Shown here piece by piece: positions 1 through 64,000 of a stretch of DNA of 64,000 nt (its first letter is position 1; every line of letters begins with the position of its first letter). The stretch comes from an uncultured virus (IMG/VR IMGVR_UViG_3300033121_001780) (taxonomy: Duplodnaviria > Heunggongvirae > Uroviricota > Caudoviricetes). Made by a program: the position numbers and the translations under genes. The notes beneath the pieces are model-generated. The model searched no databases, was not told the DNA's origin, and saw nothing but the letters and a program-made list of their open reading frames with translations. The DNA lies in the IMG/VR virus record IMGVR_UViG_3300033121_001780. One strand, 5' to 3'.

Positions 1-302
1 GATGATGCACACCCCTTGGAACAAAATTTATTATACCCTATATTAAATCCTCCATATCTTTGAAGATTAGATTCACACTTAAGACAGATCGGTATTTTAT
101 CAATCTTGAATATGTAATGAAATAATTTCTGTGAGAAAATATCAGTCTTAATTTTTTTATCTAAGCAAAATGTGTTTATATTTGAATATTCAATAGGATA
201 ATGTCTTTTTATCCAACTTTCTTTGACTTTGTTTCTATTAAATCTATCATTATCAAAGAAAGTTGAATATTCAAGAGATTCTACATTGATTTTATCAACC
301 AT
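1..302 (-). CDS. Partial ORF (runs off window start); Zn-finger-containing, homing-endonuclease-like N-terminus
   Basis: Not in ORF track. Manual translation from ATG 302: MVDKINVESLEY...KLFHYIFKIDKIPICLKCESNLQRYGGFNIGYNKFCSKGCAS; CxxC...FCSxxC pattern typical of large-phage endonuclease-associated domains. Confidence 0.55.
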   Translation of the reverse strand, partial: MVDKINVESLEYSTFFDNDRFNRNKVKESWIKRHYPIEYSNINTFCLDKKIKTDIFSQKLFHYIFKIDKIPICLKCESNLQRYGGFNIGYNKFCSKGCAS

Positions 303-312
303 TCAAAATAAA

Positions 313-345
313 TTTGTTTTTGATATATATTAATAATTATATTTG
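313..345 (+). promoter_or_regulatory. Bacteroidota primary-sigma promoter (-33 TTTG / -7 TAnnTTTG)
   Basis: TTTG 313-316 and TATATTTG 338-345, 21-nt spacer, upstream of ATG 376. Confidence 0.6.
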
Positions 346-375
346 TAAAAGTTAAAAAAAACTAAAATCTTAAAT

Positions 376-1497
376 ATGAATAAATTACTTCCCGAGGAAT
401 TCAAAACAAAATTGGCAACGCTAACAAAGCGAGAGCAAATCTACTTCCAGGTTATGTGGGCCAAGTCTGGAGTTCTATATATCACAGCAAAACCGGGTGT
501 TGCTAAATCAGCAATCGCTCGATCAATTGCTGAGAAAATGGGATTCCGATATATGGATCTTCGACTCTCAATGGTTGATGAAACTGATGTTGGTCTATAC
601 CCTTCTGTATCAGAAGCTGATACTACAACTGGTAAGGTTAAATGTTTGGATTTCGTTGTTCCACGTTGGGCAATCGAATCCAATAAACAACCAACAATTA
701 TTCACTTTGAAGAATTGAACCGAGCCCAACAATCCGTTAGGAATGCGGCGCTTCAGATTCTTCTTGAGCGTCAAATCGGCATCGATTTCAAATTCAATGA
801 AAACGTTCTGATGATTTCTTCGGGTAACCTTGGTGATGAAGATAATACAGATGTCGAAGAATTCGATGCAGCTCTGAATAACCGTCTCATTCACTATAAG
901 CATTCACTTTCGTTTGATGAATGGGTTGAAGGTTTCGCACAAGAAAAAGTTCATGGAATGGTTGTTTCTTATCTAAAGGCACACCCCGAGAATTTGTATA
1001 AGACAGCAGATGGAGCACAAGCATATGCAACTCCACGCTCTTGGACATTCATGAGTGATTTTATCATAGCAAACTATGGTAAAGATTCTTCTCCAAGAGA
1101 ATTCCTACCACTCCTAAAGGAAGTCGCAGCTTCTTACATTGGGAATTCGGCTCTGAAATTTATTCAATATTGTGAAGACATGTTGAATATCAGCATTCAC
1201 GATGTTCTCAACAACTACGATAAGGTGAAAAAAGATCTCGAAAAATACAATCGAGATAAGAAATCCGAACTCATTCAGTCTCTGAAGGAAATGGATATCA
1301 CCAAACTCGACGAGAAACAACTATCCAACGCTACCAAGTTTCTAAAAACCGTTGGTGATGATGAATTAACAAGCTATCTACTCCATATCCTCGATAACAA
1401 TATCGATGTTACTAAGGATAAGATCAAGAAATTCATGTTGGAGTTCAAAGACGTTCTCCAAACTGTGAAGAGGATCAACAAGGGTGGATCGAAGTAA
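376..1497 (+). CDS. MoxR/AAA_5-like AAA+ ATPase
   Basis: Walker A-like AKPGVAKS, DLRLS, Walker B-like IIHFEELNRA, SGN sensor, AALNNR arginine finger, TPRSW. Confidence 0.85.
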   Translation: MNKLLPEEFKTKLATLTKREQIYFQVMWAKSGVLYITAKPGVAKSAIARSIAEKMGFRYMDLRLSMVDETDVGLYPSVSEADTTTGKVKCLDFVVPRWAIESNKQPTIIHFEELNRAQQSVRNAALQILLERQIGIDFKFNENVLMISSGNLGDEDNTDVEEFDAALNNRLIHYKHSLSFDEWVEGFAQEKVHGMVVSYLKAHPENLYKTADGAQAYATPRSWTFMSDFIIANYGKDSSPREFLPLLKEVAASYIGNSALKFIQYCEDMLNISIHDVLNNYDKVKKDLEKYNRDKKSELIQSLKEMDITKLDEKQLSNATKFLKTVGDDELTSYLLHILDNNIDVTKDKIKKFMLEFKDVLQTVKRINKGGSK

Positions 1498-1501
1498 AAA
1501 G

Positions 1502-1528
1502 AACGAGGAGGAGCAATCCCCCTCGTTT
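1502..1528 (+). terminator. Putative intrinsic terminator
   Basis: ACGAGG-AGGA-GCAA-TCCC-CCTCGT hairpin followed by TT right after the ATPase stop. Confidence 0.5.
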
Positions 1529-1536
1529 ATATATAG

Positions 1537-1767
1537 GTGGTTATGAAGATTCAATTGAAAATCTTAACAGAACTTGGAAGTTTTAACGGACTTCCATTTG
1601 ATGTTTCAGAAGAACAATACGAAGTCTTAATAAAGAAATCCAGTAGTTATTATGAAGATGGTGGATTTGAAATGATAGATGAAGAAAAGAATTTATTAAT
1701 TATTTCTCCAGAAATTGTTAAAAGATCCATACTAAAAATAGATGTAGTAAAAGATGTTCAAGAATAA
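1537..1767 (+). CDS. Hypothetical protein
   Basis: 76-aa ORF overlapping the next gene; TATATATA box upstream. Confidence 0.6.
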   Translation: MVMKIQLKILTELGSFNGLPFDVSEEQYEVLIKKSSSYYEDGGFEMIDEEKNLLIISPEIVKRSILKIDVVKDVQE

Positions 1768-2407
1768 ATTTAAGAGATTTGGAGGGGAATATATCCCTGA
1801 CATAATTGAGTATATAAAAGAATATACCAAAAATGATCCGTCTACAACCATAAGCGTTGGATGTGATTCTATTCAGAAGAGAAAAAGAACCACCTACGCG
1901 TGCACCATTATGATGTATAATGGTGATGTTAAGAATGGAGCACACGTTGTATTCTTTCGAGAAAACCATCTTAAAATCAGAGACAATCATGAGAGGCTCC
2001 ATAAAGAGGCTCAATATGTCCATGATATTGCTACTTACCTAGATAATGAACTTCAAGGATCATATGTTAGAAAGGATCTAAGTGAGTGGGAAAGAAAGAG
2101 ATACAAATATCACCTTTCGCGATGTGATGGACAAAATGGACACCTTTTTCCTCACCAAGAAGAATCATTCATCAAACACATCAGCTTAAGCGAATATGAA
2201 TCTACAAATCCACATAAGCTTGTTGATATACATGTTGATTTTAATCCAAACGAAGGATCAATAAATGAAAAGGGTGTCTCTAAAAATAAATCCTATTCTG
2301 CGTATAGAGCATATGTTCCATGGCTCAGAGGATTGAATTTTAGAGTTTTCGCCAAACCAAATGCTCCAGGAGCATCAACAGCTGCTGACCTATTATTGCA
2401 AGATTAG
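1754..2407 (+). CDS. RNase H-like (YkuK/DUF458-type) protein
   Basis: ISVGCDS...TYACTI, DIHVDFN, final AADLL match the family pattern. Confidence 0.7.
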   Translation: MFKNKFKRFGGEYIPDIIEYIKEYTKNDPSTTISVGCDSIQKRKRTTYACTIMMYNGDVKNGAHVVFFRENHLKIRDNHERLHKEAQYVHDIATYLDNELQGSYVRKDLSEWERKRYKYHLSRCDGQNGHLFPHQEESFIKHISLSEYESTNPHKLVDIHVDFNPNEGSINEKGVSKNKSYSAYRAYVPWLRGLNFRVFAKPNAPGASTAADLLLQD

Positions 2408-2517
2408 AATTGATCCTTGGAACAAGGAATATGCCATAATAAGGATATTTTGTGATAGATTAAATGCCAAAAAATGACACTTCGACATTGTAAAAAATTA
2501 ACTATATTAGAGGAGGA

Positions 2518-2850
2518 GTGAAAGAACTGAACATAGATCTTATGAACAAAATGGGGTGGATAACCTATTCTCTCTCACGGGGAGTGGGCCTACCCCATTT
2601 GTTTGTAGATGATAAAATGGTCAAGTTCTTTATTAGAGACGAGAAGGACTTATATGTTATAAAAGAAACCAATCCAGATCAATATCTCTTTATTAAAGTC
2701 TTTAATGCTGATAATCCAATTCCAAAAATGGAAAAATGGAAATTCAATGATAATCAATCTATGTTTTCTCTGATTAAAGAGAACTTAGCCTGTAATAAAA
2801 AATATAAAAGAATACTTAAATTAAATTCGCTAGATGAAACGAGAAGTTAA
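2518..2850 (+). CDS. Hypothetical protein with C-terminal RxxK[IL]xx[IL] tag
   Basis: Ends KRILKLNSLDETRS. Confidence 0.65.
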   Translation: MKELNIDLMNKMGWITYSLSRGVGLPHLFVDDKMVKFFIRDEKDLYVIKETNPDQYLFIKVFNADNPIPKMEKWKFNDNQSMFSLIKENLACNKKYKRILKLNSLDETRS

Positions 2851-3394
2851 AGTCATTGCAATGTCACAAGCCCAGAGTCAAATGGGATCTTATGTAGTAA
2901 TTCTTTCTGAGATCAATGGATACAGAAAATTGCCTATTGTTGTGAAGACTCATGATGCTCAGCTAATAGCTTTGAAGATCGAGAATATTGATCCCCCAAA
3001 GCCAACTTCACATGATATAGTACATCAACTATCTAAAACATTCCATTTGGACTGTCAGGAGATCTATATACATAAAGTTTATGAGGGGATATTCTATTCC
3101 AAGGCCACTTTCTCTAATGGCATTGATGATATTGATATCGAAGTATCCTGTGGTGATGGAATTATAACCTCCCTAGGATTCGATTGCCCACTATATGTTA
3201 GTGAGGAAGTTCTTTCAACTTGTGGAATCACAACCACCGAAGATGGAGAACTTGTTGCTGATGATATGGACCAAGAAGAAAAGAGAGTGGTTTCATTGGA
3301 AGATCTTAAGCAAATGCTATCAGAGGCGCTTTCCAATGAGGATTATGAAATTGCAGCTGAGCTGCGAGACCAAATAGCAAAATTAGAATCGTAA
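2834..3394 (+). CDS. Bifunctional nuclease (DUF151-like) with C-terminal UVR motif
   Basis: YVVILSE..RKLPIVV, PTSHD, EGIFYS; C-terminal LSEALSNEDYEIAAELRDQI. Confidence 0.85.
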   Translation: MKREVKVIAMSQAQSQMGSYVVILSEINGYRKLPIVVKTHDAQLIALKIENIDPPKPTSHDIVHQLSKTFHLDCQEIYIHKVYEGIFYSKATFSNGIDDIDIEVSCGDGIITSLGFDCPLYVSEEVLSTCGITTTEDGELVADDMDQEEKRVVSLEDLKQMLSEALSNEDYEIAAELRDQIAKLES

Positions 3395-3398
3395 TCTA

Positions 3399-3743
3399 AT
3401 GAAAAGAGCTAGAATTCTCTATGAGACGGACATAAAGAATCATGATTATAACAGCAATAATATCAAATTTGGAGTTTATGGAGTCTTTGATACTAATGAT
3501 GTTAAATGGAAGTATTTCTTAATATCCTTCTATTATAGAGGAAAAGAAATTTCTACGAGCCCAGACCTATGTAAAGTTGTAGATCTTTCTCCATGGAATG
3601 TTGATTCTAATTGCAGAGAAATAGATTCTGTTGAATCTGGAATCACATTTATTCAAGAATATAAAATTAAATGGGAAACTGGATCAAACGATGTTAAGAG
3701 TAAAATAAGAGATGAGAAAATATCTAATATTCTAGATAAATAA
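3399..3743 (+). CDS. Hypothetical protein with C-terminal tag
   Basis: Ends KIRDEKISNILDK. Confidence 0.7.
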   Translation: MKRARILYETDIKNHDYNSNNIKFGVYGVFDTNDVKWKYFLISFYYRGKEISTSPDLCKVVDLSPWNVDSNCREIDSVESGITFIQEYKIKWETGSNDVKSKIRDEKISNILDK

Positions 3744-4358
3744 AAATCAAATTACTAGTTGGGGTTATGAATTGGATTTCATTGAAGCCGATCATTTTAT
3801 ATACTGGAAAAAATGCCTTTGTAAATTCCTTTTTAACATTTTCCATATATAATTTTCCCTCTTCAAATGAATCAAAATAGATATGTAGCCCGTGTTTGCC
3901 TTTTTTATCACATGATGGTTCTAATATAAGATCACAAGCCATTGCATTGTGTTCATAGTTAAAATCAGGATAGTCTCGATAGTCTTTTGATTGATTCCAT
4001 GGATCTTTGGAATCTTTCTTATGTATTTTTTTTGTATCCAAGCAAACTGATACATCATAGAGTCATTTTTTCCATCCATGCGGGGTGGGAAAACTCTTCT
4101 CCAATGTAAGAGGCTCCCAGCATATTCACTTTTTTTAAGATTATATGGCCCCGATCGGGCAGTAGCCACGCTGGGAGCCATCACGGGGACAGCCTTCCAT
4201 CCGTCGGTGTTCACGTGAGCGGACCATTTGCGGCACACCGAACATTCATACCGGACGGAGATCGTTCTATCCATGTAGTGCTTTGCGAACAGAAGTCCAT
4301 CCCTTTTCGCATCGCCACAGTGAGCGCAGAATGGGCCGTCTATGTAGGGGCTGATCAT
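3724..4358 (-). pseudogene. Chimeric/frameshifted ORF pair (3921..4358 and 3724..4041)
   Basis: GC-richer CxxC...CxxC N-terminus fused to AT-rich sequence; the two ORFs join by a -1 shift at an A8 run (4026-4033). Confidence 0.4.
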
Positions 4359-4402
4359 GGCAACTCAGGATCGTCGTTCGTCAGGGCGTTGCGTATATCT
4401 GT

Positions 4403-5066
4403 TGTTACCGGCAATGCAGCGACAGTGCTACCAACAACTGCTCCCCGATATATTTAGTGTATTGTGGCGGTATGCTTTGAGCCAATTCACCTTGCCCCAG
4501 CCAATACAAGCCGGTCATTTCCTGCACCAATCCAACACCGGAAAAATGCCCAACGTATTGAATAAATTCTCCGTCTTTTGGCCTTCTGCCCATCTTTGCA
4601 TTTGGTGCAGTATGTTCCGGGTGTAGCGGTGCTTTCAGTTCAATGTTGCTTTCAAATAGCCGATGCCTATAAGTTCTCATTCCAAACATTGAACCGCACA
4701 ATTCAATAGGGTTAATCAATGGGCTGCCCGGCACATTTTCAATTATGTAAGGCTTCCCGGTTTTAATCAACTCCCGCCTTGTTGCTTCAATCAAATCAAC
4801 ATACTCCTTTCCGGCTTTACGAAACTGCATTGAAGCCATACTGTAAGCTTGACAAGGCGGGCTTGCGTGTATCACGTCATATTCGTGAAAATGTGCTTTT
4901 AAGTATTCAATGGCATCGGCTTGTATGAAGTTTCCCCGGTGTTTTGGTTGCGGTTCAATATCAACACCCGTAACATCATATCCGGCTTGCTCATACCCAT
5001 ATCCTGCCCCACCGCCACAACAAAACAAGTCAAGCAGTTTGGGACGAGAATGCACTGCCGGTAACA
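4403..5066. repeat. 16-bp inverted repeat (15/16) flanking the methyltransferase core
   Basis: TGTTACCGGCAATGCA 4403-4418 vs TGCACTGCCGGTAACA 5051-5066. Confidence 0.8.
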
Positions 5067-5202
5067 CTGCATACCCGGCAATGGGGGCTGACGTGCTACT
5101 TTCGGCATTCGTACTATTATCAAAGTTCAGTTCTAATTTCATCATTTGTGCTTTTAATTCCCCCCTTAGTCTCGAAGAATCACCAAAATCGTATGTATGC
5201 AT
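4405..5202 (-). CDS. C5 cytosine DNA methyltransferase (likely start 5145)
   Basis: LLDLFCCGGGA (SAM binding), GVDI, IHASPPCQ (catalytic PC), IIENV, RYRHRLF-like motif. Confidence 0.85.
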   Translation of the reverse strand: MHTYDFGDSSRLRGELKAQMMKLELNFDNSTNAESSTSAPIAGYAVLPAVHSRPKLLDLFCCGGGAGYGYEQAGYDVTGVDIEPQPKHRGNFIQADAIEYLKAHFHEYDVIHASPPCQAYSMASMQFRKAGKEYVDLIEATRRELIKTGKPYIIENVPGSPLINPIELCGSMFGMRTYRHRLFESNIELKAPLHPEHTAPNAKMGRRPKDGEFIQYVGHFSGVGLVQEMTGLYWLGQGELAQSIPPQYTKYIGEQLLVALSLHCR

Positions 5203-5380
5203 AATTTTCCTCTAAGAGACCTCTTGAGGGATTTTAAATGTTTCATTATCTATATATTAATCCCACCAAATTCTTAAATATTCACTTTCTTAAATATTCA
5301 CTTCCGATATTTAGCGTCCGCATGAGAGAAAGCATTCGTAATGCCACATTACCAATAATGGAAACTCTTTTTGAAATAAG

Positions 5381-5701
5381 TTAATTATGCGAAGCAATAC
5401 AATCAACGATCTTATCGTTTGTCACGCTTTGGTAATTTCGAATAGTTGGCATTGCATCTCTTAAGAAATCTCCACTAATCTTTTCATTTAGGTCAAAAAT
5501 AGATTTGAATTTCTCTGAATCCCAGAAAATTATAAAATCCCATTTTTCCTTTGGGAGAATTACCAAAAATCCATTGAACAGGAAATGCTTCAATCCGCTA
5601 TGATGACACTTATACTCTAAAAGGCTTCTTTCAAATTGAGGAACCTTTAACTCTTGAATTGTCGAATTTCCACTTTTTGCGTAAATAACGGAGATTTTCA
5701 T
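5381..5701 (-). CDS. Hypothetical protein
   Basis: 106-aa ORF; GATATATA box 4 nt before ATG. Confidence 0.6.
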   Translation of the reverse strand: MKISVIYAKSGNSTIQELKVPQFERSLLEYKCHHSGLKHFLFNGFLVILPKEKWDFIIFWDSEKFKSIFDLNEKISGDFLRDAMPTIRNYQSVTNDKIVDCIASHN

Positions 5702-5729
5702 AAGCTATATATCTAGCTTTGCTCCATCC

Positions 5730-6347
5730 TTAGCATTCTAAGACTCCCTTCAACCAATCGATTTTATCTTTAGGTAGAATCAGACATCCGGAATTTGTAA
5801 AGAATTCATATCCTTTATTAAGAACTTGCTTATTTGTGGAAATTGTTCCAGGTAACGAGCACATTATTTCAAAAAGATCTTCAGAAGGAACCTTGAATCC
5901 CTTTTCATATTGTTTCATAATAAATAGGTCATCTGAAAATTTGGCCTTTACTCTAGACATTATCGCTATGTCTGGAACAGGAGCAAAAACTATGTTTGCA
6001 TTATTAAATGGTATAACCAATGCGATTTTGCCCATTCCACCATATCCGAAATATTCTGCTCCTTCTGTGGTAGTTGATCCAATCAAGCTTTTATATCTTG
6101 GAACAGGATATTCTTGTCTCATATCAAAGAAATCCTTGTAGCTGTAATTTCCAATCGTTCCTCTTCTTCTAGATTCTTTAAAAAGTTGAAGACCAACTTT
6201 ATCTTTGCTCCTCCATAATTGATCATTATCAAAAGAGAAATTTGAGCATTCTCTAAAGAATATATCTAAGAATTCATTTTCTACTAGATCCTGACATCTA
6301 GAATTTCTGTGAGAGTTATATTCTAATATAAATTTACTCATTGCCAT
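5730..6347 (-). CDS. Hypothetical protein (degenerate N-terminal tag MSKFILEYN)
   Basis: 205-aa ORF overlapping the end of the neck-like gene. Confidence 0.65.
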   Translation of the reverse strand: MAMSKFILEYNSHRNSRCQDLVENEFLDIFFRECSNFSFDNDQLWRSKDKVGLQLFKESRRRGTIGNYSYKDFFDMRQEYPVPRYKSLIGSTTTEGAEYFGYGGMGKIALVIPFNNANIVFAPVPDIAIMSRVKAKFSDDLFIMKQYEKGFKVPSEDLFEIMCSLPGTISTNKQVLNKGYEFFTNSGCLILPKDKIDWLKGVLEC

Positions 6348-8565
6348 TTTCTTTTGTTCCGTATGGGAAGTTTTCTAGAATAATTCTAGTATTTGCATTA
6401 TCTGCAAACACCATAAATTTAGCATCATCCCCAATAATATATTGATTTAGAATTGAATTGTGTTGGTTCTCAGGAATGATATCTCTGAAGAGCCTAATAT
6501 TGGTTGCTTTAATATCGGATGACATAATTCTGCCATCAACTCCCTCCAATTCATATTCTATTGGCTCCATATCCATTGATTCAGTATATAGTAATCTTAG
6601 TTTTGTAGAATTTAGATCACGAGCTATATCCTCATCATCGTCATCCACATCTCTCTTATAAATCCATTGCTTTATGTTTCTCTGTCTTTGATCAACATTC
6701 AAGACATAGCAATACCAAACGTCTTCTAATAGAGCATCAACCCCACCTGTTCCAAAATCAAAGCTATATGTTGATGAATTCAAGGTAAGGTTCATTGAAT
6801 CATTCACTAGATTGACCTTCCATCCTAAACTGTTTATTGAGTCATATAGCTCAAATAGATTTATACTTTCGTCTTCTATATAATTGTTTATTCTAAACCA
6901 GACCATATATCCGATATTATCAGAAACCTTCAATTGGGATGGAACATTTTTATATGTCACAGCAGGCACAGATTGTGTTAGGGTTATAAATCCATCTGTT
7001 AGTAGATTTGAGAAATCATAGTGCTGTTTGGATATAACAGTTGATGAATTCTCTATCAATTCTTTTATTATTTCTGCACTGAATTCCAATCGTATAGGAT
7101 CTTTTGTTAGGGTTTGTTGTTCTTTTTTGTTTGCTACCGCATCCTTATCTTGTTTTACTTCTACTCCAAATAGTTCATCGATAGTTGTATTCTTTGTAAG
7201 TTGCTTGATGGCGTCCTCAATAGCTTGTGATCCAGCAGCAACATTGGCTCTGTTGTTGTATTTTTTCAATATAACTTTATAGTAAACCGCAGCATTATTA
7301 AAGTTTCTAAATTGCTGAGCATGATCTACGATGAAAATTCTATTTATATCACAGAACCATATTATATCTTCTTTTGAAGGTCTTCTTTGAACACCAAAGG
7401 CCTTTTTGAAATCTTGCTTAGTTATTTGTATCTCAAATGAATCAAACAAAGCCAAATCAAATGTATTCATGGCTATTTGGTTATCAGGAAATTGATTGTT
7501 ATCTACAGTTGCCTTGATTTCTTCTGCACAAACTATGTTGTATAATTGAAATTCATTTAAAGTATGATCAATTCCTTTGCCATCTGGATCAGTTGCAAAG
7601 TATTTTATCTTATGACCAAACATCGCAACCGCATCTGTACTTAGCTTATTAAGCAAATCCATAGCTTGGGTTTGCTGATATGGATTGTATAATTGTTCTT
7701 TGTTCTCGTCAGTCAGTTGTGGTAAACCCTCTGATTGACAATTGTCACCACCTAACATGGACGATTCCAATCCACCAACCAATGATGACTGGCAGCATTC
7801 TCGTATACCATATAGATTTGTCTTTAGATAATCCTTGCTAACATTCTGGAAATCACCTATCAAATTTATGTCTGTGATCTTAATTGGAGAACTCGAAAGG
7901 TTTTCAACTAGATATTCTATATGGAAGAATCTTATAGGATTTATCCTGACCGTGGATATATTCTCCATAGTCAATGGTTCCCAATTGGACCATGTGCGAG
8001 TATTATCCTGAGAAAATCTATATTTTATATCAATATTGGATAGATCATTTGGTGATATGATCTCAATATCATCTATTCTAAATATTTTATACACATATGG
8101 AGCTCTAATTATCTTCTTACCATATGATGGGATTATAAATGTTCCATCATTCTCTCCTCTGTAGAGTAGTCCGTCTAGTCCAAATGATAATAAACGAATT
8201 GATCCATTCGTTTTAGTTCCTTTTCTAACAAATTTGACATCGATTCTCATTAGATCAAGTGGATCAAATGGTGGAAAGTTATTTATTTCCTCGTTCAATT
8301 CTAACCATTCTGTCCAAGATACTCCATTTCGAGATATTCTATAGTAAGTTTCTAGATATCTAGTATTTATAATCCCCTCAGCGGAAAATGTAAAGGTGGT
8401 GAACTTTTCAACCAATTCAAGACTGATTGTTGAAATTACTAATTCTTGATCAACAGAATCGAAATAGGGTGTATAATCTATATCTGTTGAGTTTGTAGCT
8501 CCCGAATCCCACTCTTGAGTTATATGGACCACATATTCGGTAAAGTCATTAGTAACTTGGGGCAT
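6334..8565 (-). CDS. Neck/head-closure protein (T4 gp14-like core) with extra N-terminal and LamG-like C-terminal domains
   Basis: AVAMFGHKIKYF...FDSFEIQITKQDFKKAFG..RPSKEDIIWFCDINRIF resembles gp14; C-terminal WFRINN..WYCYVLN is concanavalin-like. Confidence 0.6.
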   Translation of the reverse strand: MPQVTNDFTEYVVHITQEWDSGATNSTDIDYTPYFDSVDQELVISTISLELVEKFTTFTFSAEGIINTRYLETYYRISRNGVSWTEWLELNEEINNFPPFDPLDLMRIDVKFVRKGTKTNGSIRLLSFGLDGLLYRGENDGTFIIPSYGKKIIRAPYVYKIFRIDDIEIISPNDLSNIDIKYRFSQDNTRTWSNWEPLTMENISTVRINPIRFFHIEYLVENLSSSPIKITDINLIGDFQNVSKDYLKTNLYGIRECCQSSLVGGLESSMLGGDNCQSEGLPQLTDENKEQLYNPYQQTQAMDLLNKLSTDAVAMFGHKIKYFATDPDGKGIDHTLNEFQLYNIVCAEEIKATVDNNQFPDNQIAMNTFDLALFDSFEIQITKQDFKKAFGVQRRPSKEDIIWFCDINRIFIVDHAQQFRNFNNAAVYYKVILKKYNNRANVAAGSQAIEDAIKQLTKNTTIDELFGVEVKQDKDAVANKKEQQTLTKDPIRLEFSAEIIKELIENSSTVISKQHYDFSNLLTDGFITLTQSVPAVTYKNVPSQLKVSDNIGYMVWFRINNYIEDESINLFELYDSINSLGWKVNLVNDSMNLTLNSSTYSFDFGTGGVDALLEDVWYCYVLNVDQRQRNIKQWIYKRDVDDDDEDIARDLNSTKLRLLYTESMDMEPIEYELEGVDGRIMSSDIKATNIRLFRDIIPENQHNSILNQYIIGDDAKFMVFADNANTRIILENFPYGTKENGNE

Positions 8566-8569
8566 GGAA

Positions 8570-8577
8570 TATATATT
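8570..8577 (-). promoter_or_regulatory. AATATATA box (putative late promoter), 4 nt before ATG
   Basis: AATATATA-TTCC-ATG; same arrangement at about ten other starts. Confidence 0.6.
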
Positions 8578-8583
8578 AAATTT

Positions 8584-8614
8584 TTTGACAACTCTGAATA
8601 ATGTCGTATATTTG
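8584..8614 (+). promoter_or_regulatory. Bacteroidota primary-sigma promoter
   Basis: TTTG 8584-8587, TATATTTG 8607-8614, 19-nt spacer. Confidence 0.7.
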
Positions 8615-8654
8615 TACTAAGATCGGAAAAATAGCGATCTAGAAGAAAAGAACA

Positions 8655-9872
8655 ATGGATATTAAACAAAAATTCTTAGAGTTAACGTCTCGGACTTATC
8701 CTCATGGAACCGAGCATTTTCTCTTTGATAAGATACCTCAAGATCTAGAAATGGATGATTTTGGGAATCTATTTGTGAAAATTGGGGAGAGTGATGTTAT
8801 GTTTACTTCACACCTCGATACAGCAACTAGTGCCATTACAGAGGTTAATCATGTTATCGAAGGGAATATTATCAAAACTGATGGTAAATCTATTCTTGGT
8901 GCTGATGATAAGGCAGGTGTTACTATAATGTTGTATATGATTGAGAATAAGATTCCAGGACTCTACTACTTTTTCCTTGGTGAGGAAGTGGGATGTTTAG
9001 GATCTAGGAAAGTTTCAGGAGCTCATGCAATCGAAAAGCTTTCATATATCAATAAAGTTATCTCTTTTGATCGACGTGGAACTGATTCTGTAATTACCTT
9101 CCAAGGGGGATCACGATGTGCCTCTAACGAATTTGGTCAATCACTTGCTGATGAACTTAATAAGCATGAGACAACTTTCAAATATATTATTGATCCAAGT
9201 GGCGTCTATACAGATTCTGCTCAATTCGTTAAAATTTATCCGGAATGCACCAACATCTCTGTCGGATATTACAGCGAACATACATACAGCGAGCGCCAAG
9301 ATATAGACCACCTCGTTAAGCTAGCAGAAGCTTGTCTCAAAGTTGATTGGATTTCTCTTCCAGTTAATAGAGATATGAACAAGACAGAATATGGTGGATA
9401 TGGTGGATACTACGGTGGTGACTGCGAATATAATTGGGGAGGAGGCAATGGATGGTATGAGGACTATGGAATGAATCATAGATCAACCTACGTTTCATCA
9501 AAGCCATCAACGAAAAAGATTTTCTTCCACGATGAAAAGTTCAATTGCATGAGCAGTTTTACAATCAATTCCTCGACATTGGAAGTGATTGAAGTAGACC
9601 TCTCAAACGAAAGGATTCGTCATGAGGAAAGCGATATCTACGACATGTTGATTGGAATAGATTTTGAATTCGATGACCTATCATGGGATGGACTCACTCT
9701 TAAAATCAAGGATAGGGGAGTATCACTAATTCCTCTGAAAAGGGACGAATTGAAAGAGTATATTCCAGAACTTGATCTCAAAACTTGGATTCTAGAGCAT
9801 GAAGAAGATGAGCGTAAATTTTCACGGATAAGGGAAAGCCACGGTGGATCAATGATAAAAATAGACATCTAA
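8655..9872 (+). CDS. M20/M28-family zinc metallopeptidase-like protein
   Basis: FTSHLDT, GADDKAG, GEEVG, SFDR, GYYSEH; Gly/Tyr-rich linker. Confidence 0.8.
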   Translation: MDIKQKFLELTSRTYPHGTEHFLFDKIPQDLEMDDFGNLFVKIGESDVMFTSHLDTATSAITEVNHVIEGNIIKTDGKSILGADDKAGVTIMLYMIENKIPGLYYFFLGEEVGCLGSRKVSGAHAIEKLSYINKVISFDRRGTDSVITFQGGSRCASNEFGQSLADELNKHETTFKYIIDPSGVYTDSAQFVKIYPECTNISVGYYSEHTYSERQDIDHLVKLAEACLKVDWISLPVNRDMNKTEYGGYGGYYGGDCEYNWGGGNGWYEDYGMNHRSTYVSSKPSTKKIFFHDEKFNCMSSFTINSSTLEVIEVDLSNERIRHEESDIYDMLIGIDFEFDDLSWDGLTLKIKDRGVSLIPLKRDELKEYIPELDLKTWILEHEEDERKFSRIRESHGGSMIKIDI

Positions 9873-9875
9873 AAA

Positions 9876-9905
9876 TTGACCCTCGGAAACGGGGGTTAAT
9901 TTTTT
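9876..9905 (+). terminator. Intrinsic terminator
   Basis: TTGACCCTCG-GAAA-CGGGGGTTAA then T-run, directly after the stop. Confidence 0.75.
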
Positions 9906-9930
9906 GAACACATTCTGTTTTATAGATATA

Positions 9931-10254
9931 ATGGATATGCCATTACCCGTATTTACTGCAGGATCATCAGGATCTGTTGGACCATTATCTAATGGATTAA
10001 AAAAATCGTCAGTGGTCAATTCTGAATTGGTGATAAATATTCCAAAAATATTGGAACTAACAGAAGAAAAGAGATTGTTCATTGTCAAATTAATCAATAT
10101 GTATTTTGATTCCTTTAACGGAACATCGGGGCATATTGTGGCGGGTGGAATGAAATTAGATTCAATGTCTTCAAAAATACTAGAAGCAACATTAATTAGA
10201 TATTCCTATCTCATAAATGAGAGGGAGTCAAAAATAAACGATATTATAGAATGA
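9931..10254 (+). CDS. Hypothetical protein with C-terminal tag
   Basis: Ends NERESKINDIIE; ATG 9931 preferred over track start 9904, which lies in the terminator. Confidence 0.65.
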   Translation: MDMPLPVFTAGSSGSVGPLSNGLKKSSVVNSELVINIPKILELTEEKRLFIVKLINMYFDSFNGTSGHIVAGGMKLDSMSSKILEATLIRYSYLINERESKINDIIE

Positions 10255-11060
10255 TAAGTTGGATAGGAGGAAAGTCACAAATTTCCAAATGGATTATACC
10301 ATACATACCCACAGATATAGAAACCTATTGTGAGCCATTTTCAGGAGCATTTTGGGTCTATCTTAAAATGGATTTAGCTAGTTACCCCAACCTTAAAAAA
10401 ATTGTTTATAACGACTTTAATGACTATTTGGTGAATCTCTTTATGTCATCCAAAGATCATCAAAATTTTCATAAATTTTCTCTAGGATATAAGTCTCAGG
10501 ATAAAAATCTATTCTTAGATTTCCAAAGGAGGTTATTTACAGATAAAGAAGAGTATCAAATGCCAGATTTTGATAGGGCTGTAGGATTTGCATACTTAGC
10601 TACCCAAACATGGTCTGGAATATCTCCAAGCACTGGAAAATTTATAGATCTTAAGGGAAAATATAGGAGTAAGTTTGATACATTCAGAGATAAACTTAAG
10701 AATGATAAGTATACTCATAATCTTTCCAGAATAACAGATTTTGAGAATTTAGATTTCCAAGATGTTATTATCAAATATGATAATAAAGATGCCTTCTTTT
10801 ATATCGACGCCCCATACCATTTAACCGAACACTATTATTCAAATCATGAATTTGGTGGAGATGATCATGAGAGGTTAGCAAACTGCTTGAAATCCATCAA
10901 GGGTAGATTTGCAATGTCATATTACTACTTTGATAAATTAGAAAAATGGTTCCCAAAAAATGAATTTAAATGGGAGATTCAAGAATTCAATAAGGCTGCA
11001 ATGGCCACAAAGGGAAAATCCCAAACCAAGGGAATGGAAATATTAATAATGAATTATTAG
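10251..11060 (+). CDS. dam: Dam-like (D12 class) adenine DNA methyltransferase
   Basis: WIGGKS, YCEPFSG, YNDFN, FYIDAPY (DPPY variant). Confidence 0.85.
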   Translation: MISWIGGKSQISKWIIPYIPTDIETYCEPFSGAFWVYLKMDLASYPNLKKIVYNDFNDYLVNLFMSSKDHQNFHKFSLGYKSQDKNLFLDFQRRLFTDKEEYQMPDFDRAVGFAYLATQTWSGISPSTGKFIDLKGKYRSKFDTFRDKLKNDKYTHNLSRITDFENLDFQDVIIKYDNKDAFFYIDAPYHLTEHYYSNHEFGGDDHERLANCLKSIKGRFAMSYYYFDKLEKWFPKNEFKWEIQEFNKAAMATKGKSQTKGMEILIMNY

Positions 11061-11407
11061 TCTAAGTAGTCTAAGAGGTTGTCCAATCCGTCCTTTCTAT
11101 TTTTTAGAATTTTATATCTATCTTTAGTTTCATCATCCTTGCCCATATAATTTCCCCAATAGACTAAGGACCCATTCTCTAACTTATTCTTAGTGCATCT
11201 GTCACATATACCAATATACAAATAATATCCGTCCAGTATAGACCCATATCCAGCACTGATCGATGCAACCATCCCACCATCCCACGATTGCGTTTCCGGA
11301 TCCCATTTGGAATCTGGTATATTCTCAAGATTTAAAAGACCATCTAGTTTTATTTTAAATCCACACAAAACACAATCTATGGATCGAAATCTTGGCTTGG
11401 GATACAT
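11057..11407 (-). CDS. Hypothetical Zn-binding protein; degenerate C-terminal tag
   Basis: CVLC...ICDRC; ends RKDGLDNLLDYLD. Confidence 0.6.
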   Translation of the reverse strand: MYPKPRFRSIDCVLCGFKIKLDGLLNLENIPDSKWDPETQSWDGGMVASISAGYGSILDGYYLYIGICDRCTKNKLENGSLVYWGNYMGKDDETKDRYKILKNRKDGLDNLLDYLD

Positions 11408-11440
11408 ACAACTATTAAAAATTATTAGATATATAAATAT

Positions 11441-11692
11441 ATGAAAGAAAGTTTAATCAAAGATTACGTATCAGGAATAGATTTCAGAGGAAATTGGGGT
11501 CTTTCTAAAATGAAAGAGGATATGAAAAGATTTATAGGTGAAGAACCAGGAATTGACGTCATTTGGGAGAAAGACGCCGTTTTAAATGAAGACACCGATG
11601 AACCAGAAATAATTGAGAGGGTAAAGAAATTGATTATTGTTTTCACTGATACAGATGAAAAGTATAAAAAATTGGAATTTTTAATACACTAA
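11441..11692 (+). CDS. Hypothetical protein
   Basis: 83-aa ORF; GATATATA 5 nt before ATG. Confidence 0.65.
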   Translation: MKESLIKDYVSGIDFRGNWGLSKMKEDMKRFIGEEPGIDVIWEKDAVLNEDTDEPEIIERVKKLIIVFTDTDEKYKKLEFLIH

Positions 11693-11922
11693 TGGATTTG
11701 GAAAACTATTATCTTGATATATCCGAAGTTAGTAAACTTAGTGAAAATGATAGATCAACGATTTATGATTACTACAAAGAAATGCTATTTTGCCAAGAAG
11801 ATCAAAGAGAAATAGTTGCTAAATCATTATTCAATACTCTACTTAAAAACAAATTTCTTATTTCTATAAGAGAGGAAAAAATAGATGGTATTATAAATGG
11901 AGATAACTCCCTCGATAATTGA
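11692..11922 (+). CDS. Hypothetical protein with C-terminal tag
   Basis: Ends SIREEKIDGIINGDNSLDN. Confidence 0.65.
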   Translation: MDLENYYLDISEVSKLSENDRSTIYDYYKEMLFCQEDQREIVAKSLFNTLLKNKFLISIREEKIDGIINGDNSLDN

Positions 11923-12169
11923 TTATTTAGGTAAATATGAGGGTGGCATTTTCGTGAAAATTGGACTAATGTGGCATGAAAAGTATTACGATGCCATGTT
12001 TTATTATACAGGAGATAAAATGATCTTGACTGTGGATGAGCCCATGATAAAAGAAATGGGCGCATTCATAGAAGAGCATCCAGAATATTTAGATCTTATG
12101 AAATCCATCATATCATCAGTGGAACCTTTTGAAAAAATATTTGATAAGTTAGATGATATCAATATTTAG
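11897..12169 (+). CDS. Hypothetical protein
   Basis: 90-aa ORF coupled to the previous gene. Confidence 0.65.
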   Translation: MEITPSIIDYLGKYEGGIFVKIGLMWHEKYYDAMFYYTGDKMILTVDEPMIKEMGAFIEEHPEYLDLMKSIISSVEPFEKIFDKLDDINI

Positions 12170-12590
12170 ACTTTCTTTTCATTATACATCCAATGTTTCC
12201 ATATATGTCACCACATATCCATTCTAATTTATGCTCCAATATTCCACCTGGTCCCAACTTACTTCTCCACAATTCTCCAAATTGCCTACACGAATGGGTG
12301 ACATTATTGTTTTTATTAACATATAGAGCAATTTTATCATATCTTTCTTCCAATGAATCATCTTCACACATATTGTATCCATGTAAATTAAAATATTTGA
12401 TGTAATTTTCTAATGATGGAGATCTATCAATTTTGTCATGTGGCCAATTTTTCTGAGACGATCCACACCACTCATCGTAGATTTCCAGAGAATAAGCATG
12501 ATAATTATACTTTATTGATTCTGATTTTTTTAGTACTCTGAATTCTTTGCCGATTAAATTTGGAAAATCTGATTCTATATCATTTGACAT
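12159..12590 (-). CDS. Hypothetical protein, possible papain-like toxin-type fold
   Basis: FPNL...YNYHAY...THSCRQ..WRSKLG..LEH pattern recalls a bacterial family usually paired with the upstream protein. Confidence 0.45.
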   Translation of the reverse strand: MSNDIESDFPNLIGKEFRVLKKSESIKYNYHAYSLEIYDEWCGSSQKNWPHDKIDRSPSLENYIKYFNLHGYNMCEDDSLEERYDKIALYVNKNNNVTHSCRQFGELWRSKLGPGGILEHKLEWICGDIYGNIGCIMKRKSKY

Positions 12591-12885
12591 TCTCCAATGC
12601 CCATTTTTTCCAATTTGATATCAATTTCTCTGACTTGGTATCGTCAAAAACATTTCCAGTTATTTCTTCTAAGGCACTTATCCAGAACATAGCTGTATTA
12701 CTGCTTAATTTTTCCACTAAAAAAGGAAGGCTTTCTTTCCCAAATTCAACTATTTTTCTATACGATTTATGGTTCGAAACATATCCCGTGTCTGATAGAT
12801 ACTTGCAGTCCACTTCAACATCATTTATCAAATTTGATATTTCAATGTTTGATACAAATTCGTTTAATTTTTTAATATAGTTCAT
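12580..12885 (-). CDS. Helical hypothetical protein with N-terminal tag
   Basis: Starts MNYIKKLNEF; HKSYRKIVEFGKESLPFLV..WISALEEITG; AATATATA 4 nt before ATG. Confidence 0.65.
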   Translation of the reverse strand: MNYIKKLNEFVSNIEISNLINDVEVDCKYLSDTGYVSNHKSYRKIVEFGKESLPFLVEKLSSNTAMFWISALEEITGNVFDDTKSEKLISNWKKWALENVK

Positions 12886-13094
12886 ATTCTATATATTGAT
12901 TTTCTATCCATCCAAAATACAATATAAACTATGAAAACTAAAATAGATTTAAAAAAGGCAGCTGATGTAATGGGATTGGATCTAACTAAAAATTTACCAA
13001 ATAGAATTGATTGGTTTTCTTTCACTGTGAATTAACTTAAGTAATCCAAACAAGATAGTAAAAAATCCATATAAAAGAAAAGAATTTTTCTTGA

Positions 13095-13394
13095 ATGTTT
13101 ATAAAGGAAATTGGTATTCGTGGATTCAAATCTTATGGAAATAATGAGCAGATTTTAAAACTGAATGAAGAGAAAGGAGATCTGATACTCCTAGTTGGTG
13201 AGAATGGTGCTGGAAAATCTGTGATAAAAGAAACTATTATTGAAATAGAATTTGATATAAATTCTCTGAACTTAAAAGATTTTAATAGTTTTTTAGAGAT
13301 AATGGGTAGGGAAAGAATATTTATTGAACATATAAAAGAAAATAATCGCTTTTTATATGAGCAATATATCAATCAATCAGAATTGGATCAATGA
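13095..13394 (+). CDS. gp46/SbcC(Rad50)-like ATPase N-extein (41 aa) + split intein N-part
   Basis: IGIRGFKSYGN, Walker A GENGAGK, then SVIKETIIEI (intein block A). Confidence 0.85.
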   Translation: MFIKEIGIRGFKSYGNNEQILKLNEEKGDLILLVGENGAGKSVIKETIIEIEFDINSLNLKDFNSFLEIMGRERIFIEHIKENNRFLYEQYINQSELDQ

Positions 13395-15253
13395 TTATCT
13401 TATAGATTTTCACCCTCTTAAAAAAGAAGAAATATTGAAAATTATTGAAAAAGAGAATTTTGATAGGGCTCCAAAGTCGTTTATTGGGCAAATAAAAAGA
13501 ATTATATCTATGCCAAAAATCGGCAAAAGCACAATAAGGTATTGGATTTCTCGTGGTTGGTCAGAAGAGGATTCAAAATTAAAAAGGAAAATAGTCAAAA
13601 GAGATCCAAAGAAATCTCCCATGAATATAGAATTTTGGATAAATAAAGGATTTACCAAAGAGCAATCAGAATTTGAAGTCAAATCTCAAAGGAAATTAAA
13701 TAAGGAATATTGGATAAAAAGGGGATTCTCACTAGACGAATCAATTATAAAATGTTCCGAATTTCAAAAATCCAATAGTAAAAAGTATTTGGAAAAATTA
13801 AATTCGAATATTGAATTCAAAGAAAGAGTTGATCGAAAAAGAACAAACAATATAAATTATTGGTTAGATAAAGGATACAATAAAGAGGATTCAATAAAAA
13901 AGGTATCAGAAAGACAATCTACGTTTTCTCTAAAAAAATGTATTGATACTCATGGAGAGTTATTAGGCACGGAAATATGGAAAAATAGACAAGAAAAATG
14001 GAAAAATTCTTTGTCTATTTCTTCTTATAATCTAAAGGATAGAAAGGATTCAAAATCAATATCCCATTTTAAATCTAAATATGGAAATGATTGGGTTGAA
14101 AAATATATACTTAATCAATCTTTTGTTGAAAAAGATGATATTAGATATTTAATATCATTTACCAACTATCAAAATATGATAATTAATTTAATTGGAAGCA
14201 ATTTTAAGCTTGGTGATATTCATTATCGAATAAAATATGAAATAGTTAAAGATGTATATTCTTGCGCTTTAAGTGATATGTATTCATTTTTAATAGAAAA
14301 TTTCGAAAATGATTATAACAAACCATCCTACTATAAAAGAGCATATGGAAATGATTGGGTGGAGAGATTTATAGAAAAGAATACATATAAGGATAAAGAT
14401 GATGTTAGATTATTGCTATCATTTAAGTCTTATAGAGATTTGGTTGATTATTTAATTGGCAATTATTCTATTACAAATACCGTATTAAAATTACAAAATG
14501 TGATAGTTTCTTCATATTATGAGACAACATATGAAGAGATTTTTAATTACATGATGTCATCAAATCCATATATGAATGGCAAATTTGGATATATGAGATA
14601 TTTCAATAATCATTTATGTAGAAGTAGTGGAGAATTTGAAATATCTAAATTTTTACAATCGAATAATATATCGTACTCTTACGAGAAGAAATATCCAAAT
14701 TCCAATAAAAGATGTGATTTCTATCTAACAAATATTGATATGTACATAGAATATTTGGGAATGTCATCTACATTAAAATTTAGAGAAAAATATAATGAAA
14801 AAGAGAAATTTTGCATTGATCAAAAGATCAATCACTTTTTTTCGGATAAAATTGAAGATATTAAAAATAAAGTAACAGAATTATATGAAATTTAAAGTAA
14901 ATTTAGAAAAACTTTCACTATTACAGAATAAAATTTCTATTATTGACAGGGGAATTAAAGTAAAATCTGCAAATGGATGGAAGAAAATAAAAAATATTGG
15001 CATAACATCCCCCAATTCTGAAAAAATAATTATAAAAACAGAAAACTTTGAATTGATTGGATCACCCTTACACAAAGTTAAATTTTCGAATAAATGGAAC
15101 TTTTTGAAAGATTTACTTGTAGGAGATTATGTTGATACCATTTATGGAAGTCAAAAATTGATATCAGTTGAATGTGATAATATTAAAGAAGATTTGTGGG
15201 ATATTGAAGTAGATGGAGAGGAATATTATTCTAACGGAATACTGAGTCATAAT
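13218..15253 (+). mobile_element. Split intein (IntN 13218-13391; IntC 14885-15253) with intervening free-standing endonuclease ('fractured gene')
   Basis: Block A at Ser42, block B GSPLHKV, blocks F/G LWDIEVDGEEYYSNGILSHN|S; splicing restores GENGAGK-SSLLSSFDYTLYGK. Confidence 0.85.
13357..14895 (+). CDS. Putative homing endonuclease: Wxx[RK]G repeats + C-terminal PD-(D/E)xK/Vsr-like nuclease
   Basis: YWISRGWSEED, FWINKGFTKEQ, YWIKRGFSLDE, YWLDKGYNKED; RSSGEFEI...YEKKY..RCDFYL..MYIEYLG. Confidence 0.7.
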   Translation: MSNISINQNWINDYLIDFHPLKKEEILKIIEKENFDRAPKSFIGQIKRIISMPKIGKSTIRYWISRGWSEEDSKLKRKIVKRDPKKSPMNIEFWINKGFTKEQSEFEVKSQRKLNKEYWIKRGFSLDESIIKCSEFQKSNSKKYLEKLNSNIEFKERVDRKRTNNINYWLDKGYNKEDSIKKVSERQSTFSLKKCIDTHGELLGTEIWKNRQEKWKNSLSISSYNLKDRKDSKSISHFKSKYGNDWVEKYILNQSFVEKDDIRYLISFTNYQNMIINLIGSNFKLGDIHYRIKYEIVKDVYSCALSDMYSFLIENFENDYNKPSYYKRAYGNDWVERFIEKNTYKDKDDVRLLLSFKSYRDLVDYLIGNYSITNTVLKLQNVIVSSYYETTYEEIFNYMMSSNPYMNGKFGYMRYFNNHLCRSSGEFEISKFLQSNNISYSYEKKYPNSNKRCDFYLTNIDMYIEYLGMSSTLKFREKYNEKEKFCIDQKINHFFSDKIEDIKNKVTELYEI

Positions 15254-16831
15254 TCTTCCCTTTTATCTAGTTTTGATTATACACTTTATGGTAAAGTTAA
15301 AGGAATGAAGAAGAAATGGACTACTCTTTCAACTCTTCCGAATAGAATCAATGGAGAACTCTTAAATAGAATTAGATTCCAATCCAATTCAACTGATGTG
15401 GAAGTCAAGCGTGGGATAAATCCGAATATATTAGAATTATGGGAAAATGGTATTCTTAATGAGAGAGCTGGGAAAGTAAATCTTGATGAGAAAATTGAGG
15501 ATTACATTGGAATGGATATAGATACATTTAAATCATTTATTTCCTTAAGTATAAACGACTTCAAAAACTTTATTTCACTAACTAACGAAGAAAAGCAAAT
15601 TCTTCTAGATAAGCTATTCAATCTTGAGGTTATTAATATTTTGAATAATATTCTAAAGGAATTAAACAAGAATAATAAGATCAGAATGGCCTCCCTCGAT
15701 TCTGAGATTCTAACTCTTTCTGAATCTATTGACTCTATTCAAAAATCAATTGATAAATCAATTGAGAAAGAGAAGGAAAATATTCAAGTAGAGATTGATA
15801 AAATTAAAGAGGATATGGATTCAAAAAAAGAAGATTACATATCTATTAAAGACAAGATTGATAAGATTTCTCTAAAAAAAGATGAATTAGACAAAGAAAT
15901 TGAAACTGAGAAAAAACAATATATTATTCTACAAACAGATATAAAGGGAGTTCAAAAAGACATTGATTTATATGATTCTGGAAAATGCCCAACATGCCAA
16001 ACTGACTTCATATCAGATCATTTTGTGTCTTTACGTCAAAGTCTAGTTGATAAAAAGACTGGAATGGAGAAAATTAAGATTGAGCTGGAATCAAATATAA
16101 AATCTATAAGAGAAAAGCAGATAAAATTGCAAGAAATATCAGATAAGGCAACCAAAACTTATAATGATCTTAACTATTTTTTAAAAAATTGTAAAGCTCA
16201 AATAGATAAGCTAAATATGAAAAAGAAAAGTGATGAAGTTGGAAATGAATCACAAAACATCGTAGAGTTCAAAAATACGATTGATTCCCTAAAAGAGAAG
16301 AAAGTATTATCCGAAGATAATCTATCCATTTCCAAGAATAAAGAACTATTCTATAAAGAACTAAATAAAATATTTGGAGAAGAAGGTGTCAAAAAATCAA
16401 TTATATCTAGCATTATTAAACCAATAAATCACTTCGTTGCAGATAATGTTAAAAAGATGGGTCTTCAATTTGAGGTAGTATTGGATGAGACGTTCGCGGC
16501 TCAAATAAAACATTTAGGATCTGTAATTGATCATGAGACTTTAAGCACAGGAGAAACCAGAAGAGTTAATATCTCGATTCTAATAGCCTATTTGAAATTA
16601 ATTAGAACAAAGAAGTTCATCAACATTCTCTTTCTAGATGAGATATTCTCATCGATTGATTATTTGGGAGTTGAAGATATTTTAAGGTTATTAAAATCCT
16701 TTGCTTCGGAATATAAGATAAATATATTTGTAGTTCATCATGCCATTATGAATGAGGAGATTTTTGATAGAATAATCAGAATAAACAAAGACGTGTTCTC
16801 AAATATAGAAGAGGTAGAAATCCATGTCTAA
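14885..16831 (+). CDS. Split intein C-part (123 aa) + gp46/SbcC C-extein
   Basis: HN|S junction, coiled coils, Zn-hook CPTC, signature LSTGE, Walker B LFLDE, H-loop VVHH. Confidence 0.9.
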   Translation: MKFKVNLEKLSLLQNKISIIDRGIKVKSANGWKKIKNIGITSPNSEKIIIKTENFELIGSPLHKVKFSNKWNFLKDLLVGDYVDTIYGSQKLISVECDNIKEDLWDIEVDGEEYYSNGILSHNSSLLSSFDYTLYGKVKGMKKKWTTLSTLPNRINGELLNRIRFQSNSTDVEVKRGINPNILELWENGILNERAGKVNLDEKIEDYIGMDIDTFKSFISLSINDFKNFISLTNEEKQILLDKLFNLEVINILNNILKELNKNNKIRMASLDSEILTLSESIDSIQKSIDKSIEKEKENIQVEIDKIKEDMDSKKEDYISIKDKIDKISLKKDELDKEIETEKKQYIILQTDIKGVQKDIDLYDSGKCPTCQTDFISDHFVSLRQSLVDKKTGMEKIKIELESNIKSIREKQIKLQEISDKATKTYNDLNYFLKNCKAQIDKLNMKKKSDEVGNESQNIVEFKNTIDSLKEKKVLSEDNLSISKNKELFYKELNKIFGEEGVKKSIISSIIKPINHFVADNVKKMGLQFEVVLDETFAAQIKHLGSVIDHETLSTGETRRVNISILIAYLKLIRTKKFINILFLDEIFSSIDYLGVEDILRLLKSFASEYKINIFVVHHAIMNEEIFDRIIRINKDVFSNIEEVEIHV

Positions 16832-17129
16832 AATCATATTAAAATATCCAAATGATGGAAATCATATTCCGGGAGAATCAATTCTTTTGAAATTTGATTG
16901 GGATAAATGCATGGGCGCATATGAGTACGGAAGCAATATTAAGCCTATTAATCCATGGGATATTCGGCAAAATCCTATTTATAAACCAATAATAGATTCT
17001 ATTAAAAAATATGATAAATTGAATATACCAGCTATCTACCATTCGGATTTAGATGAACTATCTAGTGCCTTTATTATAGATACAATAGAAATAGAAAGGC
17101 ATCTGAAGCTCCAAAAACTGGATATATAA
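16824..17129 (+). CDS. Hypothetical protein with C-terminal tag
   Basis: Ends IERHLKLQKLDI. Confidence 0.65.
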   Translation: MSKIILKYPNDGNHIPGESILLKFDWDKCMGAYEYGSNIKPINPWDIRQNPIYKPIIDSIKKYDKLNIPAIYHSDLDELSSAFIIDTIEIERHLKLQKLDI

Positions 17130-17145
17130 AAATAAAATAGAAATC

Positions 17146-17448
17146 ATGTTAAGCAATCTAACAACAACCAAGTCTACTATAGGCATAGACTACTATACTC
17201 AATGGTCTATAAGCAACCAACCAATTTGGATTAATTATCCGAATACTGTACCAAGCACAGCTCAAAATCCAGCATATGTAGACAGCTACACTACTCAATT
17301 ATCTTTGGATCAAGACACAATTGAATTTCTAGAAATGGTTCTATTGGCCATGGGAGTTGACATGAGCTACAGTCAATTTTTGATCTTATCTCCGTCAGAA
17401 AGAAAATCCCTAATTAGAAATATTAAAATAAGCAATATAACAAAATGA
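17146..17448 (+). CDS. Hypothetical protein with C-terminal tag
   Basis: Ends LIRNIKISNITK. Confidence 0.65.
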   Translation: MLSNLTTTKSTIGIDYYTQWSISNQPIWINYPNTVPSTAQNPAYVDSYTTQLSLDQDTIEFLEMVLLAMGVDMSYSQFLILSPSERKSLIRNIKISNITK

Positions 17449-17642
17449 TTATCATTGAGGTTGAAAACAAGGGATCGTCATCTATTGATAAAGCTCTTCG
17501 AAAGCTTAAAAAGAAAGTCGAAAATACGAAGATGATGAAGCAACTTCGTGAACGAAAGGAATACAAAAAGCCATCACAGAAAAAGAGAGAGACTAAAAGG
17601 AAGGCAATTTATGTAAAGGAAAAGTATGGAGATAAAGATTGA
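17445..17642 (+). CDS. rpsU: Ribosomal protein bS21 homologue
   Basis: IDKALRKLKKK...LRERKEYKKPSQKKR, 65 aa. Confidence 0.9.
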   Translation: MIIIEVENKGSSSIDKALRKLKKKVENTKMMKQLRERKEYKKPSQKKRETKRKAIYVKEKYGDKD

Positions 17643-17934
17643 TTCTATACGAAACGATAATATCTCCATTGAGATTATGTTTACCACGGTGGCCCAGTGT
17701 GTTTTTGCGACCGTATTTGAAAAATCTTATCCCGAAGAAAAGGAATCAATAATAAAGAAATATTCAAAAATAGTTGAATCTATTGTCAAGTCGTTCGCAT
17801 TTGAACACAATAGTCCACAGGTGAGAGAAATGATGAAATCTCTAATAGAAAATGCAGTTATTAGTGAGGTTACCAAGGATATTCGAGATTATAAAATCAG
17901 ATATATTTTAGATGGGCAGAAGAATTCTAAGTAA
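17626..17934 (+). CDS. Hypothetical protein with C-terminal tag
   Basis: Ends DIRDYKIRYILDGQKNSK. Confidence 0.65.
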   Translation: MEIKIDSIRNDNISIEIMFTTVAQCVFATVFEKSYPEEKESIIKKYSKIVESIVKSFAFEHNSPQVREMMKSLIENAVISEVTKDIRDYKIRYILDGQKNSK

Positions 17935-18361
17935 GGAAATTATCCTTTCTTCCCATTGGGAATCTATTAAGGGAATATCTAGTGCAGATGCATTTATTAT
18001 AAAAGATGAATGGTCGAGTCTATTTATGAAACATCTCCAAAGTATTGATAAATACCAAAACACAAGATTAATTGCTATTAATGATTATGGAAAAGATAAA
18101 GGAGTACAAGACTATGATTACAATCCACAATTATTACATATAAGTAACGTAATTATTAATCTAAATTTGAATCCTAGTTTAATCGACTATTATCTAGCGA
18201 AGAAAATTCTAAATGATTCCTTTGAGATAGATAGTACTTCTAAATTGGGAAGCATAAATCTCAGACAATATCTTGAAATGAGAAATAATCTAGTATCAAA
18301 ATTAGACAGTGATATTTTAGTGGAAAAAAGATGTGAAAAAATATCCCGGATTATTCAATGA
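17912..18361 (+). CDS. Hypothetical protein with C-terminal tag
   Basis: Ends EKRCEKISRIIQ. Confidence 0.65.
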   Translation: MGRRILSKEIILSSHWESIKGISSADAFIIKDEWSSLFMKHLQSIDKYQNTRLIAINDYGKDKGVQDYDYNPQLLHISNVIINLNLNPSLIDYYLAKKILNDSFEIDSTSKLGSINLRQYLEMRNNLVSKLDSDILVEKRCEKISRIIQ

Positions 18362-19071
18362 ATATAATTAAGAATTATTATAAGATATTGGGAGTTAATC
18401 ACGAATCAAGTGAAAGGGAAATCAAAAAAGCCTATTATAGATTATCATTTATTTATCACCCCGATAAAAATGGAAATGAAGTTGTATTTAATGAAATAAC
18501 AGAGGCATATGATGTTTTATGTAATTTGGATATTAGAAAAGATTATGATAAAAGGAGTAGATTTGGAAAGGATTATGATGAAATTCAAGAATTATTCAGT
18601 GTTGATTTTGAATTTGATTGGGACAAACATAATTTGAACTATGAAAATTTTAAAAAGAACGATATTTTAGATATTATTAAATCCGTTGATGAATCATTTG
18701 ATGGAAATCTAGAATTTGAAAGGTGGGTTGTTTGTAATGATTGCCAAGGCACAGGAAAGGATCTTAAATCTAAAATTCAAATTAAAGATGAAAGCGGAAC
18801 TATTATAGGACTTTTTGATTCGGAAGATGGATGTGATTTTTGTGAAGGAACTGGAAAAGATTATATGGATGGTAGATGTGGATTTTGCAATGGACAAGGG
18901 AAAGTAGGAGCTGCTAATTGCCAAAAATGCAGAGGAGAAAAAAGAATACTTGGAAACCAAAAGGTCTCAAAAATCAAACTAACTGGCAATATAACAAGAA
19001 TTAAAAGTATGGGCCATTTCTCGAAAACTGGAGAGACGGGAGATTTGATTATAAAAAAAGAGACTATTTAA
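18358..19071 (+). CDS. dnaJ: DnaJ-like co-chaperone (J domain + Zn finger, short C-terminus)
   Basis: NYYKILGV, HPD, CxxCxGxG repeats. Confidence 0.85.
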   Translation: MNIIKNYYKILGVNHESSEREIKKAYYRLSFIYHPDKNGNEVVFNEITEAYDVLCNLDIRKDYDKRSRFGKDYDEIQELFSVDFEFDWDKHNLNYENFKKNDILDIIKSVDESFDGNLEFERWVVCNDCQGTGKDLKSKIQIKDESGTIIGLFDSEDGCDFCEGTGKDYMDGRCGFCNGQGKVGAANCQKCRGEKRILGNQKVSKIKLTGNITRIKSMGHFSKTGETGDLIIKKETI

Positions 19072-22000
19072 CCATTGGGGGTGGGGGTGGAGTCGGACTA
19101 GGATTGAATACATTTCCAACATTTCCATTTATGAATCCACCACCAACGTTCCCGGTATTCATAACATTATTAACAGAAATATTATTTTTATTATTTTGAA
19201 TAACTCCCCCAGATCCAACATTTGGACTTGATGGAATTGTGATGAATATGGTCTCTGATATATTTAAGCTATCAATTAGAGAGAAATTATTATTGGAGTA
19301 GTCAATAAAAGGAGCCTGCGCTTGTAAAGGAGATGCAATTGATTGATTTATATTTGACTCAGTCGCTAGCTGGAAAAATGGAATTGAATCTGTTTCAACA
19401 AATTTTAGCTCTGAGATAATTGCCTCATATGGATCAATGTTAGATGAAGTTGGACCATGATCATTGAATATTAATAGCTTTCTATTGTTATAATGATATT
19501 CTTTTATGATTGATGTTGATCGAGTTGAAAGATTAATATTGGGTGAGATTGATGATATTTCTGGATCAAATGTTGCGATGATATCTCCGTCCAAAAGCTT
19601 ATCTAAATTGAATGATGTATATGAGTACCTGTTTCTCTTGAAATCAGATCTCTTAGTATTGTCAAGAATTGTAGCTGTTGAATTATTCAAAGATTGGAGT
19701 CTAATTCTCATTTTTAATTCATCAGTATAGAATACATTGTCAGCATTTGATGTTATTGACGCTGTCATATAATTTGGATAATCCAATAATAAGGCGTCCC
19801 ATGTCCATCCATCAGATGTAAGATTGCTTATACCTATAATGCTAGAATTATTATAATAGTTTTCAAATGTTCCAAGACCATATAAGAAATCGGTAAAATC
19901 TTTATACTTATGCCCAAGAGAATAATTATTGAATATCTCGTCATAATTATTTCTTATTTCGGATTTGGATGACCTTAGAACATCATATGTTGGATACCTA
20001 TAGAAATTGGTCTTAGCATACTCCCCATATGTAGAATCATAGGTTATTGTATTCCTGCCAATTGTAACAGATGAGTAAGTATAATAATTGACATCTATCC
20101 ACGAGTTATAACTATGGGTAAACGGCAGAATAGAAGTATCTTGATCTTTGAATGATTGGAAATTCTGAATAAGACCAGAATTGATATTCTGAGATGTTGT
20201 GTCCACATCCGTTACTGACATTGTTATTCCTCTAAATCTTCCACCCTCAAATCTTCCATCAATCCATTCAGAATCAATCATTTTCGTGATATATGGATAT
20301 CCTCTAAATAATCCATTATTCCAAACACCTCTGAAAATTCCATTTAGGAAAGCTCCATTTAACCATATGTTTTTGGTAACATAGATAAAGTGATAATCCG
20401 AGTCTCTTTCAACTCTTCTTATTGGGAAATTTACAGTAAACTGAACGGACATGAAGTCCTCATCAACTTTTATAATTGTCAAAGAATCTCTTATTAATCT
20501 TCTATTTTCATTTATGTCAATAGCTATTATATTTCCTACGGATACTCTATCACCAACCTTAAACGTGTTCCTTAAGTCAATTCCAATCTGATCAATTAAA
20601 TGTCCATTTTCGGTTGTTATTGAGGAATCTGAAACTTGTAAAGTTAGGATCCATGTAGTTGATTTAAATGATACCTTGTTTGGATTAGGGGCTATGTTTT
20701 TGGAAACACTCATCTCATATGATCTCTGATTTGATCCCTTGCTAACGACTGATCCCTTATAAGCAAGTGGCTTGGTAGTACCAGAGAACAACCTCAAATT
20801 ACTAAAATAGACAATGTTTCTGTCATATCTAAGTCCTTGATTCCAAACTCCATTTTCCCACACACTTGAAAATGTTCCGGATGTGAAGACACCATTTCCG
20901 AATTGGATCGAAACTTGGCCACCCGAATTAAATCCTCCTAAATATTCAACATTTGGTAATGTCAAAACATCTGAATAAGATGGTGTGATTCCAAATGTTG
21001 AATAGGTCATATTGTTGTAATTGTGGTCATAAAGAAGCTGCTTCTTTCTTATATCTATTTTAAGTATATACAGCTTGATAAGTGGGTCCGAAGATAGCTT
21101 TTGAATATAAAGTCTTCTTGCATTTGATGATCCTGTTAATCCAATGTTCGTTGGGGCAAACGTATAATTAAGAGTTTCTAATTTTGTTTGTCCAAAATAA
21201 TTTGAAGTGAATGTTACAGGAGCAACATTTGTGATAACTGCAGTAATATCATGAGTATTTCCATTATTTGAGTTGAATCCAGTATCGATTCCATACTTAA
21301 CTCTAAATGTTAATTCTGGTGGTATTGATGGGGATGATAATGTTGGTCCATATTGAGCCAAATAAACTATTTCTATATCATATTGGAATTCAATGGAATC
21401 GAATATATAGGTATCTGTTGCATTTTTTGCATATAGTCTTTTAGACGATGATGATCCTATAACGCTGGTACCAGCATTAATCATGGGCAGAATTTGCATC
21501 CATGATCCACCACTGTAAGTGAATCTGGGATACCATCCAGTATCAATCCAGTCTATAGATCCATTTGTGTCTTGTATGATAGATTGGTTTGGAGCAGATC
21601 CTTGTCCGTTATCTAGCTCTGGATCAACTAATAAGCTTGTGTTAGATGATTGTGTAAACGCATTATTGATGAATATCGTTTGGTAATCCGGATCCCCAAC
21701 TTCTTGTCTATAAATAGATATATTCGTCAAAATATCTGATGTAAATCCAGGAGATACAAATAACTGAGAAGCAGATATATTATTCAAATTAAATGGAGCA
21801 CCATTCCAGTTACCGTTTCTCCATAGCCCACCTTCCCAGTATATATTGTAGGCATTCATGTAATTGGCTACTCCATTTTTCCAAATCATACCTTGCCCAG
21901 TTCCAGATATCCATTTTCCATTTTCCCATGTGGAGATGAAAAATTCAGACTCATCAAAATTTCCATTTTTCCAAATACAAGTGTCGCTCAAATTGAATCC

Positions 22001-25000
22001 ACTCTCACCCTTAACCAATTCAACAAACTGGATATTTGCACTACCTTCTGATGACCAATCAACTCCTGATCCAGTTACGTTGCTACTATCTCCGTATATT
22101 TCAATACCGAAATCAGGCCCAACTGCAGAGAAAGTCAAATTATATTGAGTTGGAAATGGTCCATTTGCAATAAGTTCAAAATTCTGAGTACATATTATCC
22201 CGTGCATTTTTGCTGATGCAACACCACTACTTGCAGAGAATCTTAAATTCAGATCTGGATAAACTGCTGTTATAACAGACATATATTGGCCATTTCCAGA
22301 TAGTGGAATGATCGATGATAAATCTATATTCAAATCTTGAGTATATGGATCAACATACCCACTTGATCCAAAGCTTATAACCGCAGATCCTGATATGTCA
22401 AAAGCATTGACTGTAACTGTATATGTCATTCCAACTTCTAGAATTCCAGGATATATTATTTCAGAGAAATCCGTAGATATTCCACCAGACATTTGAACAT
22501 ATCCAGGTTGCCCTGTTGTAATGCTCACAGTTCCAGATCCATCAGATAGCAACAACCAATCATTTGTATTATTAAAATTACCGTTTATTGGATTTGTCCA
22601 ATTTCCGTATCTCAAGAAAGCATCCTCCAAATCATTGACAATTAATGTTAGGCTATATACTTCCCCGACTATCAATCCAGATGTTTGGTAAGCAATTGTC
22701 ACACTGGATGTTCCGGTCCAAACCAAATTATTGTACCCAACTACGGAAGGATTTGTTGTTAGGGTTACATCAGCTCCGGTGGGTTGTATATCACTATAAT
22801 TAATTTCCCACCCATCGAGAGTTTGGAAATTAGAATTCTCTATATAATTAACATATGGATTAAATGATGAATTTCTAAATGTGCCCTTTTCAAATGTACC
22901 ATCTAACCAAACAGAATTTTTCATTAATCCGTCGGAATGTGAGAAGGTACCTCCTCTCCAGAGAGATCCACTAAATTCGACATTTGGTCTTCTCTTTTTC
23001 TTTGTGAATTCTCTTTCGAGTTTGGTGAAAAATTTCTTATCTGTTATAACCTTCTCTTTCAACTCGGTAACGTGTCCGTTTTCCCATAGTCCATAGAAAT
23101 AATCAGAGAAATCTGAAACATAGCTTGGAATATTAGATAATGTTGTAGATGATGTACCAGATCCAATGAATGATCCTTTTGTAAACACTCCATTTTTCCA
23201 ATACTTACCACTAAATATCCCCCCATTAAATTCTCCACCGTACCAAGTTGCGTTTGAACTAGTACTAAAGTTTCCAAATTCTCCCCCATTAAATTCTCCC
23301 CCTTGCCAAGCAAAACTACTTTGCGACATAGATATATAATCCGAAACTGGAATAAACGGATATCCATAATAGGATGTGAATTTACCACCATTAAATTTAC
23401 CATTTATCCATTTTGCGGTATCGGAAAATTCACCACCATTAAATTCACCACCATACCATGTAGAATAGAATGGATATGAAAGTTCGTATAATTCATATTC
23501 AATATCATTAATCAAAACTCCAAATAGACCATTTTGGAATTTTCCAGAATACCATTCAATACTAAATGTAGATGATATTAATCCTGTTGGATCTTGCGTT
23601 CTGAATTCAGCATTTATAACATTTAAATTACTAAATGATCCGGATAATATTTTTGTCAAATTATATGGAACGTTTCTTCTTCCGAAGAATCCACCCTTTC
23701 CAATACCTCCAAAGAAATTAGAATTGAATAATTCACCATCTTTAAATTCTCCGTATTCCCAATTGCTTGCTTCAAATTGACCACCATTAAATTTACCATT
23801 TATCCATGAGTATCTGGTTGCAAAATCTTTTCTCCAATGAACTGGAACAATTTCAGAATAAACAGACTGAGTACCAATCTGATTAGATTTATTATTAAGG
23901 AATAATCCATTATCAAATTCTCCCCAGACCCATCTAGATTTTTTGACTACACCATTTTTAAATGGAGATCCAGAAATGGTAAATATTTCCGATGAAGTTG
24001 CAGAATTAGAATATGTAAATGATTCTCTATTCCAAAGTGAATTGTATAGAATCCCACCATCCCAAGTATCGGATCCCGCTACAAAATGAGAATACCTAAA
24101 AACACCAGATCTGATATCATTATCATTATCATCAAAAATTGTATCAGTCACAAGCAGTTTTCTAGAATTTGAAATTGTAGTTTCTCTATCACTAGAATCA
24201 AATTCCTTATTTTTGAATAAACACCCATCGAAATAAGATCTTCTGAAGATCCCAGATTCTATCCTAGAATTTAAGAATTTAACCGGATGAACATATCCAT
24301 ATGAATTCTCAGAATTTTTAGATATTAGATAGTCTTGATTGGTAAATGGAGGAACATTCCAAATTACAGAATATGTGCCGAGTGCATCAATTAACTGTAA
24401 TGTTCTACCTCCACTTGTTTCCGTTATCTGGTTGACAAGGTATGAATCGCCCAATTTGACAATATTCCCACCACCATTGAGAATAGTATCATAATAAATC
24501 GAATTTAAGAATACTACATCACCTTCTCCAAAGATATTATATCTGATGAAATCATTAATTGAGATTTCAAGAACTGGGTCACCGCTGCCAGTACCGATGG
24601 TGGATTGGAAATAGTAGCTAGATGTTGTTGATATGGTATTATCTTTATTATGATTAATATAATTACCAGTTATCCAATCAGAATCTTCAAAAATTCCGGA
24701 TTTGAAATCCGAATCAAGAATATATCCATTTGAAAAATCCATCTTCGGGCCAGATTTTACTGAAGAACTACAAGTAAATCCATCTATAATAATACTTTCA
24801 ACTAGTATATTATCTGTGTACAGGGATCCTAAATTATCATCATATCCCAATATTGTATCTATTACAAATGAATAATTTTGATTCAAATAGTCAATAAGAT
24901 CATAGAATCCAGGATTTGGGCCAGCGACATATGAAGTTGAAAGTAGTGATCCGTCAACAATAAATTCTATCGTAGATCCATTTATTAAATTTATTGTACT

Positions 25001-26908
25001 AACATCAAAGAACATATAATCTATGCCTGAGAATGATTCAAGGCCATCAATAATCATCAAATCCAATGATGGATATGGATTAGAAGTATTCAAAGACATT
25101 TGAACACTAAATCCAGTACTTTGAGTACCAGATGGTACGTACTTATTGTCTTCCTTGGTAGATATTTGAACAACATAATTCTTTTCTATCTTTGAATTCA
25201 TCCTATCATCAGAAGCAAAATAATCACCAATAGTGAATCTATCATCAAAGAAGTTAAGTATGTCATTAGAAAATCCACCAGAAAATTCCAATCCAGAAAA
25301 ATAAAAGTTTTGCATTGCTTTTATTTTTGTGAAATTCTTTTCTGACATATAGAATTTTAATAGGCGGAATCTTTTAATTGAATCAAAAGATTCTGCATGT
25401 ATTCTGAATAGCACATGCTCTGAATATCCTTCTATCTTGATTATTTTATCAGATAGATATTTAGATTTTCTAAATATTGATTTTTCAAATTCAGAATTTA
25501 CTGACTTGGAGTCAACTATCTCAGAATTCACTACTTCAGAATTCGTTAATAATGATTCAGAGATTTTACCAAATTCAATTCTTGAATCTACATAATTACC
25601 ACCAGTTGTTTGAACTGAGTAGGTTAGTGTATTTCCAGTTACATGATTGTAAACAGCATTACTTGCTGATGGTGATCCAAAGAGAGAATTTATGAATGTC
25701 CCATTTCCAAATGATCCATTAAAGAAATTGGTAAAATATGCATAGTTGTATCCAAATCCAGCATTATTTCCAGCATTGACCTTGATAGATGGTAAATTAG
25801 ACCCGTCATATTCTGTGAAATATGAATTTGAATTCCCCTGCCCAATTCCAATTGACCCAGCGTTCCAATTAACAGATAGGATTGTTCCCAAATTGAATTC
25901 TACATCATTACCACTATATTCAATTTCATTTATTCCATTTCCCAGAATTCCTTGGTTATATGTACCTCTAATTAGTCTTCCATCTCTAAAATTCTGCTCA
26001 CATATAAATGCTGGCATATATGTTTTATCAATTTCCCATTTGGATGATGTTGCATTGAAAACATAAATTTGATTCTCTTTGAATTTAGTTCCATCCTTTG
26101 TAAACGTATCATTTAATATTATCATTCTCTCATTTTGAGAATATGGAAATATATTCATATGAAGTCCCGATAATATATCAGAAGATATGTCCAATAACGT
26201 ACCTTGAATAGCAGAGTTGGTGGCATCATATAGCTCATAAACTAAGAAAGAATCTTGAAATGTTCCTCCAGGAATAAAATATTTTATAGCCTCATCCACA
26301 GAAAATGTACCATTGACATATAGAATGTTATTATTGGATGTAAGGGAAACAGAATCATATGAAAATCTGCTAGATAATAGTCTATCAGATCCAGAAATAA
26401 TATTCCCACTACCAGATAAATTTGAAAGAAAATAATCGAAATCTTCTTGAGTAGAGGCAACATAGATTTTCAGAAAATTATCAACTGGATCTTGATTCCA
26501 AGGGGTTGTATCTATGAATTCTATATCTAGAACAACTTTGGTCCTATCAACATATTGAACAATATATCCATCAGCATTTTTGTGAAATTTGTTATTTGTA
26601 ATGATATTATCCGAATCAAAATTTCCACCGACTATGAAAACTCTATCTCCCTTCTCTAGATTATGATCAACTTCAGTATAGAACATTGTCAGCCTAACTC
26701 CACCTATTTCATATGGCTCAATATAATTGATAAACTTAACTGAGAATGTCTTTTTGGTTTTCTTATATACGACCGTATTTAGATCAACAGCAACGACACT
26801 TCCTTTTTTACTCTTAATTTCAGAATTAACTAAAGCTCTCTGATTGAGGTTCAGCTTCGAAATTTTCTTTAAAATCGTATCAAATGGCCTTTTACCAGGG
26901 ATTTTCAT
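19064..26908 (-). CDS. Giant (~2614 aa) putative virion protein with W-x-G-G-x-F-N-G-G-x-F repeats
   Basis: Many WxxGxFxxGxF repeats, Ser/Thr/Asn-rich, Pro-rich tail; ATG 26908 (MKIPGK) follows an AATATATA box. Confidence 0.65.
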   Translation of the reverse strand: MKIPGKRPFDTILKKISKLNLNQRALVNSEIKSKKGSVVAVDLNTVVYKKTKKTFSVKFINYIEPYEIGGVRLTMFYTEVDHNLEKGDRVFIVGGNFDSDNIITNNKFHKNADGYIVQYVDRTKVVLDIEFIDTTPWNQDPVDNFLKIYVASTQEDFDYFLSNLSGSGNIISGSDRLLSSRFSYDSVSLTSNNNILYVNGTFSVDEAIKYFIPGGTFQDSFLVYELYDATNSAIQGTLLDISSDILSGLHMNIFPYSQNERMIILNDTFTKDGTKFKENQIYVFNATSSKWEIDKTYMPAFICEQNFRDGRLIRGTYNQGILGNGINEIEYSGNDVEFNLGTILSVNWNAGSIGIGQGNSNSYFTEYDGSNLPSIKVNAGNNAGFGYNYAYFTNFFNGSFGNGTFINSLFGSPSASNAVYNHVTGNTLTYSVQTTGGNYVDSRIEFGKISESLLTNSEVVNSEIVDSKSVNSEFEKSIFRKSKYLSDKIIKIEGYSEHVLFRIHAESFDSIKRFRLLKFYMSEKNFTKIKAMQNFYFSGLEFSGGFSNDILNFFDDRFTIGDYFASDDRMNSKIEKNYVVQISTKEDNKYVPSGTQSTGFSVQMSLNTSNPYPSLDLMIIDGLESFSGIDYMFFDVSTINLINGSTIEFIVDGSLLSTSYVAGPNPGFYDLIDYLNQNYSFVIDTILGYDDNLGSLYTDNILVESIIIDGFTCSSSVKSGPKMDFSNGYILDSDFKSGIFEDSDWITGNYINHNKDNTISTTSSYYFQSTIGTGSGDPVLEISINDFIRYNIFGEGDVVFLNSIYYDTILNGGGNIVKLGDSYLVNQITETSGGRTLQLIDALGTYSVIWNVPPFTNQDYLISKNSENSYGYVHPVKFLNSRIESGIFRRSYFDGCLFKNKEFDSSDRETTISNSRKLLVTDTIFDDNDNDIRSGVFRYSHFVAGSDTWDGGILYNSLWNRESFTYSNSATSSEIFTISGSPFKNGVVKKSRWVWGEFDNGLFLNNKSNQIGTQSVYSEIVPVHWRKDFATRYSWINGKFNGGQFEASNWEYGEFKDGELFNSNFFGGIGKGGFFGRRNVPYNLTKILSGSFSNLNVINAEFRTQDPTGLISSTFSIEWYSGKFQNGLFGVLINDIEYELYELSYPFYSTWYGGEFNGGEFSDTAKWINGKFNGGKFTSYYGYPFIPVSDYISMSQSSFAWQGGEFNGGEFGNFSTSSNATWYGGEFNGGIFSGKYWKNGVFTKGSFIGSGTSSTTLSNIPSYVSDFSDYFYGLWENGHVTELKEKVITDKKFFTKLEREFTKKKRRPNVEFSGSLWRGGTFSHSDGLMKNSVWLDGTFEKGTFRNSSFNPYVNYIENSNFQTLDGWEINYSDIQPTGADVTLTTNPSVVGYNNLVWTGTSSVTIAYQTSGLIVGEVYSLTLIVNDLEDAFLRYGNWTNPINGNFNNTNDWLLLSDGSGTVSITTGQPGYVQMSGGISTDFSEIIYPGILEVGMTYTVTVNAFDISGSAVISFGSSGYVDPYTQDLNIDLSSIIPLSGNGQYMSVITAVYPDLNLRFSASSGVASAKMHGIICTQNFELIANGPFPTQYNLTFSAVGPDFGIEIYGDSSNVTGSGVDWSSEGSANIQFVELVKGESGFNLSDTCIWKNGNFDESEFFISTWENGKWISGTGQGMIWKNGVANYMNAYNIYWEGGLWRNGNWNGAPFNLNNISASQLFVSPGFTSDILTNISIYRQEVGDPDYQTIFINNAFTQSSNTSLLVDPELDNGQGSAPNQSIIQDTNGSIDWIDTGWYPRFTYSGGSWMQILPMINAGTSVIGSSSSKRLYAKNATDTYIFDSIEFQYDIEIVYLAQYGPTLSSPSIPPELTFRVKYGIDTGFNSNNGNTHDITAVITNVAPVTFTSNYFGQTKLETLNYTFAPTNIGLTGSSNARRLYIQKLSSDPLIKLYILKIDIRKKQLLYDHNYNNMTYSTFGITPSYSDVLTLPNVEYLGGFNSGGQVSIQFGNGVFTSGTFSSVWENGVWNQGLRYDRNIVYFSNLRLFSGTTKPLAYKGSVVSKGSNQRSYEMSVSKNIAPNPNKVSFKSTTWILTLQVSDSSITTENGHLIDQIGIDLRNTFKVGDRVSVGNIIAIDINENRRLIRDSLTIIKVDEDFMSVQFTVNFPIRRVERDSDYHFIYVTKNIWLNGAFLNGIFRGVWNNGLFRGYPYITKMIDSEWIDGRFEGGRFRGITMSVTDVDTTSQNINSGLIQNFQSFKDQDTSILPFTHSYNSWIDVNYYTYSSVTIGRNTITYDSTYGEYAKTNFYRYPTYDVLRSSKSEIRNNYDEIFNNYSLGHKYKDFTDFLYGLGTFENYYNNSSIIGISNLTSDGWTWDALLLDYPNYMTASITSNADNVFYTDELKMRIRLQSLNNSTATILDNTKRSDFKRNRYSYTSFNLDKLLDGDIIATFDPEISSISPNINLSTRSTSIIKEYHYNNRKLLIFNDHGPTSSNIDPYEAIISELKFVETDSIPFFQLATESNINQSIASPLQAQAPFIDYSNNNFSLIDSLNISETIFITIPSSPNVGSGGVIQNNKNNISVNNVMNTGNVGGGFINGNVGNVFNPSPTPPPPPMVK

Positions 26909-26947
26909 AGCTATCCGATTATATATTATTAAAAAGGTCATTTCTAT

Positions 26948-26978
26948 TTTGTTATTTCATCTTTTTTATCTACATTTG
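26948..26978 (+). promoter_or_regulatory. Bacteroidota primary-sigma promoter
   Basis: TTTG 26948-26951, TACATTTG 26971-26978, 19-nt spacer. Confidence 0.7.
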
Positions 26979-26995
26979 TACAAATGCCGTAAAAT

Positions 26996-28084
26996 ATGAG
27001 TAATTGGAAGGTTTCTAAGGAAAAAATTCAGCTTTTCACCCACCCAAATGCAGATCAACTGCAAATTGGAAAAGTAGGCGCTTATCAAGTTGTAGTTCAA
27101 AAGGGAATTTACAACGATGGTGATGTGGTTGTTTTTGCTCCAGAAAAATCGATCCTTACTGGTCAACTTAAGCAAGAATATGAGAAATACCTTTCTGGCC
27201 CTGATAAAAACAGAGTTAAATCTGTTCGTCTTCGAGGGGAAGTATCGTGTGGTATTATTATTCCGCCGGGTCTAACCGGTGATGTTTCCACATTGGAAGT
27301 GGGGGAAGACATATCCGACAAATTGGGAATTAGCAAGTACGAACCACCAATTCCGCAAAGTCTCGCTGGTCAAGTCAAGAGATTTGATATGGACCACATT
27401 GGGCACCATGATTGCGAACATTACAATGTATATGTAAATGATCTTATTGATGGTGAAAGAGTAATTGTCACCGAAAAGATTCATGGATCTCAATTCATTT
27501 TGGGACATGATATCAAAATCAATAAGACGATTGTGTCCTCGAAAGGCCTTCTTAAATCGGGGCTTGTTATCGACGAGAGTGATACGAATCTTTATTGGAC
27601 GGCTTGCAAAAATGATAGCATAGTTGAGAATATTAGAAATGTGTGGCTAAATGGAGTGGTCCAAATCTTTGGTGAGGTCGTTCCAATCCAAAAAGGATAC
27701 GATTACGGACAAACAAAGCCAACAGTTCGGATATTTGATATTAGGGAAAATGGAATTTCGATTCCTTACGATAAAGTACCATACTACTTCAAGTCTTTGT
27801 GGGTTCCTGTGATTTTTGATGGTCCTATCAATCTAGACAGGAAAGAAGTTGTTATTTACTCGGATCCTGAAAAAGGAATTCATAAGACTAGAATTGATTT
27901 TCTTCTACAAAAGAATATTCTCGATCTACGGGAGGGTAGAGAAATGGTTTCTGGGACTGGATCCCACATCAGAGAAGGAGTCGTACTACGTCCCTACGTT
28001 GATCGTGATGCAAACGACGGCACTAAACTTCGACTAAAAATTATAAATCCTGCCCACAGAGAAAGTGGTGAAGAAATTAACTAA
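26996..28084 (+). CDS. RNA ligase (DRB0094-like, N-terminal OB domain)
   Basis: HPNADQLQ, RLRGEVSCG, motif I TEKIHG, IFGE, REGVV. Confidence 0.85.
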   Translation: MSNWKVSKEKIQLFTHPNADQLQIGKVGAYQVVVQKGIYNDGDVVVFAPEKSILTGQLKQEYEKYLSGPDKNRVKSVRLRGEVSCGIIIPPGLTGDVSTLEVGEDISDKLGISKYEPPIPQSLAGQVKRFDMDHIGHHDCEHYNVYVNDLIDGERVIVTEKIHGSQFILGHDIKINKTIVSSKGLLKSGLVIDESDTNLYWTACKNDSIVENIRNVWLNGVVQIFGEVVPIQKGYDYGQTKPTVRIFDIRENGISIPYDKVPYYFKSLWVPVIFDGPINLDRKEVVIYSDPEKGIHKTRIDFLLQKNILDLREGREMVSGTGSHIREGVVLRPYVDRDANDGTKLRLKIINPAHRESGEEIN

Positions 28085-28108
28085 AAACAACAAACAAATA
28101 ACATAAAA

Positions 28109-28687
28109 ATGAAAATGAAATCTATCCTTCTTAGTCTGTGTATGGGAATTACAAGTCTATGTTCTTCTCAATGGAATGGAACTGTAATCCATATTAATGG
28201 ATGTAATGATATGCCATCATCTTTTTCGACTGGCGATTCTGTATATTTTATAGGATCATTTTACTATGTAAAATGTGATGGTATTCCGATAGAAGATTTT
28301 AGCTATTATCAAGAATTCCCAGTTGGCTTTTTGATAGAATGTACTCAGAGCCAAGGGGTAGTATTTTTCTTGTGGCCACCTGACAACTCATGTTCCGGAT
28401 GGACTATTGTTGGACAATCTTCTCGTAGATTATTTCCTATTATTAACAATACAGGATTCAAAGAAATCACAAACACAGATTTCAAAATGTCTCCTAATCC
28501 AGCAACTGACAATTTGACTATTCAAGTTAAAAATCGATCTAGATTTGATGTGTTCTCTACATCTGGTAACCTATTGATGTCAACTATGATGAATGCTGGA
28601 TCCAATACAGTTAATGTATCAGATCTTCCGATTGGAGTATATGTGGTGAAGGTCGATAATGTCTCAAAACAACTAATTAAACTCTAA
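28109..28687 (+). CDS. Secreted protein with T9SS type A C-terminal sorting domain
   Basis: Signal peptide; C-terminal SPNPATDNLTI...LPIGVYVVKV...KQLIKL. Confidence 0.8.
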   Translation: MKMKSILLSLCMGITSLCSSQWNGTVIHINGCNDMPSSFSTGDSVYFIGSFYYVKCDGIPIEDFSYYQEFPVGFLIECTQSQGVVFFLWPPDNSCSGWTIVGQSSRRLFPIINNTGFKEITNTDFKMSPNPATDNLTIQVKNRSRFDVFSTSGNLLMSTMMNAGSNTVNVSDLPIGVYVVKVDNVSKQLIKL

Positions 28688-28746
28688 TGTCAACTCTTTC
28701 TCAAGTAAGATTGGATAAGATAAATGAATTGAGAATAGATGAATAG
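28687..28746 (+). CDS. 19-aa micro-ORF consisting almost only of the C-terminal tag
   Basis: TAATG overlap with previous stop; MSTLSQVRLDKINELRIDE. Confidence 0.4.
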   Translation: MSTLSQVRLDKINELRIDE

Positions 28747-28777
28747 ATACAATAAGTTCTAAAAGGATCTCGCTCCC

Positions 28778-28975
28778 ATGAAGAAAATGGAACAATTCAT
28801 AATTGCATATAATAGAAAAAGATTTAATTTAATGCATCAAATAAGCAACTTGAAAAATAACATAACAAGAGTTGAAAAGGGAATTGATGATTACGGAAAT
28901 AACGAAAGAGTATTAAAAAATTGGAATAGAGAGCTATTAATACTTAAATTGGAACTAATAGAACACGAAGCATGA
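28778..28975 (+). CDS. Hypothetical coiled-coil protein
   Basis: 65-aa ORF. Confidence 0.5.
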   Translation: MKKMEQFIIAYNRKRFNLMHQISNLKNNITRVEKGIDDYGNNERVLKNWNRELLILKLELIEHEA

Positions 28976-29290
28976 AATATGGGAAGATCTTTTATCCCTA
29001 GGAATGTGCAACGATTCATAAATTCAATGGAAGAGTGGTACATAGAGTCAATTGAAGATCATTTACCATACCTAAATGCTGTCATGGCATTACTTGAAAA
29101 CGCACCAAAGAGATTTGATACACAAGCTTAAAATATATACTGGCGAAATCGAAAAGTACTACTTTACGGTGGTATCTTTTTTACAGATGGGGGTCAAGGT
29201 GGAAGCCTAGACACTAGAATAGACACACTTAGGCTAATTAGAAATACTGGAATAACTATCAATATCAGAGATCACGGTTTCTGCTATGAT

Positions 29291-29488
29291 ATGAATTATC
29301 TCTATTGGAATGAAAATAAGATTTCAATTTTTGAAATAAAGAAATTTCTAGAAGATCATATTTCCGCAAAGGTGTATTTTCCTGACTATATAAGAAATAC
29401 TGAATCCGTCATCCTACAATTAGTTGTTGCTTATATCCGAGAAGAGAAATTAGAAACTCTCTTAACAAATGATAAAAATCCGATATAA
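29291..29488 (+). CDS. Hypothetical protein with C-terminal tag (frame stays open upstream; possible frameshift near 29146)
   Basis: Ends YIREEKLETLLTNDKNPI; shares WxxxxISIFEI with 34052..34375. Confidence 0.55.
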   Translation: MNYLYWNENKISIFEIKKFLEDHISAKVYFPDYIRNTESVILQLVVAYIREEKLETLLTNDKNPI

Positions 29489-29506
29489 TGTCAAATATTA
29501 ATAATT

Positions 29507-30979
29507 ATGTTTAATAAATTCTTACTTTTTTTACTAACTCTGTTAGCCGTGCCTAGCTTTTCACAAACTGCTAGTTTTGAATCCTACCTTTCTGGATTTA
29601 CCAATCCTGTGGATATTGCCAATTGTGGAGATAAAAGACTATTCATAGTAGAACGCGGTGGTCGAATTAAAATCGTTGAAAATGGACAAGTCTTGGCGAC
29701 TCCGTTTTTAGATATAACATCGCAAGTTAATAGTGGTGGCGGAGAACAAGGACTACTTGGGTTAACATTCCATCCATCATATTCATCAAATGGATTTTTC
29801 TATGTTTATTATTGTGCAGGTACAGGAAATGGAGAAACAAGAGTCTCTAGATTTACCGTTTCAGGCAATCAAAATGTTGCCAATGCGTCTTCACAAGTTA
29901 TTATGTGGTCATTAACACAACCATTCGGTAACCACAAGGGCGGAGATATTGATTTTGGTCCTGATGGGTTCTTATATTTCTCTCCGGGTAATGGTGGGGA
30001 CGGAGGTGATCCCGGAAACCGTGCTCAAAATATGACACTAGATTTTGGTAAAATTATTAGAATCAATCCACAACCAAATGGAACATATACAATTCCTCCA
30101 AGTAATCCATATGCAAATAACACAAATAATACCACGAAAAGGATTTGGGCTAGTGGTCTAAGGAACGCTTGGAGATTTGGATTTGATAGAGGAACTGGAG
30201 ATCTTTGGATTGCTGATGTTGGTCAAAACGCATGGGAAGTAGATGTGGTCCTTGCAGGAGATAATTCGGGTCCAAATTTTGGATGGCGGTGTTACGAGGG
30301 TTTTGTTGGGTATAATACAACTGGATGTCAATCAATAGGAAATTATGACTTTCCAGTTGTAGTTAAATCACACAATGATGGATTCTGTGCAATAATCGGA
30401 GGTCGAGTATATCGTGGACCAGACTATCCATCATTACAAGGACTGTATATTTACACAGATTATTGTGAAGGCCGATTACATGGAATAGGATCTGAAGATT
30501 ACCATACTGTTATTCTAAACACAAATGGCGTCCAAGGATTTACATCAATTGGTGAAGATATGTGTGGAGAACTATATGCTACAAACGATATAACTGGTCA
30601 ACTTTACAAAATCGTTGGCCCATATCTATGCCCAGAAGATGTAAATCGGGATGGAATCATAAAATACACGGGGTCTGGAAATGATAGGGATCCAATATTA
30701 GTAGCTGTTGGTGGATCGACTCCCAACAATTCAATTCCATGTGATTGCTGTACAGAGGATGTGACAGGCGACGGATTTGTTAAATATACCGGGTCTGGAA
30801 ATGATAGGGATCCAATATTAGTAGCTGTTGGTGGTTCAACTCCGAATAATACCGTTTCTTGCGTCGGACAAAATGGAATCATGTTAAATAACGAATCAAC
30901 ATTTGATATACCACCAATTGGTAAGATCAGAGTTGTGTTTGATAAAAACGGACCTAAGAAATACTATATCAATGAATGA
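29507..30979 (+). CDS. Secreted PQQ-dependent sugar dehydrogenase-like (GSDH) beta-propeller with duplicated dockerin-like C-terminal module
   Basis: Signal peptide; GEQGLLGLTFHP, NHKGG, FGPDG, GLRNAWR, ADVGQ, NFGW; EDVxxDGxxKYTGSGNDRDPIL x2. Confidence 0.85.
   Translation: MFNKFLLFLLTLLAVPSFSQTASFESYLSGFTNPVDIANCGDKRLFIVERGGRIKIVENGQVLATPFLDITSQVNSGGGEQGLLGLTFHPSYSSNGFFYVYYCAGTGNGETRVSRFTVSGNQNVANASSQVIMWSLTQPFGNHKGGDIDFGPDGFLYFSPGNGGDGGDPGNRAQNMTLDFGKIIRINPQPNGTYTIPPSNPYANNTNNTTKRIWASGLRNAWRFGFDRGTGDLWIADVGQNAWEVDVVLAGDNSGPNFGWRCYEGFVGYNTTGCQSIGNYDFPVVVKSHNDGFCAIIGGRVYRGPDYPSLQGLYIYTDYCEGRLHGIGSEDYHTVILNTNGVQGFTSIGEDMCGELYATNDITGQLYKIVGPYLCPEDVNRDGIIKYTGSGNDRDPILVAVGGSTPNNSIPCDCCTEDVTGDGFVKYTGSGNDRDPILVAVGGSTPNNTVSCVGQNGIMLNNESTFDIPPIGKIRVVFDKNGPKKYYINE
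30671..30834 (+). repeat. 44-bp exact direct repeat, 120-bp period
   Basis: GGGTCTGGAAATGATAGGGATCCAATATTAGTAGCTGTTGGTGG at 30671-30714 and 30791-30834. Confidence 0.9.
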
Positions 30980-31018
30980 GCTTTCCAAATTTGGAATTGA
31001 ATATTTTATATATAGGAC

Positions 31019-31222
31019 ATGAAGATATTGAGATACATAAAAAAAATTGAACAATTTTTTCAAGAATCAGTAATAGGTAAAGATATAGTCATTGTTAATC
31101 CACGTTTTGAAAAAAAGGAACAAGATCCAACAATGAATGAGAGGAAAATAGCCTCAGGAGATTCGCATATAGGTAAAGATGTAGTCATTGTTAATCCAGG
31201 AAATGATAAAATATATCTATAA
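31019..31222 (+). CDS. Small protein with N-terminal tag variant and internal repeat
   Basis: MKILRYIKKIEQFFQES; IGKD[IV]VIVNP x2; TATATATA 4 nt before ATG. Confidence 0.65.
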   Translation: MKILRYIKKIEQFFQESVIGKDIVIVNPRFEKKEQDPTMNERKIASGDSHIGKDVVIVNPGNDKIYL

Positions 31223-31236
31223 ATTGGCCAAAGAAG

Positions 31237-31617
31237 ATGCCAAGAACAAGAATAGACATAGACGATAGACGAATAAAAATTGATGTGATTGTGGCCAACA
31301 CATCAAATACATCAATGAATAATACATATTCAGCATTAATAGATACTGGATCTGTTGAAAGTTTAATATCAGAAAAAATAGTAAACGATTTGAAATTATC
31401 AAAATCTGGAGATTTTGTAACAATTGTTGACATGAATGGTAATGAAATAAAATCTGATAGATATAAGTGCTATATTTTGTTTAATGGACATACCAAAACA
31501 TTCGATATGAATATCGGCCTAATAAATAGAAAAGGATTGGATATAATCATAGGAATGGACATATTAGAATTGTCAGAGATTGATATTAAAAATGGAATAT
31601 TCACAATCTCAAGTTAG
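31237..31617 (+). CDS. Retropepsin-like aspartyl protease
   Basis: ALIDTGS and IIIGMDIL. Confidence 0.8.
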   Translation: MPRTRIDIDDRRIKIDVIVANTSNTSMNNTYSALIDTGSVESLISEKIVNDLKLSKSGDFVTIVDMNGNEIKSDRYKCYILFNGHTKTFDMNIGLINRKGLDIIIGMDILELSEIDIKNGIFTISS

Positions 31618-31675
31618 GTAATGACAATTTTGATTTGGCACGATTTTTGATATATATAGATTAAAAAAATAAAAT

Positions 31676-32080
31676 ATGAATACACTAAAACACAGAAATT
31701 CACTTACCTCCCATCCACTTCACGGACTATTTAATGATATTCTTGGAGTAGATACAAATACTCCAATGGTAAATATTAAAGAAACAGGATCTGAATTCAT
31801 TCTTGAAGTTTCAGCTCCGGGACATGATAAGGATAATTTCGATATAAATATCGAGAACAATGTTCTGATAATATCTAGTTCGGTAGAGAACAATAAATCC
31901 GAAAACGGTGAAAATTATACTCGCAGGGAATTCTACAAGTCTTCTTTTAGTAGAAGCTTTACCCTTCCAAAGAATGCAAATTCTGAAAGTATAAATGCAA
32001 CTTATGAAAATGGAATCTTGACTCTAAGTATTCCAAAATCGGAGCCTGTAAAGAAATCAAAACAGATCAAGGTAAAATAA
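31676..32080 (+). CDS. Hsp20 small heat-shock protein
   Basis: PMVNIKE, APG, RREF..SSFSRSFTLP, ATYENGILTLSIPK. Confidence 0.92.
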   Translation: MNTLKHRNSLTSHPLHGLFNDILGVDTNTPMVNIKETGSEFILEVSAPGHDKDNFDINIENNVLIISSSVENNKSENGENYTRREFYKSSFSRSFTLPKNANSESINATYENGILTLSIPKSEPVKKSKQIKVK

Positions 32081-32100
32081 TCTTGTCAAGGCGGTGAAGA

Positions 32101-32125
32101 GTCCATCAGAAATGGTGGATTTTTC
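32101..32125 (+). terminator. Intrinsic terminator
   Basis: GTCCATCA-GAAA-TGGTGGAT then T-run after Hsp20. Confidence 0.65.
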
Positions 32126-32274
32126 ATTTTATTATTCTTTTCATGTAAGTAGTTATTTCACCATAGATTCCACCAGACAGATCAAATTCTCCGTGTTCTA
32201 TATCTACGCTGTCTCCTAATTTACTTGTCCAATATTCTATATATTAGAATTTTTATCATATATTTGATAGGTTA

Positions 32275-32556
32275 ATGCAAAGAGAACCAATTTTACCAAA
32301 TTCTGATATATCTCATTGGATAGCTAGAGATATCCTAAAGGATCATTTTTATCCATACGATGCTGGCATTTCATATATGTCACACATGATTATAAATGGA
32401 GATATGCGAATTTCGTATATGGACAGAACAGGTGATATTATTGGATCGTGGTCAAATCGCCCAACAATGTATCTTAATGTTAAAGATATATACAACCATC
32501 CTGTTATACTTAGATATAATAGAGATTTGAAAATAGATCAGATTGAATTGACATGA
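32275..32556 (+). CDS. Hypothetical protein with C-terminal tag
   Basis: Ends YNRDLKIDQIELT; TATATTTG box at 32259-32266. Confidence 0.65.
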   Translation: MQREPILPNSDISHWIARDILKDHFYPYDAGISYMSHMIINGDMRISYMDRTGDIIGSWSNRPTMYLNVKDIYNHPVILRYNRDLKIDQIELT

Positions 32557-32934
32557 CACTTGTAGACGCATTTATTAAGGTCAGAGCTATCCATTTCCGC
32601 CATTTTCATACAAAAGAAATACAAAAATGATAATATTTTACCAAATAGCCTATGTGGTATTCATACAGGTCCACTAATAGAAGGTGAAATTCACAAAGAC
32701 GGATGGAAAAATATAACATATACATCATATTGGGAAATTCTCAGCAAAGAAAAATTCATAAATGATGCAATAAGAATGATGTCTTCTCTTAGAGATACAG
32801 ATAAGAATGATGGAGGTCCTGACGCCTACGTCTGTAAGAAAGTGCATAATATTTGCAAACTAATAGATTCAAATGAGGATTATCCTAAAGAATGGGCAGA
32901 AGAGATAATGAGCGTGTATAACGGATTAATATAA
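32553..32934 (+). pseudogene. Frameshifted hypothetical gene
   Basis: ATG 32553 (MTLVDAFIKV) then a long start-less frame (ELSISAIFIQKKYK...YNGLI*); shift near 32583. Confidence 0.4.
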
Positions 32935-32938
32935 ACAA

Positions 32939-33238
32939 ATGATAAAAATATCAAAATTGAAGAAATCATGTGGACAACAAGTAATTGTTCTTCATGACGA
33001 ATCATCATTAGATATTGATCCAGGAAAATTAGACTTTGATTTATTTGCATTTGCATATGATGATGAATATATCAGATGGAATCCAGATGCAGAACCATTT
33101 AGCTCACTAACAATAAGAGAATCAATACTCACCATAAAGTATCTCTTACAGTCTAGAAATCAAACTTCATTCGAAATTAAATCGTTAAGAATGATAACAT
33201 CATATCTGAGAGGTGATGCATTAGATGCGATCGTATGA
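32939..33238 (+). CDS. Hypothetical protein (paralogue of 34052..34375); degenerate tag
   Basis: VIVLHDES..YIRW; ends YLRGDALDAIV. Confidence 0.65.
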   Translation: MIKISKLKKSCGQQVIVLHDESSLDIDPGKLDFDLFAFAYDDEYIRWNPDAEPFSSLTIRESILTIKYLLQSRNQTSFEIKSLRMITSYLRGDALDAIV

Positions 33239-33319
33239 GAACTAAATCTGAAATAGATCAAATATTAGAGTTTACCGGATTTGTTAAAATCAATTGATCA
33301 AAAATAATAAAATAGAATT

Positions 33320-33619
33320 ATGGAGTTTAAAATAACAGATGATTTGGTTAAAGAAATAATAGACTATGAATATATGATTAGTCATATAGATGGTCCACTA
33401 GATAGTCCATGTATAAGCTATAAAGAAGATTCTGCTAATAATGGTCTTTTAATCGAATATCTAATAGACAGTCGTCAATCAAAAAATGAACCCATCATCA
33501 ATAACCCCAACTTCAAGATCATAAATCTCTATGTCTGGAATATCTATGATCATCCAACTGTCATCAATCACATGAAGCAGAAAGCGAGGCAAAAACAACT
33601 TGAAAGTATTTTAAGATGA
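33320..33619 (+). CDS. Hypothetical protein (paralogue of 32275..32556); degenerate tag
   Basis: IYDHP vs IYNHP; ends ARQKQLESILR. Confidence 0.65.
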   Translation: MEFKITDDLVKEIIDYEYMISHIDGPLDSPCISYKEDSANNGLLIEYLIDSRQSKNEPIINNPNFKIINLYVWNIYDHPTVINHMKQKARQKQLESILR

Positions 33620-33846
33620 AATCCAAATCAATATTCTTTATTTCTGTTGGATCTCTAAATCTTATACACGGATTGGTCCATCTTTTCCAATTTATTCAAT
33701 CTGCTTTCCTAATATCACATTCTTTTGATCGCGAGAATCATGGACTTTTAGATAGTCCATTTCTATCTATCATATGGGCAATAATTGGAATTGCCTCTCT
33801 AGTGATTGGAATTAAAGATTATAGACACCATAAAAAATGTCATTAA
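33616..33846 (+). CDS. Small two-TM membrane protein
   Basis: Two hydrophobic segments, His-rich tail. Confidence 0.6.
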   Translation: MKSKSIFFISVGSLNLIHGLVHLFQFIQSAFLISHSFDRENHGLLDSPFLSIIWAIIGIASLVIGIKDYRHHKKCH

Positions 33847-34015
33847 AACAATGTTTATAATACAATCTAAGATTTTTATTTTCTGGCATATTAATAATAA
33901 TACACATAATCGTAAACCTCCCACGATATTATCAATAGGACAATTAGAAAACATGTATCAAGAAATAAAGATAATTGAAAAGAGAAACACGAAAATCGAT
34001 GGGATATGTTCATAA
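33806..34015 (+). CDS. Hypothetical protein with C-terminal tag (likely start 33851)
   Basis: Ends EKRNTKIDGICS. Confidence 0.5.
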   Translation: MELKIIDTIKNVIKTMFIIQSKIFIFWHINNNTHNRKPPTILSIGQLENMYQEIKIIEKRNTKIDGICS

Positions 34016-34051
34016 TACAATCTTTAAGAGAACCGAAGGGAAATATGTAAG

Positions 34052-34375
34052 ATGTTACAAATTAAAAAAATACTAGATTCGATGGGTCGAACAATATGTA
34101 TACTACATGACGACACTCAAATAGATATATCAGAAATAAAAACCAGTCTATATTATCCAGACTCTAAATACGTCCTCAATGATAAACATGTTAGATGGAT
34201 AGATGATAGAATATCAATTTTTGAGATAAGGGATCGTCTTCAATCAAAACAGCCTCTCAAGGGATTAGACCCCAACACAAAAGGATATAAAAAGGTAGAA
34301 TATTTTGATGATGAGGCATTGAAAATGATTAAAAAGTACCTAAGAGACTCAAAAATCAGTGCAATAGTAGAATGA
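34052..34375 (+). CDS. Hypothetical protein with C-terminal tag
   Basis: Ends YLRDSKISAIVE. Confidence 0.7.
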   Translation: MLQIKKILDSMGRTICILHDDTQIDISEIKTSLYYPDSKYVLNDKHVRWIDDRISIFEIRDRLQSKQPLKGLDPNTKGYKKVEYFDDEALKMIKKYLRDSKISAIVE

Positions 34376-34382
34376 AGATCTC

Positions 34383-34667
34383 ATGAGGATAATAGATCAA
34401 CCAATGGAAGTTTATATTAAACCATATGGATCAGTTACATACTTGACCATCAAACACGATGGAGTATTCTATACTAGAAGTAATTACCACCGAGAAGATA
34501 GAATTGAATGGACCATCAACATAAAAAATAATCCTAAATCTAAATTATCTCACAAACTTCAAACACTGTCTGATTCGGGGGATAATTTAGAAAATCTATA
34601 TAAATCAATGGTCCGGAAAGAAAAAATTAACAAAATTATAAATGTGGATAGAAATACATGTTCCTAG
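34383..34667 (+). CDS. Hypothetical protein with C-terminal tag
   Basis: Ends MVRKEKINKIINVDRNTCS. Confidence 0.65.
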   Translation: MRIIDQPMEVYIKPYGSVTYLTIKHDGVFYTRSNYHREDRIEWTINIKNNPKSKLSHKLQTLSDSGDNLENLYKSMVRKEKINKIINVDRNTCS

Positions 34668-35100
34668 CAACCTAAAACATGTTCCTAGCAACCTAAAATA
34701 CTATGGACCCCAAGGAGCTTATGGCCACGGACCCCAAGGAGCTTATGGCCACTCATTTCATCCTTGGAATTTTTCTGGAGTATCTATAAAGGAAGTCAAT
34801 TGTTTTATATGGGGTCCAAAGTATTATTACACATCTAATTTGGAAGAAGATCTAACTCTAGTCAGATCCATACACCATACTGATAAACTAACTATTATAA
34901 ATTTTGCTACAAAGCGATATATCTACTATGAGAAATCAAATTCTCCGACAATAGAAGAATTGAAAGATATCTTCAAAGAAAATCAATTCGCTACTGTAAC
35001 AGGCACTCAAACTTCTAATAGAATGGTGGTCAATCATCCAGAAATAGATAAGATGATATCTGTTTTCAGAGAACTCAAAATAAATGAGATACTAGACTAA
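34642..35100 (+). CDS. Hypothetical protein with C-terminal tag and two tandem duplications
   Basis: Ends VFRELKINEILD; HVPSNLK x2, GPQGAYGH x2. Confidence 0.65.
   Translation: MWIEIHVPSNLKHVPSNLKYYGPQGAYGHGPQGAYGHSFHPWNFSGVSIKEVNCFIWGPKYYYTSNLEEDLTLVRSIHHTDKLTIINFATKRYIYYEKSNSPTIEELKDIFKENQFATVTGTQTSNRMVVNHPEIDKMISVFRELKINEILD
34656..34752 (+). repeat. Two perfect in-frame tandem duplications (21 bp x2; 24 bp x2)
   Basis: ACATGTTCCTAGCAACCTAAA 34656-34697; GGACCCCAAGGAGCTTATGGCCAC 34705-34752. Confidence 0.9.
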
Positions 35101-35443
35101 ATTGAAATCAATGTTGTTATATATACTAAAAACAGATATATAACTGTGCAAAAGAAATCGATATTTGAAGTAGTACAAAAACTAGAATCGGAAAGAAAAC
35201 AAAGGCTTCTAAAAGATCAAGAGATCGAAAGATGAATATTTCAGAAAGGGATCTATATTCATTTGAATCATCATTATATAGGCACTGGACCAACGAATTT
35301 AAAAATAGGAGAATTATACTAAGCTATGGATTTGGGCTCAAATATGAAGATTTAGGTAGATCATCAAATGACCCACTAATTAGAATGAGCGAAAGAATTC
35401 AAAAGTATTTTCAAAATTAAAATTACATTGTTCGGAAATTTCT

Positions 35444-35881
35444 TCACATTTGCTTTCCTTCCCAATTGCGATATGTGCCTAAAACTATAATCCCAATGAT
35501 AGCAAATCCGCCAAATCCTACCCATTTAAATAGGGCATTTTCATTCCAATGCACGAATGAGTATATAGACATAGCAGATAAAAGTACAGCAGCAAGCAAA
35601 AGAGGTATCATTGAATTGTGACCACATTTCCATTCTCCGTAAGGATCTTTATAGCTGATAAATTCACCAAATGTCATTTTTCTAAGCTCTGGCTCACTAA
35701 CTTTCTTTATTGTTCTGTTCTTAAAAAAAACTACATCATAGAACATGTTTTTACTATCATTATGTAATTGATTCCCCCTGTAGTACATAGAATCTATAAT
35801 TCCAACCCTATATATTGGGTGGTAGACTAGTGATCCTGTGTCATATTTTGAATCACGATATGATAAGTCAGTATTTTCCAT
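35444..35881 (-). CDS. Membrane protein (SH3-like N-terminus, two C-terminal TMs)
   Basis: GSLVYHPIYRVGII; hydrophobic C-terminus; AATATATA 4 nt before ATG. Confidence 0.6.
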   Translation of the reverse strand: MENTDLSYRDSKYDTGSLVYHPIYRVGIIDSMYYRGNQLHNDSKNMFYDVVFFKNRTIKKVSEPELRKMTFGEFISYKDPYGEWKCGHNSMIPLLLAAVLLSAMSIYSFVHWNENALFKWVGFGGFAIIGIIVLGTYRNWEGKQM

Positions 35882-35959
35882 AATGTATATATTAAATAAA
35901 AAACCTCAATTTTTCCAACTTTATAATCAAATTCTTATATTTGATATCAATTCTATCTT

Positions 35960-36208
35960 ATGGAAAAATCTGAACTGGACATATTGAATTCTGGTGAGGC
36001 AATTGTTCTATCTAAAAGTACATCCGGATATAAAATCGGTGATGTTTTCTATTTTTCGTCAATTCATCGAGTTGCAAATACGGAAGAAAGGATGATTGAT
36101 CTTGCATATAATGGTACTCTTGTTTCAAGCATGGAGAAATTCTTTATTGAATATTTCGATACATTTCGAGGATTTCGTCAAAAGAAAATTGACAACATCA
36201 TAGAATGA
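35960..36208 (+). CDS. Hypothetical protein with C-terminal tag
   Basis: Ends GFRQKKIDNIIE; TATATTTG at 35936-35943. Confidence 0.7.
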   Translation: MEKSELDILNSGEAIVLSKSTSGYKIGDVFYFSSIHRVANTEERMIDLAYNGTLVSSMEKFFIEYFDTFRGFRQKKIDNIIE

Positions 36209-36492
36209 TTCCATTCTTGGACATACCAAATCTTGCAAGGGGAGAAATTCTAATATATTCAAAATTTCCTACTATGTTTTGGATGCAAAAATTTTTCTCT
36301 CGATGGAAATTTGAAATTGGTGATGAATTTGAATTCCATTCATATAAGGGTCGAGATAAGATAAGTCTAATATACGAGAAGAAAGATAGATCAATGAAGA
36401 GAAGAATAATTTTCACAGAAGAAGAAATATATGAATGCTTTGATACTAAAAAATCATTTAGGAATAAGATATTACATTATATTCTAAGTTAA
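36205..36492 (+). CDS. Hypothetical protein; degenerate tag
   Basis: Ends SFRNKILHYILS; FEIGDEF resembles YKIGDVF of the previous ORF. Confidence 0.6.
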   Translation: MIPFLDIPNLARGEILIYSKFPTMFWMQKFFSRWKFEIGDEFEFHSYKGRDKISLIYEKKDRSMKRRIIFTEEEIYECFDTKKSFRNKILHYILS

Positions 36493-36551
36493 TATAGATT
36501 ATGAAAACTTCTTATTTTTAAATAGTATAACGTTACTTAAACTTAATATAA

Positions 36552-37240
36552 ATGAAAAGAGTCCTAATACCGTGGAGCGGTGGAGTTGATTCGACGTATC
36601 TAATTTACAAAAATCTTAAAGAAGGCAATGAGGTAGGCCGTTTAGCGTCCTACTTAATAACAATCCCAATCAAAGGGATCGAGAGATTAAATCCCGTGAT
36701 ATTTTAGGAAAATACTTCAAAGAAAAATATCCCGATCTCTTTCGAGAGGGATATAATAAAAATGCTATCGAAGTGGATAGCGGATGCAACATGATACTAT
36801 CCCAACCTCCATTGTGGATTCTATTTTCACAATATATCGTTGATTTTCAAATAGATGAGATCCAAATCGGATACATCATGAACGATGATGCAATTTCCTA
36901 TTTGGAAGATGTTAGAAATCTATACGACGCCTACAAACCATTCATCGTTGCGAATAGACCAAAATTGGAATTTCCACTTACAAAGATGAAAAAGAGGGAT
37001 ATCTTAAACCAACTACCAGAATTCATTGTTAAGAATATCTCATATTGTGAACTTTATGATGAGAAGAATTGTAAATGTGAATCATGCAAAAAGCACAGAG
37101 ACGAATTAAATTGCAGTAACCACTACCATCTTGCGCACGATAACATTAAATGTGAAAAAATGGACTATGTAACTGATTCTGAAGTTAAAGTGAAGAAGCC
37201 AATCGAAGTACAATTGGAATTAGAATTCTCAAAAAATTAA
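36552..37240 (+). pseudogene. QueC-like PP-loop ATPase, frameshifted near 36635
   Basis: MKRVLIPWSGGVDSTYL in one frame; the rest (PFSVLLNNN...FPLTKMKKRDI..ISYCE..CKCESC) in the track ORF frame. Confidence 0.65.
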
Positions 37241-37242
37241 AA

Positions 37243-37455
37243 ATGCCTTATATTAGCGCACAAGATTTTATAACTATGGAAGACGGAGATGCCCCACAAC
37301 CACCACCTGATAGATTTATAAAAGAGGGAGTTGGAGTCTTCTGTAAAAGATGTGGATCAACCAAATCACGAACTTGGATGTTCGGAAGCAGAAAATGTGA
37401 TAATCCGAAATGTTTCGGAGATAGAGACTCCAAAATAGATCAGATATTGGGATGA
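37243..37455 (+). CDS. Small Zn-ribbon protein with C-terminal tag
   Basis: CKRC...CDNPKC; ends GDRDSKIDQILG. Confidence 0.7.
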   Translation: MPYISAQDFITMEDGDAPQPPPDRFIKEGVGVFCKRCGSTKSRTWMFGSRKCDNPKCFGDRDSKIDQILG

Positions 37456-37799
37456 TTGGATTAACAATTGACGAGGAATATAGAGCAGTTCTTCAGGAAT
37501 GTTTCTTTATATCTAAGCCTGATGAGTGGTTTATAGAGGGTCTAGAAGCGGATCTAGAAACTCTTTATTCTCCATATAAAAATGGGGATACATTCAATAG
37601 TAATAATGCTATTATGAGGGGATTGACATTAGAGACATGTGATGGATGCAAAGATGATATTCCCAGAGTTGATGGGGAAGGATGTCCGTTGACAGAATTT
37701 GAAATCTATGATAAATGGGGAAATGAGATATCCGAATTGACATTAAATGAATACAAATCTCTATTAAGAGAAAAGAAAATTGATCACATTCTTCCATGA
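37452..37799 (+). CDS. Hypothetical protein with C-terminal tag
   Basis: Ends LLREKKIDHILP. Confidence 0.7.
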   Translation: MIGLTIDEEYRAVLQECFFISKPDEWFIEGLEADLETLYSPYKNGDTFNSNNAIMRGLTLETCDGCKDDIPRVDGEGCPLTEFEIYDKWGNEISELTLNEYKSLLREKKIDHILP

Positions 37800-38131
37800 G
37801 TTATAAAATTCTTAGAATGAATTTGGATTCAAGTCAGTGGAATGAAATAACACCAACTGAATTCCGATCAGACATGAAAAGATATACTCAATCGAGTATA
37901 TATGAACAAGATTACTATGAACATGTTAAAAGAATTGAGAGAGAAGGAGGATCATTCTTTACTCCTAGGCCAAAATTCAATGCTCCTAATTTAACATTTC
38001 TTATGTGGGATGAAGATAGAATCGGTATGAAAAATATTGCTGATCTTAATCCAAGTGATAAGCGGATTCCGATAATTAGATCTTATATGGTGTCTATATC
38101 TAGAAAGGAAAAAATAGACTCAATTTTATGA
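37796..38131 (+). CDS. Hypothetical protein with C-terminal tag
   Basis: Ends ISRKEKIDSIL. Confidence 0.7.
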   Translation: MSYKILRMNLDSSQWNEITPTEFRSDMKRYTQSSIYEQDYYEHVKRIEREGGSFFTPRPKFNAPNLTFLMWDEDRIGMKNIADLNPSDKRIPIIRSYMVSISRKEKIDSIL

Positions 38132-38334
38132 AAAAAGTCTTGTGTATAGAGCCCTATGGACCCTGTAAAGTAGGAAATTGGTATAAACTAGATTATGAAA
38201 CAACATCTGAATGGACAATAATTTTGCCTCCCGATAGCATATCTATATACACTTCCATGAAAGTTCCTAGACATTGCTTTAAGAGTGAGTCTGAGATTCG
38301 AGATTCAAAAATAGGCGGTATACTATCCGACTAA
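38128..38334 (+). CDS. Hypothetical protein with C-terminal tag
   Basis: Ends EIRDSKIGGILSD. Confidence 0.7.
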   Translation: MKKVLCIEPYGPCKVGNWYKLDYETTSEWTIILPPDSISIYTSMKVPRHCFKSESEIRDSKIGGILSD

Positions 38335-38724
38335 TTCCAGATTATAACTAATTATACTACCAAAGAATTTCAAAAATATTTTAGAATATTCTTCGTTGAG
38401 CCTGTCTAATATTTCATTAAATGTGTCGTCATTCAATCTCTCAAAAATAATTTCAACAGATATGGGAGTATCTTTCCAATCATAAAAACTACTACACTCT
38501 AAAGATTTTTCGACATCATCAGAAATAACAACAATATTGGAATCAATTTCTCCTTGTGTTCGTCTTGTATGATTTATATTAACATTTGCAATTCTTACAA
38601 TATATTCACTATCGTCTCTATAAGGAATTAGAATATCGTTGATATTCTTAAGCATTTCTATTAATTCTAGATTACTAACCTCAACATCCTCATTAAACTT
38701 TCGAAGGTATTTCGTTATAACCAT
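38323..38724 (-). CDS. Hypothetical protein with N-terminal tag
   Basis: MVITKYLRKFNED. Confidence 0.7.
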   Translation of the reverse strand: MVITKYLRKFNEDVEVSNLELIEMLKNINDILIPYRDDSEYIVRIANVNINHTRRTQGEIDSNIVVISDDVEKSLECSSFYDWKDTPISVEIIFERLNDDTFNEILDRLNEEYSKIFLKFFGSIISYNLELVG

Positions 38725-39016
38725 ATATATATTATTTTACATGGAACTAAGAAATTTTGTAAGATCATTCATAACCCAGATATTCAATATTTTCATGTGC
38801 TTTCTGATGATGTGTTTATCCATACATCTTGACATGAAAGTTGCTCCAATTTTGTTTGCTGTGGCTGTGTGGTGTGGATTACAAGACGCATTCTGGTCAA
38901 CTGCTAGAAAGGAGGGAAGTAGAAGAGCACAATTTGAATTTTGGTTCTATCATATAGTCCGGATGTGGATATATTCTTTAGGATTCCTTTCGTTTGCTAT
39001 TGAATATTTCATATGA
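38639..39016 (+). CDS. Membrane protein (likely start 38741, MELRNF)
   Basis: Three hydrophobic segments. Confidence 0.55.
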   Translation: MIFLSISINSRLLTSTSSLNFRRYFVITIYILFYMELRNFVRSFITQIFNIFMCFLMMCLSIHLDMKVAPILFAVAVWCGLQDAFWSTARKEGSRRAQFEFWFYHIVRMWIYSLGFLSFAIEYFI

Positions 39017-39249
39017 GCCCACTACTATCCAGAATAGTATGTATTGAAGATTCCTATCCAGTGGGATTTATTAGAGAGGGGAAAACATTCATAATAAGTA
39101 AAGGAACAATAATAGAAAAATACAGTGTTATGACAATTGGAGATTTGTTTAATCTAACTGATCAAGTGATTCTATCAATAAACGGGTCAAAAGATTTCAT
39201 GGTCTTTGAGGATTGGAGAAATCACAAAATAGATACAATATTAGAATGA
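39013..39249 (+). CDS. Hypothetical protein with C-terminal tag
   Basis: Ends DWRNHKIDTILE. Confidence 0.7.
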   Translation: MSPLLSRIVCIEDSYPVGFIREGKTFIISKGTIIEKYSVMTIGDLFNLTDQVILSINGSKDFMVFEDWRNHKIDTILE

Positions 39250-39443
39250 CTAAAAGAGAAATAGATGAATGGAAGAGCTTTCATTATAGAATGGATGAAG
39301 AGGGATTTGAATACTGCTTTGAAGGATATAGTGATTGGAAAGATATAGAGGATGAGGAATTTCATAGATTAAGACTGCAATACCTCCAATCAGCAAAAGA
39401 TCTAAGAAAGTATATTGTTGATAAATACAAATCAGTGATCTGA
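39246..39443 (+). CDS. Small conserved phage-type hypothetical protein
   Basis: ATGA-coupled start 39246; EEGFEYCFEGYSDWKDIEDEEFHRLR. Confidence 0.6.
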   Translation: MTKREIDEWKSFHYRMDEEGFEYCFEGYSDWKDIEDEEFHRLRLQYLQSAKDLRKYIVDKYKSVI

Positions 39444-39839
39444 GAACGATTTCCAATTCTCTATTGATGGCATTCTAAGAATTATAAAAAATTGAACCCA
39501 GTCCTCATTGAGATGTGACTTCAATTCATCAATACTCTGTGGATATTTAATAAATGTCCCTTTATATTCTTGATACCCAATACTACACGCAATCGCATTA
39601 GATGATTCTATAAGAAGCTCTATTCGAGATATTACTAAATGCTTAATAATTAAATCAATTCGAGTTAGGCTCGGATCACTAACATTTTTCTTCTTCTTTA
39701 ATGATTCTGAAAAAACCCACAATCGTATTTCATTCCTTCGTAAAGTCCTAGTGACAAGTGATATTAGATCCTGATTAGTTTCTATTTCTATTTCGGACTT
39801 TATATCCTCCATGTATTTAATTAAATCATCCAAATTCAT
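39432..39839 (-). CDS. Hypothetical protein
   Basis: Start refined to ATG 39839, 5 nt after an AATATATA box. Confidence 0.6.
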   Translation of the reverse strand: MNLDDLIKYMEDIKSEIEIETNQDLISLVTRTLRRNEIRLWVFSESLKKKKNVSDPSLTRIDLIIKHLVISRIELLIESSNAIACSIGYQEYKGTFIKYPQSIDELKSHLNEDWVQFFIILRMPSIENWKSFSDH

Positions 39840-39896
39840 TACATTATATATTAAACTTAACAAAATGGTATAATAGAAGTAGAAAATATCAATTAT

Positions 39897-40208
39897 ATGA
39901 AATCTGGAATTGAACTAATATCAGAAGAAAGAAATAGACAAATTCAACAGGAAGGATGGACGCCTGATCACGATGATACACATACGAGAAGTGAGCTTTC
40001 ACATGCTGCTGCATACTATGCTCTAGATCCAAGAAAAAGAACACACTTTCCAGAATATGAAAAGGAACTATGGCCATGGAATAAATCGTGGCTAAAGACC
40101 TCTTGCAAACACGACCCTAATGACAATCCTCCAGCTAGAATTAGAGAACTCCAAAAAGCGGGAGCTCTAATAGCCGCCGAGATTGATAGGCTACAAAGAC
40201 TTAAATAA
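39897..40208 (+). CDS. Conserved phage protein (ERxRQ..EGW..HDD / AGALIxAEIDRL family)
   Basis: Recognisable widespread phage motif set; function unknown to me. Confidence 0.7.
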   Translation: MKSGIELISEERNRQIQQEGWTPDHDDTHTRSELSHAAAYYALDPRKRTHFPEYEKELWPWNKSWLKTSCKHDPNDNPPARIRELQKAGALIAAEIDRLQRLK

Positions 40209-40209
40209 C

Positions 40210-40536
40210 ATGGAGCCTATATATGTCTATAATTTACCAAGAGAGGATAAGATAAATACAATTCTTAAGGAAATTGGATCGGAAAATTTAGACAGGGATA
40301 GAACATTAATTGGACCAATCATTGACTATATTGCCGGAATTGCACAGGGACAAACATTTGAAATTGATGGAAAATCATATTTCATTTTAACAGCATTGGA
40401 TCCGACTCCAATTGAAGGTGATGATAGACAGCATATAATCCTATATAAAATTGTTAATGATAGGCATTACAGGCTAGCTCTAGTTGATTTGCGAAATAAA
40501 ATTCGATCTGAGAAAATCGATAATATCACTAACTAA
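40210..40536 (+). CDS. Hypothetical protein with C-terminal tag
   Basis: Ends KIRSEKIDNITN; also carries an N-proximal REDKINTIL copy. Confidence 0.65.
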   Translation: MEPIYVYNLPREDKINTILKEIGSENLDRDRTLIGPIIDYIAGIAQGQTFEIDGKSYFILTALDPTPIEGDDRQHIILYKIVNDRHYRLALVDLRNKIRSEKIDNITN

Positions 40537-41014
40537 ATTCAATTTTAATATCAGTGATGGACATTGGATCCCTATATCGATCAGTTTTATGAACATTGAC
40601 AAAAATACTTGTATCTATAATATCGTTAGAAAGTTCAATGAACCTCTTAAAAACATATTGAAGGGTTGCAATAGTGTATCCACTAACATCCAAATTTCCC
40701 CTCATTCCCATCGGATGTGGAATTTCAGCTTTTAGATATATTCCACACAGATTATCATTTGGTTGTTTGAATAGCAATGTTTCTGTTCTTGATCCATATT
40801 TAGACATCTTTTCAGTTTGAATATATATGGCCTGATTTCCGAATTTTCTCGAATTGAAATTATATACCCCAATATCGTCCAATTGATCGATTTTTATCTT
40901 ATCACTATCTATGTATTCTATGAGGAAGTCTTTAATATCTTCAAAAGTAAATGGTAGATCTGGTTTGGGGAAATGTCCATATAATCTCGATTCAAATTTT
41001 TTTAGATATCTCAT
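40529..41014 (-). CDS. Hypothetical protein with N-terminal tag
   Basis: MRYLKKFESR; AATATATA 5 nt before ATG. Confidence 0.7.
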   Translation of the reverse strand: MRYLKKFESRLYGHFPKPDLPFTFEDIKDFLIEYIDSDKIKIDQLDDIGVYNFNSRKFGNQAIYIQTEKMSKYGSRTETLLFKQPNDNLCGIYLKAEIPHPMGMRGNLDVSGYTIATLQYVFKRFIELSNDIIDTSIFVNVHKTDRYRDPMSITDIKIEFS

Positions 41015-41049
41015 TATAGTATATATTTGATGGATCTATCAAAAATTCC

Positions 41050-41442
41050 ATGAAAAATTGCATAGTTTATTTATCTACAAATTCCCTTACAAAAGAAAGA
41101 ATTTCATGTGGTTTAATTTATATTAAAGATGATGGATCACACATATTTCGATGGTCTAAAAAGAAGTTAGATCTTTTCCTATCAATAATGCCGAATAATG
41201 AGGGAATAAAAAATCTTATTATGGTAAATTTTAATGGTATAGAAAGTTATCGAGGAAATATTGAGCCTGTAATTATTCAAAGCCAGAAAAGCAATTCTGG
41301 TCTTATTTACTACGGTTCTATAAATCCATTTATTAAGATGAAAAGTATGGATATTGAAAATGATTTTAATTTTTGGTTTTCTCGAATGATAGATAATGAG
41401 GACCCACGAGAAATTAAACTCGATAAGCTAGGAATTAAATAA
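41050..41442 (+). CDS. Hypothetical protein (DUF3037-like N-terminus?) with C-terminal tag
   Basis: ERISCGLI; ends PREIKLDKLGIK; TATATTTG at 41022-41029. Confidence 0.6.
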   Translation: MKNCIVYLSTNSLTKERISCGLIYIKDDGSHIFRWSKKKLDLFLSIMPNNEGIKNLIMVNFNGIESYRGNIEPVIIQSQKSNSGLIYYGSINPFIKMKSMDIENDFNFWFSRMIDNEDPREIKLDKLGIK

Positions 41443-41803
41443 TATCGAATTTCAATGTAGTTATTCCTCCACTGGGAGTCATGTAGAAGTCATATTCGTC
41501 CTTTTGCATCTCTAGTTCACACATATCTTCGATTTTCCTAATTATTGGATTATCAACAATGGATCTTTTCTTTTTAGATAAATCCCACAGCATAGAAATA
41601 AATGTTTTAGTCTCATCACTAGATTTATTAAATAGATTATATGGAGGTAGAGTGTATGTTATCATAACAGATATCACATCTATATCCTCATCTAAGAAAA
41701 CTTCAACTAGAAGTCCATCATCAATCATATCTGAAAAAATATCAAGAATAGTGCTTTGAATATTAGGAAATATAGAAGATTTATATGTGTGAAGATATTT
41801 CAT
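41435..41803 (-). CDS. Hypothetical protein with N-terminal tag variant
   Basis: MKYLHTYKSS; ILDIFSDMIDDG. Confidence 0.65.
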   Translation of the reverse strand: MKYLHTYKSSIFPNIQSTILDIFSDMIDDGLLVEVFLDEDIDVISVMITYTLPPYNLFNKSSDETKTFISMLWDLSKKKRSIVDNPIIRKIEDMCELEMQKDEYDFYMTPSGGITTLKFDII

Positions 41804-42055
41804 TTACCATCCTAGGGATTTTGAAATTTCTGGTGTAAATCCACCGAGCTCTTTCAAACGAGCAGAGATTCTATCCATTATTTTGCCCTCTTCCTCTAGA
41901 ACCTGATTGAAGTCGTCCTTTCCAATGGATTTAGATCCCGGACCAGGTAAAAATCTATACCAAGAACAAATTTGATAGTGAGATGCTTTTTCAACTTCTT
42001 CCATGGTTGGATATGCACTTCCATTTGATTCGTTAAATTTTCTTAGATATTTCAT
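41804..42055 (-). CDS. Hypothetical protein with N-terminal tag
   Basis: MKYLRKFNES; WYRFLPGPG..GGFTPEISKSLGW. Confidence 0.7.
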   Translation of the reverse strand: MKYLRKFNESNGSAYPTMEEVEKASHYQICSWYRFLPGPGSKSIGKDDFNQVLEEEGKIMDRISARLKELGGFTPEISKSLGW

Positions 42056-42486
42056 TTTGTTTCGTTTAGATTTTTTGGTGGGATATCACCTAAATGAGAG
42101 ATATTTTCAATCAAATCTTTATTTTCACATTTGATTTTAGTGTGAGTGAAATTTGCACCAGTCCATTCAATTCCCTCTATAAAAGCCTCGATCCAGACTT
42201 CTATCTTATCATGATAATAGTCTCCATATTTATATAATTTACCATCTATATAAAGAGCATCTGATCAAGGCTCTTTTTCATGTGTAACTATTTGAATTTT
42301 ACGTATATATTTTTATATATTTATTCAAATTTCCAATTTATGAGAAAAATCCTATCAATCCTTGCTCTGATTCCACTTTCACTATTTTCACAGTGTCCAA
42401 ATACCTATTCTTTCAATTCAGATACAGAATTTTATTCATAGTGGCCAGCCATCTAGGAGCTTCGAGCTACGGGGAAAGAAATTAGA

Positions 42487-43038
42487 TCAATAAGATTTAA
42501 CATGATCTATTATTTTCAATAAATTTGTTGAATTGTTTGGATATTTATCCAATAAATTTTCTAGAAACTCAAGCCTTCCTTCTTTGTATTTATCCCTGCC
42601 AAATATTTGATATTCTCTCCAAATACCTTCCTCCCATTCCAGAAGTGATTCATAGTCCCTCTCAACAATATTCATATCAAAGGAATTAAATAAACTAGAC
42701 AAAGGAGAATTTGATTCATGTGTTTTTGTATCCAGAATCATTTGATTTATGTCAAGAACATCTTGATTTTTCTCTTGACATAAATTGAGAAAAAATGAAG
42801 ATGACATTTCTTCATTATTGGTTTTTGATGGATAATAAACTATATCATGAAATAGCGATGCTAAAACCAACTTCTCATAATCTTTTTGAGACTTCAATAT
42901 GGATCTAGACTCGTTTATTTGTGACAACATGTCCACTAGATGACTTTGATTGTGGTAGTACCTATGAGATTCATTCCACATACCAAGCAATGTGCTATAA
43001 TTTACTTTAATCTTCCACTTATCCAATATATCTTGCAT
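42487..43038 (-). CDS. HD-superfamily phosphohydrolase
   Basis: RYYHNQSHL, LFHDIVY, IWREY, GRLEFL. Confidence 0.8.
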   Translation of the reverse strand: MQDILDKWKIKVNYSTLLGMWNESHRYYHNQSHLVDMLSQINESRSILKSQKDYEKLVLASLFHDIVYYPSKTNNEEMSSSFFLNLCQEKNQDVLDINQMILDTKTHESNSPLSSLFNSFDMNIVERDYESLLEWEEGIWREYQIFGRDKYKEGRLEFLENLLDKYPNNSTNLLKIIDHVKSY

Positions 43039-43121
43039 ATGGTATATAGTAATTATTTTAATCGCCTATTATTAGATAGTTTATTTGGAATTTGATTATA
43101 TTTGTAAATAAATTGGAATAA

Positions 43122-43742
43122 ATGTTGGAAGTTGCACTCACAGGTAATCGATTCACTGGAAAAGATTATGTTGTCACAAGATTTAGAAAATTGGGAATTC
43201 CGGTTTTCGATGGAGACACTGTTTTAAAGTTTATCCTAAATCATAAATTTTATTTCAATGATTCTCTAAAAAAAGACTTGGGAAAATCACCTTTCATTAA
43301 AGGACATATAAATTCCGATCTGATTAAAGATGATAGAGAATTCAATATTTTAATTGATCAAGTACAGGTTGAACTTTTCGATGCTTATGAGAAATATAAG
43401 AATAAACAAACCTATCCATATACAATATTTATGAGCTCTCTTCTTTTTGAGAGAGGATGGAATAAGAAATTTGACATCGTTATTAATACGTTTGCGCCAA
43501 ATGATGATCGAGCATTTAGAGCTAAAACAAATTGGAGAGATTCAAATGGACTTGGATATACATATCAAGAATTCTTTTCCCTTACAAAAACAGAATTCTC
43601 ACAATTCAAAAAAAATGAAATGTCAGAACATGTACTACATTCTTACAATGGGGATGGATTATTGAAAGAGTCAATTGTCAATATAGATCATATCATAAAG
43701 CAACAATTGAGACAACTCTATTCATATGCAGATCGAGGTTAA
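43122..43742 (+). CDS. coaE: Dephospho-CoA kinase-like protein
   Basis: VALTGNRFTGKD, GIPVFDGD, LLFE..W..FD; TATATTTG at 43097-43104. Confidence 0.7.
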   Translation: MLEVALTGNRFTGKDYVVTRFRKLGIPVFDGDTVLKFILNHKFYFNDSLKKDLGKSPFIKGHINSDLIKDDREFNILIDQVQVELFDAYEKYKNKQTYPYTIFMSSLLFERGWNKKFDIVINTFAPNDDRAFRAKTNWRDSNGLGYTYQEFFSLTKTEFSQFKKNEMSEHVLHSYNGDGLLKESIVNIDHIIKQQLRQLYSYADRG

Positions 43743-44142
43743 GCAAACTGGAATCATTTCTAATAAATTAGCCCTTATTAAAATGATCAAATCCCACACT
43801 CAATGGGGTTTGAAGCAAGCAAAAGATTGGGTTGATAATTTCTCTTTTGGAAAATCCCAATCTCTAGATGTCTTAGATCCAATTAAATTTGAACGCGAAT
43901 TGGAGGAAATAGGCGGGGTCAAGTCCTATAGCACTTCACAAAAGAGACAAAGGAAACTTATATCTATAGGACTAGGTGATATGGAAGATAAAATCGATTT
44001 TCTATCCCAAGAACTTACAGATGATCTTGCTAAAAATTATGGATGTGCATATTCTGATTATCTAAGATTCTTTACGGATCTATTAATTGATATGGATGAA
44101 AATAGTATAAACACCTTGGTATCAAGATTCCTAACAAAATGA
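43726..44142 (+). CDS. Ribosomal protein L7/L12 C-terminal-domain-like fusion protein
   Basis: KLALIKMIKSHTQWGLKQAKDWVD...ELEEIGG, then RQRKLISI and an acidic tail. Confidence 0.65.
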   Translation: MQIEVKQTGIISNKLALIKMIKSHTQWGLKQAKDWVDNFSFGKSQSLDVLDPIKFERELEEIGGVKSYSTSQKRQRKLISIGLGDMEDKIDFLSQELTDDLAKNYGCAYSDYLRFFTDLLIDMDENSINTLVSRFLTK

Positions 44143-44396
44143 AGGCCATAATAATTGATAATGGAGTAGTCCTTTTGGATGATATCCAATATCCAATATC
44201 CAAGTATCAAAAATCGTTTCATGATAAAATTGGATTGGAAGTAAACGTAACCTTGTATTTGGAAAATCCAGATACATGTGGCATCTATTGTAATGGTGAT
44301 GAAACTTGTACACTTTGCTACAAACCGACAGCATCAATAATTGATAATGAATCAATAATAAGAAAATATAAAATAGATAAAATAAATGGGTATTAA
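44139..44396 (+). CDS. Hypothetical Cys-containing protein with C-terminal tag
   Basis: Ends IIRKYKIDKINGY. Confidence 0.65.
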   Translation: MKAIIIDNGVVLLDDIQYPISKYQKSFHDKIGLEVNVTLYLENPDTCGIYCNGDETCTLCYKPTASIIDNESIIRKYKIDKINGY

Positions 44397-44985
44397 ACAC
44401 ACATCTTTGCGATCACGGTATCACATAGACACCTTTGGTAAAAGACATTTCGATCCGAAATTTGGAGGAACAAAAATTCTAAATATGGACTCAGAAGAAT
44501 TTGAAAATCGACTATCAAATGAAGAAACCAGTCTTATAGATTCCTCCATGGAATTCTGTAAGTATATTATAATTCCAAATTTTACCAAGGCTAAATCAGG
44601 ATCACACGAGATAACGGTAGAAAACTACCAATACCTACGAACTGGATACTCCGCTCGTCGCAATGGAGAATTGCCTGTATTGAGCAGATGGTTCGAGTTT
44701 CCAATAGAAATGCCTCCAGCGAAATATCTTCAATTAGTTCTTTATTCTAAAGACCAGATAGTAAAAGAATCAAAATCAAGGAATGAGGAAATTGATTCTG
44801 ATCTCACCGATTGGAACATTGTTGCAATTCTTGGACAAAATTCGGGTATTGTAGAGCCAATGGTTCCAATAACAATGATGAGAAACGCATTAGGAATGGA
44901 GGAAGGTGGAAACGGCGAAAAATTAAACAAAGAAGAATATCAAAAATCAATCGATTTTTGGTCCAAAATGGCTACTGTTAAATGA
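44386..44985 (+). CDS. DUF3228-like protein
   Basis: FCKY, GYSARRNGELPVLSRWF, LYSKDQI, PITMMRNALG.EEGG.G. Confidence 0.75.
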   Translation: MGIKHTSLRSRYHIDTFGKRHFDPKFGGTKILNMDSEEFENRLSNEETSLIDSSMEFCKYIIIPNFTKAKSGSHEITVENYQYLRTGYSARRNGELPVLSRWFEFPIEMPPAKYLQLVLYSKDQIVKESKSRNEEIDSDLTDWNIVAILGQNSGIVEPMVPITMMRNALGMEEGGNGEKLNKEEYQKSIDFWSKMATVK

Positions 44986-45049
44986 TTCCAAAGGAAACTA
45001 TATAGTAAATTTTAATGGAACCATTGTTTGTGATGGCGTCATATATCCA

Positions 45050-45571
45050 TTGGTTATGAATGAAAAGAAAATTAAACTTCATAATGATTCTCCTAGATGG
45101 GTAATTGAAACTCTAATAGATTTTAAAAATGATGTTGATGGTACAAAATGGAAATTTAACATGGATAAAGAACCGATGTTTATTAGAGATGGATTTCATA
45201 AATTTGAAGCCATTGAGGATTGTACTAGAGAATTAATTGACCAAGGAATAAGCGTTGGTGTTGTATATGACAGTACTCACTGTACTTTACACTTACCCCC
45301 ACATTTTCTTTTAGAAAATGCATCTTCGAGAGATAAATTCATATATAAGATTTTAGAAATGACTAAATTTAATTTTCATTCTAAATGTCCTATGACATTC
45401 CTATTGAAAAGAAACAAGTGGTTTAAATGGATGTGTGATGTCTGTGATTTTGGAGTAGATCCCTCTAGTCCATATTATAGCCTATATGATAATGTCATGA
45501 TGGTTAAATTGGTAACAAAGGATACAGAAATTATGGTAGATAGATTTTTTAAAGATTTTTTAGACAAATGA
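45050..45571 (+). CDS. Hypothetical protein
   Basis: 173-aa ORF. Confidence 0.6.
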   Translation: MVMNEKKIKLHNDSPRWVIETLIDFKNDVDGTKWKFNMDKEPMFIRDGFHKFEAIEDCTRELIDQGISVGVVYDSTHCTLHLPPHFLLENASSRDKFIYKILEMTKFNFHSKCPMTFLLKRNKWFKWMCDVCDFGVDPSSPYYSLYDNVMMVKLVTKDTEIMVDRFFKDFLDK

Positions 45572-45981
45572 CATTAAAAGATAAAGTAAGTGAAGTCCTT
45601 AAAAGAAATAATATACGATATAACATTCGTGATTATTATGAATTAGAAGAAAAGAATTCAAAAATGAAAGGACTCACCAATCAATATGGAATCACATATT
45701 TTATTAAGTTAAACACAAGTAGATTTGGTCTTAAATTGAGAGTCTATAAAGAATCAGAATTGATCTACGCTCATTATGATGACGATGGAGAGAATAATTA
45801 TTTTACATTCAGATGTAAAATTGAGGAATTCGAAGAAAAGATCAAAACATCAATGTATTTAATAGATGCCCATTTGAGAACAATAAAAGATATGTCACTA
45901 TTTGCCAATGGTAAAACACCATTAAATATCATAAGGGGCCAAAAAATTGATGATATATCTAAGGAAATAAATAATATTTAA
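45568..45981 (+). CDS. Hypothetical protein with C-terminal tag
   Basis: Ends IIRGQKIDDISKEINNI. Confidence 0.65.
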   Translation: MTLKDKVSEVLKRNNIRYNIRDYYELEEKNSKMKGLTNQYGITYFIKLNTSRFGLKLRVYKESELIYAHYDDDGENNYFTFRCKIEEFEEKIKTSMYLIDAHLRTIKDMSLFANGKTPLNIIRGQKIDDISKEINNI

Positions 45982-46054
45982 ATAATCAATACTTAAATTT
46001 TCTAGATTTTTAATGATCCATATTTATCATTGAAAAAGTGGAAAATATATAGTA

Positions 46055-48697
46055 TTGATGGGCATTTATAGAGCTTTTGTACTATTTTTTTCTTCAATAC
46101 TACCACTGGGAATCTTTTCCCAGTGCTTAAACGCTGATTTCGAAAGCGGAAATTTCACTGGATGGCAAGGAACCACAGGAACGTGTTGTCCAATTCTTCT
46201 TCCTAACAATGGAATTATTGCCGGGCGACAGACAATAGTCGGCCCCGGATTTGATGGAAACACATGCGGAGGTCTTTCCCGAGTATATGCGGGAAATTTT
46301 GCGGCTAGACTTGGAAACGCTAATATAGGAGCTGAAGCTGAAGGATTATCATACACATTCGTTGTGTCTCCTACTGGAAGTCTTATAAGATATGCATATG
46401 CTGTCATATTTGAAAATCCTAACCACGGACCAGCCAATCAACCCAGATTCAGTTCCAGGGTAAGCTTATCCGATGGATCAACAATACCATGCACTGAATA
46501 TACTGTAAATGCTGATTCTAATTTAATTGGATGGCAATCATGCCCAACAATTGATAATAATGGAGATTTAATCGATATAGTTTGGAGAAATTGGTCAGAA
46601 GTCACTGTTGATTTATCTGCATATATAGGACAAACAGTCACTCTAGAATTCGAAACTGGTGATTGCACATTGGGCGGTCACTTCGGATATGCCTATCTGG
46701 ATGCAATTTATTGCATGGATAATAATATTGTAGTTGATTATTGCGAAGGAGATACTATCTCGACCCTAACAGCCCCCGATGGATTTTCAAGTTATTCCTG
46801 GGAAAATGGAGACACAACACAATCAGTTACTATAAATCCCAATGTTTGGGATAGCATCTACTGTGTGGTCACCACAACTACTGGATGCGAATTAACACTT
46901 ATTTCAGATGTAGACATAACCAATATTGAATCTAGTTTTACATATGAAGGACAGTGTGAAGGAATATTCGAATTTACAAACACATCAACTTCAACACAAG
47001 GAATAACTTCACACTATTGGAATTTCGGTGATGGAGGATTTTCCGATATAGAAAATCCAACACACATATTTACACCAGGTCATTGGGTTGCTTCATTGAC
47101 AACCACATCTGTTCAAGGATGTGTAGATGTATCTGTACAAGAAATAGATGTATATCCATATCCTACAGCAGATTTTATATCAAATGATGTTTGTCTTGGA
47201 GATGAGTCGAATTTTACTAATCTATCAACTGTGATCCCTGGATATGGCTTGAATTATTTATGGGATCTTATTGAAACAACGTCATCAATTCAATCACCAT
47301 CGTACACATATCTAAACAGCGGATCCTATAATGTCAATTTAATTATAACAACACAAGGATCAATTTGTGGTGATACAATAACTAAAACCATAAATATCAG
47401 AGAAAATCCAATATCAAATTTCTCAACTAGCAATAATTGCGAAGGCGATAGTTCTCTATTTATCAACAATTCAAATTTACCAACATGGTCAACAAATCAG
47501 TTTATATGGACCTTCGGAGATGAATCAACATCAACTTCATTTTTAGATTCTGTATGGCATTTCTATTCTGAATATGGTATTTATCCAGTCAGTCTTCAGA
47601 TACTTTCCTCAGATGGGTTAATTATTTGTGAATCAACATACATCGATGAAATCATAATTCATCCTAATCCTGTGGCCAATTTTGAAGTTGCAAATGATTG
47701 CATCAACTCAAATATACAATTTACAAATTTGAGCACCATATCGACGGGACAAATATCATCCTACAATTGGAATCTTGGAAATGGATATTCAGACGAGGAG
47801 AATCCATTATCAATATATGATCAACCTGGATCTTTCTTGATTGAACTATCAATTTTATCAGACTTTGGATGTGTAGATAGTACTCAGAATATTTTAGAAA
47901 TATATCCACTTTCAGATGTATCATTTTCACTATCTGAAGAATCAGGATGTCCACCATTAACAATATCATTTAATGATAATTCCACCAATGATGTATCAAC
48001 ATGGGTATGGAATTTTGGTGATGGTAATTTCTCCTTCGATCAAAATCCAATACATACTTATGATATCAGTGGATCGTATGTAGTTACTTTACAGGTGACT
48101 ACAAGTGATAATTGTTCATCATCTAATACATCACCAATTGAAATTACAGTGTATCCAAATCCGATAGCTGGGTTTAACATATCCCCAACTCATCTCAGTG
48201 AGTTTGATCCACAAGTGCATATTCAAAATACTTCAACTGGAGCATCCTCTTATAATTGGAATTTTGGAGATGGATCATTTAGCTTCGAATCCAATCCACT
48301 TATTCATGTTTTTAATAGTGCTGGTAATTATCAAATCACACTAAATGTTGAAAATGAATTTGGATGTATTGATATGATGTTTACAACAGTTGATATTGAT
48401 CCAGTTTATACATTCTATATACCAAACTCATTTACTCCTGATGGAGATGGCAACAATGAAATTTTCTTTGGAAGTGGCATCGGATATACTGATATAACAA
48501 TGAGAATTTTCAACAGATGGGGAGAACTGATATTTGATGAAACTTCAAATAATGGTCATAGTGATATAAAACCATATTGGGATGGTACTTCAATGAATAT
48601 AGATTGTCAAATAGATGTATATATCTATCAATTTTTAGTGACTGATATATTTGGGGAAACTCATATGTACAATGGAAAGGTTACTTTAATAAGATAA
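46055..48697 (+). CDS. Secreted PKD-repeat protein with gliding-motility-associated (T9SS type B) C-terminal domain
   Basis: Signal peptide ..FSQC; repeated WNFGDG...P.H.Y; YIPNSFTPDGDGNNE, IFNRWGE, WDG, G.VTLIR. Confidence 0.9.
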   Translation: MMGIYRAFVLFFSSILPLGIFSQCLNADFESGNFTGWQGTTGTCCPILLPNNGIIAGRQTIVGPGFDGNTCGGLSRVYAGNFAARLGNANIGAEAEGLSYTFVVSPTGSLIRYAYAVIFENPNHGPANQPRFSSRVSLSDGSTIPCTEYTVNADSNLIGWQSCPTIDNNGDLIDIVWRNWSEVTVDLSAYIGQTVTLEFETGDCTLGGHFGYAYLDAIYCMDNNIVVDYCEGDTISTLTAPDGFSSYSWENGDTTQSVTINPNVWDSIYCVVTTTTGCELTLISDVDITNIESSFTYEGQCEGIFEFTNTSTSTQGITSHYWNFGDGGFSDIENPTHIFTPGHWVASLTTTSVQGCVDVSVQEIDVYPYPTADFISNDVCLGDESNFTNLSTVIPGYGLNYLWDLIETTSSIQSPSYTYLNSGSYNVNLIITTQGSICGDTITKTINIRENPISNFSTSNNCEGDSSLFINNSNLPTWSTNQFIWTFGDESTSTSFLDSVWHFYSEYGIYPVSLQILSSDGLIICESTYIDEIIIHPNPVANFEVANDCINSNIQFTNLSTISTGQISSYNWNLGNGYSDEENPLSIYDQPGSFLIELSILSDFGCVDSTQNILEIYPLSDVSFSLSEESGCPPLTISFNDNSTNDVSTWVWNFGDGNFSFDQNPIHTYDISGSYVVTLQVTTSDNCSSSNTSPIEITVYPNPIAGFNISPTHLSEFDPQVHIQNTSTGASSYNWNFGDGSFSFESNPLIHVFNSAGNYQITLNVENEFGCIDMMFTTVDIDPVYTFYIPNSFTPDGDGNNEIFFGSGIGYTDITMRIFNRWGELIFDETSNNGHSDIKPYWDGTSMNIDCQIDVYIYQFLVTDIFGETHMYNGKVTLIR

Positions 48698-48720
48698 AAA
48701 TTAACATTTTTGACTCATCT

Positions 48721-49812
48721 TTATGCTAATGTTAGGAATATTTTCCTATTTGTTCTATCAACGGCCAATACCTTAACTGCAATCTTATCATCAGAATTTA
48801 ATTTTTTATTAATTTTGTCCATTTCTGATGTATGAATCAAACCAATAGTCTCATCATCCAGAGAAATTAAAGTACCAAATTGCTTCTTTTCCTTCACAAT
48901 ACCATCTATAATTTGTCCATTTTTAATGGTATCCCAAAGAGTTTCTCTGAGAATTTGAGTTAGAATAATCTTATCTTTAATAATTTCCTTAATGTAAAAC
49001 TCAATTTGAGTTCCTGGTTTAATCTCATTCAATCTATTGGACCAGTCTTCATGGATGTTTGCTTTGTGAATCATTCCGGTAAGACATTCATTGAATTCAA
49101 CAAATACACCAAAAGGTGTAGTTCCTGTGACTCTTCCTGTATAGACTTTCTCGTATTCAAGCTCTTTGATAGCGTCAGGAATAAGAGTTTTGAGATATTT
49201 TCTACGGCTTACTATATAAGTGCCTTCCTCTTTCGAGTAAGATTCTATCATAACTGGAAGAAATTGACCAATAATTGAATCAGGATCATATAATTTATTA
49301 ATCCCAGCAAGAGTATTTGGCATAAATCCCGGCAGGGTAATTCCACCATGTGCAATCTCAATATCATACCCGGCTGGAGTTGATGATTTAATATTTGCAA
49401 CTACAATTACATCCTCATCAAGAGATTTTAGAGATTGGTGGGCCATATTTTCATATATCTCACATATGGATCCACGAATCATAAAATTATCATTATCAAC
49501 AGACGATATAAAAACATCAATTTTATCACCAATGTTCAAATTTTTGAGATATTTATTTTCAGATTGTTTATTTTCAACTCGAATGAAATCTTTATATCCA
49601 TCTATAATAAAGCAATGTTGATTCGATGATATTCCAACATATTTCGCATTTACGACTGATCCATTCTTTGGAATCTCCAATTGAAGATTTCCATATGAAG
49701 ACATGTCTAATTTATATCTAGATTGTATTTTTTTTGCTTTGAATCCTCTTTTGAATCGAAAATCCTCCATTTGAAGAAGTTCCCAATCCACTGATGTTGT
49801 AGTTTCTGTCAT
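48721..49812 (-). CDS. Multi-S1-domain protein (ribosomal protein bS1-like)
   Basis: LPGFMP, IVSRR, GRVTGTTPFGVFVE..GMIHK, FGTLI..GLIHTSE, VKVLAVD..RKIFLT. Confidence 0.8.
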   Translation of the reverse strand: MTETTTSVDWELLQMEDFRFKRGFKAKKIQSRYKLDMSSYGNLQLEIPKNGSVVNAKYVGISSNQHCFIIDGYKDFIRVENKQSENKYLKNLNIGDKIDVFISSVDNDNFMIRGSICEIYENMAHQSLKSLDEDVIVVANIKSSTPAGYDIEIAHGGITLPGFMPNTLAGINKLYDPDSIIGQFLPVMIESYSKEEGTYIVSRRKYLKTLIPDAIKELEYEKVYTGRVTGTTPFGVFVEFNECLTGMIHKANIHEDWSNRLNEIKPGTQIEFYIKEIIKDKIILTQILRETLWDTIKNGQIIDGIVKEKKQFGTLISLDDETIGLIHTSEMDKINKKLNSDDKIAVKVLAVDRTNRKIFLTLA

Positions 49813-49851
49813 TTGATTTTTATTAAAAGTTATTAGTTATAGTTTATTGAA

Positions 49852-50223
49852 TTATTTTAGTTTATTGAATATCATAAAGTCTCTTATTCTTGCTGCTTCT
49901 TCGTAATCCTCATTTAATATTGCCTTCGATAATAGCTCAAGAAGATCTTTTTTAAGAGTTTCTTTGTCTTTTTTAGATTTTATCAATTCTAGATCCTCAA
50001 CAAGAGAAGAATAAAAGGATTTCATCTCAGTAATATTAGAAAAATAAAAGCTCTCATCTCCTATCTTTGATAGATTGATATTAGATAGTTTTTCATTTGA
50101 TTCTATTTTTGAAAGAAACTCATCTGTAAAGGCCTTATTCTCTAATAGAAATCTAGAAAGATGGTTAGGTCTATTCTTAAATGCATTTAGAAGAGTGATA
50201 AGATTCTTATAATTGTTATCCAC
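49852..50223 (-). CDS. Hypothetical protein with C-terminal UVR motif
   Basis: LSKAILNEDYEEAARIRD. Confidence 0.7.
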   Translation of the reverse strand: MDNNYKNLITLLNAFKNRPNHLSRFLLENKAFTDEFLSKIESNEKLSNINLSKIGDESFYFSNITEMKSFYSSLVEDLELIKSKKDKETLKKDLLELLSKAILNEDYEEAARIRDFMIFNKLK

Positions 50224-50230
50224 TAAATTT

Positions 50231-50920
50231 TTAGATCTTGGTCCAAAAAAGTTTATAATAGTATTCGAAATTGTAAAGTGAGCTTGATTTCTCTTGGTTA
50301 AAATTAACTACCATAGATGATGCGTCAAATTCAGTCTCTGTTTCAACTCGAGCTAATTTGTTTCCCACGTCTCCTATATTAGGATTCCATTCGTTAGCGA
50401 ATCTTAAAATATTTTGATCTCTCAAATCTCTATACTTTATATACACTTCTATTCTATCAAATTTATATCTATCGGATATATTCTTTATAATATATTCTTT
50501 GATAGATGAATTAACATTGCCACCAAAAGTCATATTGTTTAAAACACCTTCAAATGTTCTATATTGCTTTATAGTTCCAAAAATAAAATCTTCAAATACC
50601 TTTTTAGTATTTATAGTCATTATATATCTAGTATTTCCATTTTTTTGAAATTCTGATTGATTAGGATCAATAATAATCGTATGGTTTGCATTCTTTAGAT
50701 CTGAGCAAGATACAACGTTCGGAGGCAAAGAATTCTCAATGGATATATCAATTTGTTCTCCCTGAATTGTTTCATAATATATCAAGTTCTGATTATCTAT
50801 CTGTATAGAGTCTTCAATTTCTATCATCTTGGACCCGAAGAAGGAAGATTCCTCAACCATGTTCAATGTTCCAAAAACTCTATAATAGTTAAATTCGGGA
50901 CTTATATAATTTCTCCTCAT
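50231..50920 (-). CDS. Hypothetical (probable virion) protein
   Basis: 229 aa, coupled to the 1798-aa gene. Confidence 0.6.
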   Translation of the reverse strand: MRRNYISPEFNYYRVFGTLNMVEESSFFGSKMIEIEDSIQIDNQNLIYYETIQGEQIDISIENSLPPNVVSCSDLKNANHTIIIDPNQSEFQKNGNTRYIMTINTKKVFEDFIFGTIKQYRTFEGVLNNMTFGGNVNSSIKEYIIKNISDRYKFDRIEVYIKYRDLRDQNILRFANEWNPNIGDVGNKLARVETETEFDASSMVVNFNQEKSSSLYNFEYYYKLFWTKI

Positions 50921-53900
50921 ATGGTTCTATTGCTTTGTATATATTGATCTTGAAGTGTGTGATTAACAACACTAGGAATTTCCCTAATTGATGGTGACCG
51001 ACATTCAATATGATATTCAAAGTCCCAAGTAGATTTAAATATCATAAAATCACTGGTTAAGTACCCAAATTCATCAAGCATCGGATAAATTGAATTATTA
51101 CTTTTATCGTTTCTTAATTTAAGAATATTCTCTTTTCTATTAATTTTTGAAATCACTCTATCTTTAATTATTCCAAACAAAGTTAATTGCTCGTTGAACT
51201 TATATTTGGGGCAAGATCCTAAATATTCTTCTTCAGTTTCTTCAGTAGATATATCAAATCGCAATATTCTATTATAAGTATCACCATTGTATGTAACGAA
51301 TTGTCCAGTACATAATATTCTTCCCTGGCTATCAATATTAGCTTTTACTCCATTTGTTGCAAAGGCACTACCATCTAATGTCGGATCAACAGTACCATCT
51401 GAATTCAATCTTGATATTCTAGGTGGTGTGTATGGAGATCCAGATCCAAATCCAGCAATAACAATCTTATCATTCTCTTGGAAACTTATCGTTTGGATTT
51501 GTCCAGTTGAGATATATGTAAATGGTTGAATAAATTCGGGATCTATATTACCATTTGATAAGAGCCTAGTTATATAACTAGCAGTTATTCCATTATACAT
51601 ATTGAAATTACCACCTATCAATATTTTCCCATCCCCTTGCTGTTCGGAGGAGAAAACAATACCAGTACCTCCAGAAGTACCAGATCCACTATTAAACGAA
51701 TAATCTATAGACCCATTTGGATTTAATCTAACTATATTACTCGCCGAAGCACCATTATATGTTGTAAATATTCCACCCAAAACGATTTTACCATCAGATT
51801 GTAGAGTGCAGGTATATCCGCCCCATCCAGATGGATTATCAATTCCAGATCCACAACTAAAGGAAGTATCAATAGATCCATTTTGATACACTCTAATGAT
51901 ACCGGAAGATGGCGATCCATTGTATGTATTGAATGATCCTGAGCATATAACTCGACCATCTGGCTGAATTTGCATCTTGTAGACCGGACCATCAAATCCA
52001 GACCCACTCGTATTAAATAGCGTATCAAGTGTCCCATCGGGATTCAATCTAACCAAATTATTATACGAAAAACCATTAAATGATGTAAAGAATCCACCTA
52101 TCAATATTTTCCCATTTTCATCTATAATTATAGACCTAGGAACTCCACCAGAAAATCCAGATCCATTATTCTGAATAAATTCCGTATCGGGAGATCCATC
52201 ATAATTCAGCCTAACAATGCAAGATGCGCTCATTCCATTATATTCAGTAAATCCACCAACAATTATAATTCTATTTAGAGAATCGAATGATGAAATATAA
52301 GCCTCGCCATTAAATCCTGTACCAGTAATAAACGATGAATCAATAGACCCATCAGATTCCACAACATCAATTGTGGTCTTAAGAGCTATAAGATCTTCAA
52401 ATTCGCATACATCCCTCTTGAACAGATCAATTTCATAAAAAGCTGGCATGTATGGTCCACTATGTCTATGCATAGGAGATGAATTGAAATCTGATTTCAG
52501 ATTTTGCTTTCTGTCAATATTTTTTATTTTCTTGTTATAGTTGACTAGGTTGATTTTTTCATCGTCAACTTTTGATATATCATATCCTAATGGATTATCA
52601 TTATAATAATTCAATTTTGTTATATTATCAATACTTCCATTTACTAGGAATCTAGTTGGCTTAAGAACATTTTTTTCGAGTGTGACTGGTCTGTATCTAA
52701 GATTGTCTGACCTAAGCTCAAATTTGTCTGGTCCCTCACAAATAATCATGTATGGTAGTCTCTCAATGTTAATATCGAATCTGTATTTCTTAGCCGATCC
52801 ATCCTCTTCTATGACTACATAAGTCGTGTAGTCAGCAAAATCATATTTGGAATCCAAATCATTTATTTGTTGTATAAAATTAGCAGCGGTCAATCTCGAA
52901 TTGAGATCATTGTATAGGATATCCCTCTCAACGTTATCCAAATCTAGAGTTGTATTATCATTTACACAAATATTAACTAGGACGTTTTTCCACTTCTTAT
53001 TGATGTAAATAGTTATCCCGCTATTTAGAGTAAAATCTTTATTGAAAGTACATAAATAGGTATTATTATTAAAATGGATAAATGGATTACTCTGAGTACC
53101 ATACACATAATTAGTATCTGGAACAAAGCTATATACTCTATACCAATTTGGAGATTGGCTAGGAACATCTTCATTATTGACATCCGTAATAGCCTTATAG
53201 AGAATCTCATTATGCACAATATACGTATCTGTATAATACAACTCATTTGGATTCCAAATTTGAATAGAATCCCATATAGATGAATAGGTTGATGATGATA
53301 TAGAAGTCGTGAATAGAGAATCCTCCTCCCACTTCATTGGTATAACAGAAATGTCAACTTTCCTAGACTTTAAAAGTGGTTTTGATGATATAGAATCTTC
53401 TTTTGCCTTGAAGAATTTTCCCTTTACCATAGCATATTCACCAATAGAATATGTATGTGTGGCTCTCCAGAAATCTCCAGAAACAGAATATGGTTGATCA
53501 TTACGCACATAATATTCACCATTTCTATAAACCCAGTCTCCCTCGCTGTATGTAGATCCAGGATTCCAAAATGGTGAATATCCAGAATAGATATCAAAAT
53601 CAGATGATGTATTTGGACTTAGATTCGGATTAGATATTGTATTATCTGATAGTACTTCGTATACGATATCATCATATAATACCAAATCGCCATCTAAATA
53701 TGATATATCAGTCTCCCATGGCTTTATAATTTTCCAATTAAAATTAATCCTATAGAATCCAGGATTGGATGATGAAGTAAGTCCCCATGGCTTATCAATG
53801 ACAAATCCATATCCAGAATTCAACAGTCCAACATATGTTACTATCGAAATACCCTCATATGTAGAATTTGCATATGGATAAGATTGTCTAATATCAACAA

Positions 53901-56313
53901 TATCACCAATGTTAATGTTAGTAGGCGCCTCGGTCAACGAAGTAACAAATGAAACCGATCCACCATAAAATTGATTATCTAAAAATCTTCCCCAGTTTAT
54001 TATATCTTCAATATCTCCATTTTGATTAACTTCTTGAACATTTCTGCTTAATAGAACAGATAGCTTATAGTCTTGAAAAACATTACTTCCAAATAAATTA
54101 ATACTGTCAATCATGGAATCCTGTCTCTTAAGAGAATCAACTTCAAATAATTTGAATTTTATTCCCCTGAATAGTGTTGTATTAGGAATTTGAGCTTCCC
54201 CAGCCTCAAAATAAGAATACTTTCTAGAATTTCTAATAACAGTACCATCTAAGAATTCAATTTCAGATCCGAATAGATATTCAAAATAATCTAATGAATA
54301 TGTGTAGGTTTGATAGTCTGTTTGAACTGAATACCTATTCAAATATTTATCCAATTCAAATCTAAATGATGTATCTTGAACATCATCATGGTTTTTTTCT
54401 ATATGCAAAGAATGGTGAACATAAGAAGTAGTACCAGAATTAATCGTATAGAAATAATCTAGATTTCTAGATTGTCTTCTAGGGGTAAAATCATTCGTAT
54501 CAGCAGTTCGATTAAAATCACCATGTATTGTATTGTTATTTAGCAGATATGGATAATCTGCATTTGACAATGAATTTTGATAAACCCATCTACATGAAAT
54601 TGGATTTTTCCTCCATAGTTCTGATAGGTCCTTATCCACAATTCGAAAAGTCTCAAGATTGGCAGTATAGTCTGAAGATGCTGGTATATATTCCACCTCA
54701 CCCTTATAAGTATAATCATTTATTGGTGGGGGAATAGATTTAAATCTTAAATCGGTTGTGTATAGCTTCGGTTCCTCTGTTCTAGTAATATCCTCTTTTT
54801 TTTCATATTCATATCTAGCAAAATCGGAATTCACTATAGATGTATCAAAATCTTTAACATCTGTAAAATTAGCTCTATAAATATTGAATTTCTTTGGTTG
54901 ATTATCATTAGTAATTTCCAAATCCACATATCGATAATAATTTTGATCAGGTGAATTTATGTAATACTCAAATCTATATTCATCTTTAAGATAAAATCCA
55001 TAATCTGTATGAATTCTAATATATCCATCATCATCTAATATAAGATTATGATGCTTACCATCTATTTCTATTAAATGTACATCAGATAATTCAAATCCAC
55101 TTACCACATATGGATCACCATTCAGATTCAAAATTCTATTTTGATCATCAATTAAAAACTCTTTTTGATTTAATTGATCTTCCTTTCCGGTTAAGTCTAT
55201 TTCAGATATAATTTTATATATAGTACGGGATACATTTGAGTAATCTTCTGTTGAGACTCTTGAACTATTTCTAACCCTACTCAAAGAATTACTAACGACT
55301 TCATATCTTTCAACTTTGTAAAAATCACCCAAATATTCGACCCACATGTCGGTTTTACCGAATCCACCAACAAACGGATCACCAGAATCTGAATATAAAA
55401 TATTACCATTTAGAATTTGAATATCTGATTTCAATTTTGGGGTTACAAACGGAGTTATGGAATCAACTATTTCTAAATCCTCCAAGTAGAATCCCAAATA
55501 TCTATTAATAGACCATTTACGAAGAGAAGTAGGAGTTGCTGGCTCATCATCAAACAAGAAATTAAAATTCACGATATGTGGATAAATTATCTTATTGGAT
55601 TTGAACCCATCGAAAAAGGATCTCTCAAAATCAAAAAGGGTATTTTCATCTTCAAGAGATTCATCCATGAACCTTGATTTATACGTATATCCACCAGAAT
55701 CATAATCTATTCCTATCCATCTAGTAAACTCCAAATTTCTGAAATCTACTTCCAATGGATATTTTGGAAACGATCTATCATTAGAGAAATTTCTATCAAT
55801 CCATTCTCCAAGAGCAGTCTTTTTGGTCAAATCAAAAACCTTAACTGTTTTGAAATTTTCCAATATTTCAGTTCGGAAATTTTCTTTATTAACTATATTC
55901 AAACCAGGTCCATCAACCCTAAATATTACAAAATATTTAGGAATCGAATGCTTAAAAACATATAACGGAGCAAAGAATTCATATTCTTCTTGATAGTTTT
56001 TATTATTTGAAATATTTCGAGCACCCATTTGATAGATATCATCGTATTGATTTGCAAAATCATTAGACATATTAGAATTATCGTTTGAATATTTAACATC
56101 AAATGCCAGATCAACTGGAAAATCCTTAAAAAAATAAGGAATTAATTCATCAAAGAAATTGTTCTTATTAAATTGAAATTTTTTAAATCGATCGATGTCC
56201 AATTCTGGAGCAGAATTTATACTATCTAAATACAAATTATAGTTTGTATCCACAACTACTTTAACATTAGTTGTTAAGCCAGGATTCGTTCTTAATATCG
56301 AAAAGCTTTTCAT
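50917..56313 (-). CDS. Large putative baseplate/tail protein with carbohydrate-binding-like W repeats and delta-60 repeats
   Basis: WNPGSTYSEGDWV-type repeats; QSDGKIVLGGIFTTYNG..IVRLNPNGSIDYSF repeats. Confidence 0.7.
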   Translation of the reverse strand: MKSFSILRTNPGLTTNVKVVVDTNYNLYLDSINSAPELDIDRFKKFQFNKNNFFDELIPYFFKDFPVDLAFDVKYSNDNSNMSNDFANQYDDIYQMGARNISNNKNYQEEYEFFAPLYVFKHSIPKYFVIFRVDGPGLNIVNKENFRTEILENFKTVKVFDLTKKTALGEWIDRNFSNDRSFPKYPLEVDFRNLEFTRWIGIDYDSGGYTYKSRFMDESLEDENTLFDFERSFFDGFKSNKIIYPHIVNFNFLFDDEPATPTSLRKWSINRYLGFYLEDLEIVDSITPFVTPKLKSDIQILNGNILYSDSGDPFVGGFGKTDMWVEYLGDFYKVERYEVVSNSLSRVRNSSRVSTEDYSNVSRTIYKIISEIDLTGKEDQLNQKEFLIDDQNRILNLNGDPYVVSGFELSDVHLIEIDGKHHNLILDDDGYIRIHTDYGFYLKDEYRFEYYINSPDQNYYRYVDLEITNDNQPKKFNIYRANFTDVKDFDTSIVNSDFARYEYEKKEDITRTEEPKLYTTDLRFKSIPPPINDYTYKGEVEYIPASSDYTANLETFRIVDKDLSELWRKNPISCRWVYQNSLSNADYPYLLNNNTIHGDFNRTADTNDFTPRRQSRNLDYFYTINSGTTSYVHHSLHIEKNHDDVQDTSFRFELDKYLNRYSVQTDYQTYTYSLDYFEYLFGSEIEFLDGTVIRNSRKYSYFEAGEAQIPNTTLFRGIKFKLFEVDSLKRQDSMIDSINLFGSNVFQDYKLSVLLSRNVQEVNQNGDIEDIINWGRFLDNQFYGGSVSFVTSLTEAPTNINIGDIVDIRQSYPYANSTYEGISIVTYVGLLNSGYGFVIDKPWGLTSSSNPGFYRINFNWKIIKPWETDISYLDGDLVLYDDIVYEVLSDNTISNPNLSPNTSSDFDIYSGYSPFWNPGSTYSEGDWVYRNGEYYVRNDQPYSVSGDFWRATHTYSIGEYAMVKGKFFKAKEDSISSKPLLKSRKVDISVIPMKWEEDSLFTTSISSSTYSSIWDSIQIWNPNELYYTDTYIVHNEILYKAITDVNNEDVPSQSPNWYRVYSFVPDTNYVYGTQSNPFIHFNNNTYLCTFNKDFTLNSGITIYINKKWKNVLVNICVNDNTTLDLDNVERDILYNDLNSRLTAANFIQQINDLDSKYDFADYTTYVVIEEDGSAKKYRFDINIERLPYMIICEGPDKFELRSDNLRYRPVTLEKNVLKPTRFLVNGSIDNITKLNYYNDNPLGYDISKVDDEKINLVNYNKKIKNIDRKQNLKSDFNSSPMHRHSGPYMPAFYEIDLFKRDVCEFEDLIALKTTIDVVESDGSIDSSFITGTGFNGEAYISSFDSLNRIIIVGGFTEYNGMSASCIVRLNYDGSPDTEFIQNNGSGFSGGVPRSIIIDENGKILIGGFFTSFNGFSYNNLVRLNPDGTLDTLFNTSGSGFDGPVYKMQIQPDGRVICSGSFNTYNGSPSSGIIRVYQNGSIDTSFSCGSGIDNPSGWGGYTCTLQSDGKIVLGGIFTTYNGASASNIVRLNPNGSIDYSFNSGSGTSGGTGIVFSSEQQGDGKILIGGNFNMYNGITASYITRLLSNGNIDPEFIQPFTYISTGQIQTISFQENDKIVIAGFGSGSPYTPPRISRLNSDGTVDPTLDGSAFATNGVKANIDSQGRILCTGQFVTYNGDTYNRILRFDISTEETEEEYLGSCPKYKFNEQLTLFGIIKDRVISKINRKENILKLRNDKSNNSIYPMLDEFGYLTSDFMIFKSTWDFEYHIECRSPSIREIPSVVNHTLQDQYIQSNRTI

Positions 56314-56316
56314 CTA

Positions 56317-59300
56317 TTATTTCGCTATTGTATTATAGGTTTTTGGCTTTGCTCCGAATGTAACTTTAGCTCTGTTTAGAGTAAATTTAACAGTGAAGGT
56401 GAAAGGTCTATTTTGATTTTCGTCCTCAACAAAGAATCTAAGCTTCTTAATGTGCTTAACGGTCTGTGAAACCTTATTAAGATCAATGTATTCATAATCT
56501 TTTCCAGCTTGTGTATTATCAAGAGCGTTCATCTTGAAGTAAATGTGTATGGGTATAATAATAGCATTTTCATCGCCACCCTTGACAGACCTAATTTTAT
56601 CCTCATTGGTCTCAACTAAGTTTTGTAGATCAGGGGTAACCGGATGAACTGTTGATAGCAATTTGGTAGTGGATCCAACGCTAACAACTGGATCAATCCA
56701 TTTTGTAGAATCTAGAAGAGAATTATTACTAGACACGAAAGCCATTGCTAAATTTTCAGAATATCCTACATTGTATTCAACCAGCCCAAGAACATTTGTT
56801 ATTGAATTACTATTCAGTGATGTAAAGCTATTACCAATGTTTTCAGATAGCTTTGATAGTTCAGTTTGTGTTACAGTGTCATAATTAACAGACCAAACGA
56901 ACATGTTATCTAAATGTGTTCTAGAAGATCCAGACACATCTGTAAATAGCAACTCATCCTGATTATTCACCCAGAATGTCTGAGGCGCAGATGGGCTATA
57001 AATAGCTGTATTGGAAAGATATTGCCTATTGGAAAGAAGACCCAAATCCGAATCAATAGATTTGTTCTTAACTTTTAAGATGAAATCCTTAATAACATAA
57101 ATATTATTAGCAAATACCCTTCCGCTAGGAACTCCAGAACCAGTAAATGGATCTAAATATTCCTCACACTCAATATTAAATTCGGTTTCCGAATTATTAC
57201 CGATTGTAAATTCTTGATTGTTTCTAATTATGATAATTTCAATTTCACCCTTAGCTCTAGAAATTTTCTCTTCTAAAGACTTAACCCTATCTTCTAATTT
57301 TTTAAGATGTTGGAGCAAATCCAAAACAACGCCATTTTCATCTTTGAATCCGGATAGAATTGATTCTGCAGTGTGATAAAATGACTTATTATTTAATATT
57401 ATAGTTTCGGATAAATGATCATCTAATCCACGAGCTGTTAACTCACTGTCCACTTTGACCTTAACTTCCTCCCTAGAGGCCTCTTCAAGAATAAATTGAT
57501 TATCCAGTAGAACATTGTTCAAATCATCTGGAAAATCAATTGAAATAACATCACTCCACTCGGATTCAACAGGAGATTCTGGCCAACCAACTTCAGAGAT
57601 AGATTTAACTCTTAATTCTACTCTCTCATTTGGACTTATGGCAATATCAATTTGATTTATATTTGGAGTCTCAGCACTTTCCAAATCTTCAATTTCCCAT
57701 GTATACGCAAGAGTTTCTAAATTGTAATCTCTTTTTCTTGCATCTGTTTTGAATTCATTCCAATTTGAGAAAGCTGCGGTCTTTTTTTCTTTCTTGTTAT
57801 TAGATAATTTAAATGTTTCTACAGAAGGCTCTCGACCATCTTTAGAAATGTATCTATATTGAACTCTAAATTGAACAACCTCTTGTGGAAGGGTCCCTCT
57901 TTTAGCAACAGGCTCCGGAATATCCCAGAATCCTCTAAGTCTATATTTCGGATCTACTTTTGTTGATGATGATCTACTTAGAGTAAGAATTTCTTGATTT
58001 GTTGTTTCCAGCAGTTTGGATTTAGAGTTCTTCTTTTTACTTAGTTCATCTACCTCAATTTCGAATTGTTTTTTCTGAGACTCAGAAGTAAATCTAGTCG
58101 CCTTTAATTTCTTATTTCTACTTTCTATGGCTTCTTGTATTTGAGAAATTTCTGATTTAAGAGAAACTGTATAATTATGTTTCGTCTTCATCAAATTAGA
58201 ATCAGGATTATCTGTAAGATGCTTATTTATTTGAACAACCTTAAAATTATCAGAGCTCATAAGAGGAATATTTGGTTGACCAGCTAGCCTATTAGGAATC
58301 TTCTTAGTAACTTGATCCTGTAGAAATTCACCATAATCATAAACAAAATCAATGTAAAATTGATCCATTGTAGTTCCATTATCGGCTCTCAAATCATTGG
58401 TAAAAAATCCAGTCCCCCCTGACCAATTTTTAGATATTAAATTGGAATCAGCATTCATTGGTTTGACAAAGACCACGTTCCTTTCTCCATATCCAATGCT
58501 TATCCTAGCTCTCTTTCTATATACTAATGGTGAATAAATCTTAAGAGTCCCTACTCCGACAGGAATAGGTTGCAGTCCCTCCACTCTCTCCAATCGTAAT
58601 CTAGGATTTGATTCTGTGTTTGAAATTTCAACAATTTTATACCTTGTTGAAGAATTTTGAAGATTGGGAATTAATTCACTTCCAATGGCAAGTTGTCGAA
58701 GTTCTCTGGTGTCATTTATAATGTAATCTAATGTATTAACATGATACCAGAGCTTTCTATTGAGAGCATCTTCCTCAATTTTAATAACATTAAAAACTCC
58801 GTCATATAAAACAGCATTTGGCTCCAAATCAAACATTTGCTCATCATATTTAGGATTCAAAGGATCAACAATTCCTGTGGTTGTTTGGTACCAATTTTCA
58901 AATTCTTGAATGTCTATTCCACTAATTCCTCTATATAGACTATTAAAGCTATCAAGGGCAGATTGGCCTAGTGTGGTCAATGTTCCATCGGGATTACTAG
59001 CAAAATCAACAATATATCTTCTAGATAGAATTTTCCTTACATTATCCTCTACTTTATCTCTTAAATCCAATTCTACAAATAAACTTGGATTCAACATGCT
59101 CTCGAAAAACCAATTAACTTGAGATTTGAATTGTGATACTATTCCGATATCATTAATGGAATTTGGCTCCTTATTAAGATCGACTGTTATAACCTTCTTA
59201 AATTTATTAGTAGATGATGTTTGAATTAGAGCCCCACCAGAGTCAATATTATAAAGTGAATTAAGAGAATTATTAAGCCTCTCAATTTCTGATTTCAGAT

Positions 59301-59478
59301 ATGTAAAAGATGGTAAATTATAGGTCTTTATAACACCATCCATATCAAAAATTCTAACCTCGACCGATGGTTCCTGTGTCGTGGATAAAGAGTTTATTTT
59401 GGATAATATTTCTAATATATTTTTGTTATATCCCACAACTTGATCGGCAACAACGGGAAAGGAACTTTTAATAGGCAT
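56317..59478 (-). CDS. Large putative virion structural protein
   Basis: 1053 aa, coiled coils, FN3-like VELRVKSISEVGWP..ESEWS; AATATATA upstream; first gene of a - strand operon. Confidence 0.6.
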   Translation of the reverse strand: MPIKSSFPVVADQVVGYNKNILEILSKINSLSTTQEPSVEVRIFDMDGVIKTYNLPSFTYLKSEIERLNNSLNSLYNIDSGGALIQTSSTNKFKKVITVDLNKEPNSINDIGIVSQFKSQVNWFFESMLNPSLFVELDLRDKVEDNVRKILSRRYIVDFASNPDGTLTTLGQSALDSFNSLYRGISGIDIQEFENWYQTTTGIVDPLNPKYDEQMFDLEPNAVLYDGVFNVIKIEEDALNRKLWYHVNTLDYIINDTRELRQLAIGSELIPNLQNSSTRYKIVEISNTESNPRLRLERVEGLQPIPVGVGTLKIYSPLVYRKRARISIGYGERNVVFVKPMNADSNLISKNWSGGTGFFTNDLRADNGTTMDQFYIDFVYDYGEFLQDQVTKKIPNRLAGQPNIPLMSSDNFKVVQINKHLTDNPDSNLMKTKHNYTVSLKSEISQIQEAIESRNKKLKATRFTSESQKKQFEIEVDELSKKKNSKSKLLETTNQEILTLSRSSSTKVDPKYRLRGFWDIPEPVAKRGTLPQEVVQFRVQYRYISKDGREPSVETFKLSNNKKEKKTAAFSNWNEFKTDARKRDYNLETLAYTWEIEDLESAETPNINQIDIAISPNERVELRVKSISEVGWPESPVESEWSDVISIDFPDDLNNVLLDNQFILEEASREEVKVKVDSELTARGLDDHLSETIILNNKSFYHTAESILSGFKDENGVVLDLLQHLKKLEDRVKSLEEKISRAKGEIEIIIIRNNQEFTIGNNSETEFNIECEEYLDPFTGSGVPSGRVFANNIYVIKDFILKVKNKSIDSDLGLLSNRQYLSNTAIYSPSAPQTFWVNNQDELLFTDVSGSSRTHLDNMFVWSVNYDTVTQTELSKLSENIGNSFTSLNSNSITNVLGLVEYNVGYSENLAMAFVSSNNSLLDSTKWIDPVVSVGSTTKLLSTVHPVTPDLQNLVETNEDKIRSVKGGDENAIIIPIHIYFKMNALDNTQAGKDYEYIDLNKVSQTVKHIKKLRFFVEDENQNRPFTFTVKFTLNRAKVTFGAKPKTYNTIAK

Positions 59479-59595
59479 CTATACAGATTTTATTTTCTTA
59501 TATATTATTTTGGATTTTTCCTGTCACAATTATGAAAAATCCAATAATTTCCAGTATTGGTGGGGATTTCCTGATTTTTGACCAATATATACTAT

Positions 59596-60018
59596 ATGTT
59601 ACTTAAATTGATAAAAACCCTTGCTGTGTTTGTGTTTTTAATGCTTTCTATAACCTCTTTTTCACAGTCTGTTGTTTTTGGTAATATAATAAAGGAAAAT
59701 CCAAAAGATACAATTGAAGGAAATCTTGTTGTATATAAGCAAATTGATGATTCTACATACATTTTTAAAGAAAAAAGGTTCAGAAACCAATCTATGGTAT
59801 CTTTGGATCCTGGAGAATATGTTTTCGCTTATTATTTTTCCAATTCCTCTTTCATTGAGAAAGTGAGTATCCATGATGATGAATCTGTTATAATAATGAA
59901 TATTTTAGAAACTCCAACATCCATGTCCGAGTTTAAATTTTCGAAAGTTATCTTTCTTTCGTCAGAAATGATTGAATTAGCTGTACAAAGTCGTCGATAT
60001 GTTTATATGGAGTTCTGA
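59596..60018 (+). CDS. Secreted hypothetical protein
   Basis: Signal peptide ..TSFSQ; start refined to ATG 59596 (AATATATA-CTAT-ATG). Confidence 0.6.
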   Translation: MLLKLIKTLAVFVFLMLSITSFSQSVVFGNIIKENPKDTIEGNLVVYKQIDDSTYIFKEKRFRNQSMVSLDPGEYVFAYYFSNSSFIEKVSIHDDESVIIMNILETPTSMSEFKFSKVIFLSSEMIELAVQSRRYVYMEF

Positions 60019-60051
60019 TTTGGATATTTGATGGGTTTGTATTTATATTTG
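60019..60051 (+). promoter_or_regulatory. Bacteroidota primary-sigma promoter
   Basis: TTTG 60019-60022, TATATTTG 60044-60051, 21-nt spacer. Confidence 0.6.
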
Positions 60052-60056
60052 TCTTT

Positions 60057-61904
60057 ATGATTGAAAAACTGAAAGAGACGATAATCAAAGCAAATATTGC
60101 TTACAGAGAGGGAAATCCAATAATGTCAGATTCAGAATATGATCTTCTAATAGAAGAGTTATCAATGCTTTCTCCGGATGATGATCTTGTATCCAAGATC
60201 GGAATATCTCCCAAGGATGAGTCCCGAAAGGCCAAGCTACCAATTGAGATGGCCTCTATGAACAAAATCAAATCCCTAGAAGATCTTCTAAATTGGGCAC
60301 GACTAAAGAATATATCAATAGATTCGGAAATAGTCATCACCCCAAAATATGATGGAATTTCATTATGCAATGATGAAATGATGAGTCACGCATTTACTCG
60401 GGGGGATGGAGTCTTTGGACAAAAATCTAATGATCATTATCGACAAATTGGAAATAAATTAATAGGACAAAATCTGTTCCAATTTACATATGGAGAGGTT
60501 ATAATGTCAAAATCAACATTTACTTCGAAATATTCAGGAGAATTTGCGAATCCAAGAAATTTAGTAGCTGGTCTTCTAAATGCAAAAGAAATTTCACCAA
60601 TTTTAAAAGACTGCAATTACATAAAGTATGGTGGAATAGTATTCGACAAATTCAAAAATAAGATAAAAACAAAAAGTGAATTACTCTATCAACTTAATTC
60701 TTGCCAAGAAATAAAAGTCCCATTTAAAGTTGAGACTATAAATAATTTAAGTGAAGAAACATTCATTGAACTATTCAAAGAATGGTCAAAAGAATATGAA
60801 ATTGATGGATTAATAGTTGAGATAAATGATTTATATCTCCAAAATAAACTTGGTAGAGAAAATTCTAGCAATAATCCAGTGTGGGCAAGAGCATTCAAGC
60901 ATCCAAGTTTTGAACAGTCAGCTACTACCGAAATCACAGGAATATCTTGGAACATTTCCAAACAAGGATATTTAAAGCCGACTCTCCATGTGAATCCAAT
61001 TAAATTGGATGGCGTTACAGTATCAAATGTAACCGGCAATAATGCTCGATTTGTAAAAGACATGGGGCTAGGAATAGGAGCAAAAGTCGTTGTAAAGAGA
61101 AGCGGAATGGTAATTCCAATAATTGCCGATGTTATACAAGGAGTAGAGTTTCAAATGCCAAATGTTTCCAATATTGATTGGAATGATAATGGTGTTGAAT
61201 TAATGACTCTGAATGAAACAGATGACCAGAGATTAAAAAAAATAATTGCTTTCTTTGGAATTCTGGAATCTGATAATGTTTCCGAGGGTGTAATCACCCA
61301 ACTTTGGGAAGCAGGATTTAGAACAATAAAAGATATTCTGAATCTAAAAATAGATGATTTCCAAAAGATCGATAGATTCGGAAAAAGGAAATCCCAAATA
61401 GTTTATAATTCCATTCAGAAATCCATAAATGGTGTAAGTCTATCAAAACTACAACATGCTACTGGAATTTTTAATGGACTGGGAAGCAAAAAACTAGTTC
61501 TATTAGAACATTTCAAATCGAAACCAACGATTGAAGAGGTTATGCAAATCGAGGGATTTGCAGAGATCTCAGCAAAAATATACATTGATAATTGGGACGT
61601 ATTTTTTGAATTTATCAAGGATATTCCAATTAAGATTCAAGAAAAAATAGAAATTGAAAAAACTGGAAATGATTTAGAGGGATTTCAATTTGTTTTCACT
61701 GGAATAAGACTACCCGAATACGAAAAAATCATAATTGCAAATGGTGGAAAAATTGGATCAGGGGTTTCTAAATCAACGACACATTTAATTATTAAAAAGA
61801 AGGGAAGTGGATCATCCAAAGAAAAAAAGGCTATAGATCTTGGAATTAAGATATTAGAAGTAAAGGATTTAGAAGAAATTATGGTGCAACTGCATCATAG
61901 ATGA
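60057..61904 (+). CDS. ligA: NAD-dependent DNA ligase
   Basis: MSDSEYD, KYDG, TRGDG, NPRN, IDG, RSGMVIP, HhH, C-terminal BRCT (FVFTG). Confidence 0.93.
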   Translation: MIEKLKETIIKANIAYREGNPIMSDSEYDLLIEELSMLSPDDDLVSKIGISPKDESRKAKLPIEMASMNKIKSLEDLLNWARLKNISIDSEIVITPKYDGISLCNDEMMSHAFTRGDGVFGQKSNDHYRQIGNKLIGQNLFQFTYGEVIMSKSTFTSKYSGEFANPRNLVAGLLNAKEISPILKDCNYIKYGGIVFDKFKNKIKTKSELLYQLNSCQEIKVPFKVETINNLSEETFIELFKEWSKEYEIDGLIVEINDLYLQNKLGRENSSNNPVWARAFKHPSFEQSATTEITGISWNISKQGYLKPTLHVNPIKLDGVTVSNVTGNNARFVKDMGLGIGAKVVVKRSGMVIPIIADVIQGVEFQMPNVSNIDWNDNGVELMTLNETDDQRLKKIIAFFGILESDNVSEGVITQLWEAGFRTIKDILNLKIDDFQKIDRFGKRKSQIVYNSIQKSINGVSLSKLQHATGIFNGLGSKKLVLLEHFKSKPTIEEVMQIEGFAEISAKIYIDNWDVFFEFIKDIPIKIQEKIEIEKTGNDLEGFQFVFTGIRLPEYEKIIIANGGKIGSGVSKSTTHLIIKKKGSGSSKEKKAIDLGIKILEVKDLEEIMVQLHHR

Positions 61905-61908
61905 AAGC

Positions 61909-62412
61909 TTGATAGAGGTTATTTGTACTACTAAAAATTGCTTAAAAATAAAATTTCTTGAAACTCTACCACGAATTCTCAATGGTGAAAATTCAATATG
62001 GATAACAACATTTCAAAAGGAATTGAATATCATGATAATGAATTTTTTACTTGGTATAATAATTGGATTTGGATTGCTGCATGGATTCTATTTTATTAGA
62101 AACAAAATATATAGAGAGGTACGTAAGGGAGTATTCACTACTAGACTGGTTGATAATACTGATCAAACAAACTTCATTGTGAATTACGAAATAGAAGAGA
62201 TAGCAAGATCCAATAAAAAATCCAAAATTAAAATCTTGTCCTTTAATTCCGAAATTTCAAAATACAATGCTGCCAATTGGAAAGATGCAATTACAAATTT
62301 CTACGATAATGCATGGATTAAAACCTCAGAAATCGATTGGATAAAATATACAAACGATCCAAACGATCCCAAGTTTATTAGGGATAAAAAAATAAACCAA
62401 ATACTAAAATGA
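61909..62412 (+). CDS. Membrane-anchored hypothetical protein with C-terminal tag
   Basis: TM segment; ends FIRDKKINQILK; true start probably near 62032. Confidence 0.6.
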   Translation: MIEVICTTKNCLKIKFLETLPRILNGENSIWITTFQKELNIMIMNFLLGIIIGFGLLHGFYFIRNKIYREVRKGVFTTRLVDNTDQTNFIVNYEIEEIARSNKKSKIKILSFNSEISKYNAANWKDAITNFYDNAWIKTSEIDWIKYTNDPNDPKFIRDKKINQILK

Positions 62413-62717
62413 TGCAGAAAGACTATTGGAATGAAAAAGAGAAATATCTACAAAAAATATCAGATCTAGAAAATAGGATCCAACAACAGAAAAATAACCA
62501 AATTTCTGTTGAAATCGGATCATATTATCTAGTATCATTTAATGATAAAATAGAAATGGTTCGAGTATCAGCTCTAACTAAAAAATGCGTGCTGTTTGAA
62601 TTTTTACAAACAGAAAAGGATCCACAATGGTTTCTGACGTATAAAAATTATACTATAATTGAAGAATTATCAACAGAATTTATCAGAGACTTCAAAATCG
62701 AGCAAATATCCGAATGA
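62409..62717 (+). CDS. Hypothetical protein with C-terminal tag
   Basis: Ends FIRDFKIEQISE. Confidence 0.7.
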   Translation: MMQKDYWNEKEKYLQKISDLENRIQQQKNNQISVEIGSYYLVSFNDKIEMVRVSALTKKCVLFEFLQTEKDPQWFLTYKNYTIIEELSTEFIRDFKIEQISE

Positions 62718-63049
62718 TGTTTTGGTGTGTTATAGGCCTTCATAAATGGCAGTATCATCATAAAATGGTTCCATATATTTTACCTGGAAATAGAACATAT
62801 AATGTTGGAACACATTTTCGATGCTGTAAAGAATGTGACAAGGAACAAAGAAGAACAAACAGGCCAATAAGTGTAGGAAATGAATGGCTGACTATTAAGT
62901 CAGGAAATTCCTTCGATAAATTAATGATAAAATTTGCAAAATGGTACCAATCAATGAATTCTTCAATACAAGAATCTAAAAATCAACCAATTCAAAACGA
63001 AAACACCGAAATCAAAACACAGAAAAATCAACCAAGAAAAATAACCTAA
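62714..63049 (+). CDS. Hypothetical Zn-binding protein
   Basis: CVIGLHKW...RCCKEC. Confidence 0.55.
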   Translation: MMFWCVIGLHKWQYHHKMVPYILPGNRTYNVGTHFRCCKECDKEQRRTNRPISVGNEWLTIKSGNSFDKLMIKFAKWYQSMNSSIQESKNQPIQNENTEIKTQKNQPRKIT

Positions 63050-63078
63050 ACTTAACCAAATTATTCTGTATAATAAGA

Positions 63079-63417
63079 ATGGACTCTGTAATTAAAATAT
63101 TTGGCGCCAAGTCTTGGCATGATACAGTTTCCATAGTAGGAAATAAAGAAGCTCTAATAAGATTTCGAGATCTTATTCAGGATGCTATAACAAAAGGATT
63201 TTCAGATGGTGAGTTTCTAGAATCAGATGGTGAAGGATACAACATAGAAATTAAATTACATGATTGGGGATTCTATTCCGATGGATGGAACAATTTACCA
63301 GTTCATTATTCTGATGATCTTTCATCGGAGAAAAATTGGAAATATTGGGAAAATTTACATGATTTGATGACAAGTGGGAGGCGAGATAGTAAGATTGAAA
63401 AATTGGAAGGAGAGTAA
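63079..63417 (+). CDS. Hypothetical protein with C-terminal tag
   Basis: IVGNKEAL, SDGEGY; ends GRRDSKIEKLEGE. Confidence 0.7.
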   Translation: MDSVIKIFGAKSWHDTVSIVGNKEALIRFRDLIQDAITKGFSDGEFLESDGEGYNIEIKLHDWGFYSDGWNNLPVHYSDDLSSEKNWKYWENLHDLMTSGRRDSKIEKLEGE

Positions 63418-63478
63418 AATTAAATTAATATATTAGAAAACCATCAATAGAAATATTGAATATAAATAAATCAACGGC

Positions 63479-64000
63479 ATGGAAATAAAATTCGAGAATT
63501 TTGCGGAGAAGGAAAAAGTATTTATAGAAAGAACAGGAAAAAATTTTGATTTCTACTACAAAAAGTATTATCCAAAACTTATCTATTACACAAATAAGAT
63601 TTGTAATGATACTCAAAAAGCTGAAGATGTATCAATTGATTCATTTTTAACAGCTTTTGATAAAATTGATATGTATGAGAGTGACAAGTCACAATTCTCA
63701 ACATGGCTATTTACAATAGCTAGAAATCTAGCTCTTCAAGAAAAGAAAATGGATGGCAAATCAATCTCAATGGATGTAGAGATTGATGAAGAGGGAACAA
63801 CAATGAAAGACTTCATCCAAGAGGAAGAATCGGAAGACGAGGCTAAATATGAAGCCATAAATAAAAAGGCCCAAATAATGCTTGAGGCGATAGGAAAACT
63901 GAAAGAGCCATATAGAAGAGTTATAGAAATGAGAGAAATTAAGAGAATGCAATATAAAGACATCTCTGAGCAACTTGGAAAAAATCTTTCGACAATAAAA
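63479..64000 (+). CDS. ECF-type sigma-70 family RNA polymerase sigma factor (truncated by window end)
   Basis: Not in ORF track. Manual translation: AEDVSIDSF..AFDKI..Y...SQFSTWLFTIARN (region 2); LKEPYRRVIEMRE...YKDISEQLGKNLSTIK (region 4). Confidence 0.88.
   Translation, partial: MEIKFENFAEKEKVFIERTGKNFDFYYKKYYPKLIYYTNKICNDTQKAEDVSIDSFLTAFDKIDMYESDKSQFSTWLFTIARNLALQEKKMDGKSISMDVEIDEEGTTMKDFIQEEESEDEAKYEAINKKAQIMLEAIGKLKEPYRRVIEMREIKRMQYKDISEQLGKNLSTIK

Follow-up and report, generated by a model that had tools for sequence, protein, structure and literature searches.

A C-terminal peptide tag shared by many unrelated small proteins of giant Bacteroidota phages, a candidate docking address

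Clp/Hsp100 machines are reached through tethers and degrons, among them the tail of SspB on the N-domain of ClpX, the ssrA tag, and MecA on ClpC. At the C-termini of ESCRT-III proteins, MIT-interacting motifs bind the MIT domain of the Vps4 AAA+ ATPase, and the cargo-loading peptides of encapsulins and the capsid-targeting sequence of T4 are terminal loading signals. Sliding-clamp-binding tails place T4 gp43, gp55 and gp33 on gp45, and PIP boxes dock on PCNA (PMC6881253, PMC11139829), and an adaptor-like protein for ClpCP is reported from phage SPO1 (PMC6873191).

The stretch of uncultured phage DNA analysed here, 64,000 nucleotides long and called the window throughout, encodes a C-terminal tag of the form R-x-x-K-[IL]-x-x-[IL], placed nine residues or fewer before the stop, in 27 of its 93 ORFs (29%), or 27 of the 53 small (<=170 aa) plus-strand ORFs, denominators that are approximate because the genes were called by a crude greedy longest-ORF procedure covering 94% of the window. 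All 27 matches listed in an earlier, sequence-only reading are present in the sequence, its coordinates being ORF starts; two of those starts differ from the first-start-codon call (9931 versus 9904, and 40210 versus 40183). Chance would supply 0.1-0.3 C-terminal matches: whole-protein shuffles (2000 per protein) gave a mean of 0.10 and a maximum of 2, and shuffles of the last 20 residues only a mean of 0.31 and a maximum of 3, so that the supposed enrichment over a shuffled background is borne out. Besides the 27 C-terminal matches, the window ORFs hold three internal ones. None of the 25 window ORFs longer than 170 aa and none of the 24 on the minus strand ends in the strict tag. One to nine residues stand behind the tag in the window carriers, and one to three in 21 of the 27.

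The tag is anchored at the C-terminus. Across four tag-bearing sequences, 116 profile matches of at least 10 bits are C-terminal versus 6 internal (62/2, 24/1, 12/3 and 18/0 by sequence), and exactly two residues lie between motif and stop in 100 of 156 carriers, within an overall range of zero to nine. In its fuller form the tag reads [K/L/I/V]-[S/E/Q]-x-[I/L/E]-R-[D/E/N]-x-K-[I/L]-[N/D/K/E]-x-[I/L]-[L/G/I/F]-x-COOH, with Arg at position 1 in 176 of 179 tags and Lys in none, Leu (97), Ile (79) or Val (1) at position 5, and a prevalence of acidic residues at positions 2 and 6. Five different codons encode the Arg in the window (AGA 15, CGA 6, AGG 4, CGG 1, CGT 1), the same five reported before; the Lys codons AAA and AAG stand at 60:18, versus 59.4:18.6 expected from genome usage, and synonymous choice otherwise follows the genome, with a mild over-use of A-ending Ile and Leu codons at positions 5 and 8. 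Because the codons are genome-like, Arg is never exchanged for Lys and the bodies are unrelated, selection on the peptide, not on the DNA, is supported, as the sequence-only reading had argued from the Arg codons.

Nearly all the carriers are accessory proteins of small size and rapid evolution, and their bodies have little in common. BLAST sorts 105 carriers into 100 clusters (E < 1e-3), the best body-to-body match in the window has an E value of 0.009, and no Pfam or PHROG family common to the carriers was found, which agrees with the earlier description of the bodies as largely unrelated; the carriers are not one family. In the window, where all strict carriers lie on the plus strand, each is given here with its length, its motif and the position of that motif, and the tail of residues behind it. 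Those with tagged homologues elsewhere include 2518..2850 (110 aa, RILKLNSL at 2809, tail 5; homologue in the phage sequence G001) and 37452..37799 (115 aa, REKKIDHI at 37767, tail 2; homologue in LR756502.1, E 1e-28), and the homologues of 17912..18361 (149 aa, RCEKISRI at 18329, tail 2) in G005 and LR756502.1 are without the strict tag. The stop of this last gene overlaps the start of a J-domain protein gene (18358-19071). The carrier at 37243..37455 (70 aa, RDSKIDQI at 37423, tail 2) gives a weak zinc-ribbon match below the Pfam cut-off. Others are found at 9904..10254 (116 aa, RESKINDI at 10222, tail 2), 16824..17129 (101 aa, RHLKLQKL at 17097, tail 2), 17146..17448 (100 aa, RNIKISNI at 17416, tail 2), 29291..29488 (65 aa, REEKLETL at 29438, tail 8), 32275..32556 (93 aa, RDLKIDQI at 32521, tail 3), 33806..34015 (69 aa, RNTKIDGI at 33983, tail 2), 35960..36208 (82 aa, RQKKIDNI at 36176, tail 2), 37796..38131 (111 aa, RKEKIDSI at 38102, tail 1), 39013..39249 (78 aa, RNHKIDTI at 39217, tail 2), 44139..44396 (85 aa, RKYKIDKI at 44361, tail 3), 45568..45981 (137 aa, RGQKIDDI at 45934, tail 7), 62409..62717 (102 aa, RDFKIEQI at 62685, tail 2) and 63079..63417 (112 aa, RDSKIEKL at 63382, tail 3). 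Four degenerate forms had also been proposed, and three of them match a relaxed pattern: 11057..11407 on the minus strand (ending in RKDGLDNLLDYLD), 33320..33619 on the plus strand (Lys replaced by Gln, ending in RQKQLESILR) and 36205..36492 on the plus strand (ending in RNKILHYILS). The fourth, 32939..33238 on the plus strand (ending in LRGDALDAIV), is recognised by eye only; its body is homologous to that of the strict carrier 34052..34375 (107 aa, RDSKISAI at 34343, tail 2).

Structure prediction gives some idea of how the tag is presented. The membrane-anchored family of the carrier at 61909..62412 (167 aa from the first start codon, with a 126-aa form on record; RDKKINQI at 62380, tail 2) keeps the tag in all its members, and AlphaFold predicts a body at pLDDT about 90, for which the window carrier has no fold match, followed by a coil at residues 104-112 and a helix at 113-125 with pLDDT 63-68; the window's copy has a 6-residue insertion in the linker. 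The conserved tag positions fall on one helical face and the terminal helix is predicted to be free, in keeping with the amphipathic helix that the earlier reading had envisaged. The UVR motif (PF02151, Pfam model) was found in none of 31 window proteins tested and none of 77 G001 carriers; two non-carrier proteins of the window do match it. The C-terminal domains of type IX secretion (Por_Secre_tail, CHU_C; ~80 aa) were considered and rejected, no carrier matching the Pfam models, and two other window proteins, which are not carriers, give matches of this type.

The tag recurs at C-termini in four relatives of the window phage, in 78 of 657 ORFs of G001, 32 of 545 of G002, 19 of 252 of G005 and 103 of 988 of LR756502.1, which extends the enrichment to related huge phages. 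In the tag-bearing giant phages it accounts for 6-12% of ORFs in strict form and ~10-18% with relaxed forms included. It had been remarked that all strict cases are on the plus strand; this is true of the window, but in the relatives tagged genes lie on both strands, the tag keeping to the direction of the gene. Among 102 best cross-genome homologues within tag-bearing genomes, 74 have the strict tag, 17 a relaxed form and 11 none, and in LR756502.1 the carriers gather in accessory regions, the last 50 kb holding 35 of the 103. Related AT-rich controls stand at 1/1036 (LR756501.1), 0/167 (G006) and 0/95 (G007). LR756501.1, a sister phage of 735 kb, instead bears another C-terminal motif, DPYGEExW, on 41 proteins, and that motif is absent from the tag-bearing genomes. 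The tag is also seen outside the giant-phage clade, in the small unrelated phage G008, where 6 of 33 ORFs are tagged and 4 match the window's tag profile (E 1.6e-4 to 6e-3).

The explanation that we prefer, with a probability of roughly 0.55, is that the motif serves as a C-terminal docking tag and that one reader is common to the carriers. Carried on a flexible linker, its short amphipathic helix would present Arg1, Lys4, Ile/Leu5, Ile/Leu8 and Leu9 on one face, to be read by an acidic and hydrophobic groove of the common partner. We infer that a single reader exists, and its leading candidate would be Hsp100/Clp-type machinery, either that of the host or the phage's own N-domain-less ClpC with ClpP, in which case the carriers would be adaptors or timed substrates; the identification with Clp specifically is nonetheless tentative, its probability being low. 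The phage ClpC aligns with residues 149-800 of B. subtilis ClpC (E 4e-240) and keeps the VGF loop, and it is present, at 79-88% identity, in six of six tag-bearing genomes tested (G001-G005, LR756502.1), in which the conserved gene directly upstream of ClpC ends in the tag-like ERRDEIIDELLN. ClpP is encoded by G001, G002, G004, G005 and LR756502.1, and ClpS by tag-bearing phages. The N-domain-less ClpC is present in the tag-free G007 too, ClpP was not found in the tag-bearing G003 (95% complete), and no Clp-type AAA domain was found in 19.9 kb of G008, a pattern of co-occurrence that a host reader would explain. Because G008 bears the tag with no Clp genes in that sequence, a reader that is host-encoded, or a surface common to host and phage versions, is more likely. 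A MoxR-like ATPase, put forward earlier as a possible partner, is an unlikely reader, a homologue having been found in only one of five related tag-bearing contigs.

Placed beside the described systems, the docking tag would be most like the Clp/Hsp100 adaptors, by analogy, in that a short C-terminal peptide on differing bodies plugs into one AAA+ machine, and these phages do encode ClpC, ClpP and ClpS. It differs in that known adaptors work through an N-domain, which is missing from the phage ClpC, and in its far larger scale, at least 10% of the proteome, and to our knowledge its sequence is unlike that of any known Clp tether. The predicted free terminal helix, with Leu/Ile and Arg/Lys on one face, resembles MIT-interacting motifs, which are eukaryotic and archaeal, however, and borne by one protein family. 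Sliding-clamp tails offer a further analogy as short C-terminal motifs through which a single hub gathers many partners; unlike them, the tag is missing from the phages' replication and transcription enzymes (in the window, from every ORF longer than 170 aa), and its spacing and charge differ.

The same amphipathic pattern might instead belong to a helix that has no dedicated partner, and that simply adheres to the inner membrane or packs into bundles with further copies of the tag. The use of the tag by the unrelated G008, and the fact that no reader was found in the analysis, would fit this account, which is nevertheless unlikely, given that Lys never replaces Arg1, that position 5 is so restricted, that acidic positions 2 and 6 are poor for membrane binding, that the tag is anchored at the C-terminus, and that a helix of ten residues is short to bundle stably.

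A signal in translation is a weaker rival to the docking tag and rather improbable: the peptide in the ribosome tunnel, or its mRNA, would pause termination and promote re-initiation at an overlapping next gene. The next same-strand start overlaps 76 of 142 small carriers and lies within 10 nt of 11 more; the tag-to-stop distance is nearly fixed, and in carriers with tails of at least 5 aa the next gene starts no more than 8 nt past the tag in 19 of 44. Examples are 11692..11922 (76 aa, REEKIDGI at 11869, tail 9; tagged homologues in G001, G002 and G005), 17626..17934 (102 aa, RDYKIRYI at 17884, tail 8) and 34383..34667 (94 aa, RKEKINKI at 34614, tail 9), in each of which the next ATG stands 4 nt past the tag. 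The excess of A-ending codons also points this way, and coupling would suit a host phylum with little Shine-Dalgarno pairing. However, a start within 10 nt is lacking for 55 of the 142 carriers, with a convergent gene in 22 cases and a gap >10 nt in 33, and among 215 short-tail carriers there are 38 for which no gene on the same strand starts within 200 nt. In the window, convergent ORFs follow 38128..38334 (68 aa, RDSKIGGI at 38299, tail 3; the ORF on the minus strand), 40183..40536 (117 aa, RSEKIDNI at 40504, tail 2) and 41050..41442 (130 aa, REIKLDKL then GIK, at 41407, tail 3), no plus-strand gene comes next after 3399..3743 (114 aa, RDEKISNI at 3708, tail 3; tagged homologue in LR756502.1), and 34642..35100 (152 aa, RELKINEI at 35068, tail 2) has no close downstream start. 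The carrier at 40183 has an extra internal match, REDKINTI at 40240. Tail lengths vary, the tag's codons are otherwise the genome's, and overlapping starts are common anyway in packed phage operons. Since a start directly follows about half of the carriers, the tag may also, or instead, act in translation.

Similarly improbable is a loading signal by which small proteins would reach the scaffold or the interior of the capsid. Like the encapsulin and T4 signals, which mark cargo of an HK97-type shell, the tag is a short terminal address common to unrelated proteins; with Gp23 as capsid protein and Gp20 as portal these phages are of T4 type, G001 and LR756502.1 each have one tagged protein that copies part of the major capsid protein, and among the DPYGEExW proteins of the sister phage are some that copy pieces of capsid and neighbouring virion proteins. 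Against this, no similarity to virion proteins is seen in any of the 27 window carriers, as the sequence-only reading had also held; carrier genes are not encoded beside shell genes, clustering in accessory arms in LR756502.1; a conserved protease site is missing ahead of the tag; and G008, whose head differs and whose portal is different from and much smaller than that of the giant phages, uses the same tag. That the carriers form one diverged paralogue family, or received a 3' DNA module through recombination, is scarcely credible when paralogous carriers are few (the pair 34052 and 32939 in the window, plus two small groups in G001), 105 carriers yield 100 clusters, nothing is conserved upstream of position -4, and the tag codons differ freely.

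Protein addressing of this kind is apparently undescribed, literature searches having found no description of the tag, as had been suspected from the window. With docking as the preferred reading, the body of each carrier would bring its specific activity or its target, and the tag would be the address common to all. Judged from the genomes compared, this address appears to be lineage-specific, confined among giant phages to a subclade of the T4-type giant phages of Bacteroidota, with another tag in its place in a sister phage.

The sequence-only reading had proposed that at least 27 small proteins of the window share a C-terminal peptide of the form R-x-x-K-[IL]-x-x-[IL] (the tag), and all 27 strict cases were recovered in a six-frame scan. 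The positions by which these carriers are designated are ORF starts, with the motif itself lying 1-9 residues ahead of the stop; in 21 of the 27 the tail after the motif is 1-3 residues long. With a crude, longest-first calling of ORFs that yields 93 ORFs and covers 94% of the window, the motif is found near the C-terminus of 27 ORFs, and internally only three times. The proposed C-terminal enrichment holds against 2000 whole-protein shuffles (mean 0.10, maximum 2) and against shuffles of the last 20 residues (mean 0.31, maximum 3). Carriers make up 27 of the 53 plus-strand ORFs of at most 170 aa, none of the 25 longer ORFs and none of the 24 minus-strand ORFs. Four degenerate forms had also been listed, of which those at 11057 (minus strand), 33320 and 36205 match a relaxed pattern and that at 32939 is recognizable by eye only. 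A further match, RLDKINEL, lies four codons ahead of the stop of a 21-codon frame between two genes (28708-28731), and may be a relic of a former carrier.

Because synonymous codons interchange freely at the conserved positions while the residues themselves are sharply constrained, the tag is selected as a peptide, not as a DNA word, in agreement with the protein-level selection first suggested for it. In G001, a related tag-bearing giant phage of 476 kb, the position 4 lysine is encoded by AAA 60 times and AAG 18 times, as compared to 59.4 and 18.6 expected from genome usage, and the arginine by AGA, CGT and CGA; usage deviates only in that CGT/CGA are moderately over-represented for arginine, as are A-ending codons for the Ile/Leu of positions 5 and 8. 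When residues are tallied at each position of C-terminal cases with the remaining motif positions held fixed, Arg accounts for 176 of 179 residues at position 1 and Lys for none; position 5 is occupied by Leu (97), Ile (79) or Val (1), and position 4 is somewhat tolerant (Lys 176, Arg 14, others 70); Gly occurs at position 9 only where position 5 or 8 is Leu. A peptide selected in this manner probably has a specific reader, that is, a partner shared by the carriers.

It could be argued that the tag instead couples translation to the next gene, given that 76 of 142 small carriers overlap the start of that gene and another 11 end within 10 nt of it. The next gene also starts no more than 8 nt past the tag in 19 of 44 long-tail carriers, including window carriers 11692, 17626 and 34383. 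However, the other 55 of the 142 have no coupled start, among them window carriers 3399, 38128, 40183 and 41050, the last genes of plus-strand runs that face convergent genes; coupling is therefore a minor rival and not the explanation.

The proteins that bear the tag have little else in common. As had been claimed, the 27 window bodies, once stripped of their tags, possess no significant mutual similarity (best E 0.009), and clustering the carriers of the window together with those of G001 gives 100 clusters for 105 proteins, ruling out a single protein family. No family common to the carriers was found in Pfam or PHROGs; among 77 G001 carriers, just DUF2158 (once) and DUF1660 (twice) scored above the Pfam cut-off. 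The carriers have no UVR match in Pfam, and do not match its models of type IX secretion domains, eliminating both as identities of the tag. The 259 strict carriers of five tag-bearing sequences have a median length of 103 aa (18 reach at least 200 aa), with at least two CxxC pairs in 11 and a crudely predicted transmembrane segment in 10. Turnover of the carrier bodies is fast, with homologues in any of five related genomes found for only eight of the 27 window carriers and for 75 of the 259 overall. No relative of carrier 34642-35100 was found among viral contigs, and the sole match to carrier 61909-62412 in a set of 5.8 billion proteins was a shorter form of itself. Such homologues as exist retain the tag: the 102 best ones within tag-bearing genomes carry the strict tag in 74 cases, a relaxed form in 17 and none in 11. 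Upstream of position -4 no conservation was detected in carrier C-termini. One recognizable sub-type consists of very basic ORFs of 42-62 aa ending in R-[KM]-x-K-I-K-[RKN]-I-[FY], some of them in tandem, at 434186-434657, 127466-127636 and 181803-181976 of G001 and at 377613-377865 and 383700-383828 of its relative G002.

The anatomy of a carrier was modelled for a single family, consisting of 61909-62412 and six relatives. The model comprises a membrane anchor and body (pLDDT about 90), a coil that is six residues longer in the window copy, and a terminal helix formed by the tag (pLDDT 63-68), an arrangement that, as predicted, would be a tethered docking helix. A fold search with the body found no similar structure (best E 0.22). 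Arg1, Lys4, Ile5, Ile8 and Leu9 would share one face of a helical wheel; polar or acidic residues occupy positions 2, 6, 7 and 10.

The window encodes an NAD ligase, a sigma factor, a J-domain protein, Hsp20, an RNA ligase and methylases, together with a 138-aa protein whose C-terminal domain is of the L7/L12 type and which lacks a C-terminal tag (43726-44142) and a 363-aa S1-domain protein (48721-49812, minus strand). Two proteins end in UVR motifs, one of them fused to a bifunctional-nuclease domain (2834-3394; 49852-50223, minus strand); they align to the middle domain of phage ClpC only through the generic UVR motif (E 0.008 and 0.04). Two minus-strand ORFs of 2625 aa (19064-26941) and 1053 aa (56317-59478) have no Pfam match. 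A Bacteroidota host is indicated by phage-encoded type IX secretion C-terminal domains, found in a Por_Secre_tail protein (28109-28687) and in a protein with PKD repeats and CHU_C (46055-48697). Megablast found no close DNA relatives of the window among deposited phages; a search with the window's ligase led to 14 viral contigs, the longest of them 476 kb. That contig, G001, encodes a T4-type Gp23 capsid protein and a Gp20 portal. Its capsid protein shares 69% identity with those of two uncultured GenBank phages (642 and 635 kb) and 52-53% with those of three others (636-735 kb). By size and by Bacteroidetes host prediction, these relatives probably correspond to the largest 'Mahaphage' genomes as described in the main text of PMC7162821, in which the accession itself does not appear.

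Among relatives, strict carriers account for 78 of 657 ORFs in G001, 32 of 545 in G002, 19 of 252 in G005 and 103 of 988 in LR756502.1, where 35 lie in the last 50 kb; relaxed C-terminal forms add 39, 22, 8 and 76, respectively. At least one carrier is present in nine of 15 loci around the ligase. Controls of similar base composition yielded one carrier in 1036 ORFs (the 735-kb sister phage LR756501.1), none in 167 (G006) and none in 95 (G007), and a tag profile at 10 bits or more hit 116 C-termini vs six internal sites in tag-bearing sequences and nothing in G006 or G007. A blind search for enriched C-terminal patterns found the tag again in LR756502.1 and, in LR756501.1, a different motif, DPYGEExW, at 41 C-termini with tails of 0-4 residues (for example 145891-146127, 552409-555297 and 697593-698165; loci L087-L123). 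DPYGEExW is absent from the window and from every tag-bearing sequence; thus two related giant phages use two terminal addresses. The same motif also recurs inside larger LR756501.1 proteins.

A search of the viral collection with an exact-codon version of the tag hit 41 sites, of which 27 lie in open frames; once 10-kb flanks are included, 1-20 carriers are present at 26 of the 41 loci and none at the other 15. Most of the tag-bearing loci are fragments of the same giant-phage clade. An exception is G008, a 19.9-kb contig, estimated to be 64% complete, of a small phage that encodes a portal of 375 aa, both terminase subunits (small and large) and virion proteins. Six of its 33 ORFs are carriers, the window's tag profile matches it four times (E 1.6e-4 to 6e-3), and only three of its ORFs have a giant-phage homologue at E <1e-5. 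A 247-aa G008 protein (locus L226, 10847-11590) is 50% identical over its C-terminal 117 residues to a conserved giant-phage protein of 121 aa, and has a weak PHROGs match to a late sigma factor. The complete 32-kb phage G009, with one strict instance in 10.9 kb and no profile matches, was discounted as a tag user.

As to the reader, the giant phages encode ClpP, Hsp70, two J-proteins and ClpS, and a ClpC that lacks the N-domain, aligning to residues 149-800 of Bacillus subtilis ClpC (E 4e-240) and retaining a UVR-type middle domain and the VGF loop. This trimmed ClpC is present in all six tag-bearing genomes tested (79-88% identity) and abundant in metagenomes; a separately encoded Clp_N domain was not found in G001-G005. 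The ClpC of the tag-free sister LR756501.1 is 42% identical and keeps its N-domain, and that phage has no ClpP. In G001-G005 and LR756502.1 the trimmed gene, whose product begins with an acidic patch, lies directly downstream of conserved genes for a 177-aa protein and a 115-aa protein B, neither with a Pfam family (G001 283741-286775; L030, 3741-6775). Protein B, which adjoins ClpC, has a beta-rich fold with only weak matches to Hcp or tail-tube proteins (best E 3e-3), and ends in ERRDEIIDELLN followed by 6-11 residues, a sequence that agrees with the tag at positions 1, 2, 5, 6, 8, 9 and 10 and has Ile or Thr, not Lys, at position 4. Against a Clp reader, however, the tag-free G007 also has a ClpC without N-domain, no ClpP was found in the tag-bearing G003, and the 19.9 kb of G008 contain no Clp-type ATPase. 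In G007 the gene is split into two parts some 2.2 kb apart (69281-73501, locus L075), with ORFs of 524 and 397 aa in and around the gap; the split may be due to an inserted element, for instance an intron or intein.

All of these observations would fit a reader encoded by the host, or a surface that host and phage ClpC have in common. Comparison of gene content names no reader, because LR756501.1 lacks 80 of the 188 conserved proteins, which is too many. The MoxR-like ATPase of the window (376-1497), raised earlier as a partner, was rejected because a homologue was found in just one of five related tag-bearing contigs, and phage Hsp70, missing from G002, fails as a universal reader.

Some carriers resemble virion proteins. 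A 249-aa carrier of G001 duplicates part of the major capsid protein, and the C-terminal end of the capsid protein recurs in a 61-aa carrier of LR756502.1; among the DPYGEExW proteins of LR756501.1 are copies of two capsid-protein segments, of a capsid-adjacent repeat protein and of the terminal part of a protein of 1283 aa. Such copies are a minority of carriers, with none among the 27 of the window. They feed a speculative reading, unlikely as it stands (probability about 0.15), in which the tagged mini-proteins serve as a library of adaptors to one common unfoldase or protease, their bodies binding different targets and the tag delivering these to machinery of the ClpC/ClpP type. The targets would come from the host (defence or housekeeping proteins) or be self-assembling virion proteins of the phage itself, the latter hinted at by the tagged partial capsid copies and by the weakly tail-tube/Hcp-like protein with a tag-like tail beside ClpC. 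An adaptor library of this kind would amount to viral targeted degradation or remodelling with lineage-specific pairs of tag and reader, RDxK[IL]xx[IL] in this clade and DPYGEExW in the sister phage.

Known hub-docking peptides include Clp adaptor tethers and degrons, MIT-interacting motifs, clamp-binding tails and encapsulin cargo peptides. The tag resembles each of them in that it would plug many proteins into one hub, and by analogy appears to be a peptide of this kind on an unusual scale. The suspicion that no such phage system had been described survives full-text literature searches, supplements aside. Passages of a jumbo-phage survey (PMC7824862) name phage ClpP, ClpS, ClpA/X, MoxR-vWA and DnaJ and do not use the word 'degron', and neither 'Clp' nor 'C-terminal' occurs in the main text of PMC7162821. 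Because sister phages use differing tags and a small unrelated phage reuses one of them, the reader should be findable by pull-down or comparative genomics.

The genes of giant phages are mostly small orphans of no known function. An address common to at least a tenth of such orphans would split the problem, into the one reader first and then the contribution of each body, and so provide a handle on hundreds of opaque genes. The 10-residue tag could itself serve as a portable tool for Bacteroidota, and if the reader is a protease or unfoldase, the system would represent targeted protein disposal or remodelling run by the phage.
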